In this document: positions 1-64,000 of the stretch, in pieces
Layout: the number at the start of each line of letters is the position of its first letter
How positions within the stretch are numbered: the stretch's first letter is position 1
Assembly: GCA_000991245.1 (NCBI GenBank)
Contig: LBRD01000003.1
Span: 6,734 to 70,733 of the forward strand
Reading direction: 5' to 3'
Source of the DNA: Parcubacteria group bacterium GW2011_GWC1_36_108
Lineage (GTDB): Bacteria > Patescibacteriota > Minisyncoccia > Moranbacterales > GWC2-37-73
Length of the DNA: 64,000 nucleotides
Position numbers and translations under genes: made by a program
Notes under the pieces: generated by a model
What the model saw: only the letters and a program-made list of their open reading frames with translations
The model's database searches: none
What the model was told of the DNA's origin: nothing

Positions 1-407
1 ACAAGACCACAATATTGTTTGCAATATTGAATGTCTTCGGCTTCTTCAAAATCCTTGCAACCATTTTTGCAATCGGAAGACAAAATTTCCAAAAAACTGT
101 TGTCTTCAATGATGATTGTGTCATCCAAATCTTCTTCGTCGATATCTTCGTCATCGAAATCTTCCGAATCGTCTTGGGTTTCATCTTCCTCATCTTCAAG
201 ATCGATTGCTTCGTCATCTTCAAATTCAGCTTCGCTTGTTTCGTCAAGAGATTCAGGAGTTGTTGTTTCTTCTGAAATAATTTCATTGGCCTCATTTTTT
301 TGCTCAGCAGGAAAATAGCGAGATTTCAAAACAGGAAATGCCAAAACAGAAAGGATAATAATAGCCAGACCGAAGATGATAAGAGGGGCTTTGGGAGGAA
401 GAGACAT
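1..407 (-). CDS. hypothetical membrane-anchored acidic protein (partial, C-terminus beyond window edge)
   Basis: ATG at 407-405. The minus frame stays open to base 1, so it is absent from the track (no stop in window). N-terminal hydrophobic helix MSLPPKAPLIIFGLAIIILSVLAF, then a D/E-rich tail. Track ORFs 15..275 and 31..318 are antisense shadows. Confidence 0.5.
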   Translation of the reverse strand, partial: MSLPPKAPLIIFGLAIIILSVLAFPVLKSRYFPAEQKNEANEIISEETTTPESLDETSEAEFEDDEAIDLEDEEDETQDDSEDFDDEDIDEEDLDDTIIIEDNSFLEILSSDCKNGCKDFEEAEDIQYCKQYCGL

Positions 408-413
408 TGGATA

Positions 414-499
414 ATTTCAAATTAAAAATTAAAAATATCAAATAAATTAAAAACAAATTAAAAATTAAAAATATCAAATAAATTTTAAATTACTAAATT
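414..499. repeat. AT-rich word array (AATTTCAAATTAAAAATTAAAAATATCAAATAAATT), 30-nt unit duplicated in tandem (419-448, 455-484)
   Basis: Direct reading. An inverted partner lies at 880-911 on the other side of the four-helix-bundle gene. A near-identical copy in reverse orientation lies at about 20675-20717. Confidence 0.7.
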
Positions 500-865
500 T
501 CAATTTTGTTTTGTCTTTGTAATTATTGCTGAAAATATTAGCGTAAGTTCTTGGCATTCCCGCCATAATTCTCTAGACTCGTTACTTACTTCCGAGTCTG
601 CAACAGCAATCATTCTGAGCCAATGCTTGGTCTCCTTGCTTTCTTTTTTGCAAATGCCTAATTTGTGGATAAAGTCTTTTCGAGATTCTGCACCGTCAGC
701 TTCCATATAATTTGCGCCAATACTTGTTCCGCTTCTTACAATTTGACTGATCAGTGGTTTTGTTACTTCGCTTTTGGAAATACATTTAGAAAATTTAATA
801 ATTTTTTCTCCAAAAATTGCTGTACGCTCCTCCAAGTCAAATTTTATTGGTTTTTCATTTGTCAT
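500..865 (-). CDS. four-helix-bundle protein (23S rRNA intervening-sequence protein family)
   Basis: 121 aa. Family-typical pattern IVRSGTSIGANYMEA...SRKDFIHKLGICKKESKETKHWL. Confidence 0.8.
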   Translation of the reverse strand: MTNEKPIKFDLEERTAIFGEKIIKFSKCISKSEVTKPLISQIVRSGTSIGANYMEADGAESRKDFIHKLGICKKESKETKHWLRMIAVADSEVSNESRELWRECQELTLIFSAIITKTKQN

Positions 866-879
866 TTTTTTGGACTTTT

Positions 880-911
880 ATTTGAAATTTGATATTTGAA
901 ATTTGATATTC
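880..911. repeat. tandem 14-mer ATTTGAAATTTGAT x2, inverted relative to array 414-499
   Basis: Direct reading. Confidence 0.65.
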
Positions 912-916
912 TAATA

Positions 917-2377
917 CTAGTATTCTTTGACGATGTTTATACCGGAATAGTAGTAGCTGAGGATGCGGGTCCATTGCCAAGAGTGGTCACTGGCAAGAAC
1001 TCTGGCTCCATTGGCTGAAAGTCCAACCATATGATTGCCAGCGCTAGGATTGGAGATTGCTCCATATGGATCTGCTACTGATTGCAGATATGGATGATTT
1101 GAAAGTCCCCAAGCTTCTTCGGCACTTTTTGTTCGACCGTCAGTGTTGCTGCAATATGCACCCAAAACAATGTCGCTGCCATATTTCATTATAATCCCGT
1201 TGGTTTTTTGCGCTGCATCTGGAATAAAAGAATGTGTCAGTTCATAATCATATCCGTTGTAAATTTGATTAACAGGACTGGCAATCAAATCGAAACCAGC
1301 CATATCCCATTTGGTGGCATATTCAACCCACCAACGAGCATATGAGCGAGCGGCGACCATCATTGTTTTTGCCAAATGCTCAATTCCACCGGTACTCATT
1401 TCTCCATAGCCCCAAAGGTATAATTCCAAAGGCAATTCGTTGATTACCCAAACTCTGCGGCAAGCATTTTCCGGATCCCAAGCTGGGAAAGTTGCATCTT
1501 GATACAAACTGCAATTTGCATTTCCATCATTTGGAAGATTAGGATCAAGACTGTGCTGAATTTTAATCTTGCCTCTATATTGATCATATCCTGATCCTGA
1601 ATCGCCATCATAAAGAAGTGGCCTGTTAACATCAAAAATCATATCCGAATTGTTTCCGTCAACTGCATCAAAACAAATTTTATCCCCAACATTAGCGTTG
1701 GCCAAAATCAAAGGATCTGAATTGTATGCATTTAAAACTCCATCTCCTGCATATGAAACTCTGACATTTTGTCCAATTGCAATTGAAGGAGCAACAACGG
1801 TTGCTGCGCAATTTGTCACGCGGAAAGCCTTGTTGGCTGTTATTTTGAACGGATTGGCAGCAAGATCGATGGTATTTGAACTCCAAAGTCCGACTTTGAT
1901 TTCTGGTCCTCGGTTGGTAGTAACATTATCAATGTCAGCCATAAAAACTTTGTATCGATTGTATCCGTCTTTGTATGCACTTGAGCCATAATTTTTGTAA
2001 TTGTCATATTCCTTCTTGTCATATTTTTTGTATTTGGAATATTTTTTCACAGGCACGTATTTTTCCTTGTAAGTTTTGTATTTTTTGTATTCCTTAAGAA
2101 GCCCAGCATATTTTTGATTTGCGGCTGGATTTTTTTTGTACAATCTGTAATTGTCGTAAGCTTTTTTGTATCTCAGTCTTTCCTCAGTATTCTTAAAGCC
2201 GTATTTTGCTTTTGCTTTCTTGTATTTTGAGTAATCTTTCTTTTTTTCGTATTTACTGTATAAAGGATATTTTTCATAGTAATTAGCATCGTCAGACAAA
2301 GCGGCATCAGCCTTAAAGGTTGGTGTTAACAAGAAAGAGAGGATAATTACTACTAATACTATTTTTATTTTTGACAT
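917..2377 (-). CDS. SpoIID/LytB-domain protein with Lys/Tyr-rich N-terminal region
   Basis: Signal-like N-terminus MSKIKIVLVVIILSFLL. About 110 aa of K/Y-rich low complexity. C-terminal SpoIID-like motifs (MVAARSYARWW, YCSNTDGRT, NHMVGLSANGA, ILSYYYSG). Confidence 0.7.
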   Translation of the reverse strand: MSKIKIVLVVIILSFLLTPTFKADAALSDDANYYEKYPLYSKYEKKKDYSKYKKAKAKYGFKNTEERLRYKKAYDNYRLYKKNPAANQKYAGLLKEYKKYKTYKEKYVPVKKYSKYKKYDKKEYDNYKNYGSSAYKDGYNRYKVFMADIDNVTTNRGPEIKVGLWSSNTIDLAANPFKITANKAFRVTNCAATVVAPSIAIGQNVRVSYAGDGVLNAYNSDPLILANANVGDKICFDAVDGNNSDMIFDVNRPLLYDGDSGSGYDQYRGKIKIQHSLDPNLPNDGNANCSLYQDATFPAWDPENACRRVWVINELPLELYLWGYGEMSTGGIEHLAKTMMVAARSYARWWVEYATKWDMAGFDLIASPVNQIYNGYDYELTHSFIPDAAQKTNGIIMKYGSDIVLGAYCSNTDGRTKSAEEAWGLSNHPYLQSVADPYGAISNPSAGNHMVGLSANGARVLASDHSWQWTRILSYYYSGINIVKEY

Positions 2378-2408
2378 TATCTTTTATTTTTAAATTTAAA
2401 ATTGCAAC

Positions 2409-2441
2409 AAAAACTGCCACAATACAATTGTAGCAGTTTTC
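2409..2441 (-). terminator. rho-independent terminator-like hairpin
   Basis: CTGCCACAAT-aca-ATTGTAGCAG (9/10 bp), flanked by an A-run and a T-run, downstream of minus gene 2570..3202. Confidence 0.55.
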
Positions 2442-2466
2442 CCAGCTTCTTCCAAGTTTATTTTTT

Positions 2467-2541
2467 TCAGAAGTTACGCATTTCGAAACATTTCTTTTTT
2501 GGCCAATTGTTGGCGACAGCGACTCTTTGAGCTTTTGGATA
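2467..2541 (-). mobile_element. truncated copy of TIR element D (reverse orientation)
   Basis: tcagaagttacgcatttcgaaacatttcttttttggccaattgttggcgacagcgactctttgag is the reverse complement of 49172-49237. Confidence 0.7.
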
Positions 2542-2569
2542 CTCGCCCCGTCAAATTGTTCACAGATTT

Positions 2570-3202
2570 TTATTTAAATTTCTTTAAAAGTTTGCCATAT
2601 TTGCTTGATGGGTAATAGCAGTTTGGATTCGGTGTTTCGTCTGGGTCAAGACAACATTCCATATCCATATGTTTCTTTTTGCCCTTGTCACTTTTTTGAG
2701 GTTTGTCGTTTTTATTACTGCAAACTTTTTTGCCATCAGCATTTCTTTTAAAAATATAAGGTTCTGGCGCTTTTTTAATTGAAGGTGGTGCGGGAGTAAT
2801 TTTTTTTGTGTTAATATTTTCTTTGGGTTTGGGAATATCTTTTTTTGGAATTGTTTTTTCTGGGGATGCTATTGTTGGTGGTGTTACTGGTGTAATAATT
2901 TGAGTTTCTTGTGATTGATTTTCTTGTTCAGGTTCAGGCTGAGATTTTTTTTCATCATCAATGGTCGCGACAGGCGTGTTTTCAACTGGAATTTCTTTTT
3001 GCATATTTATGGCTGTTAAAAAAAACCCATTGATTGTCGATTCATTTATAAATTCAAGAAATGGTATAGAAACAGGCTTATCTTCTGAAACCTCAATATT
3101 TTGTGCCAGCAAAACTTTTGTTGGCAAGAAAACAATGAAAGACCCCAAAAAAATAAGTGGTAAAATTAGTGCTTGTTTTTTGATGTAAGATGTAGTCTTC
3201 AT
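2570..3202 (-). CDS. secreted or membrane-anchored Pro/Lys-rich hypothetical protein
   Basis: The track ORF starts at a TTG (3208); the first ATG is at 3202. N-terminal hydrophobic segment, P/K/E-rich middle, Cys-rich C-terminus. Confidence 0.55.
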   Translation of the reverse strand: MKTTSYIKKQALILPLIFLGSFIVFLPTKVLLAQNIEVSEDKPVSIPFLEFINESTINGFFLTAINMQKEIPVENTPVATIDDEKKSQPEPEQENQSQETQIITPVTPPTIASPEKTIPKKDIPKPKENINTKKITPAPPSIKKAPEPYIFKRNADGKKVCSNKNDKPQKSDKGKKKHMDMECCLDPDETPNPNCYYPSSKYGKLLKKFK

Positions 3203-3206
3203 AAAC

Positions 3207-3291
3207 AAAAGTTTTAAAGTTTTTAAAGTTATAAAGTTTTTAAAGTAAATTTCACACCTTTACCTTATGAACATTACAAACTTTACGAACA
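3207..3291. repeat. palindromic 9-bp-period array (GTTTTTAAA/GTTATAAAG words, then the inverted CTTATGAAC...TTTACGAAC)
   Basis: Direct reading. Confidence 0.65.
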
Positions 3292-3383
3292 AATTAAAGA
3301 TTTAGCTCACCACAACTTCGGCTATGTTATAATTCATCCTCGTTTGTCTTGAAGGTAATACCAATAAAATTAGAAAATAGTTC

Positions 3384-3418
3384 AAAAAACTGCCACCCTA
3401 TTGGGCGGCAGTTTTTTT
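3384..3418 (-). terminator. rho-independent terminator (bidirectional shape)
   Basis: CTGCCACCC-tatt-GGGCGGCAG between an A-run and a T-run, just downstream of minus gene 3435..3863. Confidence 0.7.
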
Positions 3419-3434
3419 GTTTTTGCTATATTTT

Positions 3435-3863
3435 TTATTGTTGTGCTTTTTGAGCTTGCTTCAAGGCTTTTGCTGCGAGTCTGGCAGCTTTTTTGGCTTC
3501 TTTGGCTGCGATTCTTTCTGCTTTGATTTTTTGTCTTTCAGCAATTTTAGCTTCTTTTGCTAGTCTTTTTGCTTCTTGTTTTTTCAAACGCTCAGCTTTT
3601 TTGATTTGCTGTGCTAATCTTTTTTCTTCCTGCTTTTTCAAAAGAGCGGCTTTTTTTGCAATTTGCGCTAGTCTTTTTGCTTCTTGTTTGGCTTTGATTG
3701 CTGCCAATCTTTCTGCTTGGCGTGCTTTGTTTGCTGCGAGTCGTTGTTGTTTTTTTGCTTGCGTGGTTGTTTCGGTTGTTGTTGTCGTTTCGTTTGCGCT
3801 AACAAACGTCACTGGGAAAGCAAATGCAACCATAAGGGCAATTGCCACGAGTTTTTTCTTCAT
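3435..3863 (-). CDS. secreted Lys/Ala/Glu-rich coiled-coil repeat protein
   Basis: Start moved to MKKKLVAIALMVAFAFPVTFVSA (signal-peptide-like). Reiterated KRLAQ/AKEAK motifs. The upstream extension in the track has no support. Confidence 0.6.
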   Translation of the reverse strand: MKKKLVAIALMVAFAFPVTFVSANETTTTTETTTQAKKQQRLAANKARQAERLAAIKAKQEAKRLAQIAKKAALLKKQEEKRLAQQIKKAERLKKQEAKRLAKEAKIAERQKIKAERIAAKEAKKAARLAAKALKQAQKAQQ

Positions 3864-4058
3864 TGTTTTTATTTTTAATAAATTACATCTGTTATTATAC
3901 AGCTTTGAAGCGAGAGCCACAAGGGAGTTGTGCACACCCGTCCGCATCGTCACGCGAGCAAGCTCGTTTGCCAGGGTCACATAAAATTTTTTAAATATTG
4001 TCTATAAATCAAATTTGCGCTATACTGGATAGGTAAATATTGAATAAATCAAACAATT

Positions 4059-5000
4059 ATGGAAGGTCAAAAACCGTTTATCTCAGTTGTCGTGCCTTTG
4101 TATAATGAAGAAGGAAATGTGAGGGAATTACACAAGCGTATTTTAGATGCGTGTGAAAAACTGGGAAAACCATTTGAAATTATCTTTATTGATGACGGTT
4201 CTAAGGATGAGACAATCAAAAATGCCCAAGGCTTGACTCCTCTTACTTTAATCAAATTTCGCAAAAATTTTGGACAAACCGCAGCTTTTGATGCTGGTAT
4301 TAAGCAAGCGCAGGGTGAGATTGTGATCACAATGGATGGAGATTTGCAAAATGATCCTGCTGACATCGGGCTGCTGTTATCCAAAATGGAAGAAGGATTC
4401 GATGTTGTTTCGGGTTGGCGTTTCAAGCGAAAAGATTCGTTGAGCAAAAAAATATTTTCACGTACTGCCAATTTGCTGCGAAAAATTCTGATTCAGGACA
4501 CGATTCACGATAGCGGTTGTTCTCTGAAAGCGTATAAACGAAATTGTTTCGAAGACGTTGATCTTTTTGGAGAGATGCATCGTTTTATGCCGGCATTGCT
4601 GGAACTTCAAGGGTATAAAATTGGTGAAGTGAAAGTGAATCATTATCCTCGCGTGCATGGCGTGACCAAATATAATTGGAAACGTGGGATGAAGGGTTTT
4701 GTGGATATGATTTCGATTTGGTTTTGGCGCAAATATTCCAACAGGCCGCTGCATCTTTTTGGTGGAACCGGCATCGTTGTTTCATTTTTGGGGACATTGG
4801 TTCTTGTTTGGATGGTGGTTGAGAAAATTTTCTTTGGCGCATCACTTTCAGAAAAAATATGGCCTTTGGTGGGAATCTTTTTGGTTCTCGTTGGCATTCA
4901 ACTTTTCGTGTTCGGACTTTTGGCCGATATTATGCTTAAGAATTATTACAAAGGACAAAAGAGGATGAATTACAATATCAAAGAAATTAGTCAAAGCTAA
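4059..5000 (+). CDS. GT2 polyprenol-phosphate glycosyltransferase (GtrB/ArnC-like)
   Basis: VVVPLYNEE...IFIDDGSKD...MDGDLQNDP, plus two C-terminal TM helices. Confidence 0.85.
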   Translation: MEGQKPFISVVVPLYNEEGNVRELHKRILDACEKLGKPFEIIFIDDGSKDETIKNAQGLTPLTLIKFRKNFGQTAAFDAGIKQAQGEIVITMDGDLQNDPADIGLLLSKMEEGFDVVSGWRFKRKDSLSKKIFSRTANLLRKILIQDTIHDSGCSLKAYKRNCFEDVDLFGEMHRFMPALLELQGYKIGEVKVNHYPRVHGVTKYNWKRGMKGFVDMISIWFWRKYSNRPLHLFGGTGIVVSFLGTLVLVWMVVEKIFFGASLSEKIWPLVGIFLVLVGIQLFVFGLLADIMLKNYYKGQKRMNYNIKEISQS

Positions 5001-5008
5001 TTTCTTAT

Positions 5009-5093
5009 TGTCATTCCCGTGAAAACGGGAATCCAGGACTGAGCCTAACTTGCGCGCAAACCTGGATCCCGGATCTGCTGTCCGGGACGACAC
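5009..5093. mobile_element. MITE-like hairpin element, family A copy 1
   Basis: GTCATTCCCGTGAAAACGGGAATCCAGG...CCTGGATCCCGGATCTGCTGTCCGGGACGAC. Three nested hairpins, with GTCAT / (G)ACGAC termini. Confidence 0.7.
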
Positions 5094-5106
5094 GAGTACA
5101 TGTCGA

Positions 5107-5175
5107 TTTCTTAACGCTCATCACTCGTTTTTTGCCTACGTACTTCATATGGTGCAAAGGGATGCGGGATACAAG
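5107..5175 (+). repeat. mosaic repeat: module C plus tail
   Basis: 5107-5156 matches 6677-6726 (50 nt, 2 mismatches). The tail ggtgcaaagggatgcgggataca matches 9446-9476. Confidence 0.75.
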
Positions 5176-5203
5176 ATATATAATTAGTATAATATTTTAA
5201 ATT

Positions 5204-6529
5204 ATGAAAATTGGAGTTATTGGAACTGGATATGTGGGTAGTGTGACAGGAGCTTGTTTTGCGGAAATGGGGAACACTGTTATTTGCGTGGACAATGATC
5301 AAAAAAAAGTTGATCAGTTTTCTTCTGGCAAAGTTCCACTTCACGAAAAAGGTTTGGATGAATTGGTTTCTCGAAATTTGAAAAACAAAACTTTGACATT
5401 CACGACTGATCTTGAAGATACTTTGAAAAAATCTGACATTATTTTTATCGCTGTTGGGACACCTCCAAATGAAGATGGAAGCGCCGACCTTTCTCACGTG
5501 CTTGGCGTGGCAACCTCAATCGGGCAAATGATGGATCATAAACTTATCATCGTGGACAAATCAACTGTGCCGGTTGGAACTGCTGAAAAAGTTTCCAAAA
5601 ATATCGCTAAAGAGCTTAAGGATAGAGGGGTCGAGATTCCTTTTTCCGTGGTTAGTAATCCCGAGTTTTTGGCGCAAGGAACTGCTGTCAAAGATTTCTT
5701 GGAACCGAGTCGTATTGTTATTGGCGCAGATGATCCAAAAGTAATTGAAACGATGCGCGAACTGTATGAACCTTTTATGCGTCGTGAAGGACGTTTCTTT
5801 TCAATGGATGCAAAAACAGCCGAGATTGTGAAATATGCTTCAAACTGTTTCTTGGCTGCCAAAATTTCTGTGAACAATGAGTTGGCAAACATTTGCTCAA
5901 AGGCAGGAGCTGATTTTGACAATGTGCGCAAAGCGATGGGCGCCGATCCGCGCATTGGAGAACCTTTTATGTATGCGGGTCCCGGTTTTGGTGGATCTTG
6001 TTTTCCAAAAGATGTGAAAGCACTTGTCAAAACAGCCAAGGATTTTGGATATGACGCTGAAATGTTGAAACAAACACTGGGAACAAACGACAAGCAAAAA
6101 TTTGTGTTGTCTCAAATGGTTATTGATGAGCTTGGGGAGGATTTGAAAAACAAAGTTTTTGGTGTTTGGGGATTGGCTTTCAAAGCGGGAACTGATGATA
6201 TGCGCGAATCTTCAGCGCTTACTATTATCAGTGAACTCATCAAAAGAGGAGCCAAAATTCAAGCGCACGATCCAGAAGCAATGAAAATGGCGCAGCGCGA
6301 GGAATATTTTGGCGAAAATTCAAGCATTACATATTTTGAAAATAAATATGATGCACTTAAGGAAGCGGATGCGATGCTTGTTATTACTGAATGGAAAGAA
6401 TTTCGCACACCAGATTTTGATGAGATTAAAAAACTTTTGAAAACTCCTATGATTTTTGATGGCAGGCTTTTGTATGAACCCAAGAAAATGAAAGAAATGG
6501 GATTTGATTATAAATCGATAGGAAGATAA
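5204..6529 (+). CDS. ugd: UDP-glucose 6-dehydrogenase family protein
   Basis: MKIGVIGTGYVGSVTGACFAEMG Rossmann N-terminus, GGSCFPKD catalytic-Cys motif, 441 aa. Confidence 0.85.
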   Translation: MKIGVIGTGYVGSVTGACFAEMGNTVICVDNDQKKVDQFSSGKVPLHEKGLDELVSRNLKNKTLTFTTDLEDTLKKSDIIFIAVGTPPNEDGSADLSHVLGVATSIGQMMDHKLIIVDKSTVPVGTAEKVSKNIAKELKDRGVEIPFSVVSNPEFLAQGTAVKDFLEPSRIVIGADDPKVIETMRELYEPFMRREGRFFSMDAKTAEIVKYASNCFLAAKISVNNELANICSKAGADFDNVRKAMGADPRIGEPFMYAGPGFGGSCFPKDVKALVKTAKDFGYDAEMLKQTLGTNDKQKFVLSQMVIDELGEDLKNKVFGVWGLAFKAGTDDMRESSALTIISELIKRGAKIQAHDPEAMKMAQREEYFGENSSITYFENKYDALKEADAMLVITEWKEFRTPDFDEIKKLLKTPMIFDGRLLYEPKKMKEMGFDYKSIGR

Positions 6530-6726
6530 ACTCATTTCCACATTTCTTTTTCCCGCAAAAAGAAACCTGGAGGAAAGAAAAGCTCGCACCTGATGAAGAT
6601 ACTGTGGCAAAAACTTCACTCTTCACTAAAATTTCTAACCGCCTCCGTCATTTTTGAAAATGACTCCGCGAAGAAATTTCTTAACGCTCATCACTCGTTT
6701 TTCGCCTATGTACTTCATATGGTGCA
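6530..6726 (+). repeat. mosaic repeat: module B (6530-6632), linker, module C (6677-6726)
   Basis: Module B is about 103 nt and nearly identical to 9341-9443. It contains the hairpin TTTCTTTTT-cccgc-AAAAAGAAA and starts 1 nt after the ugd stop. Confidence 0.8.
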
Positions 6727-6823
6727 GATAGGCTCAAAAAAATACAAACAGTTGCAGAATTTGAATGCAAATAAAAAAGACTTAGCGGGTTTTCTCGCTA
6801 AGCCTTTTGTTTATGTTAGGTCA

Positions 6824-7111
6824 CTAAGTCCATACGATTGAGTGACCTGGGTATATTTTTTGAATTTGTTTGATAAAATCCTCCTTTGAAATCGGAACGC
6901 AGAAGCGTTTGATTTTATCTATACCTCCAGAATAAAGAAGTGAAAATCCTGGAATATCAAACAGCGAAGCTTCGTTATGTTTCGTTGAAACATAAAGAAG
7001 AGGCGATCGTTTTGAGACCACAAAATCGTAGTCTTTTTGAAGTAGCGTTTTTTCTGTTGCTGTATCGGAAGCTTCTTTGATAATAATTGTTTTGCTCCTC
7101 CCGTCCTTCAT
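6824..7111 (-). CDS. hypothetical protein
   Basis: Start moved to the ATG preceded by AGGAGGAGGATT (strong SD). 95 aa. Confidence 0.5.
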   Translation of the reverse strand: MKDGRSKTIIIKEASDTATEKTLLQKDYDFVVSKRSPLLYVSTKHNEASLFDIPGFSLLYSGGIDKIKRFCVPISKEDFIKQIQKIYPGHSIVWT

Positions 7112-7121
7112 AATCCTCCTC

Positions 7122-7490
7122 CTATTTTGTGAGATTTGAAGATACAATCATACACACTGCGTTTACGTGCGTGGAAGATACATCAAGGGCAATTTCCTTT
7201 ACTCGCTTGTGTGTTCTGAGTACAAGACTACACGCTCTTTCCTGAACCTTTTTGTCAGAGAGAGCTTTTACGCGCAGAGCCTGCATCATAATTCGTTGAG
7301 CGTGGTCGTCGTCTATCTCTTTCAAGTCGTATTCCTTAAAAGAGGCGATATGTATACTTATGCCAAAGTTAAGTTCAGGATTATCATTCAAAAATTCACC
7401 AACAATTGCGGACACGGATTTAACCGCGGAATCCTTGTTGAAATTTTTGAGTTTTAGCTCCGCTGCTGCGTCAATAGTTGTTCTTTTCAT
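7122..7490 (-). CDS. hypothetical protein
   Basis: Start moved to the ATG preceded by TAGGGGGTAATACG (SD-like). 122 aa. Lies 10 nt upstream of 6824..7111, so probably forms an operon with it. Confidence 0.5.
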   Translation of the reverse strand: MKRTTIDAAAELKLKNFNKDSAVKSVSAIVGEFLNDNPELNFGISIHIASFKEYDLKEIDDDHAQRIMMQALRVKALSDKKVQERACSLVLRTHKRVKEIALDVSSTHVNAVCMIVSSNLTK

Positions 7491-7657
7491 CGTATTACCC
7501 CCTAAGTTTTTAAAGTGCATGGGCACTTTTTGGTATTTCAGCTATTATACACCTAAACGGGCAACGTGTCAATATGGGCGCCATTTTGCCCGCCTGCAAC
7601 GCTGTAGCACTGCGGGCAGGCCCTTGAGAAAGCGGAGAAAAGGTGGTAGGATGTAAT

Positions 7658-7788
7658 AGTTCATAAAGTTTTTAAAGTTCTTAAGGTTTATAAAGTAAAA
7701 TGCAAAAAGTTGTAAGGTTTTTAAGGTTTGTAAAGTTTATAATGTAAAATACAAAAAACTCCAAAGTTTATAAAGTTCATAAGGTAAA
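7658..7788 (+). repeat. 9-bp-period array, three sub-arrays each ending in GTAAAATRCAAAAA
   Basis: gttcataaa gtttttaaa gttcttaag gtttataaa ... read directly. Immediately upstream of four-helix-bundle gene 7794. Confidence 0.75.
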
Positions 7789-7793
7789 ACAAA

Positions 7794-8144
7794 ATGGCGA
7801 AATTTGAGACATTTGAAGATATTGTTGCTTGGCAAAAATCAAGAATTCTTGTAACTGATATTTATCAAGTATTCAGAAGCAGCAAGGACTATTCTTTTCG
7901 AGATCAAATACAGAGAGCTGCAGTTTCAATTATGAATAATATCGCCGAAGGTTATGAAAGAAAAGGAAATAAGGAATTTGCAAAGTTTTTATATATAGCA
8001 AAAGGTTCTTGCGCAGAGGTTCGTTCAATGCTTTATCTCGCTCTAGATTTAAGATATATTAATAGGGAAGAATTTAATAACTTTTCTGAACAATCACTTG
8101 TAATTTCTAAGATGTTATCAAGTCTCATAAAAACATTGTGTTAG
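7794..8144 (+). CDS. four-helix-bundle protein (23S rRNA intervening-sequence protein family)
   Basis: 116 aa. Motifs QIQRAAVSIMNNIAEGYER and FLYIAKGSCAEVRSMLYLA. Confidence 0.8.
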   Translation: MAKFETFEDIVAWQKSRILVTDIYQVFRSSKDYSFRDQIQRAAVSIMNNIAEGYERKGNKEFAKFLYIAKGSCAEVRSMLYLALDLRYINREEFNNFSEQSLVISKMLSSLIKTLC

Positions 8145-8146
8145 GG

Positions 8147-8166
8147 ACTTTAAAAACTTTAAGAAC
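8147..8166 (-). repeat. short inverted 9-mer array (ACTTTAAAA ACTTTAAGA)
   Basis: Reverse complement of the words in 7658-7788. It closes an inverted pair around gene 7794..8144. Confidence 0.55.
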
Positions 8167-8172
8167 TATACT

Positions 8173-9339
8173 ATGCGAATTTTATTCTTCAATTATGAAT
8201 TTCCACCGTTGGGTGGGGGAGCGGGAAATGCTTCTTTTTATTTGTTGCGCGAATATGCAAAAAATTCTGATTTGGAAGTTGATTTTGTGACAGCTTCAGT
8301 TGATGGGCAATATCATCTTTTGAAAATGGGAGAGAATGTTAATATTCATCGACTCCCGATTGGAAAAAATGCTGAAAATATTCATTATCAAACAAAGAAA
8401 GACTTGATTTTATACACTTGGAAAGCATATTGGTTTTCCAGAAAGTTGGCCAAGAAAAATCAATATGACTTGTCGCACTCATTTTTTTCTGTGCCTTGCG
8501 GAGCAATTTCATTGTTACTAAAATGGGAGTTCAAATTGCCATATATTGTTTCACTTCGTGGAAGCGACGTTCCTGGTTATAGTGAGCGATTTGTTGGGCT
8601 TTACAGGTGGATCACGCCGACTATTTTGAAAATTTGGAAAAATGCTTTTTTTGTGGTTGCCAACAGCCAAGGACTAAAAGAATTGGCAGTTAAATCTGAG
8701 CCGAAAAAAGAAATAGGTGTTATTTATAACGGCGTTGACGTCAAAGAATTTGTTGCTGATCCAAGCAAGCGCAATCCTGAGCACTTTACTATTATTTGTG
8801 TTTCACGTGTTACGCCGAGAAAAGGTATTCGTTTTTTGATTCAAGCTTTCAAGATGCTCTCTGGACGTTATGATAATGTGCAGCTTTTGATTGTGGGAGA
8901 TGGTAATGAAAAAAAATCACTTGAAGATTTGGTGCGAAGTCTTGAAATTGAAAACAGAGTTGAATTTGCAGGAGCGATTGATCACACAAATGTATTGGCA
9001 TATTATCAGCGAGCTGATGTTTTTGTGCTTCCGTCGCTTAATGAAGGAATGAGTAATGTGATGCTTGAAGCGTTGGCGGTTGGATTGCCAGTGGTTGCAA
9101 CTGATACGGGCGGTACCAAGGAACTTTTGACTGATAATGTGAATGGTTTGGTTGTTAAAATGAAAGATTCAAATGATTTGGCTGAAAAAATTGAAAAATT
9201 AATCGTGAATGATGAACTCAGAAAAACAATGAGTTTGGAGAGTCGCAAATTGGCGGAAAGGATGAGTTGGGAAAAAGTGGCAGGAGAATATGTTGAATTG
9301 TATAAAAAAATAGATAATTCGAGGAAGATGAAGGGGTAA
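8173..9339 (+). CDS. GT4 glycosyltransferase
   Basis: FPPLGGGAGN N-terminus. C-terminal LPSLNEGMSNVMLEALAVGLPVVATDTGG (E-x7-E region). Confidence 0.85.
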   Translation: MRILFFNYEFPPLGGGAGNASFYLLREYAKNSDLEVDFVTASVDGQYHLLKMGENVNIHRLPIGKNAENIHYQTKKDLILYTWKAYWFSRKLAKKNQYDLSHSFFSVPCGAISLLLKWEFKLPYIVSLRGSDVPGYSERFVGLYRWITPTILKIWKNAFFVVANSQGLKELAVKSEPKKEIGVIYNGVDVKEFVADPSKRNPEHFTIICVSRVTPRKGIRFLIQAFKMLSGRYDNVQLLIVGDGNEKKSLEDLVRSLEIENRVEFAGAIDHTNVLAYYQRADVFVLPSLNEGMSNVMLEALAVGLPVVATDTGGTKELLTDNVNGLVVKMKDSNDLAEKIEKLIVNDELRKTMSLESRKLAERMSWEKVAGEYVELYKKIDNSRKMKG

Positions 9340-9340
9340 G

Positions 9341-9476
9341 ACTCATTTCCACATTTCTTTTTCCCGCAAAAAGAAACCTGGAGGAAAGAAAAGCTCGCAC
9401 CGGATGAAGATACTGTGGCAAAAACTTCGTTCTTCACTAAAATTGGTGCAAAGGAATGCGGGATGCGGAATACAAA
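9341..9476 (+). repeat. mosaic repeat: module B (9341-9443) plus tail
   Basis: Near-identical to 6530-6632, starting 2 nt after the GT4 stop. The tail matches 5151-5175. Confidence 0.8.
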
Positions 9477-9480
9477 TCCA

Positions 9481-10413
9481 ATGAAAATATTGAATAATAA
9501 AATTGTGAAGTTTGTTGTAAAGTTAATAATCAGTCTTGCTTTTGTGGCTTGGTTGATTTTTGAGATTGATTGGTTGCAGGTTTGGGGGTATTTGAAAGAG
9601 CTTAGTCTTGTTTCGATTGTTTTATATGTGGCAGTGCTTCTTTTGGGGATGATGATTTCAGCTTGGAAGTGGAAAATGCTTTTGGCGCATAAAAATATTT
9701 CCATTAGTTTGAAGAAAAGTTTTCAACTTTATTTGACAGGCGCCTTCATTAATAATTTTATGCCCTCGACAATTGGAGGGGATACATATCGCGCATATCA
9801 AATTGGCAAAGACTCCAAAAGGTTTTCCGCGGTTAGTTCAAGTGTGGTTTTTGATCGTGTGACAGGACTTTTTGCAGTAATTCTTTTGACTGGGCTGATT
9901 GCGATTTTCCGGTGGAATGAAATTTCCAAATTTGCAGAATTGAAACTTGCTGTTATTGCTGTGCTTATCATTATGCACGCGATTATTTTTTTTGGTATTT
10001 TGACGAAGTTTTCTTTTTGGAAAAAAATTGCCGGCAAATTTCCAAAAATTGTGCAGGATTTTGCAATTGAGCTTGCACATTACAAAGAAGATGGGGCATA
10101 TTTGAGAGCAATTGGAATTTCAATTTTGTTCAGTGTTGTCGGTCTTGGATTGGTCAATTGGATTCTTTTTTCCGGACTTGGAATAACGGTGGGAATTTGG
10201 CAATATCTTTCAGTGATTTTTCTTATAAGCATAATTTCTGCTTTGCCAATCAGTATAAATAACATAGGGCTCAAAGAATGGGCCTATGTGACGTTCTTTG
10301 GTTTCTTTGGTGTTCCGGCCAGTGCTGTGGTTGCTGTGGCACTGATAAGCCGCGTGCTGCAAATGATTGTAAGTTTCACAGCACTGTCGATGTATTTGAG
10401 GAGCAAAAAATAG
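9481..10413 (+). CDS. flippase-like membrane protein (lysyl-PG synthase TM-region / UPF0104 family)
   Basis: Polytopic. Motif NNFMPSTIGGDTYRAYQIG. Start moved past the repeat-derived N-terminus of the track ORF. Confidence 0.65.
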   Translation: MKILNNKIVKFVVKLIISLAFVAWLIFEIDWLQVWGYLKELSLVSIVLYVAVLLLGMMISAWKWKMLLAHKNISISLKKSFQLYLTGAFINNFMPSTIGGDTYRAYQIGKDSKRFSAVSSSVVFDRVTGLFAVILLTGLIAIFRWNEISKFAELKLAVIAVLIIMHAIIFFGILTKFSFWKKIAGKFPKIVQDFAIELAHYKEDGAYLRAIGISILFSVVGLGLVNWILFSGLGITVGIWQYLSVIFLISIISALPISINNIGLKEWAYVTFFGFFGVPASAVVAVALISRVLQMIVSFTALSMYLRSKK

Positions 10414-10432
10414 TTTTGAATCTTTGTTCCTA

Positions 10433-13147
10433 TTAGTGAATTTCTTTTTCCAGATGGAATCCGTCTTTATTCCAAGTGAAATATGCCCAAGAGCCATTTG
10501 ATTTGCGAAATTCATCGATAATGTAATATTGAATGTTTCCTTGTTTTTCTTCGTGCCAAAGATGAGCTTCGCCGGAAATAGCCACGATTTCTTTTCCACT
10601 TTTTTCCAATAACTCTCTTACTTTGTCTCCATTGACGACATCATAAACTTTTTTTTGCGAGGTAAATTTGAACAATGGATGATCACTGAAGATAAGCACG
10701 CGGGAATGTTGCGTTGCGTTTATATCCGCAGAAAGCCAAGCCAATTCTTTTTCTAATATTTGCCCGCGATCACGAATACTCCATGAGCGGGTAATTTTTC
10801 TTGAATTATACATTTCTTGAAAAATAAAATTGAGAGCTTGTTTTTCTTCCGCGAGAGTTTTTTTCGAGTCAGTGTATTTCTGAGTGTATGTTTTAAATGA
10901 GATTTTGTTTAATTCTGAAAGACGATTTTCGATTAGTGTGCAATAAACATCCTCTTGGCAGGAAAGACCCATTGGTTCTCCTCCAAGAACTGTATCTAAA
11001 ATAATAATATGCAAATTTTTCAAATCAAAAGAATAGAATGTTTCATTTCTTTTGGTTGTTTCCAGCCAGTTTCGGTAGGATTTGACATTGCTTTCTATGT
11101 CATGATCTCCAAGAACAAAATGTGTCGGCAAGGCTGAATTTCTCAAATAATCGGCAACAAAGCGCGCATCCATATCTGCAGTTGTCGAGCAGCTTCTGAG
11201 ACGATGACTTGCATTATCTCCGAGACTGATTATAAAATCAGCTTTTTTTTCTCCACTAAAATCAATAAAAGCTTCAAGTTTTTCAGTTGAAACAGCTTCT
11301 CTTGAGGGACAGTGATCGATGTCTGTTATGATTGCAGCGCGCAGTTCATTATCGGAAATTTTTTTTATGTCTGACACCTTATTAAGGAGCGTTGAATTTA
11401 GGAATAAATCTTTCCATGAATGCATTTTTTCTATTGCTGAAAGTTGGCTCCTTTTTTGCATTGTTGTCTTGATATTGGCGTCATCTTCGATAGCAATTTT
11501 TGGTTTCAAATGCGTAACCTTCATTATCCCGAAATCTTTAATTTCAATAACATCAAAAAAATCAGAAAACTTTTCAGAATCGTTCTTTTTTTTGTTAGCA
11601 CTTAATTGTATTGAAAAATATTCTCCATTCTCACGTGGTTTTTCATTGTTAAATTCTTCAAAATAATTGTAGCCTTTATTTTGAAGAATAATCCAATATG
11701 TTGGTTCATATTCTGATTCTGATGAAATGAAAATTTTCGTGTTTTTGTTTGGAACTTGTTGTTCCATATAATCCGAAATTTTCTGATGTATGAATAGCGG
11801 AGTTCTATAATAATTGGGGAAGACATCTTCAGTTTCAATCTTAACCGCAACTTGCTGAGAATTTTTCAGTTGCCAAAAGCTGTCTGATATTTTTGTTGAA
11901 TTTATTATTACAATTAATAATGTAATCGTAATAATAAGGACAGTGTTGGTAAGTTTTTTTCTGAAAATTATTTTTTCAAATATTAGACCCAGAAGTATGA
12001 ACGCAAGTGGTGCAAGCACAAGATAAAACCTTGGGTATATGTACAATTTGTTTAAGGTTAAGGATATAAAATAAGCACTGCCGATGGATAGCCATAGTGC
12101 TGAAAGTATCAAAAAATCTTTTCTCTCTTCATTCTTTTCTTTTTTAATGTTCCACCCAAGAAGAAAAATGGATGTAATATATAAAAATAGTGCTGATAAT
12201 CTCCAGATGCGATCTTCTTTGCACGTGTTGCATAATATCCCCAGCGAATATCCATTTGGACGACTTGTGTTTATTCTGTCTTCTCCTGTGAGTATGAGAA
12301 AAAATTCTCCGGAATTGTAACGCAGATTCTGCACTATTTTTTCTGAAATATTTTTTTCTTCTGACTCTTCTTTTTCTTTCGAATTGCCTGAAATTTTTTC
12401 AATTAATAATTTTGAATTTGAAAAATCATATTTTAATTCATGCAATATAACAGGGGAATAGATGAGAATTGAAAATAAGACTGCATAAGCCCATGTTTTG
12501 ATGGGGAAGTGCGGTCTTTTTATTAGAAGAAAAATTACATATGCAGGGACAATAATAAAAAGACCGTTGAAATGCAATTGACTTATTATTGAAAGAATTG
12601 TTAATGAAGATATGAAAAAAACATCTCGTTTTTTTTCTTCGGGAGAAATGCTTCTTAGCAGTAAATAAAAGGTTGCTAGAACAAAAAAGGGTAAAACATT
12701 TGGATTCCAGGAAAAGCGAGCATATTGAATCAGATAAAATGAAGTGGCATATAAAGCCAGCAGCGATGCGGAAATTATTCGGGAAAAATAAAGACGCGCA
12801 AAAACAAGGAACAATGGCATAGCAGCAATAGCGAGAATTAAGTTTGGCGTGGCATGACCCTGTGGGGTGTTTCCAAAAATTTTTCCACCAAGATATTCAA
12901 TATAATAATATGCTGGTCCTATGCGCAATTCTTCTGCTCCAGCTCTTGGCCCAAGCAGCTTAAGATTTTCTATTCCATTTTGAATTGCGGGAGATGTTAT
13001 GAGATAATCATCTGTTTGATCGGTTTCAAAATGAATCCAATCGTTGAAATGATAAATTCGTAGAAATGAACCGGCAAGAATGATAAAAACTATGACAATA
13101 AGAAACCATTTTTTCTTCGTTAAGTCTAATATTTTTTTTGGGGTCAT
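10433..13147 (-). CDS. GT-C (ArnT/PMT-like) membrane glycosyltransferase fused to a C-terminal metallophosphoesterase domain
   Basis: The N-terminal ~400 aa are polytopic and paralogous to 15551..17344. The C-terminus has calcineurin-like motifs (DIDHCP, SLGDNASH, VLGDHDIE, IFSDHPLF, ISGEAHLWH). Confidence 0.7.
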   Translation of the reverse strand: MTPKKILDLTKKKWFLIVIVFIILAGSFLRIYHFNDWIHFETDQTDDYLITSPAIQNGIENLKLLGPRAGAEELRIGPAYYYIEYLGGKIFGNTPQGHATPNLILAIAAMPLFLVFARLYFSRIISASLLALYATSFYLIQYARFSWNPNVLPFFVLATFYLLLRSISPEEKKRDVFFISSLTILSIISQLHFNGLFIIVPAYVIFLLIKRPHFPIKTWAYAVLFSILIYSPVILHELKYDFSNSKLLIEKISGNSKEKEESEEKNISEKIVQNLRYNSGEFFLILTGEDRINTSRPNGYSLGILCNTCKEDRIWRLSALFLYITSIFLLGWNIKKEKNEERKDFLILSALWLSIGSAYFISLTLNKLYIYPRFYLVLAPLAFILLGLIFEKIIFRKKLTNTVLIITITLLIVIINSTKISDSFWQLKNSQQVAVKIETEDVFPNYYRTPLFIHQKISDYMEQQVPNKNTKIFISSESEYEPTYWIILQNKGYNYFEEFNNEKPRENGEYFSIQLSANKKKNDSEKFSDFFDVIEIKDFGIMKVTHLKPKIAIEDDANIKTTMQKRSQLSAIEKMHSWKDLFLNSTLLNKVSDIKKISDNELRAAIITDIDHCPSREAVSTEKLEAFIDFSGEKKADFIISLGDNASHRLRSCSTTADMDARFVADYLRNSALPTHFVLGDHDIESNVKSYRNWLETTKRNETFYSFDLKNLHIIILDTVLGGEPMGLSCQEDVYCTLIENRLSELNKISFKTYTQKYTDSKKTLAEEKQALNFIFQEMYNSRKITRSWSIRDRGQILEKELAWLSADINATQHSRVLIFSDHPLFKFTSQKKVYDVVNGDKVRELLEKSGKEIVAISGEAHLWHEEKQGNIQYYIIDEFRKSNGSWAYFTWNKDGFHLEKEIH

Positions 13148-13164
13148 AGATAATTTTTAATTCA

Positions 13165-15471
13165 TCAGTTATTTTTGTATAGATCGAAAAATTCTTGATC
13201 AAGCTTGATCACTTTTATGAAATTTCTAGGACGCCCGTTTATTTCCAGTTTGTAGACAACTTTTTCATCATCTCTGTCATAAAGAGTGTCAAAGCGAATC
13301 AAATCTTTTTTGATGGTCAAAGGAGTGACCATTTTTTTTGTTCGGGCAGATCTGCCAGCCGAAACGATTGCATAATCAAGATTGGCAGCTCGCAGTTTTG
13401 GATAGGCAAAACCAGAATAACATTTCGCCTTGAGAAAAGGGCAGACACCTTTTTTATCGGTCCATACTTGCAACTCCTCAGGATTTGGCAGGGAATTGAT
13501 GAATTGCGCAGCCTCGTAACTTCCAGTGCCCATATCCTTAAGGTCCGTGTAATATTTTTCAGGCAAAAGAGGGGAATCATAACTTATGAAAAATGGTTTG
13601 GCAAAATAAAGAGTGCCGATACCTAGGATTAGAAATAGTAATACGGTAATGTTTTTCTTGTCGAGTTTGTTTTTGATGAATTTTTCATAAAAAATACCCA
13701 TACCGATGCCGCCCAATATCATAGCCAATGGAAAGACCATAATTTGATAGCGATTCATTGCCGCAACTTTGTTAACGGTCGTTGCTAAATAATAGAGAAA
13801 GATAAAAAGAGAAAGGGAGAAAATGGTTGAGCTTGTTCTGGTGGGAATATTTTTTCCAAATATACTTATAATGGCGGCGAAAACCAGAAAGATTAGTGAT
13901 AATGGAGCTATGCTGAAAACTAATGGAAAAAAGTTTGCAAAGAACAGTCCATCATATCCACCCGTGGTGTAGGCTGATTTTGGGGAAGATATGATTGCTT
14001 CAAAATCATACCAAGACATATTCGTGTAAGTGTTGGCAAAAGTAAACGCGATAAAAAAAAGAAAAAGAGCTGAAATTGAAATGAGAAAAACTTTGCTGTA
14101 TCTGGAAAGAAAATTTAAAACATATGAAGATATTTTTCCACCTATTGCTGCAATGTCAATCAAGAGGAGTGCAAAAAAACCAGCGAAAATCGGCCAAGTG
14201 CTTTCAAAAGCCTGACTGAGCAATGTTCCCTCGAGAAGTCTTGAGGGCTTTATCCAAACTGCAGGAAACAAGACATAAAAAACCACCAATGAAACAAAAA
14301 AGAGAATGAGATAATCAGTGAGAGATTCTTTAATATATCTTTTGAGTGTCATTTTCGCATAGTTTGCTTTGTGGAAAACATATTCGACGAAAATCAGACC
14401 CAAGAAGAAAACGGAAAGAATATTGGCGACATATTTTGTCAGAAGTGCTAGTCCGAGCAATATTCCTGATAAATACAGATAAAAAGGAGTTCTTCTTTTT
14501 TGATAAACCAAAAAGGATAGCAGTGAAAGAGGTGCAAAAACCCAAAGGATAGCATCAGGATTTATGATGCTTGCCATCCCAATCAAAAGCGGAGAAAGAC
14601 CAATTGAGATATAGGAAAAAAGAGCTGTTTTCTTTCCTAAAAGTCTTTCCATAAGAAAATAGAAAAATGGAAGCATCAAGATGGTAAACAGTAAAATTGG
14701 AAATCTGAAAGTAAAATTCAATTTTTCAAAATCAAAACGATTAAGTTCGGTTCCTATCAATCCTCTGCCATAAGCCGATTTGTATGTTTTTGGACTTTCA
14801 AACAGGAGTCCTGCTCCCGAGATTATTGCTACCGTTATGCCCGGCTTGTCACTGATTTTTGTGTTTCGCCAATCTCTTTCCTTGAGATTTTTCCAATAAC
14901 TTGGAATTCGATCAAATGTCCAAAGTGGTTCATCAACTGCTCCAAATTTTGCCAGATTATATGTTCCAAGCCCCAAATTTGTCAGCATCACAGCAAAAAT
15001 AACAAACCAAGCAACTTTTCCTTGCAGTTTTGCCCATATTTTGAAAGATGAAAATGTGTTTTTGACCTCGTTCTCTTTCCATATGAAATTTCTTCTACCA
15101 ATCAGAAAGAATCCTGCTAGGATTACGTATAGTCCTGATGCGATATAAAAAAGATAATGAAAATCGGTTGATTGACTGAGACCATAAAGCATCACGAATT
15201 CTGCTGGCAAAAAAGTCAGCAACAACTTTTCAATGGTCAGTTTCAAGCTTGTTTCTTTGGTATAAAAAAAAGCGATGATTCCAAACGTCAAAACAATGAG
15301 TATGAAATATGCCAAATAGTGATTTGTCGTGCGGCTGGAAATGTTGAACATTGAAAGATTCTTTACCTCGCGGGAAATGAAAAACAATGTGTTTATAGTG
15401 AAGGCAAAAGACAGAAAAGTCAGCAGCGCATCAAGTGTATTTTTAGGAATATTATTCAAGAAATTTTTCAT
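13165..15471 (-). CDS. GT-C family membrane glycosyltransferase (PMT_2/ArnT-like)
   Basis: Many TM helices. The first ATG (15471) is preferred over the track's TTG at 15498. Confidence 0.6.
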   Translation of the reverse strand: MKNFLNNIPKNTLDALLTFLSFAFTINTLFFISREVKNLSMFNISSRTTNHYLAYFILIVLTFGIIAFFYTKETSLKLTIEKLLLTFLPAEFVMLYGLSQSTDFHYLFYIASGLYVILAGFFLIGRRNFIWKENEVKNTFSSFKIWAKLQGKVAWFVIFAVMLTNLGLGTYNLAKFGAVDEPLWTFDRIPSYWKNLKERDWRNTKISDKPGITVAIISGAGLLFESPKTYKSAYGRGLIGTELNRFDFEKLNFTFRFPILLFTILMLPFFYFLMERLLGKKTALFSYISIGLSPLLIGMASIINPDAILWVFAPLSLLSFLVYQKRRTPFYLYLSGILLGLALLTKYVANILSVFFLGLIFVEYVFHKANYAKMTLKRYIKESLTDYLILFFVSLVVFYVLFPAVWIKPSRLLEGTLLSQAFESTWPIFAGFFALLLIDIAAIGGKISSYVLNFLSRYSKVFLISISALFLFFIAFTFANTYTNMSWYDFEAIISSPKSAYTTGGYDGLFFANFFPLVFSIAPLSLIFLVFAAIISIFGKNIPTRTSSTIFSLSLFIFLYYLATTVNKVAAMNRYQIMVFPLAMILGGIGMGIFYEKFIKNKLDKKNITVLLFLILGIGTLYFAKPFFISYDSPLLPEKYYTDLKDMGTGSYEAAQFINSLPNPEELQVWTDKKGVCPFLKAKCYSGFAYPKLRAANLDYAIVSAGRSARTKKMVTPLTIKKDLIRFDTLYDRDDEKVVYKLEINGRPRNFIKVIKLDQEFFDLYKNN

Positions 15472-15550
15472 ATAAAAATGGTTGATTTCACGGTGCAATT
15501 GTAATATAATACCGGTGTGATCAATTTAATGTTTATACTTATCATTATAC

Positions 15551-17344
15551 ATGAATAATCCAATAGATAAAGAGTCTTTGAAGTCTTTGGTTGGGAGCAG
15601 ATTTTTTGTTGGAGCAATCTTGATTGCGATTTTGGCAGTTGGTGTTTTTTTGCGCGCATATAACTTTTCTGACTGGCAACATTTTGAACTTGATCAATCT
15701 CGCGATGCAAAGGTTATAGATTTGGCGGTGGAAAACGGAGTGGGGGATCTTCCTCTTTTGGGACCAAAGGCAGCGGGGTCATTTTTGCGTCTCGGTCCAA
15801 TATTTTATTATTTCGGTTATGTGAGCGCAAAAGTATTTGGTAACACGCCTTCTGGGATTGCTGTCATTTCACTCATTTTTTCTTGTTTAACGCTGCCCCT
15901 GTTTTATTTGTTTGTCAGAAGATTTTTTTCAAAAAAAATAGGACTTATGCTTCTAGGAGTTTTTTCCGTTTCAATTTTTCTTGTTCTGTACTCACGTTTT
16001 TCATGGAATCCTAATAATTTGCCATTTTTCATTTTGGGTGCACTTTATGGTCTCCTTCGTGCAACGGATGAGAATGAAAAAAGAAAAGGCTGGTGGTTGA
16101 TTGTAGGAGTTGTTTCTTTGACTATTGCAACTCAACTTCACTTTGTGGCTTTTTTGGGCTTGCCGATGATTGCCGTCGCGTATCTTCTAATAAAAAGACC
16201 TTTAATAAACTGGAAATATTGGCTGGCTTCTATCGCATGCATTGTTTTTTTGTATATTCCTTCGATAATAAATGATTTCAAGACAGGTGGTTCAAATATT
16301 ATTGAATTTGAAAAAGTGTTCGCAAAAACATCCACCAAGGGCGAGCATACTCTTGTTGAAAAAATAATAAGAAACATCGACAAGAGTTCGGCTGGATATG
16401 TCTTGCTGATAAGTGGAAATTCACAGGCCGAATTGCCAAAGGTGAAGATTCCAAGAATACGACCAATTTTTACATGTGATGAGGATTGCAAAAAAGGTGT
16501 CCCAATGGGAATTTTTTCACTATTCTTTGCTATTATTGGAAGTGCACTTTTGGGTTGGAATATTTTCAAAACAAAAGAAACTTCGCGCAGAGATTTTTTG
16601 ATCATCGTGGCTATTTGGGTATTGGTTACGCTGGCACTTTTTACTCCGATTTCATATGATATGGCTCCAAGATTCTTTCTGCTGGTTGCTCCGATCCCAT
16701 TTGTTTATTTGGGGCTTATTTTGGATTTTTTTGAAAAAAGAAAAGCCAGTGTTCTTTCTTGGGTTTTCGTTTTGATTCTCTTGGCTTCAAATGGCTGGCT
16801 TGTTAAAGAAAGATTTAGCGAACTTGCAAATGCTCCCGTTAAAGAATTTGAGATATCTTCGGACAAAATTCTCAAAGAAAACGAACGAGTAACCCTTGAG
16901 CAACAGCTTCTGATTACCAAATATATTGAAAGTATTTATAATCAAAACAACTTTCCAGTTTATGTTAATAGTGAGGCATTTTATCGCAGATCATTTTTGT
17001 ATCATCTGGAACAACGTTTGATAGTTCGCGATGATTTTCGCAATACCAGAAGTGTTTATTCTGAGGGAAATTATTTTTTGGTGTATCCATCTTCTTCAAC
17101 TGTGGAAAAAATTTATGAAAATTATCAGGATAAATATGATATTGCTGAAATCAAGGAATTTGGCACGCTTAGAGTTGTGCGCTTGCTTCCAAAATTGCAA
17201 ATGATAACAGCGGTGCGTCAGGAATTTGCTCCAGCAAGAAAACCAATCAGCGCTCCTGGCGTGCCAGTGCGTTGTCGTTGGAATGAAATTTTTTCCCAAT
17301 GTAATAGTGACGGAACGGAGGCGGAGGATGAAAGTAGTTTATAA
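15551..17344 (+). CDS. GT-C family membrane glycosyltransferase (ArnT-like)
   Basis: FLRAYNFSDWQHFELDQSRD...LLGPKA...GPIFYY, paralogous to the N-terminus of 10433..13147. Confidence 0.7.
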   Translation: MNNPIDKESLKSLVGSRFFVGAILIAILAVGVFLRAYNFSDWQHFELDQSRDAKVIDLAVENGVGDLPLLGPKAAGSFLRLGPIFYYFGYVSAKVFGNTPSGIAVISLIFSCLTLPLFYLFVRRFFSKKIGLMLLGVFSVSIFLVLYSRFSWNPNNLPFFILGALYGLLRATDENEKRKGWWLIVGVVSLTIATQLHFVAFLGLPMIAVAYLLIKRPLINWKYWLASIACIVFLYIPSIINDFKTGGSNIIEFEKVFAKTSTKGEHTLVEKIIRNIDKSSAGYVLLISGNSQAELPKVKIPRIRPIFTCDEDCKKGVPMGIFSLFFAIIGSALLGWNIFKTKETSRRDFLIIVAIWVLVTLALFTPISYDMAPRFFLLVAPIPFVYLGLILDFFEKRKASVLSWVFVLILLASNGWLVKERFSELANAPVKEFEISSDKILKENERVTLEQQLLITKYIESIYNQNNFPVYVNSEAFYRRSFLYHLEQRLIVRDDFRNTRSVYSEGNYFLVYPSSSTVEKIYENYQDKYDIAEIKEFGTLRVVRLLPKLQMITAVRQEFAPARKPISAPGVPVRCRWNEIFSQCNSDGTEAEDESSL

Positions 17345-17392
17345 AGTTTGTAAAGTTATAAAGTTCATAAAGTTTATAAAGTTCATAAAGTT
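17337..17392 (+). repeat. 9-bp-period array (GTTTATAAA/GTTCATAAA x6)
   Basis: Direct reading. It generates the fake KFIKFIKFIK N-terminus of track ORF 17226. Confidence 0.75.
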
Positions 17393-17399
17393 AAAAAAT

Positions 17400-18926
17400 A
17401 TGAAAAAGACATTTCTTATCTTGTTTGCCATCATAATTCTGGGTGCTTTTTTGCGCTTTTATAAATTGGGAGAACTTTCTTTTGTGGCGGATGAATTTTT
17501 GGATATGAATTCTTCCTATGCTTATGCTCAAACTGGAACTTGGCAATCCTGGGATTTTAATCGTGGAGTTGTTAATGTGGAAAATGAATTTGCACCGCGC
17601 GATGAAAGAGCATGGCCATATAAGATTCAAGTTGCCAAACTGTTTGGTTTTTTTGCTCCGACTGAAGAGGTGGCAAGGAGTATTAGTGCGGTGTGGGGAA
17701 TCTTGAGTATTATCCTAATTTTTTTCGTGGCAAAATATTTTACTAGGAAAAATTCAATCGGACTTCTCAGTGCATTTTTGTTTGCAATAAGTGTCAGCGG
17801 AATCATTTTTGACAGACGTCTTCGAATGTATGCAATGTTCTTCCCATTTTTTCTGCTTTTCTCTTGGTTGACGTATAAATTTTTTGAGGAATCTTATGGA
17901 GGCAAGCTCAGGGTTTTTAAATATGTAAATGAAAAAATAGGTGTAAATTTGAAATATATCCTGCCAATGCTTCTGTCAGGATCGATGAGTCTGAAGATTC
18001 ATGATTTGACGGTCAGTATGGTTGCTATCTTTACTACATATGTCTTTATTATGACAACCAAGACTTTCTTGGAAAAAAAGACATTCATTTGGAATAAATA
18101 TTCTGTGACATTAAGCGTTGTCTTGGTCGCTGCTGCAGGAATTTTTACTTTTGCATCTGAAAAGATTGGAATGTATGCAGCTGGTATAAAATTTTTCAAC
18201 GACAATTTTAGTTATTTTTCAATAGTTACTTCGGACTATAGCCATCCATTGTTGGCACTTTTGTTTTTTGTTGCCGGTATTTATTATCTGGCGGTGCATA
18301 AAAAACTTTCCAAGGAGGGAATATGGCTGGCAGTTTCTTTTTTGGTTCCGCTTTTAATGGCAGTATTTTTGTGGAGGAGAAATGCGGGCGCCCAATATAT
18401 TTTCTTTGCTCAGTCTTTTGCTATTATCTTGATTGCATCTGGTGTTTACGGTGCAGCAAAATTTTTCAAAAATAATCTCGAGACTTTTTCTGCAAAAAAA
18501 GTATATTTCGTGACCATTGCCTTATCTCTGATGCTTTTGCCAAACTACGCATATTTTTTTCAGGAGAACAACGCTTACAGCCAGACTTCAGCAGCTGAAA
18601 ATCCGAATTATCGAAGCATCTTCACATATTTCAAGAAGAAAAAAATCGATGGCGATGTTCTGATAACAAGAAATTTTCGAAACTATTATTGGAGTGGACA
18701 AAATGTGAAAGTGATTGACTTTGGTGGGGAATTGGCTGAAGAAAAATTTTCATTAGCCCAACTTACAAATGTCGTGAATGAAAATAAGACAGGTTGGGTA
18801 ATTCTTTCCGACAATGATGACCGCTACATTTCAAATGAGGCTTCTGTTTATATGCAAGAAAATATGACCAAGATAAATGATATTGCAGTGCGAGGAAACG
18901 TGCTGGTTTACAGATGGGGGATGTAA
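17400..18926 (+). CDS. GT-C family membrane glycosyltransferase (GT39/GT83-like)
   Basis: Start moved to MKKTFLILFAIIILGAFLRFYKLGE. Polytopic. Confidence 0.7.
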   Translation: MKKTFLILFAIIILGAFLRFYKLGELSFVADEFLDMNSSYAYAQTGTWQSWDFNRGVVNVENEFAPRDERAWPYKIQVAKLFGFFAPTEEVARSISAVWGILSIILIFFVAKYFTRKNSIGLLSAFLFAISVSGIIFDRRLRMYAMFFPFFLLFSWLTYKFFEESYGGKLRVFKYVNEKIGVNLKYILPMLLSGSMSLKIHDLTVSMVAIFTTYVFIMTTKTFLEKKTFIWNKYSVTLSVVLVAAAGIFTFASEKIGMYAAGIKFFNDNFSYFSIVTSDYSHPLLALLFFVAGIYYLAVHKKLSKEGIWLAVSFLVPLLMAVFLWRRNAGAQYIFFAQSFAIILIASGVYGAAKFFKNNLETFSAKKVYFVTIALSLMLLPNYAYFFQENNAYSQTSAAENPNYRSIFTYFKKKKIDGDVLITRNFRNYYWSGQNVKVIDFGGELAEEKFSLAQLTNVVNENKTGWVILSDNDDRYISNEASVYMQENMTKINDIAVRGNVLVYRWGM

Positions 18927-18980
18927 AACAAACAACAATCAACTTACAACAAACAACAAGAATTCATACTATTGGATAAC

Positions 18981-19008
18981 AAAAAAGACTCTTCACGAGT
19001 CTTTTTTT
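18981..19008. terminator. bidirectional terminator hairpin
   Basis: AAAAAAGACTC-ttcac-GAGTCTTTTTTT between convergent genes. Confidence 0.6.
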
Positions 19009-19053
19009 GGAATGCATTTTTTGCTATATGCTATATGCTATATGTTTTATGAT

Positions 19054-20583
19054 CTATGCGCTTGGTTCGTTACCAGAAAGTTCTTCTTGAATCTCAGTTT
19101 TCTTTTTCTTGGAGATGATGCTTTTTAAATATTCAAAATCTGTCAGCGTGATTTCTTTCAGCAAGATAAGGATAAAAATATAAAGGGAGAGCAGTGCGAC
19201 AGACCAGATTAGGAAGATGAAAGTTCCTTGAGAGAAAAATAGGGAAGCGAAATACATAATAATTCCTGCAAAAATCATTTTGAGCAAGCTTTTAATTTTA
19301 ATCAAAGTTCCGAAATCTTTTTGAATGTAATACAAGATTGCGAGCATTACCACAAAAGAAGTGATTGATGTTGCAATGGCGCTGCCAGCAAGAGCATATT
19401 TTTTGATCAAAATCACATTGAGGACGGTGTTGAGAATGACACCGAAGATTGAAATCCACATTGGAATTTTTGTTTTGCCGGCGCCGTTAGCCACAAAGCT
19501 CATCACATAAAAAATAGTGAGAAATCCCACACCATATGCCAAGATCGACATTGGATATGCTGCATCAAGATACTCAGCGGAATAAAAAAGTTTGATGATT
19601 GGAGCAGAAAATTGTGCCATCAAAATTACAGCTGGAATCAAGAAGATTAACATTAGTCGCAGGGAATGTTGAATGATCTGGTTGGTTTTGGCGCTGTCGT
19701 TTTCAGAAGTGCTTTTTGAAACCACTGGCAAAAGCATTATCGTGAGCGCATAAAAAATGTAATATGGGATGCGTCCAACAGTTAGAGCAGCGTTATAGAT
19801 TCCAGTTAGATGATCATTGTGCAAGATGCCTTTTACGAGGTACAAATCAATGCTGATAAGAAGCTCGTAGGCCAAAAAGAATAATATAACCTGCCAAGCG
19901 TAGTTAAGCAGTTTTTTGGTCTCAAATTCACTCTGTAGGCTCAAATTTTGCACCTTGGCGGCCTTTTTAATTTCTTTGGTATATTTGAGCTGATCAAGAG
20001 AAAAGGCAATTATAAAGACGCTTAATGCGGCTAGGGCATATCCCACAATCGATCCTGGCACTCCAAAAGCGTATGCAAGCCCTACGATTGCCACTACCTT
20101 CAAGATAGAGCGCAGGGTTTTGAGGATTGATTGGACATTGAACTTATGCAGGGCTGTATAGAAGGAAAAATAGAAAGAGGCCGCGGCAAAAGTAGGGATT
20201 ATGAGTGTTGAAATGCGAAATAGTGGCGTAAGCGTCTCATCTCCTAATGCTCTACTTATAAGTGGGGCACAAAAAAAGAAAATGACAGTGATTGATCCAA
20301 TAAGAAGAGATTGCAAAATAAGTGCTTTTCTTTTGATAACCAGCACTAGGCGCGGGTTGGTTTCAAAAATCTCGCTGATATATTTTGCCATCGCAGTCGG
20401 AATGCCATTGCCGATCAAAATAATGATCATTGTAGTCATTGTCACAACCAAACCATAGCGACCATAATCTGCCGGTCCCAAAATGCGCCCAACAAAAGAA
20501 TGGATGATATATCCGGAAAGATTGAAGATTATTTCACTGGCAATAAGCCACATTGTTGATTTTGCGAGATTTTTTGAGGTCAT
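19054..20583 (-). CDS. polysaccharide flippase (Wzx / MOP superfamily)
   Basis: 509 aa, about 14 TM segments, typical flippase N-terminus. Confidence 0.8.
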   Translation of the reverse strand: MTSKNLAKSTMWLIASEIIFNLSGYIIHSFVGRILGPADYGRYGLVVTMTTMIIILIGNGIPTAMAKYISEIFETNPRLVLVIKRKALILQSLLIGSITVIFFFCAPLISRALGDETLTPLFRISTLIIPTFAAASFYFSFYTALHKFNVQSILKTLRSILKVVAIVGLAYAFGVPGSIVGYALAALSVFIIAFSLDQLKYTKEIKKAAKVQNLSLQSEFETKKLLNYAWQVILFFLAYELLISIDLYLVKGILHNDHLTGIYNAALTVGRIPYYIFYALTIMLLPVVSKSTSENDSAKTNQIIQHSLRLMLIFLIPAVILMAQFSAPIIKLFYSAEYLDAAYPMSILAYGVGFLTIFYVMSFVANGAGKTKIPMWISIFGVILNTVLNVILIKKYALAGSAIATSITSFVVMLAILYYIQKDFGTLIKIKSLLKMIFAGIIMYFASLFFSQGTFIFLIWSVALLSLYIFILILLKEITLTDFEYLKSIISKKKKTEIQEELSGNEPSA

Positions 20584-20589
20584 CGAAGA

Positions 20590-20717
20590 TGAAAAATTTT
20601 AAATGTCAAAATTAAAATTTCAAATAAATGACTAAATATTTAATTTATTAAAAAATATTTTTATCATTAAGGAATTTGAAATTTATTTGATATTTGTAAT
20701 TTTTAATTTGAAATTAT
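20590..20717. repeat. palindromic AT-rich word array related to 414-499
   Basis: The reverse complement of about 20675-20717 is nearly identical to 414-448. Confidence 0.65.
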
Positions 20718-21305
20718 TTATGCTATCTGGGATTTTATAATGCTAAATATTTCTTCTTTATCTTTATTGCCGTCTACTATTTTTAAATTCCAGACAGTTG
20801 CTGCTTGGTCGAGAAGCGCTTTTTTCTTGTTTAAATATTCCAATCCTTGATCTGGCACGCGGTCACGTTGCATTATTTTTTCTGGAGAGGTGTTGAGATA
20901 AAAAGCAAAATCGGGAGTAGGAATTAGGTGGTAGGAATTAGGTGGTAGGGGGGAATTTTGAAGGTATAAAATATTAATAATGTTGTCGTAGAAATAGCGG
21001 TCGGAAAGAATGTAGTCGTAGCCGGAGTTACGTAGCTTGTTACGTAGCAAAACAAAACGCAGCAGGTCAATGTGCAGCGCAACTTTGCGCAGTTGGATTT
21101 GCAGCCAACCAGCCTTTGTTACACTTTTTGTTTCCTGTTGACCGTTGATTGTTGATTGTTGATTGTTAAGAACATTGGCGATTGAAAACTGGACAGCGTG
21201 AAAATAAAAAACTTTCTTGCCTTGTGATTCAAGATAATTTTTCAATAAATTTATTTGGGTCGATTTGCCGCTGCCGTCTAAACCTGAGATTGAAATTATT
21301 TTCAC
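20718..21305 (-). CDS. thymidylate-kinase-like nucleotide kinase carrying two in-frame tandem-repeat insertions
   Basis: GTG start. P-loop GLDGSGKST and an LSDRYFYD (DRY) motif. Repeats at 20917-20953 and 21144-21167. Confidence 0.6.
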   Translation of the reverse strand: MKIISISGLDGSGKSTQINLLKNYLESQGKKVFYFHAVQFSIANVLNNQQSTINGQQETKSVTKAGWLQIQLRKVALHIDLLRFVLLRNKLRNSGYDYILSDRYFYDNIINILYLQNSPLPPNSYHLIPTPDFAFYLNTSPEKIMQRDRVPDQGLEYLNKKKALLDQAATVWNLKIVDGNKDKEEIFSIIKSQIA

Positions 21306-21306
21306 A

Positions 21307-21389
21307 AAAGTTTATAAGGTTCATAAAGTTCTTAAGGTTCATAAAGTGTTTTTGTATTTACTTTATAAACTTTATAACTTTATAACTTT
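21307..21389. repeat. palindromic 9-bp-period array with loop GTTTTTGTATTT
   Basis: Forward words 21307-21346, inverted words 21360-21389. Confidence 0.75.
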
Positions 21390-21396
21390 TTACTAT

Positions 21397-22896
21397 TTAG
21401 TACATTATTACTGCCACTGGTTGCATTTTGGCGACAATATGTGCGACGCCGTTGGCTTCAACTCCTTTGATCACTTCATCAATATTTTTATATTTGGCGC
21501 TGTCTTGGTTGATGACGATTGAGGACTGGGCATTGTAAAGTCTAACACCTTTTTCTTCCATTTTGGCAAAAAGTTCTTCCTTGTTGGAAATGCTTTTTTC
21601 GTTGTTGTTTTTTCCTTTGCCGGTTCCGTGTGGTGCAGAATAAAAACTTTGATCGTTTCTGTCAGTGCCGACACAGATGTATGCATCAGTGCTCATTGAA
21701 GAGGGGATAAATGCTGGTTCTCCTGTTTCTTTATAAATCGGATGGTGCGACATTTTTGCAGGACCAAAGGCGCGCGAAGTGTTGGAACGATGAATCATCA
21801 CATCTTTTCCGAAATGCTCCTCCTTGGTGATGGAAATGTGCGGCAGGTCATAAATTAAATCCATTTCAGGGTCGCGGCCGAGAATTTTTTTGATAGCCTG
21901 CGAAATGTTGTGCGTGATGACAGCTCGGTTGGCTGTTCCAAAATTGCTTGCAGCTGCTCGGGCGTTCATATACATTTCGCCATCTTCTCCGTTGGCATCA
22001 TATTTCAAAAGCGAATCATCTTTGGTCATATGCAGCTTTATTTTTTTCTGCATCTTTTTGTAAACATCTTTTTTGCGAGAACTGAATGTGAGGCGACCAA
22101 GCGCAACCATAAGAGCTTGCGAAAGATGTTCAGCTTTTTTGGCTGTGTGAGTATACATTGTGTATTGGCCAAGAATGCCACTTCCGGTGTGAATCATAAA
22201 AAGATATTGGCCCTTTTTAATTCCAAATTTTTCTGCCATCTCAGCATCAACAATGTCTCCAACTTTCATTAAGTCAAGAAAGTGATTGCCAGCAGCGCCA
22301 AGAACTCCCAATCGATATTTCGCAAAGTTTAAATATAGTTTCGGGATGACATCAAAAATATCTTGTCGGGTCATTTCTTTTTCAAAAAAACTTCCTCCAC
22401 TCTGGGTGTTTTCCAATTCATTTTTGGTGGTAATTCCAAGATGTTTGATGATGGCCTTTGTGCCTTGACGGCAGATGTCCACCACGACATTGAAGGGAAC
22501 TTTTGTGCCGACAAATTTCTTGGTGGGAACAACCGAAACTAATTCTTGAAATAGCTTATGAATTTCTTCCGGCGAAATGTTTTCATCGCTAAGATTTGTT
22601 TTGACAAGTCGCATTCCGCAATTAGGATCAGAGTCATTAACTTGCGGGAGAATATATTTTTCACTGGCGATTGTTGTGCCAGCAGCATTTTTTCTTCCTG
22701 GCTTGGAACAAACATCTGGCATAGCGACGGTGCTTCTAAAAAAAGTGTCTTTATTTGAAGCGATGTCTTCCACTTGAGAGAATGTTTCTTCTTCTGGCAA
22801 AAGATTTTGATTCATAAAAAAAAGTGCCGGCACAGACATTTTGTCGGTTTTAAATTCTTTTATGTTCTCAGAAAGTGATTTCGTTTCGTATTTCAT
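21397..22896 (-). CDS. rtcB: RtcB-family RNA ligase (divergent)
   Basis: Ordered RtcB-like blocks: MPDV, PNCGMR, GNHFLD, HTGSG, FGTANR, HRSNTSRAFGP, SAPHGTGKG. Confidence 0.7.
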   Translation of the reverse strand: MKYETKSLSENIKEFKTDKMSVPALFFMNQNLLPEEETFSQVEDIASNKDTFFRSTVAMPDVCSKPGRKNAAGTTIASEKYILPQVNDSDPNCGMRLVKTNLSDENISPEEIHKLFQELVSVVPTKKFVGTKVPFNVVVDICRQGTKAIIKHLGITTKNELENTQSGGSFFEKEMTRQDIFDVIPKLYLNFAKYRLGVLGAAGNHFLDLMKVGDIVDAEMAEKFGIKKGQYLFMIHTGSGILGQYTMYTHTAKKAEHLSQALMVALGRLTFSSRKKDVYKKMQKKIKLHMTKDDSLLKYDANGEDGEMYMNARAAASNFGTANRAVITHNISQAIKKILGRDPEMDLIYDLPHISITKEEHFGKDVMIHRSNTSRAFGPAKMSHHPIYKETGEPAFIPSSMSTDAYICVGTDRNDQSFYSAPHGTGKGKNNNEKSISNKEELFAKMEEKGVRLYNAQSSIVINQDSAKYKNIDEVIKGVEANGVAHIVAKMQPVAVIMY

Positions 22897-23136
22897 AATT
22901 TTTTATTGTGTCAGGGTTGAGCTTCTTCAGAATTAAATTTTTTAAAAAATATTCTCGACGCTCCTTATTTTTTATCTGCACCCTCCGGGTATATATTATC
23001 CGGACAAAATCACAGATTTTGAAGGATGATTAAAATTTTCCCTCAATCAACACAATTATAGGAAAATTTTAGAAAAAATAAGGGCTTACTCAATCAAAAA
23101 ATATTTTTAAAAAAATTTATTCTTCAGTCGCTCCTC

Positions 23137-24249
23137 CTAGGATTTTAAAAGGTTGTTATAGACTTCTTGATATCTTTTGGCAACATCTTGAATGTCAAAA
23201 TTTTCCGCTACATAATTTCTTGCTACTGCACCTATTTTGGCACATTTTTCCTTATTTTCAAATAGATCAACAATTGCTGCATTAAGCTGGGACGAATCTT
23301 TAGGATTAATAACAATCGAATTTTCTTGAGAGGTAAATTCTTGCAGGATTGGAAGATTTGAGATTATTACGGGTTTGGCACAGGCCATTGCTTCAATGAC
23401 AGCAAGCGGCACGTCAAATTTTCCTTGCATATTTTGAACTGGAAAAATGACAATGTCAGAAAGGTTATATATTTTTGGCATATCAGAAAAAGTGTCTGTG
23501 AAGACAACTTTCTCCAAAATTCCTTTTTCCTTCAGTGTTGCGATAATTTCATCTTTTTTGCGTGCATCTTTTTCATTTTTTATGCGATTTGCAAAAACAA
23601 ATTTGGCGTTGGGAATTTTTGCAAAAAGCTCCGGCAGGGAAGAGACAATGTCATCAGTCGCGCCCAGGCGAGTGTATTCTCCTGGGTAGGAAATTACAAA
23701 ATCGGATTGCTTGATTTTGAAAATTTCCATTGCGGAGAAATCTTTTGGCTTGGGGAAAAATAATTCAATATCGATACCGGGATAAATTCGCACAACATTT
23801 TTAAAACCAATTTTTTCAAGTTTGTTTTTTGCATAGTCGGAATATGTGATAATCAGGTCAGCAAAAATAATTTTTTTGAAATCTTCATCGGAAAAAAGAT
23901 CTTCGCGCAAAGTGGCGATGGTTTGGATCGTCTTTGTTTGTTTGTTTGTTAAAAAAGTTTTGAAAGCCCAGGTGTTGAGTTTGTTGGGCGTGAGCATAAA
24001 GTGGGCGATGTCAAAATTTTTGATCATCGGTGCAATTTTTAGTAGTCGCAAACGCTCGCTCCAATCCAAGTGATTTTTTGAATAAATTGGAATTTGACTT
24101 ATTTTTTCCGGAAAGTCGCTGATAATTTTTGGAGTTAGCAAGCTAAAATCAAAACCGTCAACGCTTTTGGCGAGATAGTATGCGAAATTTTTGGATGCTT
24201 CATCCCACGGTGGAGCGATGGGGCGGGTAATTAGCAGAATTTTTTTCAT
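23137..24249 (-). CDS. GT4 glycosyltransferase
   Basis: 370 aa. C-terminal FPVQNMQGKFDVPLAVIEAMACAKPVIISN. Confidence 0.8.
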   Translation of the reverse strand: MKKILLITRPIAPPWDEASKNFAYYLAKSVDGFDFSLLTPKIISDFPEKISQIPIYSKNHLDWSERLRLLKIAPMIKNFDIAHFMLTPNKLNTWAFKTFLTNKQTKTIQTIATLREDLFSDEDFKKIIFADLIITYSDYAKNKLEKIGFKNVVRIYPGIDIELFFPKPKDFSAMEIFKIKQSDFVISYPGEYTRLGATDDIVSSLPELFAKIPNAKFVFANRIKNEKDARKKDEIIATLKEKGILEKVVFTDTFSDMPKIYNLSDIVIFPVQNMQGKFDVPLAVIEAMACAKPVIISNLPILQEFTSQENSIVINPKDSSQLNAAIVDLFENKEKCAKIGAVARNYVAENFDIQDVAKRYQEVYNNLLKS

Positions 24250-24259
24250 AAATAGTGTT

Positions 24260-24346
24260 TGTCATTCCGGACTTGATCCGGAATCCCGAGTTTTAGCTTA
24301 TAAGCCGTTCTGCTGCGAGAGATCCTGAAACAAGTTCAGGATGACA
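24260..24346. mobile_element. MITE-like hairpin element, family A copy 2
   Basis: GTCATTCCGGACTTGATCCGGAATCC...GATCCTGAAACAAGTTCAGGATGAC. Confidence 0.7.
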
Positions 24347-24356
24347 CAATATAAAA

Positions 24357-24710
24357 TTACAAACTCTTATATATTTCCTTAGTGTTTCCGTCACTTGTAA
24401 TAATCACGGTGATTTTTTTGTTTGTGATTCCATCAGAGGAAACGGGAATTGTTTTTTTTGCTCCGTTTGTAATCACGCTGTTGCCTTGGGTGACGCTGTC
24501 CTTGTCTGCCAAAATTTCCCAGTGAAAATTTGTACTGAGTGAATGATTTTCAATGGTAAAATTCAATGATTTGTCTTTAGGGTTTTCAAAATAAATCATC
24601 CACACATTTTTAGTGTTGATGTCTGCTTGTTTTCTTTCAACAAATGACAAAAAAACAAAACTTGTCAGGAGAAAAAAACTTGTTGCTAGGATGATGAGTT
24701 TATTGTTCAT
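24357..24710 (-). CDS. small membrane-anchored hypothetical protein
   Basis: N-terminal TM segment LIILATSFFLLTSFVFLSFV. Confidence 0.5.
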   Translation of the reverse strand: MNNKLIILATSFFLLTSFVFLSFVERKQADINTKNVWMIYFENPKDKSLNFTIENHSLSTNFHWEILADKDSVTQGNSVITNGAKKTIPVSSDGITNKKITVIITSDGNTKEIYKSL

Positions 24711-24724
24711 GTATGTGTAGTTGT

Positions 24725-24841
24725 TGTCATCCTGAGCGAAATTGAGACTGATAAGTCGAAATGTAGTCGAAGGATCTGAGCCCAGATTTCTCGACTGCGC
24801 TAATCTTCCCCATGGTTAGATTAGCTTCGCTCGAAATGACA
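24725..24841. mobile_element. MITE-like hairpin element, family A-related copy 3 (117 bp)
   Basis: TGTCATCCTGAGCGAA...TTCGCTCGAAATGACA, with internal hairpin GCTAATCT-N11-AGATTAGC. Confidence 0.65.
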
Positions 24842-24850
24842 TAGTGATGT

Positions 24851-26782
24851 TTAATTTGCTTTATAAAATATGCCAATGTCGTCGGCTGAGTAGACTTGCC
24901 AAAATTCTTTTAGACGAGAAAATTGCGAGCTGTCTATTTTTGGGTTTATCATAATGAAATCAGTGCCAGTGCCGTCGTAACATTGTTTGGCTTCTTTTGC
25001 GGTTGGGGTGGATATCATAAAATTGGTACACTGTTCACGTGGTTTTGTTTCATCTTCATATCGCTTGAAATATCCTCTTGAAAGGGGATAGCTGTAGCCG
25101 CGCATTGTGAAAAGTTTGATCCAAGAATCACCAGCGAGATAGTTGTGATCTTTGAGAATCATATCTTTGGCATCGCTGCGTTTGGTAATATATTCGGAAG
25201 CATTATACGTTTGCAAGGCTTTATTGGCGCTGCTAGCATCATTAAGAGCAAGGGCGTTGTCATAAAGTCCGCTTGTTGCAATGAATGATAAGAAAATAAA
25301 AAAAGTGGCCAATAGAAAAATCGGGTTGAGATAATTTTTTCCTTCTGATTTGAGTGCGGTTAAAATTTTTATCAGTGCATATGCTGCAATGATGGTTATT
25401 GGAAATACAATATAACTGGCGACGCGATTGGAAGGAATGTCCACAAAGAGCCAATTGGGACGAAGCGACATAATGGTCAGTGCGACAATCCATCCAATTA
25501 AAAAAGCTTGATTGTATTTTCCCAAACTGCGAGCAAAAAATAATATTACAATTCCGAGAAGTGCAAATGCAAAACGTGCTTCGCCAGCTGTTGACTTGAA
25601 TTGGTCAAATGTAAGTCCAGTGCGGGTGGCCTTGCTTGGCGCGCCAACTGCAGTGTCGATGGCTGTAGTGTTTAGATAGGTTGGGGTATATAAGAAGAAA
25701 ATAAAAATAATTCCTGCCGTAAGCACACCCAAAACCCAAGGAGAAATTATTAATTTCATCCATCCTTTTGCATCTTGTAAGAGTGTTTTGGGGTTGATTA
25801 TTGCATATGCAATGATTGTGAAAAAGAAAATAAATGCAAAAACAAAAGTGCTGAGATGATGCGTATATGCCAATCCAAAACTTAAAAATAGTGCGTAGGC
25901 AAGAATCTTTGATTTTTTTTCAATAAGCGCTTTCAAAAAAAGTAAGATAATCAAGGGTATTAAAAGGTTGCCAATATTATTTCCAATAACTCCACCGCTG
26001 GCGAATTTTGCTTGAGGCGAAGCAATTGCCCAAAGAGGACCAACGAGAAAAAGGGTCGCAGTAGCAATGGCGTTTTGGTGTTTTGAATTTTTAAACAGAG
26101 CTTGAGTGAGAACAAAAATAGCCAAAACAGACATAAGATGAATCAAAAATAGCGTGATGGCAGGGAATGCAGAAATGACACTGGCGCTTGAGATTATTGC
26201 AATGGCTGCAAATGGCAAGTGTTCGCCAATAATAAAATCAGCAATAGGCGACGGTTCTTCCAATGTGAAATCTTCTTGAATTTCAACCTTTTCATATTTT
26301 GGCAGTTCTCCAGTGACGGCAATAACTTTCGTCCAATACATATGATGTCCAAGATCAGTCGAGGTTGGGAAAATAGCATCTTTGAAATAAATTGTTTTGA
26401 TAAAGATTGTCAAAAGTAAAAGAGTGATGACCAAAATTGTGGAATGTTTTTTTATTCTTGATGATGAAATTGCTGGGGCTGGAATCGAAGGTTCGCTGTT
26501 GTTTTTTTTGTTAAAAATAAAATAAACGGTAAGGCAAATAACACTAAAAAGAACGATTCCACCCACGATGCTATTTCGAGTGATGCCAAGAGGGGATTTG
26601 CCAAGTATGATTACAAGAAAATCAATCAAGGCTATGCTGCTTCCAAATGACAAAACGAACAATTCCAACAGTGAAAATTCCTTGTGCATTCTTGTGCCCA
26701 GAATCAGAAAAAACCCAGGGACAAAAAGCACCAGGATTAGTGTTAAATAAAGTATTGTTTGTGAGAAGATGAAATCGAACAT
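24851..26782 (-). CDS. polytopic membrane protein, function unknown (glycan-assembly context)
   Basis: 643 aa, more than 12 hydrophobic segments. Confidence 0.55.
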   Translation of the reverse strand: MFDFIFSQTILYLTLILVLFVPGFFLILGTRMHKEFSLLELFVLSFGSSIALIDFLVIILGKSPLGITRNSIVGGIVLFSVICLTVYFIFNKKNNSEPSIPAPAISSSRIKKHSTILVITLLLLTIFIKTIYFKDAIFPTSTDLGHHMYWTKVIAVTGELPKYEKVEIQEDFTLEEPSPIADFIIGEHLPFAAIAIISSASVISAFPAITLFLIHLMSVLAIFVLTQALFKNSKHQNAIATATLFLVGPLWAIASPQAKFASGGVIGNNIGNLLIPLIILLFLKALIEKKSKILAYALFLSFGLAYTHHLSTFVFAFIFFFTIIAYAIINPKTLLQDAKGWMKLIISPWVLGVLTAGIIFIFFLYTPTYLNTTAIDTAVGAPSKATRTGLTFDQFKSTAGEARFAFALLGIVILFFARSLGKYNQAFLIGWIVALTIMSLRPNWLFVDIPSNRVASYIVFPITIIAAYALIKILTALKSEGKNYLNPIFLLATFFIFLSFIATSGLYDNALALNDASSANKALQTYNASEYITKRSDAKDMILKDHNYLAGDSWIKLFTMRGYSYPLSRGYFKRYEDETKPREQCTNFMISTPTAKEAKQCYDGTGTDFIMINPKIDSSQFSRLKEFWQVYSADDIGIFYKAN

Positions 26783-26842
26783 TGTTGAAATAATTTTAAG
26801 TTTTAAGTTTTAAATTTAAAATTGAACCATCGTCCTCTGTGC

Positions 26843-27967
26843 TTATGATCGCTTATTATTTATAGCCTTCTCTATCTCACTTAAATATATCTGTGAAATT
26901 CTTTTCCATTGATAATTTTCAATAACGAAATCGCGAACTTTTTGACCATATGTTTCGCGAGGACTTCCATTTGTGAAAAGCTCGTTGATTTTTTGAACAT
27001 AAGCTTCGGCATTTTCTGATTCAACCAAAAATCCATTTTTACCTTCCTTGATGGCATCTTTCAATCCTTCCATATTAGAAGCGAGTACAGGCAGGCGACA
27101 GGCGCCAGCTTCAATAACGGAGATGCCGAATCCTTCCATATCGCCAGCAATTTTGATGTTTGGTTGCACAAAAAGATCTGCAGTTGCCCAAAGAATGTTC
27201 CGATCTTCGTCTGGAATATATCCAAGCATTGCTACACGATTTTCAAGGCGATTGTTTTTAATCGCTTGGCTTATGTTTTCCTTGTCAGGGCCAGCGCCTG
27301 CAACAACGTATAAAAAGTTTTCATCCAGTTTTGGCATCACATTTGAAATAAACCACGCCACACCTTTTCTTTTGGCGAGTCTCCCGGAAGTCATTAAAAC
27401 TTTTTTGTCTGCAGTCGATTTCCCAATGATTTTCTCAAGATCAGTTTGCGTCGCTTGGACAAGATGTTTTTCAGTGTCGACTCCGTTAGGAATGAAAACA
27501 AATTTTTCTGCAGGAATATTTTTTTCTATGCCAACTTTTATAGTCTCATTGCCAACGGCGATTAATTTATCAAAGCTTTTAATGAAAACACCAATCCAAA
27601 AGGTTTGATATAATTTAATAAGAATTTTCTCATACCAGACGCCAAGGGAGGATGATCCATAATTTATATCTAGTCCGTGCACTACACACAATGTTGGTTT
27701 CTTATAAAACAATTTTATAATCCAACTTAAAATTGCTAGGGTACCATCTCCAATGAGCAGTGCATCATATCTTGGCATCAAAAATAATGCCCGTAGTAGT
27801 GCATAGGGTGCAAAAACAGGAAGAAATTTTCGTCCTCTAGTGTTGGCAATAATTTTTATTTCTGCAATTTCTCCTAGCCATGTTGCTAGTTCATAATTTT
27901 GGTTTTCAATGCCGCCAACAGTTGGAGGATAAGCCCTTGAAATGAAGAGTATTTTTAGATTATTCAT
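26843..27967 (-). CDS. GT4 glycosyltransferase
   Basis: Start moved to MNNLKILFISRAYPPTVGGIENQ. C-terminal EGFGISVIEAGACRLPVLAS. Confidence 0.8.
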   Translation of the reverse strand: MNNLKILFISRAYPPTVGGIENQNYELATWLGEIAEIKIIANTRGRKFLPVFAPYALLRALFLMPRYDALLIGDGTLAILSWIIKLFYKKPTLCVVHGLDINYGSSSLGVWYEKILIKLYQTFWIGVFIKSFDKLIAVGNETIKVGIEKNIPAEKFVFIPNGVDTEKHLVQATQTDLEKIIGKSTADKKVLMTSGRLAKRKGVAWFISNVMPKLDENFLYVVAGAGPDKENISQAIKNNRLENRVAMLGYIPDEDRNILWATADLFVQPNIKIAGDMEGFGISVIEAGACRLPVLASNMEGLKDAIKEGKNGFLVESENAEAYVQKINELFTNGSPRETYGQKVRDFVIENYQWKRISQIYLSEIEKAINNKRS

Positions 27968-28064
27968 ATACCTTATTCTAGCGCAAAAACAAATTAATTT
28001 CAACCTATTATAAAGAAAAAATGTCATAAGACATTTTTTCTAAAAAACGTAATTTTTTGTGTTT

Positions 28065-29015
28065 TTATCTCTTGTATTTTTCGACTTTCATCATATACAT
28101 CTGATCCTCAGTAAGTTTTCTGCTGGATTTGATCATATCAGCGATAAGTGCAAAAACCAAGAACTGAAGGCCAATAAGAAAACTTGAAATTGAAAAAATT
28201 AAATAATTGCGGTAAGGAGATATTTTGAATTCTTGAAAATATAACATTATGAAATATCCAAATACCGCTAAAGAGATGATTATTAAGAATAATCCAGGAA
28301 CACCAAAAAATTTCATTGGGCGCACATCGCGCACAGCCTTGAGAATTATTTTTGCGCTGTTGTTTACATATTTATAAATGCTGCGAACAACGCGAGATTT
28401 TCTTCCTTCAAAGTAAGTAACCTCCACTGGAATCCATTTAATTTTTAAATTTTTTCCAAGCGCATCAATAATAACTTCTTGTGTGTAAGTGAAAGCACCC
28501 GGAAGGTTTAATCGTAGCAATGTCTCTTTGTTATAACCGCGAAAACCACAAGTAAGATCCTTGATTGGATAATTCATAAACCAGCCTATGATCCAAGCGG
28601 CGAAACGGTTTAGATAATATTTGGCAGCCGGCATGTTTTTGGCTTTGTGCTTGCCAAAACGATCAGCGCTGGTCATATCAACCTCGCCATTTAAAATAGG
28701 TTCAATTATTTTTGAAATATCATTGGGATTGAATTGTCCGTCAGCGTCAATATTTACCATTATGTCAGCTCCATTTTCGAGAGCTTTTTCGGTGGCTGTT
28801 CTGAATGTTATGCCTAGTCCACGATTTACTTTATGTGAAAAAACAAAATCAGCTCCAGCTTCTTTTGCCTTTGTGGCTGTTTGATCTTTTGAGCCATCAT
28901 CAATAACCTGAACCAAAACCTCATCGATACCCTTGATTGTGCGTGGAATGCTTTTAATGGTTTCTGCAATTTTTTCTTCTTCATTAAATGCTGGAAGGTT
29001 TACAATCAGTCTCAT
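28065..29015 (-). CDS. GT2 polyprenol-phosphate glycosyltransferase (DPM/DPG-synthase-like)
   Basis: VIDDGSKD, NIDADGQ, and C-terminal TM helices. Confidence 0.85.
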   Translation of the reverse strand: MRLIVNLPAFNEEEKIAETIKSIPRTIKGIDEVLVQVIDDGSKDQTATKAKEAGADFVFSHKVNRGLGITFRTATEKALENGADIMVNIDADGQFNPNDISKIIEPILNGEVDMTSADRFGKHKAKNMPAAKYYLNRFAAWIIGWFMNYPIKDLTCGFRGYNKETLLRLNLPGAFTYTQEVIIDALGKNLKIKWIPVEVTYFEGRKSRVVRSIYKYVNNSAKIILKAVRDVRPMKFFGVPGLFLIIISLAVFGYFIMLYFQEFKISPYRNYLIFSISSFLIGLQFLVFALIADMIKSSRKLTEDQMYMMKVEKYKR

Positions 29016-29016
29016 A

Positions 29017-29247
29017 CTATTGTTTTTCGATTATTAATTTAGGATCAACACAATTGAGATCACATTTGGCATTCTGAGTTCCTTGTTTGATAAATTCTTT
29101 TGAACAATCGTTTAATTTCTGTTGACAAACAGATTTGCTTTCATTGAAATAATTCAAATTAACTTCATATCCAAAATAGGGAAGCGTGAAATATGCGACA
29201 ACTGCGATTCCTGCGAGCCAGATTGCAAATTTAATGAGATGAAACAT
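29017..29247 (-). CDS. small membrane protein with four Cys
   Basis: 76 aa, N-terminal TM. Its stop abuts the start of 28065..29015. Confidence 0.5.
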   Translation of the reverse strand: MFHLIKFAIWLAGIAVVAYFTLPYFGYEVNLNYFNESKSVCQQKLNDCSKEFIKQGTQNAKCDLNCVDPKLIIEKQ

Positions 29248-29256
29248 AGAAAAGTC

Positions 29257-29342
29257 AAAAAGTTTTTAAGGTTCTTAAGGTTTTTAAAGTATAAGCAGGT
29301 GTATGCCTTATGAACTTTATAACTTTATGAACTTTATAACTT
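29257..29342. repeat. palindromic 9-bp-period array
   Basis: Forward words 29257-29290, inverted words 29307-29342. Confidence 0.75.
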
Positions 29343-29349
29343 GTTTTTA

Positions 29350-30633
29350 TTATCGTCCGATTCCTTTATAGATTATACCACGTTTTTGAATTTCAGCCTT
29401 ATCGAGACAATTTTTTCCGTCAGTGATAACTTTGATGTTATTTTGTACAAATTTTTCAACAGGAATATCAATAAATTCTTGATGATTGGTAGCAAGTAGG
29501 ACAGCTTCACTTTTTTCCAATAGATCATCAATATTCTTAGCACTTGACATTGCAGGTACGAAAGGATCAAAGGTAACAACCTTGGCTCCATTTTTTTCCA
29601 AAAGCTTAATCAGTTCAAATGAAGGACTTTCTCTGAGGTCTCCAACGTTGGCTTTGTATGATAATCCTAATACTCCAACAGTTGTTCCTTTGAGAGATTT
29701 TTCAATTTCATTAAGTTGATCTTGCAAAAGTTCGATTGTGTATTCCGGCATACTGTTGTTTATTTTTCTGGCAGCTCGCAAAAACACGTGGTCGAAATCG
29801 TTTTCTTTGGCTTTTTCAATTAGGTAATATGGATCAACTGGAATGCAGTGACCACCAACTCCGCAGCTTGGCCAGTGTGCCAAAAATGAAAACGGTTTGG
29901 TGGATGCACCTTTAATCACGTTGGTAACATCTATATCCATTCGCTCAAAAGACCTGGCCAACTCATTTACAAAGGCAATATTGATATCACGGAAAGAGTT
30001 TTCGGTAATTTTCACAGCTTCTGCTTCTCGGATTGTTGCCATTGGCATAATTGGGGCATCCACAATGCTTTCATAAAACTCTTGTGAACGTTTCAAGCCA
30101 ATTTCATCAAAAGATCCAACCACACGCGGAATGTTTGAAACATTCCATTTTGGATCGCCGGGATTAACACGCTCTGGGCAGTGTGAAATAAAAACATCCT
30201 TACCAACTTCATAGCCTGCTTTTTCAAAAATTGGTTTGACGACTTCCTCACTAACTCCGGGATTGACGGTTGATTCAAGAATGACAAGCGAACCCTTCTT
30301 CATATTCTTAGCAACCGTTTCTGATGCACTTATAACTGGACTAAGATCTGGAAAATATTTATCATCTACTGGGGTTGGAACACATATGATATGGATATCA
30401 CACTGCGACATTAATTTTGGATCGCTGAAAACGTTTATTTTGACCTTTGGTAAGAGTTCCTCTAAAAATTCCTCCTTAAAAGGGGATATGCCTTGCTTGA
30501 TTAAATCTAATTTTTTCTGGTCATTATCAAAACCATATACTTCGTAACCCTTATTTGCGGCAACTGCGGCTAATGGTAAGCCCACATACCCCATTCCAAC
30601 AACGCACACTACTGGTTTTTCATTTTGATTCAT
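29350..30633 (-). CDS. nucleotide-sugar dehydrogenase (UDP-ManNAc/UDP-Glc dehydrogenase family)
   Basis: VCVVGMGYVGLPLA Rossmann N-terminus, GGHCIPVDP catalytic Cys. Confidence 0.85.
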   Translation of the reverse strand: MNQNEKPVVCVVGMGYVGLPLAAVAANKGYEVYGFDNDQKKLDLIKQGISPFKEEFLEELLPKVKINVFSDPKLMSQCDIHIICVPTPVDDKYFPDLSPVISASETVAKNMKKGSLVILESTVNPGVSEEVVKPIFEKAGYEVGKDVFISHCPERVNPGDPKWNVSNIPRVVGSFDEIGLKRSQEFYESIVDAPIMPMATIREAEAVKITENSFRDINIAFVNELARSFERMDIDVTNVIKGASTKPFSFLAHWPSCGVGGHCIPVDPYYLIEKAKENDFDHVFLRAARKINNSMPEYTIELLQDQLNEIEKSLKGTTVGVLGLSYKANVGDLRESPSFELIKLLEKNGAKVVTFDPFVPAMSSAKNIDDLLEKSEAVLLATNHQEFIDIPVEKFVQNNIKVITDGKNCLDKAEIQKRGIIYKGIGR

Positions 30634-30689
30634 ATTTTTTTGAAATTAAAAAATTTTTTTATTACATAGGCAAAAAAGCCAATGTGTAT

Positions 30690-30718
30690 AGTATATCTTT
30701 CTATAGAAATTAGGTCAA
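30690..30718 (-). promoter_or_regulatory. sigma70-like promoter (TTGACC-17-TATACT) for the minus-strand operon
   Basis: Read on the minus strand: -35 at 30718-30713, -10 at 30695-30690. Confidence 0.5.
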
Positions 30719-30732
30719 TTGTGATAGGGTTG

Positions 30733-30835
30733 ACCCCGTTAGAGATTTCACATTTATTGTTTAGTTTGAATATTGTACTTTATCTCTCAAAATAGACATA
30801 TTATTTGAGTTTACTTTTGAAATCTCTAACGGGGT
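30733..30835. repeat. perfect 18-bp inverted repeat ACCCCGTTAGAGATTTCA, arms 67 bp apart (operator or MITE-like)
   Basis: 30733-30750 is the exact reverse complement of 30818-30835. Lies between divergent promoters. Confidence 0.8.
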
Positions 30836-30863
30836 TGACAAAAGTGCTATTTGGGTGTATAAT
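30835..30863 (+). promoter_or_regulatory. consensus sigma70 promoter TTGACA-17-TATAAT
   Basis: -35 at 30835-30840, -10 at 30858-30863, both exact consensus. Confidence 0.6.
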
Positions 30864-30890
30864 AGATTGTTAATTTGTAAGTACAAAATT

Positions 30891-31028
30891 ATGCATAGAC
30901 AGCACCATAAAATGCACAAAGAGGAAATTATTTTCCATTTAATAGTCCCTGTGGTTATATTCGCGACAGTTGCGGCAATGGGATATTATGTGGTTATGCT
31001 TGTTACTGATATTATGAAAATGGCATAA
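30891..31028 (+). CDS. small membrane protein (45 aa), below track threshold
   Basis: MHRQHHKMHKEEIIFHLIVPVVIFATVAAMGYYVVMLVTDIMKMA. Sits downstream of the consensus promoter and upstream of a hairpin terminator. No clear SD. Confidence 0.4.
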   Translation: MHRQHHKMHKEEIIFHLIVPVVIFATVAAMGYYVVMLVTDIMKMA

Positions 31029-31043
31029 AGATTCAAAAAATTT

Positions 31044-31082
31044 AAAGACACTGGTTGCTGTTTGGCGATTAGTGTCTTTTTT
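31044..31082 (+). terminator. terminator-like hairpin
   Basis: AAGACACT-N19-AGTGTCTT followed by a T-run. Confidence 0.5.
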
Positions 31083-31096
31083 GTTATACTTACAAC

Positions 31097-32311
31097 ATGA
31101 TTAAAGTAGGAATAAATGCGTCATTTTTGCGCAAACAAAATACGGGGATAGGGCAAGTAAACATCAATTTTATTAAAAAATTGATGGAATTTCGAATTCC
31201 TGCCCGAAATGCTTCGCATAACGAAGCAGGCGGGTCGAATTTTGAATTTCTAAACAATAAGGAAGTTGAGTTTGTTTTGTATCTTGAAGAAGATGTTGAT
31301 TTAGATTTGCCGGATGGGTTCAGTAAAAAAGTTTTTTTGCCTGTATATAAGAGGGATGATTTGATACGTAAAATTTGGTGGGAAATGTTTTCACTCCCGA
31401 GAATTGCAAAAAGGGATAAATGTGATGTTTTTCTTAGTCTTTATCAGTCGCCAACAGTAATGCCAAAGAAAATAAAGCATATTATTGTTGCGCATGATAT
31501 TATTCCAAAACTTTTTCCAGAATATTTAAATAATTGGCGAAAAAAGATTTACCAATGGCTCATAGAACGAGCTATGAAAAAAGCTAATAAAATTATTGCG
31601 GTTTCGCATCGCACAGAAAAAGATTTGATTGCTCACTTAGAAATTGATGCCAAGAAAATTACAGTTTGCCATGTTGATGTGGATGAGATTTATAAAAAAG
31701 AAATTTCAGAAAAAGAAAGTCAGCGCGTTTTGAAAAAATATAATTTAGAAGCGGGATATATTTATTCCGGAGGGGGATTGGAAGTTAGAAAAAACACGGA
31801 GAATGTCCTTAGAGCCTATAAGATTTTGTTTGAAGCCTATGGTCATGCTAGTTGGCTTCCGAAAGTTGTTGTTTCTGGAAAAATGATGCCGCAGCTTGCT
31901 CCGTTGGTTACTGATGTTGAAGCTGTTGTGAAAGGTCTTGAACTCGAAAGCGAAGTTTCCTTATTGGATTTTGTACCGCAGGAAGATTTGCCGGCGCTAT
32001 ATAAAAATGCCAAAGTTTTTGTGTATCCATCATTATATGAGGGATTTGGACTTCCCGTTTTGGAAGCAATGAGTCAGGGCACTCCCGTGATAACATCAAA
32101 AACATCTTCACTGCCTGAGATTGGTAGTGACAGTGTTGTTTATTGCGACCCAAAGAGTGTGGACGACCTGGCGATGGTGATGAAGAATGTTTTGATGAGT
32201 AATCATTTGCTCAGTTCACTTTCAATAAAAGGCAAAGAGCGTGCTACGCATTTTTCATGGGATAAGTTTACTGAAAAGATGATAAATATAATAATTGATT
32301 TGAAAAAATAG
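31097..32311 (+). CDS. GT4 glycosyltransferase with an in-frame palindromic insertion
   Basis: YPSLYEGFGLPVLEAMSQGTPVITS. GC-rich palindrome at 31196-31238 encodes IPARNASHNEAGGS. Confidence 0.8.
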   Translation: MIKVGINASFLRKQNTGIGQVNINFIKKLMEFRIPARNASHNEAGGSNFEFLNNKEVEFVLYLEEDVDLDLPDGFSKKVFLPVYKRDDLIRKIWWEMFSLPRIAKRDKCDVFLSLYQSPTVMPKKIKHIIVAHDIIPKLFPEYLNNWRKKIYQWLIERAMKKANKIIAVSHRTEKDLIAHLEIDAKKITVCHVDVDEIYKKEISEKESQRVLKKYNLEAGYIYSGGGLEVRKNTENVLRAYKILFEAYGHASWLPKVVVSGKMMPQLAPLVTDVEAVVKGLELESEVSLLDFVPQEDLPALYKNAKVFVYPSLYEGFGLPVLEAMSQGTPVITSKTSSLPEIGSDSVVYCDPKSVDDLAMVMKNVLMSNHLLSSLSIKGKERATHFSWDKFTEKMINIIIDLKK

Positions 32312-32323
32312 TGTTGCGTGTTT

Positions 32324-32430
32324 AAAATTCCGTACAAATATATATTTTTTGTTTGCCTTTCCCTCGCCAGCCAAGGAAAAAACATGGCATCGGCCGGACT
32401 GCACAAAAAATAATATTTGTACGAAATTTT
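32324..32430. mobile_element. 107-bp element with ~28-bp imperfect terminal inverted repeats
   Basis: AAAATTCCGTACAAATATATATTTTTTGT ... ACAAAAAATAATATTTGTACGAAATTTT. Confidence 0.6.
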
Positions 32431-32461
32431 AAAAGTTATTATCAAGCGACAATAAAAAGAT

Positions 32462-34165
32462 ATGCCAATCATTAAACAAATTTTGGATCAAATTTTTAAA
32501 AATCCAACAAAGCTGTATCTCATTTTGGCCAATGTTGTTTTGGTTTCTTTTGCTATTTGGTTTTCAAATGTTGGACTTTTGCCGTTTAAAAACTTTGGAG
32601 ACTTTGCAGTTTTTGCAGTGTTGACTTTGATTTTGGGATTGTATCGTCCTGGTTGGACATTTCTTTTTTTTGTGGGAGCATTGGCCTTGAAGAATATTAA
32701 TCTTGTGCCAAAGGAGATTGGTTTGTCACTCAGACCATATCAATTTTTTGGGTTCATCACGATAATCGCGCTCTTGGTTCAGACTTTGTCAAAACGTCTT
32801 GCATTTTCATTGCCAAAATTTGCTTGGTATGACGCAATGCCTGTTGTTTTTGCTGTGGCTGGTTTTTTGAGCGCCTTGGGTGCAACAAACAAAGGGATGA
32901 GTTTCAAACAATCAATAATCGCTCTTACATTTGTCGCTTTGTATTTTTTAACCAGGATTTATGTGCAATCTTTTGATGATGCGAAACGCGTTCTGCCATT
33001 TTTTCTGAGCAGTGGATTGGTAGTGATGATATATTCTATTTGGCAAAATATCAGATTTTTAACTGGTGGAAATTCTTTTGAGGTAATGCCCGGCAGACCC
33101 AATGGAACTTTTACCGAGGCTGACTGGCTAGGAATATTTGTCACTTTTATTTTAGCTGTTTTATTAACAATATTGTATGCGCTTAATAGAAATTATATAA
33201 AAGATAGTGCTGGTCAAATTTCCAATTTCCAATTTCCAATTTCCAATAAATTCTTAAATTTACAAATTTTTAAAAAAGTAAGTGCTTATGTTTTTATTAC
33301 ACTTACGTTAATAACACTCATTCTGACTGTTTCTCGTAGTGCTTGGGTGGGGGCGGTGTTTGTGGCGGTTGTTTTTCTTAAATTTGTTCTCCTTGGAAAT
33401 TATGCGGAGCTTGGAGAAGGAGATCGAAGTAAATGGAAAAGATTGCTAAACATTTTGAAAATGCAAAAGTGGCAATGGAAAAAAGCCGGAACTCAGCTGC
33501 TGTTTGTTTTGCTTGCACTTGCTGTTGCACTTGCAATTGCAATGCCTCTGACACGTTTTCAATTGGCAAGCAGAGCAGCGAGCACAGCAGGATTTCAGAA
33601 AATAACGGTTGCGTGTCATAGTAGCGCTGACAATATTGTACCGCAAAAAATTCTCAGTGTTGATGAATTGGGAGGCTATGGTTGCAGACACATTAATCTG
33701 GAAGATATTGAAAAAGAAAAAGCTCTTGGCAATATGGTTATTGAAGTTGACAGGCCTGATCCAAATGTGAACATTCGCGCTGAAATTTATCAAAAATCTT
33801 GGCAGCAAATAAAATCACATCCTGTTTTTGGAATTGGGTGGGGAAGCATCTCGCAAGTTTTAGGCACAGACGAGCGTGGTGCGGGACTTAATGCGAGCAA
33901 TATCTTTTTGGAAGTCTGGCTGGGAAGTGGACTGCTTGGAATATTGTCGTTTGTGGTATTGCTTGGATATATTCTTGTATCATCAATCGGTGTGTTTTTG
34001 GATAATGGTAATAAGAATAAAAATGGTGCAGCACTTCTTTTTGTGATGGCCGGCTGGGCGGCTGTTGTTTTTCCAAATCTTTTTAATTCCGGAATATTCT
34101 TAGGATTCGTCTGGGTGTATTTAGGAGTAGCGGTGAGCTTATTACGAAATCATAAAAACATATAA
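32462..34165 (+). CDS. O-antigen ligase/polymerase-like membrane protein (Wzy_C-type)
   Basis: Polytopic, with LTVSRSAWVGAVFVAV and a large loop. In-frame AATTTCC repeat at 33215-33271. Confidence 0.7.
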   Translation: MPIIKQILDQIFKNPTKLYLILANVVLVSFAIWFSNVGLLPFKNFGDFAVFAVLTLILGLYRPGWTFLFFVGALALKNINLVPKEIGLSLRPYQFFGFITIIALLVQTLSKRLAFSLPKFAWYDAMPVVFAVAGFLSALGATNKGMSFKQSIIALTFVALYFLTRIYVQSFDDAKRVLPFFLSSGLVVMIYSIWQNIRFLTGGNSFEVMPGRPNGTFTEADWLGIFVTFILAVLLTILYALNRNYIKDSAGQISNFQFPISNKFLNLQIFKKVSAYVFITLTLITLILTVSRSAWVGAVFVAVVFLKFVLLGNYAELGEGDRSKWKRLLNILKMQKWQWKKAGTQLLFVLLALAVALAIAMPLTRFQLASRAASTAGFQKITVACHSSADNIVPQKILSVDELGGYGCRHINLEDIEKEKALGNMVIEVDRPDPNVNIRAEIYQKSWQQIKSHPVFGIGWGSISQVLGTDERGAGLNASNIFLEVWLGSGLLGILSFVVLLGYILVSSIGVFLDNGNKNKNGAALLFVMAGWAAVVFPNLFNSGIFLGFVWVYLGVAVSLLRNHKNI

Positions 34166-34226
34166 TATAACATAAAACATGTAACAATAAATACAAGAAT
34201 GTTACATGCTATATGCTACATGCTTC

Positions 34227-35372
34227 ATGGATATTGGAATCGACATTAGATTAATAGGGAAGAAGAGGACTGGCGATGAGGTGGTTGTTTTTAATTTGGT
34301 CAAGAACTTCGTACGGATAAATACGGATCACAAATTCAGACTTTTTACGGATGTTACAGATAAGGTGGTGCTTGAGAAAATCAGTGAGCAATTGGGAATT
34401 ATTGAAAGAGAAAATTTTGAAATTATTTCACTTCCAACCAAAAATAAATTCGTTTGGAATTTTTGGACGCTGCCAAAATATCTCAAAAAAAATCCGGTTG
34501 ATGTATATCACACGCAATACATCACACCGTTTTTTGTTTCAAGAAAAGTTAAGATTGTGACGATTGTGCACGACATTTCCTTTAATTTTTTTCCGCAGTT
34601 TATAAAATTTTCAGATTTATTTTTTTTGAAAACATTGATTCCGCTGAGTTTGAAACGCGCAGATAAAATTGTTGGTGTTTCGCAATTTACCAAAGATGAA
34701 ATTATTAAATATTATAAAGTTAATCCTGAAAAAGTTGAGTGGATTCACAATTCGATTAGTGATGAATTTGCAAAAACGATAGAGGCGCAAAATCTTGCGT
34801 CTGTGCGCGAAAAATATCACTTGCCTGAAAAATTCATTTTATATTTGGGCACTTTGCAGCCGCGAAAAAACGTTTCGCACCTAGTTTCCGCCTTTGCTCG
34901 TATTAAAGATAGTCTTGATGGCACAAAGCTTGTTATTTGTGGCAACATTGAAGGACACAATGCTGACAGTCAAATCAAGAAAAACGTGGTTAAGTTCAAT
35001 CTTGAGGAAGATGTGTTGTTTCCTGGTTTTATTGATGAACAAGACAAGGTGGCAGTTTTTGCTTTGGCGCATTCTTTTGTTTTTCCTTCATTGTATGAAG
35101 GATTTGGTATTCCTGTGCTTGAGGCGATGAGTCAAGGTGTGCCAGTGCTTTGCTCTGATATTCCAAGTTTGAAAGAAATTGCCGAGAATGGCGCATTATT
35201 CTTTGATTTGCAAGACCTTGATGATTTTTCAAAAAAGTTGTATGATATATCTATGAATTTGGACCTTCGAAGTGAGCTAATTCGATTGGGAAAACAGCGA
35301 GTTAGCTTTTTTTCTTGGGAAAAATCAGCACATAGGATGCTTGCAATTTATGAAAATATGCGGCATAATTAA
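34227..35372 (+). CDS. GT4 glycosyltransferase
   Basis: Start moved to MDIGIDIRLIGKKRTG. FPSLYEGFGIPVLEAMSQGVPVLCS. Confidence 0.8.
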   Translation: MDIGIDIRLIGKKRTGDEVVVFNLVKNFVRINTDHKFRLFTDVTDKVVLEKISEQLGIIERENFEIISLPTKNKFVWNFWTLPKYLKKNPVDVYHTQYITPFFVSRKVKIVTIVHDISFNFFPQFIKFSDLFFLKTLIPLSLKRADKIVGVSQFTKDEIIKYYKVNPEKVEWIHNSISDEFAKTIEAQNLASVREKYHLPEKFILYLGTLQPRKNVSHLVSAFARIKDSLDGTKLVICGNIEGHNADSQIKKNVVKFNLEEDVLFPGFIDEQDKVAVFALAHSFVFPSLYEGFGIPVLEAMSQGVPVLCSDIPSLKEIAENGALFFDLQDLDDFSKKLYDISMNLDLRSELIRLGKQRVSFFSWEKSAHRMLAIYENMRHN

Positions 35373-35419
35373 GCAGATTGTTTAGAAAATTTTAATTAAC
35401 GTAAAAAATAATATTTTGT

Positions 35420-36622
35420 ATGGAAAATGAACAGGGTTTTGGCCGAAATTCAAAGGCTGAATTGAAAAAAACAACTAAAAAAAGGTGGTTAAAGCCACTT
35501 CTTGTTATTATTGTCTTATTATTGCTTATTGGTGGTGTTTTTGCTTGGAAAGCAGGTAGCATTTTTGATAAAATTTCGACAGATGGTAATGTTTTTGGAA
35601 GTCTTACCCGTATGATTCCGGGTGTGGATAATGAATTGATAGGTGAAAAGGAGGGGAGAGTGAATATTTTGCTTTTGGGAATGCGAGGAGAGGAATTGAC
35701 CGGTGGTGGTCTTTTGGCTGACACCATTATGGTTGCAAGCATCGCACCTGCAGAAAACAAAATATCATTGTTTTCTTTGCCGCGAGATTTGTATGTTCAA
35801 AATCCCGGGACGGAATCAAGAAGCAAAATCAACGCCGTATATGCTTATGGCGAAGAAAAAAGAAAAGGAGGAGGAATGGAGGATATGAAAACAGTTGTTA
35901 GTGAGATTGTTGGTCAGCCAATCGGATATGCTTTGGCGATTAACTTTAAAGGCTTCACTGACTTGGTCAATGCTATTGATGGTGTGGAAGTTGATTTGAA
36001 GCAACCGTTTGAAGAGAATATGCAATTCAATGAAGAGCGTGCGTGTGATTCATATACTTTCACTAAGCCAACTGGAAAATTTGAAAATAAATATTACACC
36101 AGAAGTGAGGGAACTAAATATCTCGCAAAAAGTTATCCTCTTTGCACAAATCCAAATGTTGAATGTGGCGGCGATTTCAAATTGCCAGCCGGCAAGCAGA
36201 CTCTAAGTGGAGAGCAAGCTCTTTGCTACGCTCGTTCAAGAAAGACCTCAAGTGATTTTGAACGCGCAAAAAGACAACAACTTGTGATTCAGAAAATAAA
36301 AGAAAAAGCTCTTTCATTGGGAACATTGACTGATTTCAATAAGGTAAATGGAATAATTGATAGTCTTGGTAATAATGTTAGAACCGATATGCAAGCTTGG
36401 GAAATGAAACGTCTCTATGAAATTGAAAGAGGCCTGGAAAATCCGCAAATGGCTCAAAGAGTTTTGGAAAATTCAGAGGAAGGGTTGCTTTATAATCCTG
36501 AACAACGACCAGAAACGGGATACATTTTGCTTCCAATTGGTGATAACTATGACAAAATAAGAGAAGTGTTTAAGAATATTTTCACACTTCCTGCTCAGTC
36601 TGACATTGAACCAAAAGCATAA
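35420..36622 (+). CDS. LytR-CpsA-Psr (LCP) family glycopolymer ligase
   Basis: NILLLGMRG...LADTIMVASI...SLPRDLYV. Confidence 0.85.
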   Translation: MENEQGFGRNSKAELKKTTKKRWLKPLLVIIVLLLLIGGVFAWKAGSIFDKISTDGNVFGSLTRMIPGVDNELIGEKEGRVNILLLGMRGEELTGGGLLADTIMVASIAPAENKISLFSLPRDLYVQNPGTESRSKINAVYAYGEEKRKGGGMEDMKTVVSEIVGQPIGYALAINFKGFTDLVNAIDGVEVDLKQPFEENMQFNEERACDSYTFTKPTGKFENKYYTRSEGTKYLAKSYPLCTNPNVECGGDFKLPAGKQTLSGEQALCYARSRKTSSDFERAKRQQLVIQKIKEKALSLGTLTDFNKVNGIIDSLGNNVRTDMQAWEMKRLYEIERGLENPQMAQRVLENSEEGLLYNPEQRPETGYILLPIGDNYDKIREVFKNIFTLPAQSDIEPKA

Positions 36623-36627
36623 ACTTA

Positions 36628-37437
36628 ATGGAACTTTCTATAATCGTAACAAGTTATCGCAATCCCGAACTCCTACGAGTTTGCTTGGATTCAATCAGAA
36701 AATGCGTCACTGGGATCGCGTATGAGTTAATTGTGGCTGATAGTGCAACCCAGGAGGATATGGAGATGATGATGCGTGAAGATTATGCTGATGTTAAGTT
36801 TTTTTCTTTTGAAAAGAACGTTGGATTTCAAGCTTTGGTAAAAATAGGACTTGATAATTCTGTGGGCAAATATATATTAATGCTTAATGGGGATATTCTT
36901 GTTACGCCAGATTCTGTGACCAAGATGTTAGAATTTTTGAAAACGGATGCTTCAATTGGAATGGTTGGTCCAAAGCTGCTTAATTTTAATGGCACACTTC
37001 AACCTTCCTGTTTTCGTTTTTATAAGCCGATTACAATTGTTTATCGCAGAACATTTTTAAGCAAATTTTCTTTTGCAAAAAAACATTTGGATTGGTTTTT
37101 GATGAAAGACTATGATCACAGTGAGCCAAAGGAAGTTGATTGGATTATGGGAAGTGCGGTTATGATTTCAAGATCTGCTTTGGAAAAAGTAGGGATTATG
37201 GATCCTCGATATTTTATGTATATGGAAGATGTTGATTGGTGTCGCAGGTTTTGGGAGAATGGCTTTAAGGTGATATATTTTCCATTGGTTAGTATGCATC
37301 ATTATCACGGCAAAGGAAGTGCCAAGGGTGGCGTGATAAGATCACTATTGTTTAACAAATATACCTGGATTCATATTGCAAGTGGAATTAAATATTTCAA
37401 AAAGTTTTTAGGAAAACCGCTCCCAATTCATAATTAA
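36628..37437 (+). CDS. GT2 glycosyltransferase
   Basis: LSIIVTSYRN N-terminus, and a NGD...ED(V)DWC pattern. Confidence 0.8.
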   Translation: MELSIIVTSYRNPELLRVCLDSIRKCVTGIAYELIVADSATQEDMEMMMREDYADVKFFSFEKNVGFQALVKIGLDNSVGKYILMLNGDILVTPDSVTKMLEFLKTDASIGMVGPKLLNFNGTLQPSCFRFYKPITIVYRRTFLSKFSFAKKHLDWFLMKDYDHSEPKEVDWIMGSAVMISRSALEKVGIMDPRYFMYMEDVDWCRRFWENGFKVIYFPLVSMHHYHGKGSAKGGVIRSLLFNKYTWIHIASGIKYFKKFLGKPLPIHN

Positions 37438-37442
37438 TAGGA

Positions 37443-37575
37443 TTAGGACTTACGCATTTTCTCAACGATTTCTTTTTTGGCACGTTTTTGACCCAAGACT
37501 ATGGTTAAAAACTCAAAGAATTGCTGTCGCAATAATTGGCTAAAAAAGAAATGTTTCGAAATGCGTAACCTCTAA
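37443..37575 (+). mobile_element. TIR element D, full copy (133 bp)
   Basis: TTAGGACTTACGCATTT...AAATGCGTAACCTCTAA termini. About 85% identical to 49102-49238. Confidence 0.8.
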
Positions 37576-37594
37576 GTATTACAAAATTAATAAT

Positions 37595-38881
37595 ATGTCA
37601 GATTTTCAGCAGTCGAAAGATTTTCCGGAAGAATTTCAACTTTATAAAAAAAGAATGTTGAAATATTTCGTCCAAATATTTGCAATTATCTTGTTGGGCG
37701 GGGGAGTATTCTGGATGGGTTTTGAAAATGGAAAGAATAGTGGGCAATTAGAAGCTCCAATTTCAATTGAAGGTGCAATGTTTAAAAATAAAGATCAAGG
37801 TGCTGATGGCGCCATCGATTTTTCTTTGTTTTGGAGCGTCTGGGACTTGCTCAAGAGCAAATATGTTGATGCGGGAAGTTTGGATGCGAAAAAGCTATAC
37901 TACGGAGCTATAAAGGGTATGCTTGCAGCCACGGGAGATCCGTATACAACATTTCTTGATCCTATTGAAAATCAAAAATTTGGCGAGGATATTTCCGGAA
38001 ATTTCGAAGGAATTGGAGCTGAACTTGGAATAAAGAGTGGAATCCTTACGGTTATTGCACCACTTCAGGGAACACCAGCGGAAAAAGCGGGGATTCGCAG
38101 TGGTGACAAGATAATAAAAATTGATGGCAAATCTTCTGGCGATATGACAATTGAAGAAGCTGTCGATCATATTCGTGGGAAAAAGGGAACCAGTGTGGTG
38201 CTAACTGTTTATCGAGAAGGAAATGCTGATGCGCAGGATATTACCGTGCAAAGAGGTATAATCAATGTTAAGAGTGTGACTTTTGAGGTTAAAGAAAATA
38301 ATATTGCCTATATAAAAATTACGCGTTTTGGAGATGACACGAACAAGCTTTTTGCAGAAGCTATTAAAAAAGTTTCTACTGCAAAAAATCAGGGACTTGT
38401 GATTGATTTGCGGAATAATCCTGGTGGATATCTTGAAACATCAATAGATGTTGCCAGCAAATTATTGCCAAAAGGTAAAATCGTGGTTATTGAAGAGAGT
38501 GGCAACAAGAGTCAAAAGAAAATGTATACCCGAGGAGGTGATGTGGCCAGCGAGATTGAAACTGTGGTGCTTATCAACGAGGGAAGTGCTAGTGCCTCAG
38601 AAATTTTGGCAGGAGCGCTTAAAAATAATCGCAGCAATATAACCTTGGTTGGAAAAAAATCATTTGGCAAAGGATCGGTGCAGGAATTTATTGAAATGCC
38701 ACAAGGCACAGCTGCCAAAATAACAGTTGCGCGTTGGCTCACACCTGATGGCACGCAAATCAATGAGCAAGGCATCAAACCTGACAATGAAGTTGAGTTT
38801 AGTGACGAAGACTATGAAAATAATCGCGATCCTCAATTGGATGAAGCATTGAAGATATTGAAAGAAAAACTTTCTTTATAA
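37595..38881 (+). CDS. S41 C-terminal processing peptidase with PDZ domain
   Basis: GIRSGDKIIKIDG (PDZ), GSASASEILAGAL, FGKGSVQ. Confidence 0.85.
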   Translation: MSDFQQSKDFPEEFQLYKKRMLKYFVQIFAIILLGGGVFWMGFENGKNSGQLEAPISIEGAMFKNKDQGADGAIDFSLFWSVWDLLKSKYVDAGSLDAKKLYYGAIKGMLAATGDPYTTFLDPIENQKFGEDISGNFEGIGAELGIKSGILTVIAPLQGTPAEKAGIRSGDKIIKIDGKSSGDMTIEEAVDHIRGKKGTSVVLTVYREGNADAQDITVQRGIINVKSVTFEVKENNIAYIKITRFGDDTNKLFAEAIKKVSTAKNQGLVIDLRNNPGGYLETSIDVASKLLPKGKIVVIEESGNKSQKKMYTRGGDVASEIETVVLINEGSASASEILAGALKNNRSNITLVGKKSFGKGSVQEFIEMPQGTAAKITVARWLTPDGTQINEQGIKPDNEVEFSDEDYENNRDPQLDEALKILKEKLSL

Positions 38882-38906
38882 ATAAGTTACTTGTTTTGTA
38901 AGAGAT

Positions 38907-38934
38907 AAAAACACTCAGTTTCAACTGAGTGTTT
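38907..38934 (+). terminator. rho-independent terminator
   Basis: AAAACACTCAGT-ttca-ACTGAGTGTTTT. Confidence 0.7.
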
Positions 38935-38987
38935 TGCGTTTCAAACTCATTTCCACATTTCTTTTTCCCGTAAGCGGAATATAAATA

Positions 38988-39821
38988 CTATTTTACTAGT
39001 GGGAATCCTTTGTCTTTCCAGCCGGTCATCGCTGTGCGCATTACGTAGGGAGAAACAAGTAGCATATCATACATTTGAACCGAAGCTTGAAATTCCTGCA
39101 GTTCATTTAAGCCGACCACGATAACCTTTTTTTCTGTGATTTCGTTACGTCTTTTTTCAAGTTCTTCGAATGGAATGTTTTTTGCTTCTGCTATATGACC
39201 CTCGGCAAATTGCTCTTTGGAGCGAACGTCTATAATATAGATAGGAACTTTTTGCGTTATTGCATCATTGAGCTCAGCTGGATCAAGATATAAAACCTTT
39301 GCTTGATCCACAAATGATTTTGGATCGCCATAAGTAACAGTTGCTCCGATAATTTGAGTCCAAGAAGACATTCCTCCAGCCAGAACAATAATATTTTTGC
39401 AATCTTCTTCCTTAAGTTTTTCCAGTGCTGTGGAGATGTTTTTATCGGCGCTGTCACTTCCGATGACAACAATAAGATTTTTGGTGTTTATTTTTTCTTT
39501 TACTGGAAATTCATCAAGCGGAATGTTGATTGCGTCCACAATGTGTTCTTGAATGTATTCATTAAAAGGTCTGATGTCCAGCAAAGTAAATTCTTCTTTT
39601 GTTCCAATGCCTAGAATTTTTTTGTTAAGATCTTTTGCGCCGATTGTTTCATACGGCAGTGATGTTGAAAGCTGCGAATTTAAGTTGCTTTGCTTGGAGT
39701 CGGAATTATCTTTTTTTGTAAAATCAGAATTGCGAAGCAGTGTAAAAACAATAACAAAAAGAATCAAACCAAAACCAAGACCGATAATCATTTTTTCTTT
39801 TTTGTCTTTTTCTATTTCCAT
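38988..39821 (-). CDS. membrane-anchored tandem rhodanese-like domain protein (no obvious catalytic Cys)
   Basis: N-terminal TM segment, then two rhodanese-like repeats (LLDIRPFNEY..., IIDVRSKEQF...). Confidence 0.6.
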   Translation of the reverse strand: MEIEKDKKEKMIIGLGFGLILFVIVFTLLRNSDFTKKDNSDSKQSNLNSQLSTSLPYETIGAKDLNKKILGIGTKEEFTLLDIRPFNEYIQEHIVDAINIPLDEFPVKEKINTKNLIVVIGSDSADKNISTALEKLKEEDCKNIIVLAGGMSSWTQIIGATVTYGDPKSFVDQAKVLYLDPAELNDAITQKVPIYIIDVRSKEQFAEGHIAEAKNIPFEELEKRRNEITEKKVIVVGLNELQEFQASVQMYDMLLVSPYVMRTAMTGWKDKGFPLVK

Positions 39822-39857
39822 ATTTACTTGTGATTATATTCAATTTATAATATTGAA

Positions 39858-40820
39858 TTATTGCAAAATACTGCCGATAAAATTTGGATAACCGTTGATA
39901 AATTCTTTTATGGTTGCAGTTTTTTTGCCTTCTTTTTGAATTTCCTTGAGAATGACGATGCCTTCTTCGGTTTGAATTCCAATATCATCTCCCAATTCGA
40001 AAATCTCGCCAACCTGATGTTTTTCGATCGGATTAATTTTTTGTAGCTCGATGGAAATTAATTTCAGCCTGATGTTTTCCGCAGAGTTTTTCCAAAAAGT
40101 GAAAATGCCCGGCCAAGGAGTGAGGGCGCGATATTTGTTGAAGATATCCTGAGCACTGTCTGTCCAAAATATTCTACCATCTTCGCGTTCAATCAATTGG
40201 CAAAGCGTTGCCTGGCTGTGATCTTGAGCAGTGGGCTGGATTTTGCGTTCAATCCAAAGAGGAATAGTTTTTAACAATAGCGCTGCGCCTATAAAAGACA
40301 ATTTTTCCATTAAAATTGCAGTTGTGTCGTTTTGCTGGATGGTTACTTTTTCCTGAGTCAAAATATCTCCCGTATCAACACCTTCATCCATCAGCATTAT
40401 GGTCACGCCAGTCTCTGTTTCACCTGAAAGCAAAGCATTTTGGATAGGAGATGGACCGCGATATTTTGGCAAGAGCGAAACGTGCACATTGATGCAACCA
40501 AAACCTGGGATTTCCAAGGCTTCCTTGGGGATTATTTTTCCATATGCCGCTACGATAATAAGATCGGGTTTTAGTTTTTTCAATTCCTCAACTGCATCAG
40601 TTTTAAATTTGACAGGTTGAAAAACGGGGATGCTGCTTTGCTCAGCCAGTTGTTTTACCAAAGGTTTTTCAATTTCTTGTTTGCGTCCAACCTTGGTGTC
40701 AGGTTTCGTGAAAACCCCCACGATGTTATATTCATCGTCAATTAAGGCTCTGAGAACTTTTTCCGACAAATCGGAAGTTCCCATAAAAACAACCCGCAGT
40801 TTTATTTTTTTTGAATCCAT
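39858..40820 (-). CDS. fmt: methionyl-tRNA formyltransferase
   Basis: VVFMGTSD, INVHVSLLPKYRGPSPIQ. Confidence 0.9.
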   Translation of the reverse strand: MDSKKIKLRVVFMGTSDLSEKVLRALIDDEYNIVGVFTKPDTKVGRKQEIEKPLVKQLAEQSSIPVFQPVKFKTDAVEELKKLKPDLIIVAAYGKIIPKEALEIPGFGCINVHVSLLPKYRGPSPIQNALLSGETETGVTIMLMDEGVDTGDILTQEKVTIQQNDTTAILMEKLSFIGAALLLKTIPLWIERKIQPTAQDHSQATLCQLIEREDGRIFWTDSAQDIFNKYRALTPWPGIFTFWKNSAENIRLKLISIELQKINPIEKHQVGEIFELGDDIGIQTEEGIVILKEIQKEGKKTATIKEFINGYPNFIGSILQ

Positions 40821-40848
40821 TTTATTTTTTATAAAAATATTTTCACAT

Positions 40849-40930
40849 TGTCATTCCCGTGAAAACGGGAATCCAGGACTGAGTCTGACTGAAGAGCTAA
40901 ACTGGATCCTGAAACAAGTTCAGGATGACA
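40849..40930. mobile_element. MITE-like hairpin element, family A copy 4
   Basis: TGTCATTCCCGTGAAAACGGGAATCCAGG...GGATCCTGAAACAAGTTCAGGATGACA. Confidence 0.75.
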
Positions 40931-40940
40931 AACAATTAAT

Positions 40941-41429
40941 TTATTTTTTATTTTTAACATCATTCGGTTTAATTTTAGGTTGACGTGTTTTTTTCACTCT
41001 ATCAATAATGAGCATACCATCAAGATGATCAAGTTCGTGCTGAATGGCTCTGGCCAGTAAATCGCGACCCTTGAGCTTGCTTGCCTTGCCGTTTTCGTCA
41101 ATATATCTAACTTGCACTTCCTTGTAACGAGAAATCGGAAAAAATTTCCCCGGGAAACTAAGACAACCTTCTTCAGAAACAACCTTAATTTTTGATTTGG
41201 CGGTGATTTGGGGATTAATGAGGACATATTGAACACCTTCCGTTTCAATCACGCACACGCGCAAATTTGAGCCAACCTGCGTCGCTGCCAAGCCAACACC
41301 ATTATTGGCATACATCGTTTCAATCATATTTAAAACAAGCTCCTGCACATCTTTAGCAAGAGGATCTTTAATTTTCACCGTTTTCACCCGCAAAAGGGGA
41401 TTGGGATCTTTTAGGATTTTTAACTTCAT
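40941..41429 (-). CDS. def: peptide deformylase
   Basis: GVGLAATQV, EGCLSFP, HELDHL. Confidence 0.9.
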   Translation of the reverse strand: MKLKILKDPNPLLRVKTVKIKDPLAKDVQELVLNMIETMYANNGVGLAATQVGSNLRVCVIETEGVQYVLINPQITAKSKIKVVSEEGCLSFPGKFFPISRYKEVQVRYIDENGKASKLKGRDLLARAIQHELDHLDGMLIIDRVKKTRQPKIKPNDVKNKK

Positions 41430-41444
41430 ATTTATAGCTAGTGT

Positions 41445-42263
41445 TTAAAATGGGCTTTTGATGTTTCTAAGCATTGGATTAGTTACTTTCGTGTATATCT
41501 GTGTTGTTCTTATATTAGCATGTCCAAGCAATTCTTGTACATATCGCACATCAACCCCATTTTCAAGCAGATGAGTGGCAAAAGAATGTCTAAGTGAGTG
41601 AAAAGTGGCTTCTTTTTGAACCTCAGCTTTTTGCAGAGCATTTTCAAAAACTTTTTGTGCGCTACGCTCATCTAATTTTCCTCCGCGATTACTGGCAAAA
41701 ACATAATCATTTAAATCTCTAAGCGCAATCATATTAAGCAATTGTGGTTTCAATTTTTCTGAAATTACACTTATTCTATCCTTGTTTCCTTTAGCTCCTT
41801 TTATATGAATTGTTAATTCGTCTAAATTGATGTCTTTAATCTTTAAATTTATTGCTTCACTGACGCGAAAACCTGCGCCATAGGAAAGGGAAATGAGCAG
41901 CTTATGTTTCGGATTGCTTATGGAATCAATCATTCTTCCAATCTCATCCCTAGAAAGTACTACGGGCAATTTGCTGGCAGTTTTGGCAAATTTGATATCA
42001 ATTTCAATATTATTTTTAAAAACTTCTCTATAAAAGTATTTAATAGCTTGAAGATGCACATTCATCGTCTGTGAGGATTGTCCACGAGCTTGTTTTTCTA
42101 ATAAATATTTCTTAATTACTTCAATTTCCGGTTCGCGCTTAATAATTTTAATGTATTTGAAATATTCATTCAGACAAGACAAATAACTCTCAATTGTCCT
42201 TGGACTGTAATTTCGAAGTTTCAGTTCGTTTTTGATTTTTTCCAGCAACTCTTGGAGATTCAT
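41445..42263 (-). CDS. tyrosine site-specific recombinase (Xer/IntI-like, 272 aa)
   Basis: YSPRTIESY N-terminal SAM-like domain; KLPVVLSRDE; catalytic R (GFRVSE), K (KGNKDR), HSLRHSFATHL and LGHANIRTTQIYTKV (Tyr). There is no long insertion between the K and HxxR regions. Confidence 0.85.
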   Translation of the reverse strand: MNLQELLEKIKNELKLRNYSPRTIESYLSCLNEYFKYIKIIKREPEIEVIKKYLLEKQARGQSSQTMNVHLQAIKYFYREVFKNNIEIDIKFAKTASKLPVVLSRDEIGRMIDSISNPKHKLLISLSYGAGFRVSEAINLKIKDINLDELTIHIKGAKGNKDRISVISEKLKPQLLNMIALRDLNDYVFASNRGGKLDERSAQKVFENALQKAEVQKEATFHSLRHSFATHLLENGVDVRYVQELLGHANIRTTQIYTKVTNPMLRNIKSPF

Positions 42264-42321
42264 AAAAAATATGCTATATTTTATTCATAAATCAGTGATG
42301 GTTGTATTATACTAAAAGTTC

Positions 42322-42384
42322 GCATAACCTGCAACTTTCAACATACTATCAAACACTAAGTTCGTATATAAAGGAGTTATGTGC
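42322..42384 (+). other. attI-like region: GCATAAC (42322-42328) ... GTTATGTGC (42376-42384)
   Basis: Inverted AAC/GTT boxes 113 bp or less from the recombinase start. 42376 is where similarity to the right end of cassette 1 begins. Confidence 0.4.
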
Positions 42385-42489
42385 AATAGCCAGAAATACC
42401 CCATTATCTTTTAGAATTTTTTTTGGCGAAATGCAGGGTCGAATAACTCAAGGTAAAATTAATATTAATTAAATTAAACAACAAACATT

Positions 42490-43110
42490 ATGAAAGAAAT
42501 GTATCAACCATCGCAAGCTGAAATAAAAAAAGCAGAAGATGTCATGACTGAAGAACAAAAACTTGAGAGCATGACGAGAGAAAATGCTGTTCACGCAGGG
42601 GAAGCATCTTTCAGTGATTATGATGAAACAAAAAAAATTAACCCAGAAAAAACCCATAAAATTGAGATAGAACTGCAAGCCACAATTTATAAGGAATTCA
42701 ATGATCGAGTTAAAGAATTAGTTAAATCATATACAGAAAGCCTATCTGCCCTAAAAAGAGAAGCTAACTATGAAGACGACGAGCAGCTTGATGAGATAGA
42801 TAAAAAAATAAATGAATTAACAAAAAAATTATTTGAAGACTTTGGAGAACAGTATATGCGCTTAAGCAAGGTTGTAATAGACACCACAATAACAATATCA
42901 GATTTTGTAATTCATAAAAAAGACATGTTATTACAGCAAGAAGAAGATCAACAAAAAAGACAGGAGTTAGAAGCCAGCATACTTAAAAGCGAAAATGCAA
43001 AAATACAAAGAGCGGAAGCTGTCATAGCAAATCTTGAAAAATATATAAACGATGTTAAAAACAATTTTGAAAAAGGTGCTGAAGAATTAATGAAAGAAAT
43101 AAAGAAATAA
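42490..43110 (+). CDS. cassette 1 ORF: acidic coiled-coil protein, unknown function
   Basis: 206 aa, E/K-rich. Bracketed by inverted repeats 42376-42430 and 43117-43175. Confidence 0.6.
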   Translation: MKEMYQPSQAEIKKAEDVMTEEQKLESMTRENAVHAGEASFSDYDETKKINPEKTHKIEIELQATIYKEFNDRVKELVKSYTESLSALKREANYEDDEQLDEIDKKINELTKKLFEDFGEQYMRLSKVVIDTTITISDFVIHKKDMLLQQEEDQQKRQELEASILKSENAKIQRAEAVIANLEKYINDVKNNFEKGAEELMKEIKK

Positions 43111-43166
43111 GAAAAATTCGCCAAAAAAAATTAAACACAAATAAGGAATGGGTATTTCTAGCTACA

Positions 43167-43364
43167 GCACATAACAGCCCATATCTGGCTACAGGAAATT
43201 GACGCTAGTAAAAACAATATTGAGTGTCAATTTCCCTCCGCCCAAATTTTCATCCCTTGGTTTGATGAAGGTTTAGGCGGAGTGCATTAAAAAAAATATC
43301 AGCCTGTAATTAAAGTTTATCCTGCTAAACGGGATGAAAACTTCAGATATGGGCGACGTTGTGC
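43167..43364 (+). other. attC-like folded site 1
   Basis: GCACATAAC, then CCCATATCTG pairing with CAGATATGGG; hairpin GGAAATTGAC/GTCAATTTCC; CCCAAATT; GTTGTGC. Confidence 0.55.
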
Positions 43365-43527
43365 GAAATAAATTTTTTATCTATACTAATATTAGCGTTT
43401 AGTGATGCTAGTAAGGACAGAAAATTTGATTTTTTAATTATTTTAAGAGGGGTAATATGTGTTTTTCTGCTCTTTGGGGAGCAGAAAAAATTAATTCATT
43501 TGTAATTTATTTTTAAGCAATAAAACT

Positions 43528-44430
43528 ATGAGCATGGAACAACCAAAATTTAATCCACACAATCCTGAATATAAAAAAGTTGAGGATTTACCAAAAGAAG
43601 AACAAGTAAATTATTCTGACGTTGAAGGTGGTTTTGTTCAAAAAGAAGCAGCTGAGTTTTATAAAATAGCGCAGGACATTGAAAGAATTACAGAGCGCGA
43701 AAGTGGCTCAATGAGTGCTGACAAATTCATGATGCTTCTCGCGCAAGATGAGGACACGAAAAGAGAATGGGATGCGCTTACTGGAAAACAAAAGCTCAAT
43801 GTTCTCATGGGAAATCCTAAAAAAGAGGACATGGATTTATCGACTTGGAACACGAATAGGTCTGCGATAGAGAAAACTCTTGAAGAACATCCTGAACTTA
43901 GAGATAACAAGAAGCTTATGCTTAAATTGATTATTTCAGGTACCAGTCAGGCACCAGGGCTTGCTTCTGAAAAAGTGCGTAATGATAAGGGTTACGCTTT
44001 GGAGGCGGTAAAACGAAACGGAATGGCTCTCGGGTATCTTCCAGAGGAGATGCAAGACGATGAAGATGTTGTTATGGCAGCAGTTACTACGCGTGGATTA
44101 GCTCTTAGAGAGGCTTCTCCACGATTGCAGAACAATAGAGAAATTGTTGCTGCAGCAATCACCTCAGAGGATGGAGACTTTGGAGACATAATATATGCCT
44201 CCTCAGATGAGGTAATTGAAAGTTTATTGGATGAAAATAACCCAGCCAATAAGGATATTCTTTTAAAAGCGATGAATAACAAGCATGTCAATGATAATTA
44301 TAAAAGAATTGCCAGCTATAATCCAAATCATCCAGACTACCAGGGTGGGCAGTACGATGAAGTTTTCAAGAGATATGAGCATCTGCACATGCGTGAGAAA
44401 ATAGAGAAAATATTGGGAGAGAATTTATAA
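43528..44430 (+). CDS. cassette 2 ORF: DUF4116-type repeat protein
   Basis: Repeats of the form AVKRNGMALGYLPEEMQDDEDVVMAAVTTRGLALREASPRLQNNREIVAAAI. No SD. Confidence 0.6.
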   Translation: MSMEQPKFNPHNPEYKKVEDLPKEEQVNYSDVEGGFVQKEAAEFYKIAQDIERITERESGSMSADKFMMLLAQDEDTKREWDALTGKQKLNVLMGNPKKEDMDLSTWNTNRSAIEKTLEEHPELRDNKKLMLKLIISGTSQAPGLASEKVRNDKGYALEAVKRNGMALGYLPEEMQDDEDVVMAAVTTRGLALREASPRLQNNREIVAAAITSEDGDFGDIIYASSDEVIESLLDENNPANKDILLKAMNNKHVNDNYKRIASYNPNHPDYQGGQYDEVFKRYEHLHMREKIEKILGENL

Positions 44431-44455
44431 ATATCCAAAAAAATACCAATAAGGA

Positions 44456-44504
44456 GTCTTGAAAAAAGGAATTCACCCCTTACCCCTCTTCCTTTTTTCA
44501 AGAC
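44456..44504 (+). other. 15-bp perfect hairpin with conserved C-rich loop ATTCACCCCTTACCCCTCT
   Basis: GTCTTGAAAAAAGGA / TCCTTTTTTCAAGAC. The loop is complementary to AAGAGGGGTAA at 43445-43455 and 44782-44792. Confidence 0.7.
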
Positions 44505-44573
44505 AAAAATCAAATTTTCTTAGACGCAACACAACGTTTAGTTTAATAAAAAACGAGATAAAAAATTTACATC

Positions 44574-44700
44574 GCACAACAACTCATATCTGGCTCAAGA
44601 AATTGACACTTTAATGTTTCAGATGAAAGTCAATTTCTTTCGACCCAAATTTTTGTGCAATTACATTGCGCAAAAACTTCAGATATGAGTAACGTTAGCT
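44574..44700 (+). other. attC-like folded site 2
   Basis: GCACAAC, then ACTCATATCTG pairing with CAGATATGAGT; GAAATTGAC/GTCAATTTC; CCCAAATT; GTTAGCT. Confidence 0.55.
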
Positions 44701-44853
44701 GAAATATTTTTTTGTCTTTAGTAGTGATTTTTAGATTTGTGATTTAAATAGGGACAGAAAATTTGATTTTTAATTTATTTAAAGAGGGGTAATGGGATAT
44801 TTTTTTGCTCCTGGAATCGCAAAAAAAAGATTTATTTTATTTTTAAAAACAGT

Positions 44854-46431
44854 ATGGAAAAATATTCATTAGAAAATGCCCAGAGCGAAGCTACTGTTAT
44901 TAGAAATGATGCACAAGAGGCAAAACAAAAAAGAGTGCTAGAGGGCGAAAAAAGCGGTGAGCCAAATAGAGATGATTATGACAAAGCCGACAAAGCGATT
45001 GATAGCATTGGCATAAGTAATAGAAAAGAATTTGAGCAAAAACAAGCTGAGATACAAAATAAATATTCAACCGTATTGGAGGGGTCAAAAAATAGCGGTA
45101 ATCAAGAATCTGTAAAATTGCTTCAAGATAACATGAGTCAAGAACTATCTTTTATTGATAGCCAATCAAAGAAATTTAATAGTTTGGAATTTAAAAAGGG
45201 AGAGAAGGCGACGCGTGAATATATTAAAAAAAATAATCTTGATAAATTAGTAGAAGAATTCGGAATTGAGCCAATGAAAGAGGGTTGTCGTCTTTCATTG
45301 GTCATTCCAGCATGCAACGAGGGGCGTGATATTCAAAAAACATTACAATCCTTAGCAGAGCAGAAAGATGAAAATGGTGAAGGTATTAATCCTGATGAAT
45401 TTGAGGTTTTGATTACAGTCAATCAAAAAGAGCAATCAAGCGAGGAAATAAAAAAATCAAATCAACAAACACTTGAAGCAATAGAAGAATTCAAAAGGAA
45501 TAATCCATCTTTAAATATCCATGCTATTTTAAAAGAATTTACGGGCGAGCAAGGTGGTGTTGGTTGGGCAAGAAAATTAGGAAGTGATTTGGTACTTGCA
45601 AGAAGTTTTAGCAGAAATCAAGAATCTGAACGAGAACCGATGTATATTGCAGGAACTGACGCTGATACAATTGTTGGTGAGCAATATGTATCAGAAATTA
45701 TCAAGGCAGCAAATAAGTATGGCGATGCCGCCTATGGCGGTGGTGTTATTTTTGATGAGAATTGGGAAAAAGCATTGGGAAAAAATGCGTCCGACAAGCT
45801 CAGGGTATTCATGGAAGATATGCGTGGATTTCTATTAAAGGCATTAAATGGCGGTTTGCAAGGTGCAAACTTTGCCATACGCGAAGATATCTATGCTCGC
45901 ATGGAAGGAAGCTCAACAAAAGTACATAGCGAAGATGCGGAAAATGATGAACGATTACGAAGTTTGAAAAAAAATGTAACATTTTTAAATTCTGACCATA
46001 TCACTAGCTCTCGTAGGATGATTGGAGAATTCGAAAACTATATTGCTGGAATGCGAGGGCAAAAAATAGACTGGGAAACACGAAACAAGACTTATGGAAA
46101 GTCTGTCCCTACGGGAGAAAAAATTGACTTTACTGAATCCGAGCTTGATGAGGTAATTGCTTACCACAAATTACATAGATCAGATCTAATTATAGACAGT
46201 ATAACTTCGGAAAACGTAAATAATCCAGAGATGGTGCAATTGATTGGAGAAAAATATCATTCTGATTTTAAAGATTTAAAAACTGAAGAATTTAAGACAC
46301 TATTGAATGATAAAAATTTTAGAAAAAAATTACAAATTGAGATAGCATACAATATGTCTAAATTATTTGCATCGAAAATTTCATATACAGAAAAAGATAA
46401 ATTCATCATCGGAATTCCAGAAAAACAATAA
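44854..46431 (+). CDS. cassette 3 ORF: protein with central GT-A (GT2-like) glycosyltransferase fold
   Basis: LSLVIPACNEGRDIQKTLQSL and GTDADTIV (DxD-like). Coiled-coil N-terminus. No SD. Confidence 0.55.
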   Translation: MEKYSLENAQSEATVIRNDAQEAKQKRVLEGEKSGEPNRDDYDKADKAIDSIGISNRKEFEQKQAEIQNKYSTVLEGSKNSGNQESVKLLQDNMSQELSFIDSQSKKFNSLEFKKGEKATREYIKKNNLDKLVEEFGIEPMKEGCRLSLVIPACNEGRDIQKTLQSLAEQKDENGEGINPDEFEVLITVNQKEQSSEEIKKSNQQTLEAIEEFKRNNPSLNIHAILKEFTGEQGGVGWARKLGSDLVLARSFSRNQESEREPMYIAGTDADTIVGEQYVSEIIKAANKYGDAAYGGGVIFDENWEKALGKNASDKLRVFMEDMRGFLLKALNGGLQGANFAIREDIYARMEGSSTKVHSEDAENDERLRSLKKNVTFLNSDHITSSRRMIGEFENYIAGMRGQKIDWETRNKTYGKSVPTGEKIDFTESELDEVIAYHKLHRSDLIIDSITSENVNNPEMVQLIGEKYHSDFKDLKTEEFKTLLNDKNFRKKLQIEIAYNMSKLFASKISYTEKDKFIIGIPEKQ

Positions 46432-46434
46432 GGA

Positions 46435-46484
46435 GTTTTGTTTCAAAAAAATTCACCCCTACCCCTCTTTTTTTGAAACAAAAC
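46435..46484 (+). other. 17-bp perfect hairpin with conserved loop TTCACCCCTACCCCTC
   Basis: GTTTTGTTTCAAAAAAA / TTTTTTTGAAACAAAAC. The stem differs from 44456-44504 but the loop is conserved. Confidence 0.7.
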
Positions 46485-46553
46485 GAAAAATCAAATTTTC
46501 TTAGTAATAAAACAAAGTTTGTATTAATAAAATAGAAGACAAAAAAATACATC

Positions 46554-46743
46554 AGCTAACACGGCATATCTGGTTCAGAAATTTTTCACTTTTATACTTT
46601 TTAACGCCAAGGTTTGAAAAATTTCCTCTCCCAAATTGCGCTGTGATATGGCAAAGTTTAGTGATATAATTAAGGCAGGCAGAAAGTTGAAGTTTTAGCC
46701 AATGAATATGGGCGCAACTTCAGATGATGCCGATACGTTGTCG
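46554..46743 (+). other. attC-like folded site 3
   Basis: AGCTAAC, then GGCATATCTG pairing with CAGATGATGCC (one bulge); GAAATTTTTCA/TGAAAAATTTC; CCCAAATT; GTTGTCG. Confidence 0.5.
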
Positions 46744-46803
46744 GAAATATCAAAAAACAAATTCATTAATATTTTTTTCAAGCCCTTTTGAAATTCAGGT
46801 AAA

Positions 46804-46830
46804 GAAAAAACCGCACAGTATTCTGTGCGG
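46804..46830 (-). terminator. rho-independent terminator for the minus-strand small ORF
   Basis: Minus strand reads CCGCACAG-aata-CTGTGCGG followed by TTTTTT. Confidence 0.7.
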
Positions 46831-46848
46831 TCGTAATTACATTTGTCA

Positions 46849-47019
46849 TTATATCGCCCTCGACATTTCCTGAATTGAAGCCTCGCTTAGTTTGTTGTGT
46901 TCTTTTTCGTCACAAGAAGCTATCAAGTACGTGCACAAGATTATAGTACCACCAAATCCATTGGGAAAATGTTGGGCATGTCTACAGTCATCATCTTCGT
47001 ATGGACAACGCTTTTCCAT
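46849..47019 (-). CDS. cassette 4 ORF: 56-aa Cys/His-rich protein (below track threshold)
   Basis: AAGGAGGTGATTAAT-ATG strong SD. MEKRCPYEDDDCRHAQHFPNGFGGTIILCTYLIASCDEKEHNKLSEASIQEMSRAI. Has its own terminator. Confidence 0.5.
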   Translation of the reverse strand: MEKRCPYEDDDCRHAQHFPNGFGGTIILCTYLIASCDEKEHNKLSEASIQEMSRAI

Positions 47020-47092
47020 ATTAATCACCTCCTTGTTTAATGTGCTAGTATACTATTATTAGATAAATTATCAATATTGTCAAGCGGGGAAA

Positions 47093-47124
47093 AACTTCTC
47101 ATACTTAGATATGTTGTGCGAAAT
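47093..47124 (+). other. degenerate terminal site (AACTTC...TAGATAT-GTTGTGCGAAAT)
   Basis: Shares GTTGTGCGAAAT with 43358-43369 and retains a decayed AACTTCAGATATG box. Confidence 0.4.
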
Positions 47125-47212
47125 TTTTTAAAAATGCTGTGGATAAGTTACGGTGTACGGTTTTTAATTATAATGATACAATATCACTATAATTAAATAA
47201 AGAATAAAACTT

Positions 47213-48040
47213 ATGCAAAATCCAGAAAGTCACATTGCCATTTTCAAGGGAAAAACTATCAGAAAAATCATTTTTCAAAAGGAATGGTGGTTTTCTGTTG
47301 TGGATATTATACAGGTCATAACGGACAGTCCAACTCCAAGGCAATATTGGGGCAAGGTTAAGCAGCGTGAATTTACTGATCTTCAGTTGTCCCCAATTTG
47401 GGTACAACTGAAATTGGAAGCTTCTGATGGCAAAAAATATGAAACAGATTGTGCAAATACAGAAGGAATGCTTCGTATTATTCAATCAATACCATCTCCT
47501 AGGGTTGAACCATTGAAACGTTGGCTAGCAAAGGTTGGTTATGAGCGCATTCAAGAGGTAGAAAACCCAGAACTTGCCAGCAAACGGACAAGATTATTAT
47601 ATAAACTAAAAGGTTATCCTGAAGATTGGATTGAAATGCGTATGCGTGGTATTGCAATTCGCGAAGAATTGACAGATGAATGGCAAAAAAGAGGTGCAAA
47701 ATATAAACAAGATTACGAAATTTTAACTGCAGAAATATCTGAGGCCACATTTGGACTAAAACCAAATGAATATAAAAAAGTAAAAAGTCTGAAGCGTGAA
47801 AATCTTCGTGACCACATGGATGACTTCGAATTAATTTTGACTATGCTGGGCGAGCGAACCACAAAAGAAATTCATAAAACCAAAGATTCCAAAGGTATAC
47901 AAAGATTGAAAGATGATGCTAGACTTGGCGGAGAAGTAGCAGGAACAGCTAGAAAACAAATTGAAAGAAGAATTGGCAGACCAGTGATTTCAGAAAAGAA
48001 TTTTCTGAAATCTAACAATAGGAAGAAAATTAAAAAATAG
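47213..48040 (+). CDS. Bro-N domain protein (DinD/antirepressor-like)
   Basis: IAIFKGKTIRKIIFQKEWWFSVVDIIQVITDS N-terminal Bro-N pattern. DinD-like C-terminal half. Confidence 0.65.
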   Translation: MQNPESHIAIFKGKTIRKIIFQKEWWFSVVDIIQVITDSPTPRQYWGKVKQREFTDLQLSPIWVQLKLEASDGKKYETDCANTEGMLRIIQSIPSPRVEPLKRWLAKVGYERIQEVENPELASKRTRLLYKLKGYPEDWIEMRMRGIAIREELTDEWQKRGAKYKQDYEILTAEISEATFGLKPNEYKKVKSLKRENLRDHMDDFELILTMLGERTTKEIHKTKDSKGIQRLKDDARLGGEVAGTARKQIERRIGRPVISEKNFLKSNNRKKIKK

Positions 48041-48077
48041 AATATTTTCAAAAATAATAATAAGCAATCTTAATCTT

Positions 48078-48539
48078 ATGAAATATAAACACACTCAAAT
48101 TGGTTATCTGATGTTAGTTGTTACGTTGGCTGTGGCGGTGCTTTTCGCACGGATTTATATTATGGCTGCTGCCGAGCCACCTTCGGCTGATTCGGGCACA
48201 AATCTTCTTGTTACTGCTGTAATGTTATTAATCCTGTCTGTTCTTGCTTCCTTCGGGTCACTTCAAGTAATTATTGATGAAGAAAATTTAAGAATAAAAT
48301 TTGGCTACGGTATTTTTAGAAAAAAGTTTTCGCTTGATGATATAATTTCTGCTAAAACAGTGAAGAATCATTGGTATTATGGATGGGGAATAAAGATGTG
48401 GCTCTGGCCAAAAATGTGGATTTACAACGTTTCCGGTTTTGATGCGGTTGAAATAAAAATGAAGAATGGTAAAATGTATAGAATAGGCACGGATGAACCT
48501 GGAAAATTAGAACAAGCAATTTTGCAATCAATTAAATAA
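48078..48539 (+). CDS. membrane protein, two TM segments plus a small soluble domain
   Basis: 153 aa. Hydrophobic N-terminus. Confidence 0.5.
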   Translation: MKYKHTQIGYLMLVVTLAVAVLFARIYIMAAAEPPSADSGTNLLVTAVMLLILSVLASFGSLQVIIDEENLRIKFGYGIFRKKFSLDDIISAKTVKNHWYYGWGIKMWLWPKMWIYNVSGFDAVEIKMKNGKMYRIGTDEPGKLEQAILQSIK

Positions 48540-48574
48540 TTAAGACTAGGTAAAAAAATAAAAAAACAAAAACT

Positions 48575-48781
48575 ATGTTTAAACATCACAAAAAGAAAAA
48601 CCCATTCTTGTATCATTTAATATCAGGAATTGGGCTTATTATTTTTTGGCGAGGAATTTGGGGGATTATGGATCTGTATCTCTTTCCCGGAAATCCAACG
48701 CTGAGTCATTCTTTTGCAATTACACTTGGGCTTGTTATTTTATATTTCAATGATTTTTCAATATCAGAGTTGATCAAATAA
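48575..48781 (+). CDS. small membrane protein
   Basis: 68 aa, two hydrophobic segments. Confidence 0.45.
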   Translation: MFKHHKKKNPFLYHLISGIGLIIFWRGIWGIMDLYLFPGNPTLSHSFAITLGLVILYFNDFSISELIK

Positions 48782-49064
48782 GTGGCTCGGTTTTGACTTT
48801 CGGCGCATCTGATTTCTTGCCAATAATTTTGAAGAAGTAATTCCACTTTTGTCCTGTTTTGCAAAGCTCTTTGGTGTCGTTCATTGCGCGCTCAACGATT
48901 TGTTTGTTGTATTGCTTGCAGACACGAAAGATGGAACCGCGTTTGTCATTGGGAACATCAAAATCTTTGATAATTTTAAGTGCCAGCTCTTGCCACTGAT
49001 AAGCAGGAGCTTTTTGAACAACTCTTTTTTTCATTAATTCTCCAAAGGTTTTTAAATCTTTCAT
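48774..49064 (-). CDS. hypothetical protein
   Basis: 96 aa, basic, no recognisable motif. Confidence 0.45.
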   Translation of the reverse strand: MKDLKTFGELMKKRVVQKAPAYQWQELALKIIKDFDVPNDKRGSIFRVCKQYNKQIVERAMNDTKELCKTGQKWNYFFKIIGKKSDAPKVKTEPLI

Positions 49065-49101
49065 ATGTTTTTGCGGGGATTATCTTAATAATTTTTTATT
49101 G

Positions 49102-49238
49102 TTAGGACTTACGCACTTTCTCAACGATTTCTTTTTTGGCACGCTTTTGGATAAATACTCACTATCCAAAAACTCAAAGAGTCGCTGTCGCCAACAATTG
49201 GCCAAAAAAGAAATGTTTCGAAATGCGTAACTTCTGAA
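49102..49238 (+). mobile_element. TIR element D, full copy
   Basis: TTAGGACTTACGCACTT...AAATGCGTAACTTCTGAA. Track ORF 49080..49274 lies inside it. Confidence 0.8.
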
Positions 49239-49326
49239 TTTGTTTATTTTACCAGTAGGGGATGGTAAAAGCAAAGATGTTATTCAAAAAGGTTGATTTA
49301 ACGCTAAAAGCTGTTATAATAGGGCA

Positions 49327-49866
49327 ATGCAAAAGAAAAAAATATTTGTTGAAATAGAGGTTCCCGGACAGTTAAAAAGACGGTTGGCTCAGATTATAGC
49401 CAAGTGGTCTGATTTGCCGATCAAATGGATGAAAGAGGAAAATTTGCACATCACTGTGTCTTTTGTGGGATATGTTGATGAAAGCGTGCTGCCTGAAATT
49501 TGTCAAAAAGTCAGAGTGGCTGTGGAAAACTTTGAAGCTTTTGATTTGGAATTTGACCGCATCGAACTTGGACCAAATCCTGCTGATCCCAAAACAGTTT
49601 GGCTCACGGGACAGCCTTGCAGTGAGCTTGGCGTGCTTAATGAACAAGTCGAGCGAGCTCTTGGAATGAGACCGGAAACACACAAGGAATTTCGACCGCA
49701 CATCACGCTGGGGCGCATTCGCAAGCTGAAATGGGATGAACTTGTCGAAAAGCCTGAAATTTCTGAGAAAATTAATGTTTCAATGACGGTGGACAGTCTT
49801 TCGATTATGGAAAGTAAAGGCGGGGGAGCGGAATATGTTTCGTTGGAAGAATGTTCGCTGGCGTAA
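49327..49866 (+). CDS. thpR: RNA 2',3'-cyclic phosphodiesterase (2H phosphoesterase, ThpR/LigT)
   Basis: Two HxT/S motifs: LHITVSF and PHITLGR. Confidence 0.8.
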   Translation: MQKKKIFVEIEVPGQLKRRLAQIIAKWSDLPIKWMKEENLHITVSFVGYVDESVLPEICQKVRVAVENFEAFDLEFDRIELGPNPADPKTVWLTGQPCSELGVLNEQVERALGMRPETHKEFRPHITLGRIRKLKWDELVEKPEISEKINVSMTVDSLSIMESKGGGAEYVSLEECSLA

Positions 49867-49870
49867 AATA

Positions 49871-49906
49871 GTTCGTAAGGTTATAAGGTTTGTAAAGTTC
49901 ATAAAG
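49871..49906 (+). repeat. 9-bp-period array (4 words) abutting the next start codon
   Basis: gttcgtaag gttataag gtttgtaaa gttcataaa gta-ATG. Confidence 0.65.
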
Positions 49907-49908
49907 TA

Positions 49909-50646
49909 ATGCAGATACTTGGTGTGAGGATTGATAATTTTTCTAAAAAAGAAATTCTTGAAAAAATAGAATTTTTTTTGAATGAAGAAAATCTTCATCA
50001 AATTGCTACTGTTAATCCGGAGTTTATTTTGAGAGCTCAAAAAGATTTGGAATTTAAAAATATTTTGAATAAATCTGATTTGAATGTGGCTGATGGCGTT
50101 GGAATTTGGTATGCATTTTTGAGGTATGGGGGTCGCCTTAAAAACAGAATCGCGGGAGTTGATCTGATGGATATGATACTTAAAATGGCAGATGAAAAAA
50201 ACCTCAGTTTGTTTTTGGCAATACATAAAAATGGTTTGAGCTCGTTTGATGAGATTAAAAAGGTTTTAAATGAAAAATATCCCAACATTGAAGTTTTTGG
50301 TGGAGATATTGATTCTCGAAGGAATAAAAAGATTATACCTAATGTTGATCAGACATTAGTCCTGTGCAACTTTGGTTTTCCGGCGCAGGAAAAATTTATA
50401 AATTTACTCAAAAACAAACAAAATTCAAGCTTGCAGTTAAATAGCTGTCGGGGTAAAATAAGATTGGCTATAGGAGTTGGTGGCAGTTTTGATTTTGTCA
50501 CTGGAAAAATTTCGCGCGCTCCACATTGGATGCAAAAAATTGGTTTAGAATGGCTATGGAGATTTGCTCAAGAGCCAAAATATAGATTTAAAAGAATTAT
50601 AAACGCAGTTATTGTTTTTCCGATTAGAGTTTTGTTTAATAAGTAG
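49909..50646 (+). CDS. WecB/TagA/CpsF family (GT26) glycosyltransferase
   Basis: ATVNPEF...LNVADGVGI... family pattern. Confidence 0.8.
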   Translation: MQILGVRIDNFSKKEILEKIEFFLNEENLHQIATVNPEFILRAQKDLEFKNILNKSDLNVADGVGIWYAFLRYGGRLKNRIAGVDLMDMILKMADEKNLSLFLAIHKNGLSSFDEIKKVLNEKYPNIEVFGGDIDSRRNKKIIPNVDQTLVLCNFGFPAQEKFINLLKNKQNSSLQLNSCRGKIRLAIGVGGSFDFVTGKISRAPHWMQKIGLEWLWRFAQEPKYRFKRIINAVIVFPIRVLFNK

Positions 50647-50654
50647 TTAAAAAA

Positions 50655-50736
50655 TGTCATTCCCGTGAAAACGGGAATCCAGAACCGAGTCTAGCTGAAG
50701 AGCTAAACTAGATTCCGGATCAAGTCCGGAATGACA
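50655..50736. mobile_element. MITE-like hairpin element, family A copy 5
   Basis: TGTCATTCCCGTGAAAACGGGAATCCAG...GATTCCGGATCAAGTCCGGAATGACA. Confidence 0.75.
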
Positions 50737-50743
50737 ATGAAAT

Positions 50744-52291
50744 ATGACTGAATCAGAAAAAAAAGTTCGTGTGCGTTTTGCGCCATCGCCGACGGGCTAT
50801 ATGCACGTGGGAAATTTCAGGACGGCTTTGTATAATTATTTGTTTGCCAAAAAAACTAGTGGCGACTTTTTGATACGTATTGAGGACACTGATCAAACAC
50901 GGTTTGTTAATGGTGCTGCTGAACAGTTGTTGCAATCTATGAATGAGATGGGAATTATTTGGAGCGAAGGAAATTATTTAAAATCTCAAGTTAAAGATTC
51001 TGAATCTCAAAAATTAGTAGAATCAAAAACATATCCTAATACTGTAGAAATTGGTGAATTTGGACCATATGCTCAGTCAGAAAGAACTGAAATTTACAAG
51101 AAATATGCACAACAACTAGTTAATGATGGTCATGCCTACTATTGTTTTTGTGAGCCAGCTAGATTAAATGAGATGCGTGAGAATCAACAAAAAGAAAAGC
51201 GTGCGCCAATGTATGATCGTTATTGCTTGGCAAATCTTAGTCCTGATCAAATAAATCAAAAATTGAAAGAAAAATGTCCCGCAACTATCAGATTAAAAGT
51301 TCCAAAAGATGAAATTGTGGAATTTGATGATATGATTCGTGGAAAAGTTTCATTTAATACTAGTAATATTGACGATCAAGTTCTCTTAAAATCTGATGGT
51401 TTTCCAACTTATCATTTGGCGAATGTGGTTGACGATCATTTGATGCAAATTACACATGTTATTCGTGGAGAAGATTGGCTTCCTAGTACGCCTAAGCATA
51501 TTTTGTTGTATCGAGCTTTTGGTTGGGAAATTCCTGTTTTTGCACATTTGCCATTATTATTAAATCCGGACAGGTCAAAACTTTCTAAGCGACAAGGAGA
51601 CGTCGCTGTGGAGGATTATTTAGCTAAGGGATATCTTAAGGAGGCAATTTTGAATTTTGTGGCGATGCTTGGTTGGAATCCTGGAGAGGGAAGTGTGCAG
51701 GAAATTTTTTCAATGGAGGAATTGATTGAAAAATTTGAATTGGAAAAAGTGCACAAAGCTGGCGCAGTTTTTGATATTAAAAAATTGGATTGGATTAATG
51801 GGCAATATATTAAAAAACTTTCTGCAGATGATTTGCTTGAAAATGCACTGCCATTTTTTACCGAGAAAGATTTTTTTGCGAAAGCATCTGATGAAAAAAA
51901 AACTGATGATTATTTAAAAAGGGTTTTGACTGTAGAAAAAGAGCGTTTGGCAAAATTTACTGACGTGGGCGAGGAAAACAAATTCTTTTTTCAAGATATT
52001 TCTTATGAAAAAGAAATGTTACACTGGAAAACAAATACGAGTGAGGAAACAATAGCATCATTGAATACTGCGCAAACAGTGCTTGATGAAATTCCTGAAA
52101 ATGATTGGATGCTTGCAAAAATTGAAGAAAAACTATTGGCAGTAGCAGGGGATAAGCGCGGGGACTTGCTTTGGCCACTTCGTATGGCATTAACTGGTGC
52201 GCAAAAATCGCCATCACCATTTGAATGTGCTTGGGTGCTGGGAAAAATTGAAACGTTAAAAAGAATAGCTGAAGCGATAAAAAAGCTTTAA
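50744..52291 (+). CDS. gltX: glutamate--tRNA ligase
   Basis: RFAPSPTGYMHVGNFRTAL (HIGH region), KLSKRQG (KMSKS). Confidence 0.9.
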   Translation: MTESEKKVRVRFAPSPTGYMHVGNFRTALYNYLFAKKTSGDFLIRIEDTDQTRFVNGAAEQLLQSMNEMGIIWSEGNYLKSQVKDSESQKLVESKTYPNTVEIGEFGPYAQSERTEIYKKYAQQLVNDGHAYYCFCEPARLNEMRENQQKEKRAPMYDRYCLANLSPDQINQKLKEKCPATIRLKVPKDEIVEFDDMIRGKVSFNTSNIDDQVLLKSDGFPTYHLANVVDDHLMQITHVIRGEDWLPSTPKHILLYRAFGWEIPVFAHLPLLLNPDRSKLSKRQGDVAVEDYLAKGYLKEAILNFVAMLGWNPGEGSVQEIFSMEELIEKFELEKVHKAGAVFDIKKLDWINGQYIKKLSADDLLENALPFFTEKDFFAKASDEKKTDDYLKRVLTVEKERLAKFTDVGEENKFFFQDISYEKEMLHWKTNTSEETIASLNTAQTVLDEIPENDWMLAKIEEKLLAVAGDKRGDLLWPLRMALTGAQKSPSPFECAWVLGKIETLKRIAEAIKKL

Positions 52292-52306
52292 AACTCGTAG
52301 GTGGAT

Positions 52307-53668
52307 ATGAAAATCAATATAAAACAAAAAAAGAAATATATAAGTTTGTTTTTAATTGCAGCGCTTGGCGTTGGAATATCTTTTTTGTTTTGGCAAAATA
52401 TTAAAGCTGAAACTGATAGCATTGAAAATGAGATTACTGAGGCGCAAGAAGAAACGCAGGAAAAAATAGAGGAATTGGAAAAACGCGCGGATGTCTATCG
52501 CGAGATTATTGATATTAAAAAGAAGCAAGGCGAAACATTGAACAATCAGTTGGCTATAACTGATACTAGTATTCAACAGGTTCAAGCTCAAATAGAAGTC
52601 AGCAAACAACAAATTGATGATTATAACAGCCAAATAACACGCATTGAAGCGCAAATCAAAGAAAAGAGTGAAACAATTTTGTCACAGAAAGAAATGTTGG
52701 CAAATTTGATGCAAGCATATTATGAAGTGAATTTGGCAAGTCCAATTGTTTCATATTTAACTAGTGGTAACATCGCTTCTTTTATTGTTGAAAAAGACAG
52801 GCTTTCGCAGACTGGGGATAAAATCAAGGATTTGGTTGTTTCCGTTAAGGAAATTAGGGATGATCTTGAGGTTCAAAGCAAAGAACTTGATAAGAAAAAA
52901 GGAGAATTCGTGGTAACAAAAGAAAAATTGCAGAATCAAGGTTCTACTCTTGAGTCTGCAAAAAAACAAAAAGAAACTTTGCTAGCACAAACAAAGGGCG
53001 AAGAAGCACGCTATGCACAACTTCTTGAACGTGTTGAACAGCAAAAACAAGATTTGTTGAATATGGATCAACTCTTCTTGAGTGGAAATTTTAGTGTTGG
53101 TGGGCTTTCAGCAGATGAATATATTAAAAAAAATACGCCACCTTCATCAGTATTTGCTTCAACCAGTTGGTTTTTTTCTCAGAAAGATCCAAAATGGGCT
53201 GATGTGAATATTGGAAACTCAACTAGTGATATGAAAAACTGGGGATGCGCAGTGACTTCAGTTGCAATGGTTGCAAAATTTTATGGCGATAGTAAAATAA
53301 CCCCTGGAATATTGGCAAAAAAACCGATTTTTTCATTTGACCTTATGAAATGGCAAATGAATGAATGGTCAGATGCCAAAATAACACTTGTGGATACATA
53401 TGGGTCATCACATAGAAATTTGAGTTGGACAGCAATTGATTCACTTGTGAAAAACAAACAACCCGTAATTGTTTATATTGGAAAATCAGGTGGAAAAGGT
53501 GGTCACTATGTGGTTATTCATACGAAAGAATCTAAAACAGGGAAGTATGTTGTTCATGATCCATATTTTGGTGCTAATTTATATTTGGACACTTCTCGCG
53601 CTTTAGTTGGTGCTATGGGTACAAGCACAAGCACATATCTTGATCAAATGATTGTGTATAATGATTAG
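52307..53668 (+). CDS. secreted coiled-coil protein with C-terminal C39-like/papain-like peptidase domain (PcsB-like architecture)
   Basis: ATG at 52307 preferred over the track's GTG at 52301. N-terminal TM/signal, about 230 aa of coiled coil, then NWGCAVTSVAMV...GGHYVVIH. Confidence 0.6.
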   Translation: MKINIKQKKKYISLFLIAALGVGISFLFWQNIKAETDSIENEITEAQEETQEKIEELEKRADVYREIIDIKKKQGETLNNQLAITDTSIQQVQAQIEVSKQQIDDYNSQITRIEAQIKEKSETILSQKEMLANLMQAYYEVNLASPIVSYLTSGNIASFIVEKDRLSQTGDKIKDLVVSVKEIRDDLEVQSKELDKKKGEFVVTKEKLQNQGSTLESAKKQKETLLAQTKGEEARYAQLLERVEQQKQDLLNMDQLFLSGNFSVGGLSADEYIKKNTPPSSVFASTSWFFSQKDPKWADVNIGNSTSDMKNWGCAVTSVAMVAKFYGDSKITPGILAKKPIFSFDLMKWQMNEWSDAKITLVDTYGSSHRNLSWTAIDSLVKNKQPVIVYIGKSGGKGGHYVVIHTKESKTGKYVVHDPYFGANLYLDTSRALVGAMGTSTSTYLDQMIVYND

Positions 53669-53697
53669 AAATGCAGCTTATTTTTTGTAGCCAAACT

Positions 53698-53740
53698 AAA
53701 CATATAAATTATTTTGTATTTATATGTTTTTATTTTTTAT
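53698..53740 (+). terminator. terminator-like hairpin
   Basis: AAACATATAAAT-N8-ATTTATATGTTT followed by a T-rich tract. Confidence 0.5.
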
Positions 53741-53809
53741 ATACAAAGGGGTTGTGCGACATTAAAAAGGGCGGACCAATCTTAGTAGAGGATTGTTATT
53801 TATCGCCGC

Positions 53810-53879
53810 TGTCATTCCCGTAAAAACGGAAATCTGGAACTAGGCATCACTCTGGATCCCAGTTAAGCCGAAGATGACA
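53810..53879. mobile_element. MITE-like hairpin element, family A copy 6 (short)
   Basis: TGTCATTCCCGTAAAAACGGAAATCTGG...CTGGATCCC...GATGACA. Confidence 0.65.
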
Positions 53880-54588
53880 ATGTGCGCTTAGCTCATTATT
53901 CAAATTATTTTTTGTAATTTTTCAAAAAATTTTAAAATTTATTTTTTTTAAATTTTTATAGATAATAACATTTAAATGTATGTCCGTAGTTGGTATATTA
54001 GAGATAGCAAAAAGACCTCTTATTTTGCTCTAGAAGCTTTGTATTTGATTAATCTATATACAGACACTAGAAGTAATAAAATATACAATCCTGGGGCAAA
54101 AACAGCTAAAATACACCCCAAAAAGAGCTTAAAATGACCTCCAAATTATGGCTTAAACAAGCCATAAAACGACGCTCAAAATTGACCTGTAAGGCCCCTT
54201 TGGGTAAAAAGTGGTATACGTATACCTCCTAATATGGCTTATCTTAGGCATTATTTCACGATTATGTTAAAAATGAGATATTATTTAAGAAATCTCAAAA
54301 AAGGAATATGATTATTGAAATTATCAGATATGGTTTTGGAGAGTATTTGATTGGTTGAGCAGAGTAATAGCATCAGTAGATTGATAGTAGGGTTAAATAT
54401 GAATACAAAAGATATTATTGGATAGTTGGTGGTATATGACTAACTGATGTTCTATTTGTATTATATGTCGTAAAAGATATAATGTGCGACATTGTATATA
54501 TTTATAAATAAGGTGTCTTCTACCCTATTTATATATCAAAATGTAGAGATGTGTGCAGATTGAAGTAATTAATTTTTGAATTTAAAAA

Positions 54589-55002
54589 CTAAAAAGTCAT
54601 TCTGAATGTGTCCGTGTTATGCTTAACGAAACCAACTGATTCGTATAACTTCTGCGCAGCAACTCGCATCGGATTACTTGTAAGATTTATTTGTTTTATT
54701 TTCCGCTGCTTTGCAATTTCAATTAATCCTAGGACTAATGCTCGTCCAAGACCTCTTCCTTGGTTATTATCGCCAATAACAATATCTTCAAGTCTAGCCA
54801 CCTCCCCTTTCGTTGGAACTTTGTGAATTATCAGGGACCCAAAGCCGATCAATTCATCTCCTTCTTCAAAAACCAAACAGACAGCATTTGCATCAGCAAC
54901 TAATGACGCATCATCAATAAGGATTTCTTTGCCGGTTAAAATCTTAAACAGTGGTTTTAATTTTTCCGCATCCCCTACTTTTAATTCTCTTAAATTTGGC
55001 AT
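54589..55002 (-). CDS. GNAT family N-acetyltransferase
   Basis: QGRGLGRALV acetyl-CoA-binding motif. Confidence 0.8.
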   Translation of the reverse strand: MPNLRELKVGDAEKLKPLFKILTGKEILIDDASLVADANAVCLVFEEGDELIGFGSLIIHKVPTKGEVARLEDIVIGDNNQGRGLGRALVLGLIEIAKQRKIKQINLTSNPMRVAAQKLYESVGFVKHNTDTFRMTF

Positions 55003-55088
55003 AGGATTATTTTTTATTATCTAGTGAAACGAGCGAAATGATTCGTCAGCAGACGAGTATTTCCGAGTGAGCGACGATACCAAAAGGT

Positions 55089-55159
55089 TTAATACCTTCC
55101 CCGACTTTGTCGGGGTAAGCCCAAAGGGTCCAGGGCTTGCCCTGGGGTGTTAATACCTT
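55089..55159. repeat. 51-bp GC-rich double-hairpin segment flanked by the 10-bp direct repeat TTAATACCTT
   Basis: CCCCGAC-ttt-GTCGGGG and CCAGGG-cttg-CCCTGG. The right repeat contains the stop codon of 55150..55539. Confidence 0.55.
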
Positions 55160-55539
55160 TTATTTTTATAATTTTTAATAGCAGCGTGAAGCGCATCAGC
55201 AGCTAGGTTTGAACAGTGCATTTTTGCTGTTGGAAGTCCTCCTAGTTCTTCTGCCACACTCTTGTTGGTTATTTCCAAGGCTTGCTTGATGGTTTTCCCT
55301 TTTGCCAAATCAGTGGTCATTGATGATGTTGAAATGGCTGCACCACAACCCAGTGTTTCAAATTTCACATCTTTGATTATTTCTTGACCTTGTTTATCCT
55401 TGGAAACCTTGATGTATAGGCGCATAATGTCGCCACACTTTGGATTGCCAACAGTGCCAACACCGTCTGCATTTTTAATTTTCCCCTGATTATGGGGTTT
55501 GGTAAAGTGTTCTAAAACTTTTTTTGAATATTTTTGCAT
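55150..55539 (-). CDS. NifU/IscU-type Fe-S cluster scaffold
   Basis: GNPKCGD, LGCGAAI, HCSNLA (three conserved Cys). Confidence 0.85.
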   Translation of the reverse strand: MQKYSKKVLEHFTKPHNQGKIKNADGVGTVGNPKCGDIMRLYIKVSKDKQGQEIIKDVKFETLGCGAAISTSSMTTDLAKGKTIKQALEITNKSVAEELGGLPTAKMHCSNLAADALHAAIKNYKNKRY

Positions 55540-55705
55540 ATAAATTTCTAATTTTTATAATTACCAAAATAATAAGTAAATTAATTGTGGTGAGAATATT
55601 TTTTATTTTTTCACTTAAAACAAGTCTCATTGGCTGTTAATTTCAAAAGTTGCAATTGTTTTTCTGTGACAAAAATAAAAATATATTCGAACCACAAACT
55701 CAATA

Positions 55706-56926
55706 CTATTGGAAGTCTGCGAGGACGTTGCCGGAAATTTTTCGCAGGCGTTTTACAACTTCTTTTATTTTTTCAATGACAGTGTCTAGTTCTTTTTTGG
55801 TGGTATGTTTTCCTAAGGTTAGTCTGAGACTGCCGTGAGCTTGCTCGTGCTTAAGTCCCAAAGAAAGCAAAACGTGCGATGGATCAAGTGCTCCAGATGA
55901 GCAAGCAGAGCCCGTAGAAGCCGCGATGCCGTCTAAATCAAGTGAGAGTATTAATCCCTCTCCTTCAACATCATCAAAACGAAAATTGGCATTATTTGGA
56001 GATCTTTTTTCTAATGAGCCATTAAGATATGATTTAGGGATTTCTTTTAGTACACGTTTGATAAGATAATCTCGCAGCTTGGTTATTTCAATAATATTTT
56101 TTTGCGCGGCTGGAGTTTTGATCATATTAATTGCTTCTCCAAGACCAACTATTGCTGGAACGTTGTGCGTTCCTGCGCGCAGCCTGAATTCTTGATCGCC
56201 GCCATCTTGCACACGTTTAATCAAAGTGCCTTTTCTAACATACAAAAGTCCAATCCCCTTTGGACCATATATTTTGTGCGCCGACATTGAAAGCAAATCA
56301 ACTCCAAGTTCATTCACATCACAATCAAAATAGTTTATAGCTTGAGTGGCGTCAGTATGAAATGAGATGCGCGGCAGCTTGTTTTCTGCTCGCTCAACAT
56401 TTATTTTTTTTAGCAACTTCCCTATTTCAGCAATCGGCTGAACTGTGCCAATTTCATTATTAACGTACATCACGGAAATTAAAATCGTGTTAGGTTTGAT
56501 GGCTGCTTTGATATCTTTAACTGCGATTAAGCCTTCTTTATTGGGCGCAACGAATGTCACATCAGCAAGTCCATCTTTTTCGGCAAATTTGCAAGCATCT
56601 AAAACGCAATGATGTTCAAATTTGCTGGTAATGATATGTGGTTTTTCTCCTGCTTTTCTGGCAATGGAATAATATGAACGCAAACCTCCCTTTACAACAA
56701 GATTATTACTCTCCGTGGCTCCAGAGGTAAAAATTATTTCAGAAGCATTAGCGCGGAAAAAAAGTGCAGCTTTAGCTCTGGCATCATCAACTGCTTCTAA
56801 GGCTTCTTGACCAAAACTATGCACACTCATTGCATTACCAAAATTCTGCGAAAAATATGGCAACATTTTTTCAAACACTTTAGCATCAACTGGAGTTGTG
56901 GCTGCGTAATCTAAATATATTTTCAT
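55706..56926 (-). CDS. cysteine desulfurase (NifS/IscS class)
   Basis: YLDYAATTP, SAHKIYGPKGIG (PLP Lys), SSGSACSS (active Cys). Confidence 0.9.
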   Translation of the reverse strand: MKIYLDYAATTPVDAKVFEKMLPYFSQNFGNAMSVHSFGQEALEAVDDARAKAALFFRANASEIIFTSGATESNNLVVKGGLRSYYSIARKAGEKPHIITSKFEHHCVLDACKFAEKDGLADVTFVAPNKEGLIAVKDIKAAIKPNTILISVMYVNNEIGTVQPIAEIGKLLKKINVERAENKLPRISFHTDATQAINYFDCDVNELGVDLLSMSAHKIYGPKGIGLLYVRKGTLIKRVQDGGDQEFRLRAGTHNVPAIVGLGEAINMIKTPAAQKNIIEITKLRDYLIKRVLKEIPKSYLNGSLEKRSPNNANFRFDDVEGEGLILSLDLDGIAASTGSACSSGALDPSHVLLSLGLKHEQAHGSLRLTLGKHTTKKELDTVIEKIKEVVKRLRKISGNVLADFQ

Positions 56927-56929
56927 AAT

Positions 56930-56962
56930 AGGTTTTAGGTATTAGGTTTTAGTTTTTAGGTT
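56930..56962 (+). repeat. AGGTTTTAGGT word array
   Basis: Direct reading. An inverted partner lies at 57819-57856. Confidence 0.6.
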
Positions 56963-56992
56963 GCTCACTCTAAATGCTAATTTCTAATTAAG

Positions 56993-57385
56993 CTAGTTTT
57001 TTATTAGGTCACTTAATTTCATCCCGTACAGTGTTTTTTTAATTTGCACTCCTAATTTATTCCAAACAACACTTGATGGACATTTATGCTCGCTGGAACA
57101 GAATTTTCCTACACAGCGCATTGGCGCAATATCTCCATCCAAAAGTTCTATGATCTCGCCAACCGGAATTTTTTTTGGGTCTTTCGATAACACATAACCA
57201 CCCTGTTTTCCTTTTGAGCTTTGTACCACTTCCCCATTTCGAAGGATTCCCATCAGTCTCTCAAGATATTTTTGAGAAATATTTTCTTGACTGGCAATCT
57301 CGCCTATTGTTTTTTGGGCTGGATAACATTGAGCCAGGTTAGTCATAGCCTTAAGTCCATATTCTGCTTTAGTGGAGAATCTCAT
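56993..57385 (-). CDS. Rrf2 family transcriptional regulator (IscR-like)
   Basis: Start moved to MRFSTKAEYGLKAM. Cys cluster CVGKFCSSEHKC. Lies upstream of NifS-NifU. Confidence 0.8.
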   Translation of the reverse strand: MRFSTKAEYGLKAMTNLAQCYPAQKTIGEIASQENISQKYLERLMGILRNGEVVQSSKGKQGGYVLSKDPKKIPVGEIIELLDGDIAPMRCVGKFCSSEHKCPSSVVWNKLGVQIKKTLYGMKLSDLIKN

Positions 57386-57420
57386 ATTTTTATTAATGTC
57401 TACTAAATTAGTATACATTC

Positions 57421-57449
57421 ATAATAATAGGCTTTATACAAATTGTCAA
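57421..57449 (-). promoter_or_regulatory. sigma70-like promoter TTGACA-17-TATTAT for the Rrf2-NifS-NifU operon
   Basis: Minus strand: -35 at 57449-57444, -10 at 57426-57421. Confidence 0.5.
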
Positions 57450-57461
57450 ATCGTATCATTC

Positions 57462-57489
57462 TTGCTTAAAAGTTAACATTTAGTATAAT
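57462..57489 (+). promoter_or_regulatory. sigma70-like promoter TTGCTT-16-TATAAT
   Basis: Upstream of 57539. Confidence 0.45.
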
Positions 57490-57538
57490 TACAGTAGAAA
57501 AATATCATCATAGTACCTTAGTAAGAAGGAGGAGATGT

Positions 57539-57745
57539 ATGGAAAAAATTTTATTGTGTCCAGATTGTCTGGACAATGATGAAAGAAAAATCATAGGGTG
57601 TGAGGATAGTGGAAGAAAAAAAGAGTGTCTTTGGTGTAGCGCTAAAGACAAGGCAAATTGTCCCCAGCACAAGACACCCCTTATTTTCTTTGCTAATCCA
57701 GGTTTGCGATGTGATCCTTGTGATGAAATAAGGAATATTTGGTAA
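57539..57745 (+). CDS. Cys-rich small protein (zinc-ribbon-like)
   Basis: AGGAGGAG SD. CPDC...C...CLWC...C...CDPC. Confidence 0.55.
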   Translation: MEKILLCPDCLDNDERKIIGCEDSGRKKECLWCSAKDKANCPQHKTPLIFFANPGLRCDPCDEIRNIW

Positions 57746-57775
57746 AAAGGCTGTGCAGCGACACAGCCTTTTTTT
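57744..57775 (+). terminator. rho-independent terminator
   Basis: GGCTGTG-cagcga-CACAGCC followed by TTTTTTT. Confidence 0.75.
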
Positions 57776-57795
57776 CTTGCTCAAAAACTCTTATT

Positions 57796-57804
57796 TGTTA
57801 TAAT
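57796..57804 (+). promoter_or_regulatory. extended -10 element TGTTATAAT
   Basis: About 58 nt upstream of 57862. Confidence 0.4.
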
Positions 57805-57818
57805 AAATTAAGTTATCA

Positions 57819-57856
57819 TATCACCTAAAACCTAGCACCTAATCACCTAAAACCTA
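57819..57856 (-). repeat. inverted ACCTAAAAC word array
   Basis: Reverse complement of the words at 56930-56962. Confidence 0.6.
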
Positions 57857-57861
57857 TTCTT

Positions 57862-58992
57862 ATGCGTTTATCATATTCAGCACTCGATAGTTTTCAAAAT
57901 TGTAGTTTGAAATATAAATTTCAAAATATCGACAAAATTAAAGAACCCAAAAGCAAAGAAGCTGTTTTTGGAACGCTTGTTCATGGCACGATGAAATTTA
58001 TTCATAATCCTTCTTTACTACCCCCGAAATTGGAAGATGCTTTGGATTATTTTTCCAAAAATTGGAACAGTGATGTTTTTGAAGATGAACTTGAAGAACG
58101 CAGCGCTTTTTCAATGGGTGTGGCGATGATTCAACAATATTATAAAAATAATATTGTTTCTGAATATAATATTGTTGATTTGGAAAGCAGGTTTGCTATT
58201 GAAATAATAGATCCTAAAAATGGAGCTAACCATACTATTTCCGGTATTATTGACCGTATTGATAAAACAGAAGATGGCTATGAAATTATTGATTATAAGA
58301 CAACCAAAAAAATGCCTTCGCAAGACAAGGTGGATAATGATTTGCAGCTATCAGTTTACTTGAACGCATTTTTGGCTCGCTACCCAAAAGAAGCTGCAAA
58401 TCTGGATAAGATTACCGTTAGCCTTTATTATCTCAAGCACGGCGTAAAATTGAGCTCACAGCGTTCACTTGAACAACTTAAAAATGCAAACCAACTTTTC
58501 CTAGATGTTATTGCGGAAATTGAAAAAGGAATTTTCGTGCCTAATGTTACTCCACTTTGCGATTGGTGTGGTTTTCAAAAGATTTGTCCGATGTGGAAGC
58601 ATAAATTTAAGGAGGAGAGAAAAATTGATAGTGAAGAAATTAATGCTGCCATTGGTGATTATATCAATCTTAAATCAGCTATTGCTTCTACCAAAACTCA
58701 GTTTGCTGAGCTGCAAGAAAAAATTACCAAATATATGGAGCAAGAAGGTGTTGAAAGAGTTTTTTCTGATGAAGGAATCATTGCTCAGACACTGCGCAAG
58801 ACCTATAAATATGATGAAAAACAACTTCGTGAAATTCTGGAGCCTCTGGATAAATGGGAGTCAGTCCTCAAGGTTGATGGCATCGCACTGAAAAATATTA
58901 TGAGTGTGCTGCCGGTCAGCACGCGGCAGGACGTTGAACGCGCCCGCGTTTTAGATAAAGAAAGCAAGAGTTTGACTATCAAGAAGAAATGA
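57862..58992 (+). CDS. PD-(D/E)XK nuclease (RecB/Cas4/AddB-nuclease-like, with Cys cluster)
   Basis: IIDRID...YEIIDYKT nuclease core. C...CDWCGFQKIC Fe-S-type Cys motif. Confidence 0.75.
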   Translation: MRLSYSALDSFQNCSLKYKFQNIDKIKEPKSKEAVFGTLVHGTMKFIHNPSLLPPKLEDALDYFSKNWNSDVFEDELEERSAFSMGVAMIQQYYKNNIVSEYNIVDLESRFAIEIIDPKNGANHTISGIIDRIDKTEDGYEIIDYKTTKKMPSQDKVDNDLQLSVYLNAFLARYPKEAANLDKITVSLYYLKHGVKLSSQRSLEQLKNANQLFLDVIAEIEKGIFVPNVTPLCDWCGFQKICPMWKHKFKEERKIDSEEINAAIGDYINLKSAIASTKTQFAELQEKITKYMEQEGVERVFSDEGIIAQTLRKTYKYDEKQLREILEPLDKWESVLKVDGIALKNIMSVLPVSTRQDVERARVLDKESKSLTIKKK

Positions 58993-59042
58993 TTTAAGCT
59001 GTATAATCTTCTTTAAAAACTAAATCCAAGGAGGTATTGCAA

Positions 59043-59198
59043 ATGGAAACTGATCCTGTTGTTTGTGAGTATAATTCTAATGACGAAGTTCTAAAAGAAC
59101 TAGTAAGTATTTTCAAAGAAGATCTTTACAATAGTGGTTATATCGATAAAGAAGGAAATATAATTGGCGTTGGATTACAAGGCGAAGACTTTACCTGA
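59043..59198 (+). CDS. small acidic protein, 51 aa (below track threshold)
   Basis: AAGGAGGTATTGCAA-ATG strong SD. METDPVVCEYNSNDEVLKELVSIFKEDLYNSGYIDKEGNIIGVGLQGEDFT. Confidence 0.4.
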   Translation: METDPVVCEYNSNDEVLKELVSIFKEDLYNSGYIDKEGNIIGVGLQGEDFT

Positions 59199-59218
59199 TC
59201 TCCAAGGAGGTGTTACCA

Positions 59219-59536
59219 ATGGAAAAACAATTCTTTAAGAAATATTTTCTGGATTATTGGTTTGGCTTTTTCGTTTGGATTGTTCTTGCGGTGCTAATTT
59301 TCCTAGTTACTCCAAGCGCAATCATGTTTTTTCTTGTTTTAGTACTTTTAACTTCCGTTTGGTTAATCCCCTATGCGGATTACGTTTCTAAAACCGCAGT
59401 GGAATCGTATATAGAACGTATACGAAGGGAAACATACCCAACAACCAAAGATATCAATGAGGACACAGATCTTATTATTTTAGGATTTGATAATGGACTA
59501 TTAAAGACCAGCAAGCTTAGCAGAAAAATAAAATAA
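59219..59536 (+). CDS. small membrane protein
   Basis: AAGGAGGTGTTACCA-ATG. Two TM segments. Confidence 0.5.
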   Translation: MEKQFFKKYFLDYWFGFFVWIVLAVLIFLVTPSAIMFFLVLVLLTSVWLIPYADYVSKTAVESYIERIRRETYPTTKDINEDTDLIILGFDNGLLKTSKLSRKIK

Positions 59537-59551
59537 TTGAATATATTTCAA

Positions 59552-59577
59552 AAAAGCCGATCAATTGATCGGCTTTT
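59552..59577. terminator. bidirectional terminator
   Basis: AAAGCCGATC-aatt-GATCGGCTTTT between convergent genes. Confidence 0.7.
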
Positions 59578-60286
59578 AAAATTTTAAATATTTTTCCCAA
59601 TATTGATACAGCGCCTTGGTGGCTTGCAAGTCCCCTACATTATATTTTGCAATGTCGAGAAATCTTTTTTCCTTGAAAAGTTGACCAACGTCATCGCTGG
59701 AAATCCCTTCTTCTTTGGGACTTTTGATGCCAAAAGCTTTGCTCCAGAGATGCAAGTTTCCTTTGCGACGAACTGCACCATAAAAAGTTAATTGATCGAG
59801 TAAATCGATATGTTTGGCATTTTGCGGCTGGCTTGAGAGATATCGATTAGCCATTAAATTTTTAGTCGGACGTATTTTATTAATAGCACTTCTGACAAAT
59901 AAAAAAGGCACATCGAATGTGCGCCCGTTAAAGCTGACAAATTCATCATACTTTTCAGCCAAGTTCCAAAATTGCGCCAGCATTTCTTTTTCGCCCAAAA
60001 CTCTGAATTTTATATTGCCATCTTCATAATCAGAAACGCCACCATCTGGCGCTTGAAAATACACTGCGCCTTTGTCCTTTTCAACATCATACACTCCAAT
60101 AGCCACAATTTGCCCCGTAAGTGGCGAAAAACAAAGCCCATTTTTCACTTCTGCCAATTCTTTTTCGTATTCTTCATCCGAAGTTGTCTCTTTCTTGATC
60201 CAACGGGTAAGCGCTTCCTGTGAAATTTCATCCAGCAAGTTAAAATCATCCCCGATTGTTTCAATATCAAATACTAATTTCCCCAT
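59576..60286 (-). CDS. RNase H-like 3'-5' exonuclease (PolB-exonuclease-like DEDDy)
   Basis: FDIET (ExoI), SFNGRTFDVPFL (ExoII), YNVGDLQAT (ExoIII). Confidence 0.7.
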   Translation of the reverse strand: MGKLVFDIETIGDDFNLLDEISQEALTRWIKKETTSDEEYEKELAEVKNGLCFSPLTGQIVAIGVYDVEKDKGAVYFQAPDGGVSDYEDGNIKFRVLGEKEMLAQFWNLAEKYDEFVSFNGRTFDVPFLFVRSAINKIRPTKNLMANRYLSSQPQNAKHIDLLDQLTFYGAVRRKGNLHLWSKAFGIKSPKEEGISSDDVGQLFKEKRFLDIAKYNVGDLQATKALYQYWEKYLKF

Positions 60287-60422
60287 ATTGTTTTTCTATA
60301 GCTTAAACATATCAATTAATACCTGCTTGCACAAGTATTGACACAAAATACATAATATGTCACAATACAGCCTTCGCACATTAACAATAAAATATAAAAT
60401 ACATACAGGAAAGGGGTACGAA

Positions 60423-61475
60423 ATGGAAGAAAATAGAATGTTTAATGATTTAATGGGTCACTTATCAGTACTTGTGTTTTTTACTGATGAGCAGCTGTGT
60501 TTCACAAAGGTTAGTCAAGCAATGGCTAATTATTTGAATACAGATATGGAAAGTATGATTGGTAAATCAATCTTTGAATGCTTTCCTGAAAAAGAGGGTG
60601 ACCAAAATTGGTTGGCGCACATTAAGAATACTGGCAAATCCATTCGCGGTAAGCTTAAAAAATTAGCTGATTCTGATGGGAATGAAAGTTATTTAACTAT
60701 GGATATAGACTCAAGATATAATGAGGAACGTAAATTCCTTGGTCTAATGGGTTTTGCCATGGATGTAACAAAAATGATGGAATATGAACAAGCGTTAACA
60801 GATCTCGTGTTAAACGAATCACATGGGATTAAGGAGCCAATCATATCAGCAACAGGTTTTCTTTCAAGAATTATTGAAGGTAAATATGGTACGATGAATG
60901 ATGAAATTTTCAATAGAGTAAAGTTGGTTCATAAGACTAACACTTTTGCTCAGTTGAAAGTTATGAGTTCATTGACTCAATTGGCTATGATCAGTCCTGG
61001 TGAAAATAATTTTTTGATACGCAAAGTTAGAACAAATATTCAGCAAAGCATATTAGGACCTATTTTATATGCTTACTCTGAAAAAATAAAAGAGAGGAAT
61101 ATTAAAGTAGTAAATAAAATTGAGAACCAAGATATTCTTATCAGAACAAATAAGGATTGGATATCTTCTATTTTTGATAATTTTGTAGATAACGAAGTAA
61201 AATATCTTGAATATGGAGGAACGGTCGTAATAGATTCATATATGGAAGATAGTAAGGTTTATTTTTGCGTATCTGATTCCGGAAAACTTCTCGACGAAGA
61301 TTTCGTTCGCAACAGATTGTTTGGAAAATTTCAGCAGGAAAATGAAGACCAAGATGGTAGCGGAATTGGTTTGTATGCTAACAGAAAAACCATTCGTCTA
61401 CTAGGTGGTGATCTTGGTTATCGTATAAACGAAAATGGCCAAAATGAATTTTATTTCTGGCTGCCAATGCAATAA
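60423..61475 (+). CDS. cytoplasmic PAS-domain sensor histidine kinase
   Basis: Start moved to the ATG after AGGAAAGGGG. PAS-like N-terminus, ESHGIKEPI H-box-like motif, DNEVKY (N box), DSGKLL, GSGIGLYA (G2). Confidence 0.7.
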   Translation: MEENRMFNDLMGHLSVLVFFTDEQLCFTKVSQAMANYLNTDMESMIGKSIFECFPEKEGDQNWLAHIKNTGKSIRGKLKKLADSDGNESYLTMDIDSRYNEERKFLGLMGFAMDVTKMMEYEQALTDLVLNESHGIKEPIISATGFLSRIIEGKYGTMNDEIFNRVKLVHKTNTFAQLKVMSSLTQLAMISPGENNFLIRKVRTNIQQSILGPILYAYSEKIKERNIKVVNKIENQDILIRTNKDWISSIFDNFVDNEVKYLEYGGTVVIDSYMEDSKVYFCVSDSGKLLDEDFVRNRLFGKFQQENEDQDGSGIGLYANRKTIRLLGGDLGYRINENGQNEFYFWLPMQ

Positions 61476-61490
61476 AAGCAACAACATTAA

Positions 61491-61533
61491 AAAGAGCTCT
61501 GCGCGAGAATCATCGTGCAGAGCTCTTTAATTT
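61491..61533 (+). terminator. rho-independent terminator
   Basis: AAAGAGCTCTGC-N14-GCAGAGCTCTTT followed by a T-rich tract. Confidence 0.65.
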
Positions 61534-61544
61534 TTCAAAAAAAG

Positions 61545-61579
61545 AAAAAAGGCAACAGAGAAATCTCTATTTGCCTTTT
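61545..61579 (-). terminator. second hairpin terminator (serves the minus strand)
   Basis: AAAGGCAAcAGAGA-aa-TCTCTaTTGCCTTTT with A/T runs on both sides. Confidence 0.55.
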
Positions 61580-61815
61580 CGTTCGCCTTAGCATAGTTTT
61601 TTGATGAAATCTAGGGTGAGATCGCTCAAACCTTAAATTGCGGGTTCAATTGATGCAGGCCGTTCGAATCATGCTTACTATACTGGCTTCCACGTTCGTG
61701 GAAAATACGTTTAATCTCACCCCTATTTTTTATTTTTCCCCAATACTTGGGCTGGCAGTCCAGTTTCCATCATTCAGGGTGAGTAAGACAGAGTTCGCCA
61801 ACTCGATCGTCTTAA
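61546..61815 (-). ncRNA. candidate structured RNA of unknown class (about 270 nt)
   Basis: ORF-poor. Minus-strand promoter-like TTTGCA-16-TATAAT (61849-61822) and a terminator at 61545-61579. Several hairpins and mutually exclusive GGGTGAG/CTCACCC pairings. Confidence 0.3.
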
Positions 61816-61821
61816 AACGAT

Positions 61822-61849
61822 ATTATAACATTACTAGAAAATATGCAAA
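61822..61849 (-). promoter_or_regulatory. promoter-like TTTGCA-16-TATAAT
   Basis: Directly after the stop of 61856..62440. Confidence 0.4.
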
Positions 61850-61855
61850 TTTAAT

Positions 61856-62440
61856 TTATTCCCACTTGCCTACCTTAAAAAATGAAAGTCTGAGGGTTTT
61901 ATCGATGCTATCCTCATTGAAAGTTATAATGTAATCAACTTCCACGTTGTTAGGAAAATTTTTCAATGCAAGATTTTCATTTATTGATTTATCCGTATGA
62001 ATCCAGCAATATTGGTAATTCTTTACAACAAGAAGCGCGGCATCTGTTTCTTGTAGTGTTTTAGGATTATCAAAAGCACTAGGCTGAATACCTCCAAATT
62101 TACTTACGCGAATATTTTTCCACTTGGATTTATTTTGCATATCACAAATAGAACTTGCTATGTTAAATGTCAACCCCTGTTTCTTTTTATGATCAACGAT
62201 AGAATTTACACTGTTGCCCCAAAGAAGATCAAAAAAATCCCCGAATTTATTAAGCAGCTCCGGATAATTTCTGCTTAAAAAATAGAAAAATTTAGCTTCC
62301 TCCATGATTTCATACACAAAACATTCCATCCTTTTCATTAACCTTATTCGCATTTTACCTTCCAAGATTATGCCTATTAGTTTTAAAAGAGCCTTTGCCA
62401 ATTTTTCCGAACATCCGTCCATGCGGTTCGTTGTTTCCAT
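61856..62440 (-). CDS. hypothetical protein
   Basis: AAGGAGGCACAAA-ATG strong SD. 194 aa, no recognised motif. Confidence 0.55.
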   Translation of the reverse strand: METTNRMDGCSEKLAKALLKLIGIILEGKMRIRLMKRMECFVYEIMEEAKFFYFLSRNYPELLNKFGDFFDLLWGNSVNSIVDHKKKQGLTFNIASSICDMQNKSKWKNIRVSKFGGIQPSAFDNPKTLQETDAALLVVKNYQYCWIHTDKSINENLALKNFPNNVEVDYIITFNEDSIDKTLRLSFFKVGKWE

Positions 62441-62558
62441 TTTGTGCCTCCTTGGGCAATGGGATTTTTACTTCTGAATACAAACTAGCATAGATACACA
62501 AAAAAACAACCCTCTTGAGTTGTTTTTCTAGAAAGCTAAGAAGCTAATGCCTAATAAG

Positions 62559-63251
62559 CTATTTTATCATTGTTCCCACAAATTTCTCCCCATCCAAATA
62601 TCTCTGAAAGTTGTTCATTTTTTTGCCGTTTAAAATTGCAACCTCAATCCCCTCTTTGGCTGCCATTTTGGAAGCGATTGGATCAAATGGAACATTGGAG
62701 CCTGGATCCCAAGTTTCGCCGACTATTTTTTGAAAATCATTCCAATTTATTTCTTTGATTCTTTTGGCATCTTTGTGTTTCTTTGGATCTTTGTCACAAA
62801 CGTAATCAATATTGGAAAGGTTGGCAATTTTTTTAACATCAAAATGCTTAGCCAGCAGCACTGCAATATAATCCGTGGAATTTCCAGGTTTATATCCAGC
62901 CGCAACCAAAACTGATTCTTTGGCTTTTAAAAAACTTTCCAAATCATATGGATTTTTGTTAATCGTCGGATGTGCATATTTCTTGAAAATAGTTCGGATG
63001 AAATGTGCATTCATTCTGGTGGCATGAATCCCAATCCAATCCTTGTCTTCATCATCAATATCGCCCACTTTTGCGCCAGCTTCAATATATTTTCTTGCAG
63101 TCTTCCCCCCGCCAGTAATGATAATAAAACGAAAACCTTTGACAATTCCATCCTCAATAACTTTTTTAAATTGCTTAACAAATTTCCAATCAATTTCTTC
63201 CGGTACAATTAATGAACCACCAAGTGAAATAACGATTGTTTTTTTGTTCAT
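62559..63251 (-). CDS. pyrH: amino-acid-kinase-fold UMP kinase (archaeal-type PyrH)
   Basis: VISLGGSL..., IIITGGGKTAR, 230 aa without the long bacterial PyrH N-terminus. Confidence 0.7.
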   Translation of the reverse strand: MNKKTIVISLGGSLIVPEEIDWKFVKQFKKVIEDGIVKGFRFIIITGGGKTARKYIEAGAKVGDIDDEDKDWIGIHATRMNAHFIRTIFKKYAHPTINKNPYDLESFLKAKESVLVAAGYKPGNSTDYIAVLLAKHFDVKKIANLSNIDYVCDKDPKKHKDAKRIKEINWNDFQKIVGETWDPGSNVPFDPIASKMAAKEGIEVAILNGKKMNNFQRYLDGEKFVGTMIK

Positions 63252-63347
63252 AAGGTATAGTTGTAAAGTTCATAAAGTTTGTAAGGTTCATAAAGTATTT
63301 TTGTAATTCCACTTTATAAACTTTTGACTTTATAACTTTATAAACTT
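63246..63347. repeat. palindromic 9-bp-period array with loop ATTTTTGTAATTCC
   Basis: Forward words 63246-63296, inverted words 63311-63347. Confidence 0.75.
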
Positions 63348-63352
63348 TTTTA

Positions 63353-63661
63353 TTATTTAATATGCTCGTCGGCTTTGGCTTTTGTTTCAGTAAGCTTGGC
63401 TAAAGTGTTTTCCATCTCTTCCTTGATCCCTAAAAACATTTCCAAGCCCTTTTGCAATTTCTCAATATCATTTTTATACTTAGCAATGATTTCTTCGTTT
63501 TTAACTGGGCTTCCCTCTTGCAGCTTTCTTTCTTTTTCCAAAAGTTCTTCTCCCAATTTCAAAAAATTCTCAATCTCCCCAATCTCCATTCCAATCTGAA
63601 TCAAATTAGTCCTCAAATGCTCCTCAATTTCCTCAAATGTTTTAACCCGTTTATTTTCCAT
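63353..63661 (-). CDS. coiled-coil hypothetical protein
   Basis: ATG at 63661 preferred over the track's TTG at 63676. Starts 1 nt after the upstream stop. Confidence 0.5.
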   Translation of the reverse strand: MENKRVKTFEEIEEHLRTNLIQIGMEIGEIENFLKLGEELLEKERKLQEGSPVKNEEIIAKYKNDIEKLQKGLEMFLGIKEEMENTLAKLTETKAKADEHIK

Positions 63662-63662
63662 A

Positions 63663-64000
63663 TTATTTTGTTCCAATTATTTGCATAAAATATTTCGTAC
63701 CGCCATTACCAAAGTCAAATGGCTCAATTGAATTTATTATTAAACCATTCTCTTTAAATGATTCATCGATTTCCTTCATTGAATGCTTATAAAAAGTGTT
63801 TCTTGTGAGTGGTGTTATAGGGGTATTTGCTTTTCCGATAATTTTTTTACCATTTTCTTCTATATTATCATACGATTTTATCCAGCCCTCATATTCATCG
63901 GGATTTACAGTAATAATCATAAACTTGCCTGCCGGTTTTAATATTCGTGCAAGTTCTTTTGCGGCTTGGTTAAGATTTTCTAAATGAAACCAAACATTAA
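63663..64000 (-). CDS. class I SAM-dependent methyltransferase (partial, N-terminus beyond window edge)
   Basis: The frame stays open upstream of the track's Met. It reads ...NVWFHLENLNQAAKELARILKPAGKFMIITVNP, typical of the post-II/III region. Confidence 0.6.
   Translation of the reverse strand, partial: NVWFHLENLNQAAKELARILKPAGKFMIITVNPDEYEGWIKSYDNIEENGKKIIGKANTPITPLTRNTFYKHSMKEIDESFKENGLIINSIEPFDFGNGGTKYFMQIIGTK

What the first reader, a model, noticed from the sequence alone, without database searches (positions are those of the whole stretch)
414..8166. Both four-helix-bundle (23S-IVS-type) genes sit in the loop of inverted word arrays
Gene 7794..8144 has forward 9-mer arrays immediately upstream (7658-7788) and the inverted words immediately downstream (8147-8166). 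Gene 500..865 is flanked by AATTTCAAA-type arrays at 414-499 and their inverse at 880-911. The same arrays occur elsewhere as gene-less palindromes. This protein family was first described inside 23S rRNA intervening sequences. There the ORF sits in the loop of a long stem that is excised by RNase III. Here the same stem-plus-ORF architecture appears outside rRNA. That suggests an IVS-like mobile or processed unit, with the gene-less palindromes as its empty derivatives.
Basis: partly seen in the sequence, partly recalled or inferred. Interest (0 to 1): 0.65.

Follow-up and report, generated by a model that had tools for sequence, protein, structure and literature searches.

The report
Four-helix genes bracketed by word arrays
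Both small four-helix-bundle genes sit between a run of short repeated DNA words and the mirror-image run. About 150 relatives from several bacterial phyla show the same layout, so the stem-plus-gene design known from ribosomal RNA intervening sequences looks like a general, apparently undescribed trait of this protein family.

Summary
Genes 500..865 (-) and 7794..8144 (+) are PF05635/TIGR02436 four-helix-bundle genes. Each is tightly bracketed by tandem 7-9-nt words upstream and their reverse complements downstream. Gene-less palindromes of the same words lie at five other spacers.

The layout is a rule of the gene family, not a quirk of this genome. In 78 loci of the 7794-type subfamily, 77% of the genes have flanking inverted repeats, against 3% of 680 neighbouring genes. 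In 70 loci of the 500-type subfamily the figures are 57% and 3.6%.

The word tracks the protein subfamily: AAAGT upstream and ACTTT downstream for one, CAAAT/CTAAT upstream and ATTTG/ATTAG downstream for the other. Further subfamilies, including those in cultured Riemerella, Nostoc and Anabaena, use other words. Polarity is fixed, and gene-less palindromes keep the same arm order (19:0).

The published Coxiella 23S intervening sequence has strain-variable tandem heptamers before its ORF, with the RNase III cut at the first repeat.

My best reading is an IVS-type stem-ORF cassette living in operon spacers, whose words probably dock its own pentameric protein. Mobility, RNase III processing and protein-word binding are not shown. 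A G·U wobble test gave no RNA-specific signal.

The parts
866..916 (-). Upstream (5') arm of unit 1. On the sense (-) strand it carries CAAAT-type words (AATATCAAATTTCAAAT x2) and ends 1 nt before the ATG at 865.
   Evidence: period 7/14, 100% matches at 879-910; polarity as in 70 relatives.
500..865 (-). Four-helix-bundle gene 1 (121 aa), PF05635/TIGR02436, subfamily A2.
   Evidence: 2RLD, E 8e-20.
411..499 (-). Downstream (3') arm of unit 1. On the sense strand it carries ATTTG-type words. It ends 3 nt before the start codon (407) of the next gene on the - strand.
   Evidence: I1-I6, I18-I19; closing stem about 413-438 with 874-889.
7624..7652 (+). Promoter-like site (TTGAGA-17-TAGGAT, with TG) just before the left arm. 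The divergent perfect consensus promoter is at 7572-7544 (-).
   Evidence: consensus match only.
7656..7788 (+). Upstream arm of unit 2: three blocks of AAAGT-type 9-mers (7656-7696, 7705-7745, 7763-7785), each followed by an AAAAYRCAAAA linker. The outer end is ATAGTTC.
   Evidence: (49-nt triple repeat).
7794..8144 (+). Four-helix-bundle gene 2 (116 aa), PF05635/TIGR02436, subfamily A1. The predicted fold matches 2GSC, 2RLD and DGR Avd.
8141..8169 (+). Downstream arm of unit 2 (ACTTTAAAAACTTTAAGAACTAT). It pairs with 7656-7684 and ends 3 nt before the ATG of the GT4 gene (8173). A strain variant carries two more 9-mers.
   Evidence: (29 nt, 90%).
3208..3290 (.). Gene-less AAAGT/ACTTT palindrome between two - strand genes.
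   Evidence: (I13, I22).
20595..20719 (.). Gene-less palindrome of the CAAAT/ATTTG word family (the family of unit 1), between two - strand genes.
   Evidence: (I2, I4, I5).
21307..21389 (.). Gene-less AAAGT/ACTTT palindrome between two - strand genes.
   Evidence: (z -4 to -5).
29259..29342 (.). Gene-less AAAGT/ACTTT palindrome between two - strand genes.
63246..63348 (.). Gene-less AAAGT/ACTTT palindrome between two - strand genes.
   Evidence: (z -4.4 and -6.9).
17336..17397 (+). Half array: six forward AAAGT words, with no inverse arm, directly before a + strand gene start.
49870..49907 (+). Half array: forward AAGGT/AAAGT words, with no inverse arm, between two + strand genes, directly before the ATG at 49909.

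Best explanation
Both genes are typical copies of a family-wide genetic unit. The unit is one PF05635/TIGR02436 four-helix-bundle ORF tightly bracketed by two arrays of 7-9-nt words: sense words upstream and their reverse complements downstream. The word is specific to the protein subfamily. It is AAAGT type for gene 7794 and CAAAT/CTAAT type for gene 500.

This is the design of the ORF-bearing intervening sequences of 23S rRNA, which have a terminal stem, tandem heptamers before the ORF and an RNase III cut at the first repeat. Here the unit sits in short spacers between co-directional protein genes instead of in an rRNA helix.

Most likely working:
- The unit is transcribed together with its host operon.
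- The two arms pair into a long imperfect duplex that closes off the ORF. That duplex is a substrate for RNase III, so the insert is insulated or cut out of the host transcript.
- The repeated words are docking sites for the unit's own ring-shaped, pentameric protein, by analogy with its homologue Avd in the DGR ribonucleoprotein.
- Gene-less palindromes and half arrays are ORF-less (decayed or non-autonomous) copies.

Shown here: anatomy, specificity to the family, subfamily-specific words, fixed polarity, distribution across phyla, and unit-number variation.

Inferred: pairing in vivo, RNase III cleavage, protein-word binding, and any mobility.
For: - Family rule. 77% of 78 subfamily-A1 genes have flank complementarity of at least 28, against 3.1% of 680 other genes. 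For subfamily A2 the figures are 57% of 70 against 3.6% of 363. Small-gene controls give 4.7% and 4.6%. Mann-Whitney p = 9e-33 and 1e-22.
- Words and polarity. Counts per 120 nt: upstream AAGT 4.77 against 0.68 in controls, and downstream ACTT 3.85 against 0.66. The opposite orientations are not enriched (0.33 and 0.74). Spacing is 7, 8 or 9 nt.
- Word tracks subfamily, not host. Within single genomes, two subfamilies carry two different words (the window; L033, L051, L059). The same core occurs across Patescibacteria, Bacteroidota, Ignavibacteria and others. Twelve of 14 further divergent members have their own word pairs. Riemerella, Nostoc and Anabaena plasmid copies do too.
- Arms match their own partner better than foreign arms of the same family: median score 34.5 against 23, and the cognate arm is the best of 78 in 13 cases.
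- Gene-less palindromes keep the same arm order: 19 against 0. With a gene-sized gap the count is 44 against 1.
- Operon context. The genes are co-directional with the upstream gene in 69 of 72 cases and with the downstream gene in 60 of 70. The background rate is 79%. Median spacers are 58 and 54 nt. There is no constant partner gene and no transposase or RT among 141 neighbours.
- The closing stems appear in both the MFE and the centroid folds.
- A real IVS shows the same traits (PMC4990558).
- Unit number differs between strain variants in both arms, as in Coxiella strains.
- The protein fold matches pentameric 2GSC and 2RLD, and Avd inside the DGR RNP. X. campestris S23p is a toroidal homopentamer.
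Against: - Mismatches between the arms show no excess of G·U-compatible changes on the sense strand (70 against 68, and 53 against 56). Selection on a sense-RNA stem is therefore not visible.
- The arms are only about 85% complementary, and the upstream arm often has more words than can pair (upstream longer in 42 loci, downstream longer in 23; in the window about 14 words against 2-3).
- Fold energies of the whole regions are not clearly better than shuffles.
- There is no sign of recent movement. Look-ups of three exact protein sequences each returned one context. The 7794 unit is conserved at one site in relatives whose GT4 is 66-73% identical.
- Within subfamily A1, the word variant (AAGTT or AAGTC) is only weakly tied to protein similarity (63.7% against 62.4%, p about 0.005).
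- None of 160 surveyed loci lies in 23S rRNA.
- Forward-only arrays also precede unrelated genes (17336, 49870; L186).
Confidence: 0.55

Rival explanations
1. Operator model at the DNA level. The four-helix protein is a sequence-specific DNA-binding regulator. The two arrays are its operators in inverted orientation around its own gene, and the gene-less palindromes and half arrays in front of other genes are further operators of a regulon. No RNA stem or processing is involved.
For: - There is no strand-specific wobble signal in the arms, which is as expected if both DNA strands count equally.
- A conserved core with a variable spacer, like iterated binding sites.
- More words upstream than can pair.
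- Half arrays directly before the start codons of other genes.
- The unit is stable at one site over long times.
Against: - Spacing of 7-9 bp puts successive sites on different faces of a DNA duplex.
- Arms match their own partner in register beyond the shared core, which binding sites alone do not require.
- The strict F-loop-R order of the palindromes (19:0) and the start codon lying inside the arm in many A2 loci fit a hairpin better.
- The only homologue with a known role, Avd, works in an RNA-protein complex.
- The real IVS is an RNA element cut by RNase III.
Confidence: 0.2
2. Active mobile element. The unit is an autonomous transposon-like or retro-element whose ends are the word arrays (sub-terminal repeats). 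The four-helix protein is its end-binding or mobilising factor. Gene-less palindromes are its MITE-like non-autonomous copies, which insert into hairpin loops and spacers.
For: - 57-73% protein identity across distant phyla.
- Many copies and several subfamilies per genome.
- Presence or absence at one orthologous site among relatives.
- ORF-less copies with the same architecture.
- Copies on plasmids, and one inside a cas operon.
- Classical IVSs are sporadic, and Ralph and McClelland proposed that they are mobile.
Against: - No catalytic gene (transposase, integrase or RT) in or next to the unit.
- No target-site duplication was seen.
- Look-ups of three exact protein sequences each returned only one context.
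- No hit in 50,697 phage records.
- The 7794 unit is old at its site, with the same right boundary in three lineages.
Confidence: 0.15
3. Coincidence. The arrays are generic intergenic repeats of this AT-rich genome (REP-like hairpins, terminators or slippage products), and two small genes merely happen to lie between them.
For: - The window is full of other repeat families and word arrays.
- Three other genes also have long-range flank complementarity.
Against: - The same layout recurs around about 150 homologues in unrelated genomes, with a 15- to 25-fold excess over neighbouring genes.
- Arrays of at least three cores: 187 observed against 5 after shuffling.
- The words follow the protein subfamily, not the host.
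Confidence: 0.01

Closest known systems
ORF-bearing intervening sequences (IVS) of 23S rRNA (Coxiella burnetii helix 45; Leptospira, Brucella, Haemophilus; PMC4990558)
   Same: - Same protein family (S23p = PF05635).
- The ORF sits in the loop of a stem made by terminal inverted repeats (28 bp in Coxiella).
- Tandem heptamers (GACAGAT x3-4) lie directly before the ORF, and their number differs between strains.
- Here too, the unit number differs between strain variants.
   Different: - The units here are not in rRNA. They lie in spacers between protein genes, or downstream of an operon promoter.
- The arms are whole arrays of words on both sides.
- The proteins here are strongly conserved (57-92% identity), whereas the Coxiella ORF is decaying and probably not expressed.
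- RNase III cleavage is shown for the IVS and not for these units.
Short tandemly repeated repetitive (STRR) heptamers of heterocyst-forming cyanobacteria (known to me from Mazel et al. 1990; Vioque 1997 title seen)
   Same: - Tandem 7-nt words in intergenic DNA.
- The Nostoc and Anabaena four-helix genes are flanked by exactly such heptamer runs (GGGAAAA/TTTTCCC; AGGTGAC/GTCACCT).
- By the title of Vioque 1997, STRRs also sit inside the RNase P RNA gene.
   Different: - STRRs were described as repeats of unknown function.
- No link to a protein gene, to inverted pairing or to the IVS family turned up in the library searches.
Transcribed palindromic MITEs processed at the RNA level (Neisseria Correia elements, enterobacterial ERIC); from my own knowledge
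   Same: - Small imperfect palindromes sit in spacers of co-directional genes and are co-transcribed.
- Their hairpins are cut by RNase III (Correia), with effects on neighbouring mRNAs.
- This resembles the gene-less palindromes here.
   Different: - Those elements have unique terminal inverted repeats, not arrays of 7-9-nt words.
- No ORF-bearing master copy of this kind is known for them.
Avd, the accessory protein of diversity-generating retroelements
   Same: - Same fold and distant sequence relation (Pfam bAvd E 0.009; NCBIfam Avd hits for relatives; Foldseek 4DWL and 8UB7, TM 0.74-0.78).
- Pentameric ring.
- Works bound to RNA in a ribonucleoprotein.
   Different: - No reverse transcriptase, template repeat or variable repeat is found near these genes.
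- Sequence identity is only 12-14%.
- Avd genes are not known to be bracketed by word arrays.
TRAP-type ring proteins that read tandem short words in single-stranded RNA (B. subtilis trp RNA-binding attenuation protein); from my own knowledge, a functional analogy only
   Same: A ring oligomer meets a run of short words separated by variable 2-4-nt spacers in a 5' leader. The modal array length here is 4-5 words for a five-subunit ring.
   Different: The fold is unrelated, and no binding data exist for PF05635 proteins.

Membership tests
PF05635 / TIGR02436 four-helix-bundle (23S rRNA IVS protein, 'S23p') family | Sequence match above the curated cut-off | tested here: met
   Pfam scores 60.5 and 123.7 bits against a cut-off of 33.8. 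TIGR02436 scores 82.2 and 121.6 bits against a cut-off of 24.
PF05635 / TIGR02436 four-helix-bundle (23S rRNA IVS protein, 'S23p') family | Four-helix-bundle fold like 2GSC and 2RLD | tested here: met
   AF2 model of gene 2 has pLDDT 95.9 and four helices. Foldseek finds 2gsc and 2rld with TM 0.79-0.89. Gene 1 was tested by sequence only (2RLD, E 8e-20).
PF05635 / TIGR02436 four-helix-bundle (23S rRNA IVS protein, 'S23p') family | Homopentameric ring | not testable with these tools
   Inferred from five chains in 2GSC and 2RLD and from Lin et al. 2006 as cited in PMC4990558.
23S rRNA intervening sequence (IVS) | Inserted in a helix (9, 25 or 45) of the 23S rRNA gene | tested here: not met
   The window has no rRNA or any Rfam family and no tRNA. 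The units lie between protein genes. No 23S motif lies near the 160 relatives.
23S rRNA intervening sequence (IVS) | Terminal inverted repeats that form a stem enclosing the ORF | tested here: met
   Arms of 29 nt at 90% and 34 nt at 76%. Closing stems appear in the MFE and centroid folds. This is prediction only.
23S rRNA intervening sequence (IVS) | Tandem short repeats before the ORF, variable in number between strains (Coxiella) | tested here: met
   Arrays at 7656-7788 and 866-916. A strain variant differs by whole 9-mers in both arms.
23S rRNA intervening sequence (IVS) | Excision of the stem-loop by RNase III | not testable with these tools
   This needs RNA ends from the organism. The wobble test gave no support for RNA-level selection.
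Diversity-generating retroelement (Avd component) | Adjacent reverse transcriptase plus template and variable repeats | tested here: not met
   No RT domain in the called genes within 10 kb of either gene, nor among 141 neighbours of relatives. The NCBIfam Avd model is not matched by either window protein.
MITE / transposon with non-autonomous copies | Insertion polymorphism with precise ends, target-site duplication, and a transposase somewhere | tested here: inconclusive
   Presence or absence at one orthologous site, but this is old and compatible with loss. No duplication was seen and no transposase lies nearby. Look-ups of three exact protein sequences each returned a single context.

The most novel reading that the evidence does not exclude
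PF05635 proteins are sequence-specific readers of their own word arrays. Together with the ORF-less palindromes they would form an autonomous/non-autonomous family of elements that settle in hairpin loops and operon spacers. That single family would account for the ORF-bearing IVSs of 23S rRNA, the cyanobacterial STRR heptamers (including those inside the RNase P RNA gene), and the origin of the DGR accessory protein Avd as a domesticated member.
Probability: 0.25. Interest if true: 0.92.

Novelty: new variant of a known kind. Interest (0 to 1): 0.8.

Why it matters
PF05635/TIGR02436 is a very large family. Each of the two window proteins had more than 6,000 relatives at E <= 1e-5. Structures have been known since 2006, yet no function is known outside DGRs.

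A simple, testable rule now attaches a cis element to the gene: every subfamily carries its own 7-9-nt word, forward before the ORF and inverted after it.

If the rule holds, several things follow:
- It gives a concrete ligand to test for the pentameric ring.
- It recasts the 30-year-old puzzle of rRNA intervening sequences. They may be a special case of a general cassette that also lives in mRNA spacers.
- It offers an explanation for orphan intergenic word arrays and palindromes in Patescibacteria, Bacteroidota and cyanobacteria (STRR).
- It suggests where Avd came from.
- It warns annotators that such arrays break assemblies and can mimic CRISPR association.

Tried and rejected
- Rfam (gathering threshold) and tRNA scans of the window found nothing.
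- Whole-region fold z-scores were not significant.
- G·U against A·C mismatch asymmetry, as a test for a sense-RNA stem, showed no asymmetry in either survey.
- I looked for recent mobility by asking whether three exact protein sequences occur in more than one context. Each occurred in only one.
- An exact look-up of the GT4 neighbour found no variant lacking the gene, only contigs that break inside it.
- The phage collection gave no hit.
- I rejected a third 'gene in a loop', the Rrf2 gene between TAGGTTT and ACCTAAA arrays. [quoted passage not shown]
- Within-subfamily linkage of word variant to protein clade was only weak.
- I searched the 160 related loci for conserved 23S motifs. None lay near the genes.
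- Six literature searches for a prior description of the arrays around this family found none, though the library lacks most subscription journals. Vioque 1997 could not be read.
- A conserved functional partner among the neighbours was not found.

Full report
**1. What is in the window**

The window is AT-rich (36% G+C). It is from a groundwater Patescibacteria genome. The two proteins are named by NCBI as from Parcubacteria GW2011_GWC1_36_108 and Moranbacteria GW2011_GWC2_37_73, and the same locus is on LBTM01000003.1 of GCA_000990595.1. It holds no rRNA, tRNA or Rfam family.

ORF 500..865 (-) and ORF 7794..8144 (+) both match PF05635 and TIGR02436. They are too diverged to find each other by BLAST, and they are the only copies in the window.

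**2. The observation**

Upstream of 7794..8144 lie three blocks of 9-mers of the type TAAAGTTNA (7656-7788). Downstream lie the inverse words (8147-8169). Arms 7656-7684 and 8141-8169 are 29 nt long and 90% complementary.

Gene 500..865 has, on its own (-) strand, CAAAT-type words from 916 to 866 before the ATG, and ATTTG-type words from 499 to 411 after the stop. Arm complementarity is 76% over 34 nt, with cores of 10-18 nt at 89-100%.

In both cases the MFE and the centroid folds close the whole gene with this terminal stem. The energy of the whole region is not clearly better than shuffles.

I scored all 60 genes of the window for complementarity between their two flanks. The two genes are joint second and fourth. 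The other high scorers are three neighbouring genes with a different, non-array kind of flank repeat.

Gene-less palindromes of the same words lie at 3208-3290, 21307-21389, 29259-29342, 63246-63348 and 20595-20719. Forward-only arrays lie at 17336-17397 and 49870-49907.

**3. Is it a property of this genome or of the gene family?**

I fetched 80 loci from one-genome-per-species collections. They were chosen only by similarity of the encoded protein to gene 7794 (57-73% identity). They come from Patescibacteria, Bacteroidota, Ignavibacteria, Leptospiraceae, Omnitrophota and others.

The same flank score was at least 28 for 77% of the 78 four-helix genes, against 3.1% of 680 other genes in the same loci. 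Medians were 34.5 and 16. Several of the high 'others' turned out to be further four-helix genes or their immediate neighbours.

A second, independent set held 80 metagenome loci of the gene-500 subfamily (55-74% identity). It gave 57% against 3.6%. Controls restricted to small genes gave 4.7% and 4.6%.

Neither refuted the idea.

**4. Anatomy of the unit**

In the 7794 subfamily the arms are nearly always tandem words with the core AAAGT upstream and ACTTT downstream.
- Upstream AAGT occurs 4.77 times per 120 nt, against 0.68 in controls.
- Downstream ACTT occurs 3.85 times, against 0.66.
- The opposite orientations are not enriched.
- Spacing is 7, 8 or 9 nt.
- The commonest array length is 4-5 words.

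In the 500 subfamily the words are CTAAT/CAAAT upstream and ATTAG/ATTTG downstream. The arm often includes the start codon.

Other subfamilies have other words:
- ATCCTTT/AAAGGAT, CGTGAAA/TTTCACG, TCGAAA, CGTTAAT and others. Twelve of 14 divergent members have such pairs.
- Cultured organisms: Riemerella CAAGGTT/AACCTTG, Nostoc GGGAAAA/TTTTCCC, Anabaena AGGTGAC/GTCACCT.

Where one genome carries two subfamilies, each keeps its own word (the window; L033, L051, L059). The word therefore follows the protein, not the host.

Arms also match their own partner better than foreign arms with the same core.

Arrays of at least three cores occur 187 times in 857 kb, against 5 after shuffling.

Gene-less palindromes occur in many of these genomes and always in the order forward-loop-inverse: 19 against 0. 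With a gene-sized gap the count is 44 against 1.

**5. Context**

The genes are co-directional with the gene upstream in 69 of 72 cases and with the gene downstream in 60 of 70. The background rate is 79%. Median spacers are 58 and 54 nt, which the arrays fill.

The 141 neighbouring genes fall into 173 Pfam families. There is no constant partner and no transposase or reverse transcriptase.

In the window, gene 500 follows this pattern. Gene 7794 sits just downstream of a promoter-like site (7624-7652), and its right arm ends 3 nt before the ATG of a GT4 glycosyltransferase gene.

**6. History at one site**

GT4 orthologues show the same unit directly upstream in relatives with 66% and 73% GT4 identity (L188, L189). 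The right boundary is the same: ..AACTAT, three bases, then ATG.
- A relative with 80% identity (L184) has no unit. A different 7-mer array sits there instead.
- A relative with 71% identity (L187) has none.
- A relative with 78% identity (L186) keeps only four forward words.

A close strain variant differs from the window by whole 9-mers in both arms.

The unit is therefore old at this site. It is lost or reduced in some lineages, and its arrays change by unit number. Look-ups of three exact protein sequences each returned one genomic context, so I see no sign of recent movement.

**7. Link to real intervening sequences**

The Coxiella burnetii paper (PMC4990558) describes:
- a 428-nt IVS in helix 45;
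- a 28-bp stem made by terminal inverted repeats, with the S23p ORF in the loop;
- three tandem heptamers (GACAGAT) plus a degenerate fourth directly before the start codon;
- two or three copies depending on the strain;
- the 5' cut at the first repeat.

It also cites the pentameric toroid of the Xanthomonas protein, and the old proposal (Ralph and McClelland 1993) that the IVS is a mobile element whose ORF serves its mobility.

The word-array trait is therefore shared with at least one true IVS. What fails for membership is the defining location. Neither the window nor any of 160 related loci places the gene in 23S rRNA.

**8. The protein**

The AF2 model is a confident four-helix bundle. 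Its best structural matches are 2GSC and 2RLD, each with five chains. Next come the DGR accessory protein Avd (4DWL) and Avd inside the DGR ribonucleoprotein (8UB7 and related entries).

Both window proteins are mildly basic (pI 8.8-8.9). The one homologue with a known role acts as a pentamer bound to RNA.

**9. How it most likely works**

Shown:
- a self-contained unit of ORF plus two inverted arrays;
- words specific to the subfamily;
- fixed polarity;
- location in operon spacers;
- ORF-less and half versions;
- unit-number variation;
- wide distribution, with 57-73% protein identity across phyla.

Inferred, by analogy with the IVS: the unit is transcribed with the host genes, the arms pair, and RNase III cuts the duplex. 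That would make the insert harmless in an rRNA helix or in an mRNA spacer.

Inferred from the subfamily-specific words, the ring protein and Avd: the words are docking sites for the unit's own protein.

Against an RNA stem under selection:
- mismatches between the arms are no more often G·U-compatible on the sense strand than on the antisense strand (70 against 68, and 53 against 56);
- the arms are only about 85% complementary;
- the upstream arm often has surplus words.

A DNA-level operator model and a transposon/MITE model therefore stay open. Chance is excluded.

**10. Novelty**

Searches of the paper library for the family name, accession numbers, S23p, STRR and heptamer repeats found no description of inverted word arrays around these genes outside rRNA. 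The library lacks most subscription journals, so an earlier report cannot be excluded.

I file the finding as a new variant of a known kind. The gene family and stem-plus-ORF design are those of the IVS. The setting (mRNA spacers), the array arms, the subfamily-specific words and the family-wide rule across phyla are new.

Noticed in passing
window 42376-46560: Three consecutive + strand genes (42490..43110; 43528..44430, DUF4116; 44854..46431, GT2) are each bracketed by a long-range inverted repeat of 25-26 nt at 88-92% (42376/43150, 43358/44556, 44694/46536). About 400 nt of spacer sequence is repeated three times. This is a different, non-array kind of 'gene in a stem'.
   Followed up: partly
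window 56929-56962 and 57822-57856: ACCTAAA-type 7-mer arrays lie directly before the start codons of two divergent genes (55706..56926, class-V aminotransferase; 57862..58992, PD-(D/E)XK nuclease). The words resemble the 3' end of 16S rRNA (anti-Shine-Dalgarno-like, from my own knowledge). A relative (L184 3970-4000) has GATCCAT x4.5 before the GT4 ATG. Leader word arrays seem common in these genomes.
   Followed up: partly
window 7590-7625: A G+C-rich hairpin-like stretch (GCCCGCCTGCAACGCTGTAGCACTGCGGGCAGGCC) is present in the window and absent from the strain variant L010/L012.
   Followed up: no
window 4985-5098, 40825-40938, 50631-50744, 53810-53851; also 24259-24285 and 50711-50737: A dispersed G+C-richer repeat of about 114 nt (core TGTCATTCCCGTGAAAACGGGAATCCAGG) occurs at the ends of genes. 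A perfect 27-nt inverted pair (TTGTCATTCCGGACTTGATCCGGAATC) also occurs. It looks like a separate REP/MITE-like family.
   Followed up: no
window 6530-6633 and 9341-9444 (97%), 38943-38973; 5106-5156 and 6676-6726 (96%): Further near-identical intergenic repeats lie after the UDP-glucose dehydrogenase and GT4 genes.
   Followed up: no
window 2454-2541, 37443-37588, 49102-49238: A stretch of about 80-150 nt is present three times (76 nt at 99% between 2466-2541 and 49163-49238, in inverted orientation). Its nature was not examined.
   Followed up: no
L192 (Anabaena sp. 90 plasmid pANA02, NC_019429.1, 44265-44633): A four-helix unit with GTCACCT heptamer arms sits between cas6 and cas4 of a type I-D CRISPR operon. 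Such insertions could contribute to the reported statistical association of '23S rRNA IVP' with CRISPR adaptation modules (PMC10910872, figure legend).
   Followed up: no
L178-L183 (contigs carrying the window's GT4 protein): Six of the ten places shown start 160-246 nt upstream of GT4, which is inside the four-helix gene. Assemblers break in this unit.
   Followed up: no
L038 5814-5995 and 6352-6485: One relative has 25 and 18 AAGT words on the two sides, both in the forward orientation. It is an exception to the inverted rule.
   Followed up: no
window 33217-33247: AATTTCC x4.4 lies inside the long ORF 32462..34165. Either it is a coding repeat, or the ORF is really two genes separated by a word array.
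   Followed up: no
window 21348-21359 and 63297-63310 compared with 7697-7709 and 7746-7759: The loops of two gene-less palindromes, read on the - strand (AAATACAAAAAC, TTACAAAAATAC), resemble the linkers between the word blocks upstream of gene 7794 (AAAATGCAAAAAG, AAAATACAAAAAAC). This hints that the palindromes have an intrinsic orientation that follows their flanking genes.
   Followed up: partly

Follow-up and report, generated by a model that had tools for sequence, protein, structure and literature searches.

The 9-mer word arrays scattered through the window (the whole stretch of DNA analysed, 64,000 nucleotides) are probably, at a likelihood of about 60%, the arms of fold-back repeat elements of IVS-like build, which are selfish or near-neutral and turn over between genes. 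A full element consists of a forward word array, a PF05635 (IVP / S23p / Avd-like) gene, and an inverted word array, inserted between ordinary genes and not in rRNA; most copies in operon spacers are either hairpins without cargo or half elements, i.e., single arrays with no partner. What is new here is the array context, i.e., a 9-mer stem around a PF05635 IVP gene.

Word arrays, palindromes and IVP genes in the window

A search for two or more tandem units of RGTTN1-2TAA revealed 13 arrays of the GTT(N1-2)TAAR word at eight loci, nine of them forward (on the plus strand) and four inverted. Markov-1, -3 and -5 simulations of the window predict 0.01-0.02 such arrays. All 13 are located in intergenic DNA, which makes up 14.5% of the window; when all tandem arrays with periods of 6-10 are considered, 16 out of 19 are intergenic. 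The array sequence was the same in three independent assemblies, and the arrays are therefore not an assembly artefact. The eight loci listed in an earlier note on this DNA all contain GTTYATAAR-type arrays. The strict periodicity it claimed does not hold, because a quarter of the units (11/45) are 8-mers, and 8147-8166, which it listed as a locus of its own, is the inverted partner of 7656-7684, with a gene in between.

Four loci are palindromes, with a forward array followed by an inverted one, and all four lie between co-directional minus-strand genes, as had been reported. Their predicted folding energies range from -15 to -24 kcal/mol (z-scores from -1.9 to -5.1). The palindrome at 3210-3291 (forward 3210-3246, degenerate inverted arm at ca. 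3262-3291; dG -16.9, z -2.3) is located just upstream of a minus-strand gene (2570-3202). The one at 21309-21387 (forward 21309-21347, inverted 21360-21387; dG -18.9, z -3.8) separates the RtcB and Tmk-like genes, both on the minus strand, and the one at 29261-29341 (forward 29261-29290, inverted 29306-29341; dG -15.1, z -1.9) separates a UDP-glucose dehydrogenase gene from a small minus-strand gene. The palindrome at 63259-63346 (forward 63259-63296, inverted 63327-63346; dG -23.6, z -5.1) has minus-strand neighbours on either side, namely a gene for a 102-aa protein and an AA_kinase (PyrH-like) gene. Two forward arrays on the plus strand are solitary. One, at 17336-17392 (6.4 units), constitutes the entire spacer between two co-directional plus-strand PMT_2-type genes, and its region (17330-17405) has some self-pairing (z -3.5); the other, at 49870-49907, fills the 42-nt LigT-WecG spacer and gave no significant fold.

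The loop sequence, considered conserved in the earlier note, was recovered in part. Good matches, with 0-1 mismatch, are present at 7693-7708 and 7742-7757, and a gapped copy at 21349-21364, in this genome only; 63297-63310 is just loosely similar. The loop of the 21309-21387 palindrome reads GTAAATACAAAAACAC on the minus strand. When up to three mismatches are allowed, the motif is found 15 times versus 13.2 expected, i.e., with no excess over chance, and loops in other genomes differ from it.

The IVP-1 element carries a gene in the loop of its 9-mer stem. Its 5' arm region (7658-7785, plus strand) is composed of arrays 7658-7696, 7708-7737 and 7765-7785, which contain a 49-nt higher-order repeat; a GTAAAATRCAAAAA tail follows each of the first two (7693-7708, 7742-7757). 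The outermost array pairs with 8141-8169, and the arms 7656-7684 and 8141-8169 form a 29-nt stem that is 90% complementary. The gene (7794-8144, plus strand) codes for a 116-aa four-helix bundle of PF05635 (E 4.6e-36), an Avd-like "23S rRNA intervening-sequence protein", with 5631 homologues at E<=1e-20. Its structure matches, PDB 2gsc (1.8e-13) and 2rld (8.9e-8), were both deposited with five chains. The inverted array that constitutes the 3' arm (8147-8167, minus strand) stops 5 nt short of the ATG of a GT4 glycosyltransferase gene (8173). The orthologous site is without the IVP-1 element in three relatives.

A second IVP element (408-916, minus strand) has arms at 408-499 and 866-916 made of AATTTCAAA / ATATCAAAT words. 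The AATTTCAAA-family arms enclose the IVP-2 gene (500-865, minus strand; PF05635, E 2.1e-16), and the closing stem is present in both the MFE and the centroid folds. A cargo-less palindrome of the AATTTCAAA family is found between two minus-strand genes at 20589-20721 (arms of 56 nt, 71% complementary, 21 nt apart). Each of the two IVP genes of the window is thus located inside inverted arrays of a separate word family, and each family has cargo-less copies. Between arrays of a third family, (TAGGTTT)n at 56929-56962 and inverted (CACCTAA)n at 57822-57856, there are a minus-strand gene for an Rrf2 regulator (56993-57418) and an ORF of 68 aa (57539-57745). Arrays of ACATRT / GCTAYAT words (34150-34229, plus strand) have a forward-inverted layout in the spacer preceding a gene with a probable start at 34227, and a related (TGCTATA)n array is present at 19022-19059. 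The additional word families suggested earlier (second, third, and ATATGCT-type) are real.

IVP genes, array polarity and turnover in other genomes

The association between IVP genes and inverted arrays extends beyond the window. When IVP loci from metagenomes were examined, the sequence upstream of the gene could be aligned (SW>=30) with the reverse-complemented downstream sequence at 49 out of 67, versus 0 out of 56 shifted control loci and none in shuffles. In these flanks, AAAGT was counted 247 times upstream but 18 times downstream of the gene, and ACTTT 14 and 195 times, respectively. None of the 20 IVP loci with inverted array flanks that were checked is inside rRNA. The same 9-mer arms surround Moranbacteria and Patescibacteria IVP genes (L030, L215-L217). 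The words differ between lineages: IVP genes between inverted arrays of other words are found in cultured Nostoc, Anabaena 90, and Calothrix and on Riemerella plasmids (the words are ACAGGTG in Anabaena 90, GGGTGTA in Calothrix, and GGGAAAA in Nostoc). The 9-mer word, in the form of a 23-nt array pattern, recurs across many phyla, in at least 120 stretches of genome sequence, but in only seven viral contigs; an IVP gene adjoins the array in only 4 out of 120 genome loci selected by array. Neighbouring opposite arrays are convergent in 42 cases and divergent in none. Three size classes can be distinguished among their spacers, 0-35, 70-95 and ca. 345-415 nt, the last of which corresponds to the IVP gene. 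The orientation of solitary arrays relative to transcription is unbiased in other genomes (28:24).

The comparison of orthologous spacers that the earlier note called for revealed that related Moranbacteria differ in arrays at the same sites: there is a one-unit copy change, a swap to another word family, or no element, in which case the spacer is 5-40 nt long. In relative L212, a third-family word stands in place of the 9-mer palindrome at the RtcB-Tmk spacer, and a relative (94% by RtcB) has the same spacer without the 17336-17392 array. Unit slippage would lengthen and shorten the arms, and whole elements are gained, lost, or swapped for other word families at the same spacers in close genomes; therefore, the elements behave like selfish or near-neutral REP/MITE-like DNA. 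The idea of a mobile palindrome family agrees with this dispersal and fast turnover, but no transposition footprint was seen. Target-site duplications were not evident by eye at element ends, and a scan of ca. 38 window proteins revealed neither a transposase or RAYT nor a reverse transcriptase. Mobility can therefore be inferred only from presence and absence at orthologous sites.

Transcribed and paired, the arms would form a 20-40-bp A/U-rich duplex, an expected RNase III substrate by analogy with Coxiella, Leptospira, and Salmonella IVS. Cleavage at such duplexes would split the polycistronic transcript and set the IVP mRNA free. The earlier suggestion of RNase III-type hairpins gains from a build like that of RNase III-processed 23S rRNA IVS, with IVP genes inside the stems, while the cleavage itself is proposed by analogy. 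Arm complementarity was the same within one locus and between unrelated loci (0.899 versus 0.899), and non-Watson-Crick positions of the sense transcript had no bias towards G-U over A-C (13:10 and 7:7). There is thus no signal of RNA-stem selection beyond word sharing, and neither locus-specific nor strand-specific selection for pairing was seen. A benefit or a cost of the elements to the host can only be inferred.

Comparison with known systems

The IVS of Coxiella has a 28-bp terminal stem with the S23p ORF in the loop, and its 5' arm contains 2-3 tandem GACAGAT heptamers, strain-variable in number, the first of which is cut by RNase III (PMC4990558). The elements described here resemble 23S rRNA IVS (Coxiella burnetii, Leptospira) in the PF05635 ORF, which almost fills the loop of a long terminal-inverted-repeat stem, in the variable number of tandem words in the stem arm (heptamers in Coxiella), and in a sporadic distribution reminiscent of horizontal transfer. 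They differ in being located between protein-coding genes and not in helix 9, 25, or 45 of 23S rRNA, in their arms, where an A/T-rich word of 8-9 nt forms longer arrays, in the dominance of cargo-less and half copies (eight loci versus one IVP for the 9-mer in 64 kb), and in that RNase III cutting is, for them, a prediction.

Cyanobacterial STRR sequences and the heptamer SSR arrays of Xanthomonas (GGGAATC) and Nostoc (GGGGAYT) described by Rehm et al. 2015 (PMC4692102) are also tandem 7-9-nt words of ca. 3-14 units, nearly all intergenic and mostly between co-directional genes, with many convergent inverted pairs. In Anabaena 90, Calothrix, and Nostoc, such heptamers bracket IVP genes. The Xanthomonas arrays are intergenic, convergent-paired, transcribed, and length-variable; heptamer arrays are transcribed from either strand, and their length differs between close relatives (PMC4692102). 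The published reading is a G-quadruplex, which the 9-mer, with one G per unit, cannot form, and the publication draws no link to IVP genes (its text does not contain "S23", "four helix", or "intervening").

REP / REPIN sequences with RAYT are likewise short extragenic palindromes, dense in operon spacers and quickly gained and lost, with a single-copy gene between inverted copies of a genome-dispersed repeat. Here, however, the flanked gene codes for a PF05635 four-helix bundle and not for an IS200/IS605-type Y1 transposase, and the arms are variable-number tandem words with no fixed ca. 35-nt palindrome. REPs are species-specific, whereas the 9-mer word is common to several phyla. Foldback (FB) transposons and MITEs share long terminal inverted repeats of short tandem subrepeats, variable or absent cargo, and a prevalence of small non-autonomous copies; FB elements are eukaryotic, and the target-site duplication and transposase were not found for the elements described here.

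Alternative readings of the arrays

We consider it unlikely that the arrays are sites recognized in trans by a protein, for which the IVP pentamer encoded in full elements would be the most plausible candidate. Every IVP paralogue would then have a word of its own to bind, in RNA or DNA, and it would regulate itself through its flanks and act on all dispersed copies, like REPIN-RAYT or, in diversity-generating retroelements, Avd. A gene flanked by its own dispersed repeat matches the REP/RAYT arrangement, with two IVP genes and two families; one word is kept across phyla, as expected of a binding site; solitary arrays persist without a pairing partner; and the PDB relatives have five chains, while PF05635 is homologous to Avd, a nucleic-acid-binding DGR factor (PMC10053308). 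The nearest IVP-1 relatives mostly have AAAGT-core words and remoter IVPs have other words, but this correlation is noisy, with host phylogeny as a confounder, and even within a cluster some IVPs come with unrelated words. In addition, the S23p of Coxiella has been suggested to be decaying and not made in vivo (PMC4990558), and a rigid pentamer would be difficult to fit onto a mixed 8/9-nt period. Classical iterons, proposed earlier, are disfavoured by the 8-9 bp period, the absence of a replication gene, and the scattering of arrays through operons.

It is quite improbable that the palindromes act as intrinsic terminators or attenuators of an A/U-rich type, perhaps in both directions, and so tune operon read-through; terminators were among the candidates listed in the earlier note. 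The stability of the hairpins, their location between co-directional genes, and the 5' A-run and 3' T-run (e.g., AAAAGTT...AACTTTT at 21306-21396 and 63252-63352) suit such a role. Yet the stems have no G+C-rich core, a terminator scan gave none at the arrays, loops are 12-30 nt long (ca. 360 nt with an IVP gene inside), and solitary arrays have no hairpin, while GC-rich canonical terminators do occur in the window where operons end (e.g., 18985-19013 and 59550-59575). The 3' arm stops 4-12 nt ahead of the next start codon, and efficient termination would thus leave that gene (e.g., the PyrH-like one) no room for a promoter; the same spacers of relatives do without the element.

Microsatellite-like slippage of A/T-rich spacers, with no common origin, no link to IVP, and a palindromic look that is a by-product of a nearly self-complementary word, is very improbable. 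Single-unit copy changes between close relatives, the lack of cis-specific compensation and of G-U bias, and the self-pairing of even a solitary array (17330-17405) agree with it, and over-representation of bacterial heptamers has been ascribed to polymerase slippage (PMC4692102). It is largely refuted by the simulations (ca. 0.01 arrays versus 13 observed), the word common to distant phyla, the strongly non-random IVP flanks (49/67 versus 0/56), and the 42:0 convergent polarity, not expected of independent slippage events; whole word families also swap at one site. Finally, there is hardly any likelihood that the arrays are promoters or UP-like elements for the downstream gene. Though they are A/T-rich, with TATAAA-like hexamers directly upstream of start codons and a tail, TAAAAT, similar to a -10 box, the orientation of solitary arrays in other genomes is unbiased, and neither palindromic symmetry nor an enclosed IVP gene is a feature of promoters. 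A σ70 scan gave only one weak match touching an array (9/12, at 21301). The scan also detected a perfect TTGACA-17-TATAAT at 30835, in a divergent region.

Word arrays and enclosed IVP genes in the window

A regular expression requiring at least two consecutive GTT(N1-2)TAAR units found 13 arrays in the window (G+C content, 36%), which belongs to a Candidate Phyla Radiation (CPR) bacterium of the Moranbacteria/Parcubacteria group. Nine arrays are forward on the plus strand and four are inverted, and such units were present at every locus for which an earlier note on this DNA had reported them. The arrays were checked against base composition: windows simulated with Markov-1, -3, and -5 models are expected to hold 0.01-0.02 arrays, versus 13 in the real one. 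All 13 are intergenic, as are 16 of the 19 tandem arrays with a period of 6-10 in the window, of which intergenic DNA makes up 14.5%. This one word family occupies eight loci in 64 kb, all of them intergenic, and further copies occur in related genomes. The strict periodicity previously claimed did not hold, since the 45 units comprise 34 9-mers and 11 8-mers; the most frequent units, GTTCATAAA, GTTATAAA, and GTTTATAAA, contain one G each.

Four palindromes, each a forward array followed by an inverted one and each lying between co-directional minus-strand genes, were recovered as described in that note. Their folding energies range from -15.1 to -23.6 kcal/mol (z-scores of -1.9 to -5.1). For two solitary arrays and for the triple array that precedes position 7794, folding is no better, or only weakly better, than that of shuffled sequences. 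The conserved loop ascribed to the palindromes was borne out in part: it is present at 7693-7708 and 7742-7757 and, with one gap, at 21349-21364, but is weak at 63297 and not conserved in other genomes. An identical copy of one protein encoded in the window occurs in each of NCBI assembly GCA_000991525.1, a JGI metagenome from Rifle groundwater, and an ENA assembly. Over 7.5 kb that include two arrays, these three show no base difference, and the arrays are therefore not assembly artefacts. No array variation was detected between the near-identical strains L001-L003. We conclude that the arrays are genuine and of greater interest than low complexity would be.

Two PF05635 genes in the window are enclosed by inverted word arrays. 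The ORF at 7794-8144 (plus strand; IVP-1) codes for a PF05635 protein, annotated as "23S rRNA intervening-sequence protein" (E 4.6e-36), and the ORF at 500-865 (minus strand; IVP-2) matches the same family (E 2.1e-16), with a sub-threshold match to SOG2. Homologues of the IVP-1 query at E<=1e-20 fall into 5631 clusters, and a protein of "Parcubacteria group bacterium GW2011_GWC1_36_108" matches the window IVP at 100% identity. The structural-genomics proteins 2gsc and 2rld, with five chains deposited for each, are related to IVP-1, and the accessory protein Avd of diversity-generating retroelements (DGRs) also belongs to PF05635 (PMC10053308). NCBI records of window IVPs (P0121, P0149, P0155) are named "30S ribosomal protein S23" or "Ribosomal protein S23"; both labels are a misnomer inherited from the literature on intervening sequences (IVSs) of 23S rRNA.

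The IVP-1 gene is looped out by a forward arm at 7656-7684 and an inverted arm at 8141-8169, which are 29 nt long and 90% complementary, and the closing stem is present in both the minimum free energy and the centroid folds. Because 8141-8169 pairs with 7656-7684 and closes this element, 8147-8166, formerly counted as a locus of its own, is the 3' arm of the stem. The IVP-2 gene lies between arms at 408-499 and 866-916 built of inverted AATTTCAAA / ATATCAAAT words (pairing segments 413-482/864-910), with a closing stem that likewise appears in both folds. This second word family, said to behave like the 9-mers, does so: in addition to enclosing the IVP-2 gene, it has a palindromic copy without cargo at 20589-20721. 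An Rrf2 gene and a small ORF lie between (TAGGTTT)n at 56929 and the inverse of this array at 57822, which make up a third family. No ORF is present in the cargo-less palindromes or in the solitary arrays.

Bracketed IVP genes, gene-less arrays and their turnover

A profile scan of metagenomes with an alignment of four IVPs yielded 487 relatives. Among the best 80 loci, nearly every IVP gene had a forward array upstream and an inverted array downstream. For the 67 loci with 150 nt available on both sides, the upstream flank was aligned to the reverse complement of the downstream flank; a score of at least 30 was reached at 49 of the 67 loci, at none of 56 controls shifted by 700-900 nt, and by no shuffled sequence. 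The pentamer AAAGT occurs 247 times upstream versus 18 times downstream of IVP genes at these 67 loci, and ACTTT 14 times upstream versus 195 times downstream. Arm words vary from locus to locus (GTTTATAAA, GTCTATAAA, GTTGAAA, GGTTGAAA, AGAGTGTAT, GGGTGGTT, and others). No rRNA was detected by an Rfam scan in any of 20 related IVP loci.

Plasmid-borne IVP genes of cultured organisms were bracketed by inverted words in four of the six cases inspected, the arm words being STRR-type heptamers: GGGAAAA / CCCTTTT in Nostoc ATCC 53789, ACAGGTG / CACCTGT in Anabaena 90, GGGTGTA / TACACCC in Calothrix NIES-22, and AAGGTTY in Riemerella anatipestifer. Three Moranbacteria IVPs (loci L215-L217), 69-74% identical to IVP-1, have 9-mer arms like those in the window, as does an IVP from another Patescibacteria locus, L030. 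At L217, the 9-mer of the IVP arms recurs in four further spacers within 20 kb; at L215, one IVP gene lies within two nested 9-mer stems. Covariation between IVP sequence and word is no more than suggestive and is confounded by phylogeny. We found no paper tying IVP genes to word arrays outside rRNA in the searchable literature, which covers few subscription journals, and literature matches to the words themselves were at chance level. The tie of word arrays to PF05635 genes across phyla is the new part of this work.

The 9-mer itself is widespread. A 23-nt pattern, AAGTTYATAARGTTYATAARGTT, matched at least 120 stretches in a set of species-representative genomes, versus an estimated ca. five chance matches in the whole collection at A/T-rich composition. 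Carriers include Bacteroidales isolates (Butyricimonas, Odoribacter), Flavobacteriales, Ignavibacteria, many Patescibacteria, Firestonebacteria, Elusimicrobiota, Nitrospinae, Anabaena, and Microcoleus. The pattern was present in only seven viral contigs, and a phage origin was rejected. At the fetched loci, 114 of 118 array clusters lie outside long ORFs, and neighbouring arrays of opposite orientation are always convergent (42 pairs, with no divergent pair). Spacing of the convergent pairs falls into three classes: 0-35 nt; 70-95 nt, corresponding to a G+C-rich three-hairpin core in Butyricimonas and Odoribacter; and ca. 345-415 nt, corresponding to an IVP gene. Among the matches listed, an IVP gene adjoins the array at 4 of 120 array-selected loci, which rules out an IVP gene beside every array; gene-less copies are therefore the great majority.

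The conserved core of the Bacteroidales palindromes, ca. 75 nt long and G+C-rich, was observed in Butyricimonas muris and Odoribacter sp. (L021 3680-3760, L049 5365-5435, L051, L057, L078 6510-6585, L109). Its hairpins are ACGGGTGTCCTTCGGACA, CGGCAGC..GCTGCCG, and GCGCCCCGCGGGG; it occurs in either orientation and in several copies per genome. No Rfam family matched the arrays or these cores. In other phyla, composite or nested arms were seen in which other words (CTATTGC, AACTAAC, GCTGGAT, GGCATTA, CACTCTA) abut 9-mer arrays end to end (L016 6195-6240, L024 1-110, L032 7630-7668, L011 1223-1260, L100 1511-1550). Arrays are located exactly at contig ends in many metagenome-assembled genomes (L007, L011, L014, L019, L031, L033, L093, L116, L117), and at L026 4730-4830 an array adjoins a run of N at a scaffolding gap. 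The 9-mer arrays appear to break short-read assemblies, and their abundance is therefore probably underestimated.

Turnover was followed in the glycosyltransferase / RtcB / Tmk region, where gene order is conserved among relatives with 89-94% identity in RtcB (that of the window shares 94% identity with a Moranbacteria protein). A comparison of orthologous spacers, suggested earlier as a check for gain and loss, revealed changes in unit number, replacement of word families, and element-free spacers. The RtcB-Tmk spacer holds a 9-mer palindrome in both the window and its relative L211, with a difference of one 5' unit; a 9-mer palindrome of GTTTTTAAA units with a similar loop in L214; a TAGGT-word array in L212; and a palindrome of AAATCCAAA words, a family occupying at least four spacers of that genome, in L213. 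Element-free versions of the compared spacers measure 5-40 nt. L211 lacks the solitary array found at 17336. Three relatives have no part of the IVP-1 gene-carrying element as a whole ahead of their orthologous GT4 gene: in one, the spacer contains a solitary 9-mer array, in another it is 21 nt long, and in the third it carries (GATCCAT)n.

Candidate roles and relation to known systems

Several roles had been proposed for the arrays. As terminators, they would have T-runs after the 3' arms in their favour; the stems are A/U-rich and devoid of a G+C-rich core, the loops measure 12 to ca. 360 nt, the 3' arm ends 4-12 nt before the next start codon, and a terminator scan placed canonical terminators at convergent gene ends (for example, 18985-19013) and none at the arrays. 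An iteron role did not stand either: the period is 8-9 bp, no rep gene is nearby, and the arrays are scattered in biosynthetic operons. Promoter function was rejected, the arrays being poor sigma-70 matches (a perfect promoter is found at 30835). Nor was an RNA of a described family detected: at gathering thresholds, the window gave no rRNA or other Rfam match, array-bearing loci gave tRNAs only, and the matches at IVP loci were a single tRNA and a single cobalamin riboswitch. The stems, 20-40 bp long with ca. 85% Watson-Crick and 5% G-U pairs, are compatible in length with RNase III cleavage, and we infer such processing. Compensation between arms was not detected (pairing of 0.899 at the same locus and 0.899 between unrelated loci), G-U was not enriched over A-C among sense-strand mismatches (13:10 and 7:7), and the forward orientation of solitary arrays with transcription seen in the window was not a rule elsewhere (28:24). 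Because these tests were negative, the pairing potential is attributed to both arms consisting of the same word. The negative results argue against a finely tuned RNA structure and fit selfish or neutral DNA whose transcript still forms a long duplex. As to MITE-like mobility, the elements have terminal inverted repeats. A scan of ca. 38 window proteins revealed no transposase family, and no target-site duplication was apparent by eye at the ends inspected, although A/T-run ends could hide one of 2-3 nt.

The elements are best filed, as a variant, with IVS elements, intergenic heptamer arrays, and REP-like palindromes. The Coxiella 23S rRNA IVS, called a "selfish element," is 428 nt long, and its 28-bp terminal stem closes a loop that contains the S23p ORF. 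The 5' arm contains two to three tandem GACAGAT heptamers, a number that varies between strains, and the first of these is the RNase III cleavage site (PMC4990558). Like it, the two full elements described here carry a PF05635 ORF and are closed by a long terminal inverted-repeat stem; unlike it, they lie between protein-coding genes and not in helix 9, 25, or 45 of 23S rRNA. In Xanthomonas, ca. 186 intergenic GGGAATC arrays, with 70-75 convergent pairs, are transcribed and variable in length; they were interpreted as G-quadruplex formers, and IVP is not mentioned in that paper (PMC4692102). The arrays studied here resemble these and STRR heptamer repeats in being tandem, intergenic, and convergent in pairs, with lengths that differ between relatives, but the A/T-rich 9-mer lacks G-tracts and cannot form a G-quadruplex. 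Hairpin architecture, not the G-quadruplex, is therefore the common denominator. GGGAATC, GGGGAYT, and GACAGAT were not found in the fetched loci beyond one chance-level match. REP/REPIN-RAYT systems share the dense, dispersed extragenic palindromes; there, the flanked genes code for a Y1 (IS200/IS605-like) transposase and not for PF05635 proteins.

The 23S IVS and its orphan S23p ORF, the cyanobacterial STRR and Xanthomonas heptamers that have been a puzzle for 35 years, and the very large PF05635 family have until now stood apart. A common architecture seems to unite them: a small gene looped out by an inverted-word stem and accompanied by many gene-less copies. If this holds, G-quadruplexes cannot account for such arrays in general, IVSs are not confined to rRNA, and word repeats play a major part in shaping the intergenic space of streamlined CPR genomes. 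A further-reaching reading, to which we give roughly one chance in five, is that IVPs and their cognate word arrays form a two-part system across bacterial phyla. An Avd-like IVP pentamer would recognise the word of its own arrays, either in RNA or in single-stranded DNA. By doing so it would promote or guard the dispersal of fold-back arrays among operon spacers, and its partner might be a reverse transcriptase, of the host or of DGR type, or a nuclease specific for hairpins. Were this two-part system real, STRR, Xanthomonas heptamers, rRNA IVSs, and the 9-mers would constitute one mobile or RNA-processing class, and the large orphan PF05635 family would gain a function.

Other repeats and neighbouring genes

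A separate G+C-rich palindromic family (tgtcattcccgtgaaaacgggaatcc ... ggatcc..gatgaca; ca. 90-110 nt) was observed in other operon spacers of the window (5001-5100, 24250-24356, 24711-24850, 40850-40940, 50647-50743, 53800-53885) and in L212 (4116-4322, 6623-6738). It occupies different spacers of the same operon in relatives and is therefore MITE/REP-like and independent of the word arrays. One copy lies within 53669-54588, a stretch of 920 nt without an ORF of at least 80 aa that also contains long inverted repeats (54129-54166/54233-54270 and 54062-54089/54491-54518). A repeat of ca. 60 nt (actcatttccacatttctttttcccgcaaaaagaaacctggaggaaagaaaagctcgcacc) is found in three copies directly past gene ends (6530-6592, 9340-9400, 38945-38987), and a taggacttacgcattttctcaacgatttcttttttggcac... 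family at 37438-37594, 49090-49250, and, as the reverse complement, 2470-2569. A small repeat, gtagagcgagngaaatgaaaa...ttttcatttccgagccgagg, occurs in or beside word-array elements and IVP genes on unrelated contigs (L213 4195-4260, L156 1010-1100, L196 1745-1830).

Three gene-free leaders of ca. 400 nt (43111-43527, 44431-44853, 46432-46760) share several conserved blocks in one order (for example, CATATCTGGCT...GTCAATTTC...CTTCAGATATGGGC) that are 60-84% identical. The leaders have no Rfam match, and the genes that follow them (DUF4116, GT2, Bro-N) are unrelated; a repeated module, either a structured RNA or a regulatory one, could account for them. Genes for RNA or DNA end processing are frequent in the window: RtcB ligase, LigT 2'-5' RNA ligase/phosphoesterase, PD-(D/E)XK nuclease, and PolB-like 3'-5' exonuclease (21397-22896, 49327-49866, 57862-58992, 59576-60286). 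The RtcB and LigT genes directly adjoin 9-mer arrays, which may be a coincidence.

Follow-up and report, generated by a model that had tools for sequence, protein, structure and literature searches.

The NTS/SRM hairpin is the single-stranded DNA target of the small GIY-YIG nucleases of the Ssn family, as has been shown experimentally for SsnA (Chenal et al., Nat Commun 2025, PMC11893778). The 28-nt Neisseria NTS consensus encompasses the repeat dRS3, and the SRM is a semi-palindrome made directional by its non-palindromic flanks; the upstream GTC is critical for cleavage and the following C for binding (PMC11893778). Ssn binds and cleaves the SRM only as single-stranded DNA and on one strand only, and SsnA loses its activity when the palindrome is altered, even if the hairpin is preserved (PMC11893778). 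SRMs are often found on both sides of the gene for a single-domain GIY-YIG protein (Ssn, cd10448); the N. meningitidis enzyme SsnA has 94 amino acids, of which Y6, Y17 and E64 were mutated (PMC11893778). A second description of these repeats comes from the NIMEs, in which an RS sequence is flanked on both sides by dRS3 and which commonly occur in arrays (Bentley et al. 2007, PMC1797815).

Here a 64-kb stretch of DNA from Candidatus Moranbacteria (CPR/Patescibacteria), referred to throughout as the window, was analysed together with the 10 kb beyond each of its ends. Six mini-elements are present in it which, taken with the whole of the explanation developed below, are probably non-coding, insertion-polymorphic repeats of a Moranbacteria genome that consist of SRM pairs in inverted orientation.

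Results

Six GC-rich elements built from inverted hairpin modules

The six elements are 70-117 bp long and all are intergenic; their GC content is 0.45-0.58, compared to 0.23-0.37 in the 100-nt flanks and 0.36 in the window. A first-pass annotation of the same DNA had reported six copies with these properties, and its positions stand with the exception of the end of copy 1, which lies at 5092 with ACGACA rather than at 5093 with ATGACA. The flanking start and stop codons are 7-29 nt away in five of the six copies, the nearest to copy 6 being at 141 nt. The neighbourhood is rich in envelope-glycan genes.

Each element comprises two inverted hairpin modules and a short spacer (6-60 nt), and each module is laid out as T-GTC, an 8-bp stem, a loop of 4-7 nt, the return stem and a C. 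T-GTC precedes the stem at all 12 module ends, the C follows directly after the stem in folded modules, and each strand of an element carries one “sense”-oriented motif at its own 5' end. This describes the elements better than the three-part anatomy first put forward, in which a “central long stem” (ATCCAGG...CCTGGAT) was a module in its own right; that stem is really the two 3' tails (C-Y-R-G) of the inverted hairpins, and it pairs clearly in copies 1 and 4, imperfectly in copies 5 and 6 and not at all in copies 2 and 3.

Copy 1 (5009-5092, 84 bp) is flanked by genes for a GT2 glycosyltransferase and a UDP-glucose dehydrogenase, with module A on the left (5010-5036, +; GTC ATTCCCGT GAAA ACGGGAAT CCAG) and module E on the right (5061-5091, -; GTC GTCCCGGA CAGCAGA TCCGGGAT CCAGG). 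Copy 2 (24260-24346, 87 bp), which separates the start of a GT1 gene from the stop of a 117-aa ORF, has module B on the left (24261-24285, +; GTC ATTCCGGA CTTGA TCCGGAAT C) and module C on the right (24321-24345, -; GTC ATCCTGAA CTTGT TTCAGGAT C). Copy 3 (24725-24841, 117 bp) is bordered by the start of this 117-aa ORF and by the stop of a DUF6541 gene; its modules D (24726-24780, +; GTCATCCTGAGCGA...GTCGAAGGATCTGAG) and D' (24781-24840, -; GTCATTTCGAGCGAAGC...GCGCAGTCGAGAAATCTGGG) form a separate hairpin class (GTCATCCTGAGCGA...TCGAAGGATC) with large loop insertions. Copy 4 (40849-40930, 82 bp) sits within the def-fmt operon (- strand), after the def stop and ahead of the fmt start, and pairs module A (40850-40876, +) with module C (40905-40929, -). 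Copy 5 (50655-50736, 82 bp), between the wecG stop and the gltX start, pairs module A (50656-50682, +) with module B (50711-50735, -). Copy 6 (53810-53879, 70 bp), downstream of a C39-peptidase gene, is decayed and retains a degenerate A (53811-53837, +) and a degenerate partner F (53851-53878, -).

The modules shared between copies support the view, already taken in the first annotation, that this is one family with interchangeable end modules. The sequence GTCATTCCGGACTTGATCCGGAATC is indeed found in copies 2 and 5 in inverted orientation (24261-24285, + and 50711-50735, -), and GATCCTGAAACAAGTTCAGGATGAC in copies 2 and 4 (at 24321 and 40905); CATTCCCGTGAAAACGGGAATC, thought to occur in four copies, is exact in three (5012, 40852 and 50658) and carries 2 substitutions in copy 6. 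Furthermore, copies 4 and 5 align without gaps and are identical at 70 of 82 positions, and copies 1, 4 and 5 share a homologous spacer which is not part of a hairpin and which, among all loci fetched, was seen in this species only. These alignments show copies 1, 4 and 5 to be homologous as whole units, which appear to have proliferated as such.

The modules belong to the SRM/NTS class

Module A (TGTCATTCCCGTGAAAACGGGAATCCAG) matches the published SRM search pattern, HGTCWYN(0-2)YYVSBRHN(0-5)WNVSBRGN(0-2)RNCYNB (PMC11893778), with 0 mismatches in copies 1, 4 and 5; these are 3 matches in the window against 0.04 expected from 100 dinucleotide shuffles. One mismatch separates the pattern from modules B, E and F and from copy 6's degenerate A, and 3-4 mismatches separate it from modules C and D. 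The resemblance to neisserial dRS3/NIME repeats that had been remarked upon is literal for module A, which is a dRS3 (ATTCCC-N8-GGGAAT) and differs from the 28-nt Neisseria NTS consensus by 3 substitutions, two of them a compensatory stem pair. The strict dRS3 is ATTCCCGTGAAAACGGGAAT at 5013-5032, 40853-40872 and 50659-50678; the other nine modules fail the strict pattern. It is clear from the pattern matches and the directional hairpins that the elements belong to the known SRM/NTS class, and the likeness to dRS3/NIME is a real homology of the motif. The GTC and C that Chenal et al. report as critical for cleavage and binding are kept in the window modules.

Like the SRM/NTS of Chenal et al., the window modules run H-GTC-AT, stem, 4-5-nt loop, return stem, ATC-YRG, they are directional, hairpin-forming and intergenic, and in other genomes (L116 and L229, see below) their types recur on either side of small single-domain GIY-YIG genes. 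They differ in that the host is a CPR bacterium, there being no mention of CPR/Patescibacteria in the main text of PMC11893778, in that they form isolated inverted heterotypic pairs of 70-117 bp, a unit which that main text does not contain, and in that there is no ssn gene in the window or within 10 kb of its ends. They are also sparse, about 1 element per 14 kb compared to the hundreds of NTS copies per Neisseria genome.

The architecture is NIME-like. As in Neisseria, where the palindromes are of 20 bp and the spacers of 19-214 bp, GC-rich dRS3-type palindromes bracket a spacer of lower GC, and “isolated dRS3-RS-dRS3 units” exist there alongside arrays that vary by strain (PMC1797815). However, a strict dRS3 is present at one end only and in copies 1, 4 and 5 only, the six units are isolated with short spacers and no long arrays, the phylum is different, and no association with surface-antigen genes is shown for the window elements. 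With at most one strict dRS3 per element and no arrays, these are not NIMEs by definition.

Folding and covariation

As single-stranded DNA, copies 1 to 5 fold far better than their shuffles (z = -5.2, -3.2, -7.5, -4.3 and -6.2 respectively), while the degenerate copy 6 does not stand out (z = -1.1). Of the 84 distinct module types collected by the anchors GTCAT...ATCYRG alone, 50 pair at all 6 free stem positions, compared to 3.3 with permuted arms, and stem positions 3, 6, 7 and 8 covary when the stem is left unconstrained. The GTC and the 3' C are invariant in this external alignment, a set which was selected for both. A covariance model built from other genomes only, without window sequences, recovers ten ends, those of copies 1, 2, 4, 5 and 6, at E ≤ 0.2 in a scan of the 64 kb (E = 1.6e-7 and 0.014 for copy 1, 5.7e-9 and 1.3e-5 for copy 2, 0.01 and 0.18 for copy 6). 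Beyond these the scan found nothing convincing; for copy 3 only the 3' end was found, weakly (E = 1.9).

Turnover among related Moranbacteria

The def/fmt gap, which in the window is 120 nt and holds copy 4, is closed in the relatives L140 and L141 (gaps of 0 and 4 nt; Fmt identity 78% and 74%), and in L138, a 96% relative, it holds a different element of 55 nt with modules B and C. At wecG/gltX the two genes of L138 overlap and no element is present; conversely, the iscS/nifU and LigT/96-aa junctions are occupied in relatives and vacant in the window. Occupancy therefore differs at four junctions between close relatives of 96-98% identity, which implies recent turnover. No SRM is present in 35 kb of syntenic sequence from the two more distant relatives. 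Since no clean filled/empty pair with conserved flanks was seen among the loci compared, the boundaries of insertion are not nucleotide-precise. Further, in the 98%-identical strain L002/L138 the 5' hairpin of copy 6 departs from that of the window at around 8 of its 25 nt; this copy is decaying.

The same comparison bears on whether the hairpins act as host regulatory RNA, that is as intrinsic terminators, attenuators or REP-like mRNA-stabilising structures between operon genes. Folds this strong would form in RNA too, and five of the six copies separate genes that run in one direction and have stop or start codons a few nucleotides away. However, the junctions concerned are empty in relatives, with the genes abutting or overlapping, copy 6 decays, and the motif is kept as DNA sequence (GTC...C and stem positions 4-5) across phyla and in any gene context. 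There is no Rfam match on the elements, and within 40000-54500 no T-tract follows the hairpins in the sense direction, the sole terminator-like call on any copy being antisense to the flanking genes. A regulatory RNA is thus very improbable as an explanation. The first annotation had suggested looking for insertion polymorphism, and had named conserved orthologous terminators at fixed positions as the finding that would count against it; fixed terminators are excluded because related Moranbacteria show empty def/fmt and wecG/gltX junctions or other occupants. Intrinsic terminators with a T-run at a conserved position are likewise not what is seen, positions varying among relatives.

Element boundaries and a neighbouring recombinase

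The suggested search for target-site duplications gave none: none of the six copies is bordered by a direct repeat, and in 150 paired elements from other genomes such repeats are no more frequent than with permuted flanks. The palindromic symmetry reaches only 1 nt past GTC...GAC.

Palindromic, intergenic, inverted pairs without target-site duplication are reminiscent of BIMEs, and the elements could be REP/BIME-type repeats moved by a RAYT (Y1, IS200/IS605-like) or sites for a phage or tyrosine recombinase. The latter was hinted at in the first annotation, which described dRS3/NIME repeats as targets of a tyrosine-recombinase phage integrase; this pointer is not borne out. dRS3 is an integration site of neisserial filamentous phages, but these use a phage-encoded transposase/recombinase (PMC1797815), and the partner of the motif shown by experiment is the GIY-YIG single-stranded DNA nuclease SsnA (PMC11893778). 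A tyrosine recombinase gene (41445-42263) does lie 515 nt from copy 4, but the order integrase-def-fmt is kept in L140 and L141, which have no element, and the gene is absent from L138, which has an element at def/fmt; the recombinase therefore has no link with the element. None of the copies abuts a prophage. The elements share with REP/BIME-RAYT and IS200/IS605-derived palindromes the short extragenic hairpins in single-stranded DNA, the inverted pairing and the lack of target-site duplication, and also the existence of a small nuclease gene flanked by repeats that is far outnumbered by gene-less copies. They differ in that the gene enclosed by the motifs elsewhere encodes a GIY-YIG enzyme rather than an HUH/Y1 transposase, in their unrelated motif sequence, and in that Ssn is not known to carry out transposition. 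No Y1 (RAYT/IS200-like) domain was present in the Pfam listings for the window and flanks. We think movement by a RAYT or recombinase highly unlikely.

SRM pairs and GIY-YIG genes in other genomes

The exact 27-mer of module A occurs at 120 or more loci in genome contigs from at least 15 named bacterial lineages. Of the matches listed, 121 could be used, and 71 of these are accompanied within 160 nt by a strict inverted hairpin partner that ends in GAC; this partner is almost never of the same type. Module B behaves likewise in metagenomes, where it is often paired with A or C. The paired architecture is found across phyla.

In two other genomes the arrangement is SRM-ssn-SRM, enclosing a GIY-YIG gene of roughly 93-100 aa. 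In L116 a GIY-YIG ORF (PF01541, E = 2e-16) lies between two exact A-type SRMs that are inverted relative to each other. In L229 inverted D-type SRMs tightly flank a 93-aa GIY-YIG gene (PF01541, E = 1e-16) whose product, annotated [quoted passage not shown], has Y6, Y17 and E64, the residue numbers mutated in SsnA. Both proteins gave only a sub-threshold match to a group I intron endonuclease model in NCBIfam and a weak UPF0213 match in the PDB. By sequence, Patescibacteria do have candidate Ssn genes flanked by SRMs. An Ssn-like gene was present at just 2 of 240 SRM loci among the matches listed. The window and the 10 kb beyond either end contain no GIY-YIG/Ssn gene, and a cognate enzyme in this organism is therefore unproven.

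Without such a gene in 84 kb of this genome, the elements could be relics: SRM pairs gained by recombination or horizontal transfer with no nuclease left, neutral and decaying, and reshuffled only by homologous recombination or gene conversion. The low density (6 elements in about 84 kb), the loop insertions of copy 3 and the independent decay of copy 6 in two strains would all agree with this. However, the 8-bp hairpin is perfect and its GTC and C flanks are intact in seven of the 12 modules, which are identical in type to those of many phyla, and the recent turnover at four junctions and the SRM-flanked candidate Ssn genes of Patescibacteria also argue against it; we consider that the elements are unlikely to be relics of this kind.

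Discussion

The best explanation, and in our judgement a likely one, is that the mini-elements are inverted SRM pairs, the gene-less, non-autonomous form of SRM-ssn-SRM, and that their hairpins are Ssn sites. They are best read as this gene-less form because their terminal geometry matches that of the units in other genomes. When the DNA becomes single-stranded, as lagging-strand template or during DNA uptake or repair, each module would fold into a hairpin and in this form be recognised by an Ssn-family nuclease, a small protein with a single GIY-YIG domain. This enzyme would read the GTC on the 5' side of the stem and the C on its 3' side, and its cut would fall a few nucleotides upstream, just outside the element; the gene-less pair would then spread or be exchanged within intergenic spacers. 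It would follow from this scheme that the copies in this organism are acted on by an Ssn enzyme and are mobilised by it or by something else; a host-level role such as strand-independent restriction of incoming single-stranded DNA might follow as well.

The two ends of one element are usually different hairpin types. Since the ends differ and a change in the palindrome abolishes SsnA activity, a single Ssn enzyme may not serve both ends. To our knowledge, there is no known transposition chemistry for Ssn; cuts 5' of the motif on each strand would give one nick per strand and no excised strand.

The elements also invite comparison with MITEs such as the Correia elements, being under 300 bp, non-coding, intergenic and insertion-polymorphic with terminal inverted repeats, and kin to a longer gene-carrying unit with the same ends. 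Unlike those of MITEs, their termini are hairpins that come in many interchangeable and covarying types, and a single copy usually has two different ones. They have inverted termini and no target-site duplication and so are not classical MITEs.

A wider proposal, which we put forward tentatively and with less confidence than the reading of the elements as gene-less SRM pairs, is that inverted SRM pairs represent the smallest mobile unit of a bacterial transposon superfamily, whose autonomous form would be SRM-ssn-SRM and whose enzyme would be a GIY-YIG single-stranded DNA endonuclease of around 90 aa. If this is true, such a superfamily would move via single-stranded intermediates without target-site duplication, its hairpin ends would be drawn from a small, covarying set of sequences, and its range would take in at least 15 bacterial lineages, the CPR with their reduced genomes among them.

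Architecture of the six elements

The six GC-rich elements (copies 1-6) are all present on direct reading of the window sequence, at 5009-5092, 24260-24346, 24725-24841, 40849-40930, 50655-50736 and 53810-53879; five of these intervals are exactly those of the first-pass annotation, and copy 1 ends 1 nt short of the 5093 first proposed. As had been claimed, all six lie between ORFs and are markedly richer in GC than their surroundings, at 45-58% compared with 23-37% in their 100-nt flanks (36% for the window as a whole). Five of the six are no more than 7-29 nt from the adjoining stop and start codons. Near-identical contigs of this region exist in several assemblies, and therefore the elements of the host, a Candidatus Moranbacteria, are not assembly artefacts. 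When folded as ssDNA and compared with dinucleotide shuffles, copies 1-5 were far more stable (z = -5.2, -3.2, -7.5, -4.3 and -6.2, respectively); copy 6 showed no clear excess of stability over its shuffles (z = -1.1).

A hairpin scan anchored on GTC gave the anatomy of the elements. Each is made of two modules of one design, one per strand and both with GTC toward the outside; a module reads T, GTC, 8-bp stem, loop of 4-7 nt, return stem, C and then usually YRG. Module A (GTC ATTCCCGT GAAA ACGGGAAT CCAG) forms the left end of copies 1, 4 and 5 and, in decayed form, of copy 6; module B (GTC ATTCCGGA CTTGA TCCGGAAT C) is found at the left of copy 2 and the right of copy 5, module C (GTC ATCCTGAA CTTGT TTCAGGAT C) at the right of copies 2 and 4, and module E (GTC GTCCCGGA CAGCAGA TCCGGGAT CCAGG) at the right of copy 1. 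The right end of copy 6 is a degenerate module, F, and copy 3 is built from modules D and D', of the GTCATCCTGAGCGA...TCGAAGGATC class with long loop insertions. The “central stem” ATCCAGG...CCTGGAT, originally described as a separate part, is merely the two facing CYRG tails of the inverted modules.

The sharing of modules between copies is real: CATTCCCGTGAAAACGGGAATC, which had been assigned to four copies, is exact in three and carries two substitutions in the fourth, while the 25-mer GTCATTCCGGACTTGATCCGGAATC occurs once on each strand of the window and GATCCTGAAACAAGTTCAGGATGAC twice, both as initially read. Three compensatory stem pairs and a single loop base separate module B from module C. 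A gapless alignment of copies 4 and 5 matches at 70 of 82 positions, and the first half of the spacer, which lies outside the hairpins, is common to copies 1, 4 and 5; it is therefore the whole unit that was duplicated, not the hairpins alone.

Two small ORFs are associated with the elements. Gene finders call a 44-aa ORF across copy 4 (40829-40963, minus strand; MMLKIKNKLIVCHPELVSGSSLALQSDSVLDSRFHGNDNVKIFL), which is spurious, and many “hypothetical proteins” in the databases are probably seeded by elements of this family. A 117-aa ORF without a Pfam match (24357-24710, minus strand) has copies 2 and 3 on either side. The modules beside it have their GTC ends toward the gene, so that it sits between two elements and not inside one; this recalls the NTS-gene-NTS arrangement described for Neisseria.

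Identity of the motif

A full-text search for GTCATTCCCG led to the work of Chenal et al. 2025 (PMC11893778). There the Neisseria Transformation Sequence (NTS) is 28 nt long, CGTCATTCCCGCGMAVGCGGGAATCYRG, and has dRS3 within it; a degenerate “Ssn-related motif” (SRM) is defined (PMC11893778). SsnA, a 94-aa single-domain GIY-YIG protein, binds the motif as ssDNA only and on one strand only, and cuts a few nucleotides upstream; cleavage is governed by the three nucleotides before the palindrome and binding by the cytosine after it, and SRMs lie within 5 kb of 71% of ssnA homologs (PMC11893778).

Module A fits the SRM pattern with 0 mismatches, and the window holds 3 matches where 0.04 would be expected. 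Three positions, two of them forming a compensatory pair, set it apart from the NTS consensus, and the likeness to dRS3 suspected in the first-pass annotation proved literal, module A being ATTCCC-N8-GGGAAT. A single substitution separates modules B, E, F and the decayed A from the SRM pattern, and 3-4 separate C and D from it. The elements are hairpin repeats of the SRM/NTS type, arranged as NIME-like inverted pairs. A search of the whole window against Rfam at the gathering threshold gave no matches, and literature searches on GIY-YIG with REP, or on spurious-peptide signatures (AFAGMT, SRFRGND and similar), gave nothing beyond Chenal et al.

The inverted pair in other bacteria

The exact 27-mer of module A is present at a minimum of 120 loci in the species-representative genome collection; among the matches listed, its hosts are Dehalococcoidia, Thermodesulfobacteriota, Nitrospirota, Nitrospinota, Bacteroidota, Verrucomicrobiota and Latescibacterota, together with a Rickettsia endosymbiont and several Patescibacteria, including Moranbacteria. 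A 24-mer of module A is also found in 13 IMG/VR contigs, and module B has at least 120 loci in metagenome contigs. Among the usable genome instances listed, 71 of 121 have a strict inverted hairpin partner ending in ...GAC within 160 nt downstream and further instances carry degenerate partners; in the loci listed, query and partner are hardly ever of one type. Pairs of 70-90 bp that are inverted and heterotypic are therefore the common natural unit and not a peculiarity of the window.

When only the outer anchors were imposed, 50 of 84 distinct inner sequences paired at all six free stem positions, compared with 3.3 for permuted arms. Stem positions 3, 6, 7 and 8 accept several pair types and positions 4-5 are nearly always C:G. 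The sequence space allowed is therefore small, which partly accounts for the recurrence of identical 25-27-mers across phyla; sequence identity by itself is not taken as proof of recent horizontal transfer. A covariance model built from other genomes only (R1, trained on 90 external modules) recovered the ten ends of copies 1, 2, 4, 5 and 6 (E from 4e-9 to 0.18) and, weakly, the 3' end of copy 3; over the 64-kb window it gave no solo or extra copies.

In contigs of Desulfobacterota or Nitrospirota type, an outer inverted repeat (TCGTAAAAAGTC ... GACTTTTTACGAnnnCATCA) often encloses the SRM pair (loci L025, L058, L068, L074, L097 and L123; also L079, L113, L147, L150, L189, L206 and L220). The arrangement may represent a longer composite element, or else a context favoured for insertion.

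Turnover among close relatives

The pairs turn over among close relatives. Between def and fmt the window has a 120-nt gap with copy 4, relatives at 78% and 74% Fmt identity have gaps of 0 and 4 nt, and the 96% relative (L138) has a different 55-nt element composed of B, TACGTA and an inverted C. Copy 5 lies between wecG and gltX, two genes that overlap in the 96% relative. At the iscS-nifU junction the window has unrelated AT-rich DNA where L138 and another locus, L002, have a 116-nt SRM pair, and between the LigT gene and the 96-aa gene the window has another repeat family where L138 has an SRM pair. In the two farther relatives, those at 78% and 74% Fmt identity, 35 kb of syntenic sequence contains no SRM.

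If the copies were intrinsic terminators, they might be expected to stay in place; these sites are not conserved among relatives, and a single terminator-like call, in antisense orientation, touches a copy (scan of 40000-54500, with copies 1-3 judged by reading the sequence). The turnover could alternatively be that of REP repeats moved by a RAYT, yet the Pfam listings for the region include no Y1 transposase. The copies might also be sites of a phage or tyrosine recombinase, as the first-pass annotation had suggested from the neisserial repeats. The tyrosine recombinase at 41445-42263, however, is syntenic in relatives that lack the element, and a relative with an element at that junction does not have the recombinase; neisserial phages employ a transposase/recombinase (PMC1797815); this link was therefore abandoned.

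The 5' hairpin of copy 6 (53811-53837) differs at about 8 of 25 nt from L002 and L138 (1850-1920); overall, the strains share about 98% identity. Each allele has departed from the type-A sequence at positions of its own, a sign of independent decay, and the divergence points either to a local mutation hotspot or to relaxed constraint on a dead copy. Neither the six copies nor 150 paired elements from other genomes showed a target-site duplication, and the palindromic symmetry runs just one base past GTC...GAC. There was no filled/empty pair with clean flanks; those at wecG-gltX and LigT-96-aa are diverged or filled by another repeat.

Relationship to GIY-YIG nucleases

Small GIY-YIG genes are present in 2 of the 240 SRM loci listed. 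In one, from Dehalococcoidia (L116), the GIY-YIG ORF is bracketed by two exact A-type 27-mers in inverted orientation. In the other (L229), a 93-aa GIY-YIG gene has inverted D-type modules, the class of copy 3, a few nucleotides away on both sides; one source names its product as a Patescibacteria protein, and it has Y6, Y17 and E64, the exact residue numbers mutated in SsnA by Chenal et al. (PMC11893778). Sequence searches of NCBIfam and PDB with both proteins were uninformative as to subfamily. Both units have their GTC ends on the outside. The mini-elements share this layout and therefore look like an SRM-ssn-SRM unit minus its gene; plausibly, they are gene-less derivatives of such units. 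Many homologs of the L229 protein are on contigs shorter than 2 kb, as would be expected if repeats flank them.

The copies could instead be relics that no longer have a cognate enzyme: no GIY-YIG sequence was found in the window or 10 kb past both ends by six-frame regular expression, tblastn with the L116 protein or Pfam listings of called genes. Most plausibly, a GIY-YIG nuclease of the Ssn family targets the elements as ssDNA hairpins. The data above show the identity of the motif, the architecture and the polymorphism; we infer both the action of such an enzyme and the mode of spread of the elements in the Candidatus Moranbacteria host.

Another Ssn homolog, P0190, was considered as a sign of mobility and rejected, because all 19 of its contigs share one conserved locus; R1 found none of that locus's SRM types on them.

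Other repeats and genes in the window

A second, AT-rich family of intergenic palindromes consists of 9-bp periodic units, (TAAAGTTNA)n facing (TNAACTTTA)n, with full palindromes at 21300-21412, 29245-29365 and 63250-63378 (ssDNA fold z = -2.6 to -3.1) and half-arrays at 3206-3249, 7637-7796, 17317-17407 and 49866-49909. Two genes for PF05635 “23S rRNA intervening sequence protein” four-helix bundles are at 500-865 (minus strand) and 7794-8144 (plus strand), one of them directly downstream of a 9-bp repeat array. Repeat family X, of about 76 nt (CTCAAAGAGTCGCTGTCGCCAACAATTGGCCAAAAAAGAAATGTTTCGAAATGCGTAAC), occurs at 2466-2541 (minus), 49163-49238 (plus) and 37530-37588 (plus), two copies being 99% identical. 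Family Y, of about 104 nt, has two full copies (6530-6633 and 9341-9444), 97% identical and both starting at a stop codon, and a partial third (38943-38973); AAAAAGAAATGT..GAAATG is common to family X and the reverse complement of family Y. Apparent indels of another locus, L003, relative to the window (49140-49218 and 54217-54448) were rejected as polymorphisms since both are assembly gaps filled with N; the first falls exactly at a family X copy.

Compared with L138 (6636-9432), the window has several extra kilobases between def and the 96-aa gene (41445-49064), with genes that include a tyrosine recombinase, a DUF4116 protein, a GT2 glycosyltransferase and a Bro-N protein. Intergenic blocks are repeated there (43399-43456 and 44736-44793; 44505-44565 and 46486-46546), and SRM elements do not bound the region, which is possibly an island or a series of cassettes.

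Discussion

Elements of the SRM/Ssn kind were described in 2025; what is new here is the lineage, and the paired unit is more explicit than in the main text of Chenal et al. (PMC11893778). The Ssn/SRM system is thus extended to Patescibacteria, and puzzling GC-rich intergenic palindromes of a CPR genome are explained by their tie to a recently described enzyme-motif system.

There are practical consequences. SRM elements break assemblies, as with the many Ssn homologs on very short contigs, and produce spurious small ORFs such as that across copy 4; they also mark intergenic sites of fast turnover, which are useful for strain discrimination.

In many phyla the natural unit is an inverted, usually heterotypic pair, which would offer one putatively cleavable motif whichever of the two strands is exposed as ssDNA. 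Such an arrangement bears on the possible restriction of incoming ssDNA by Ssn, and on whether SRM-ssn-SRM is an insertion sequence.
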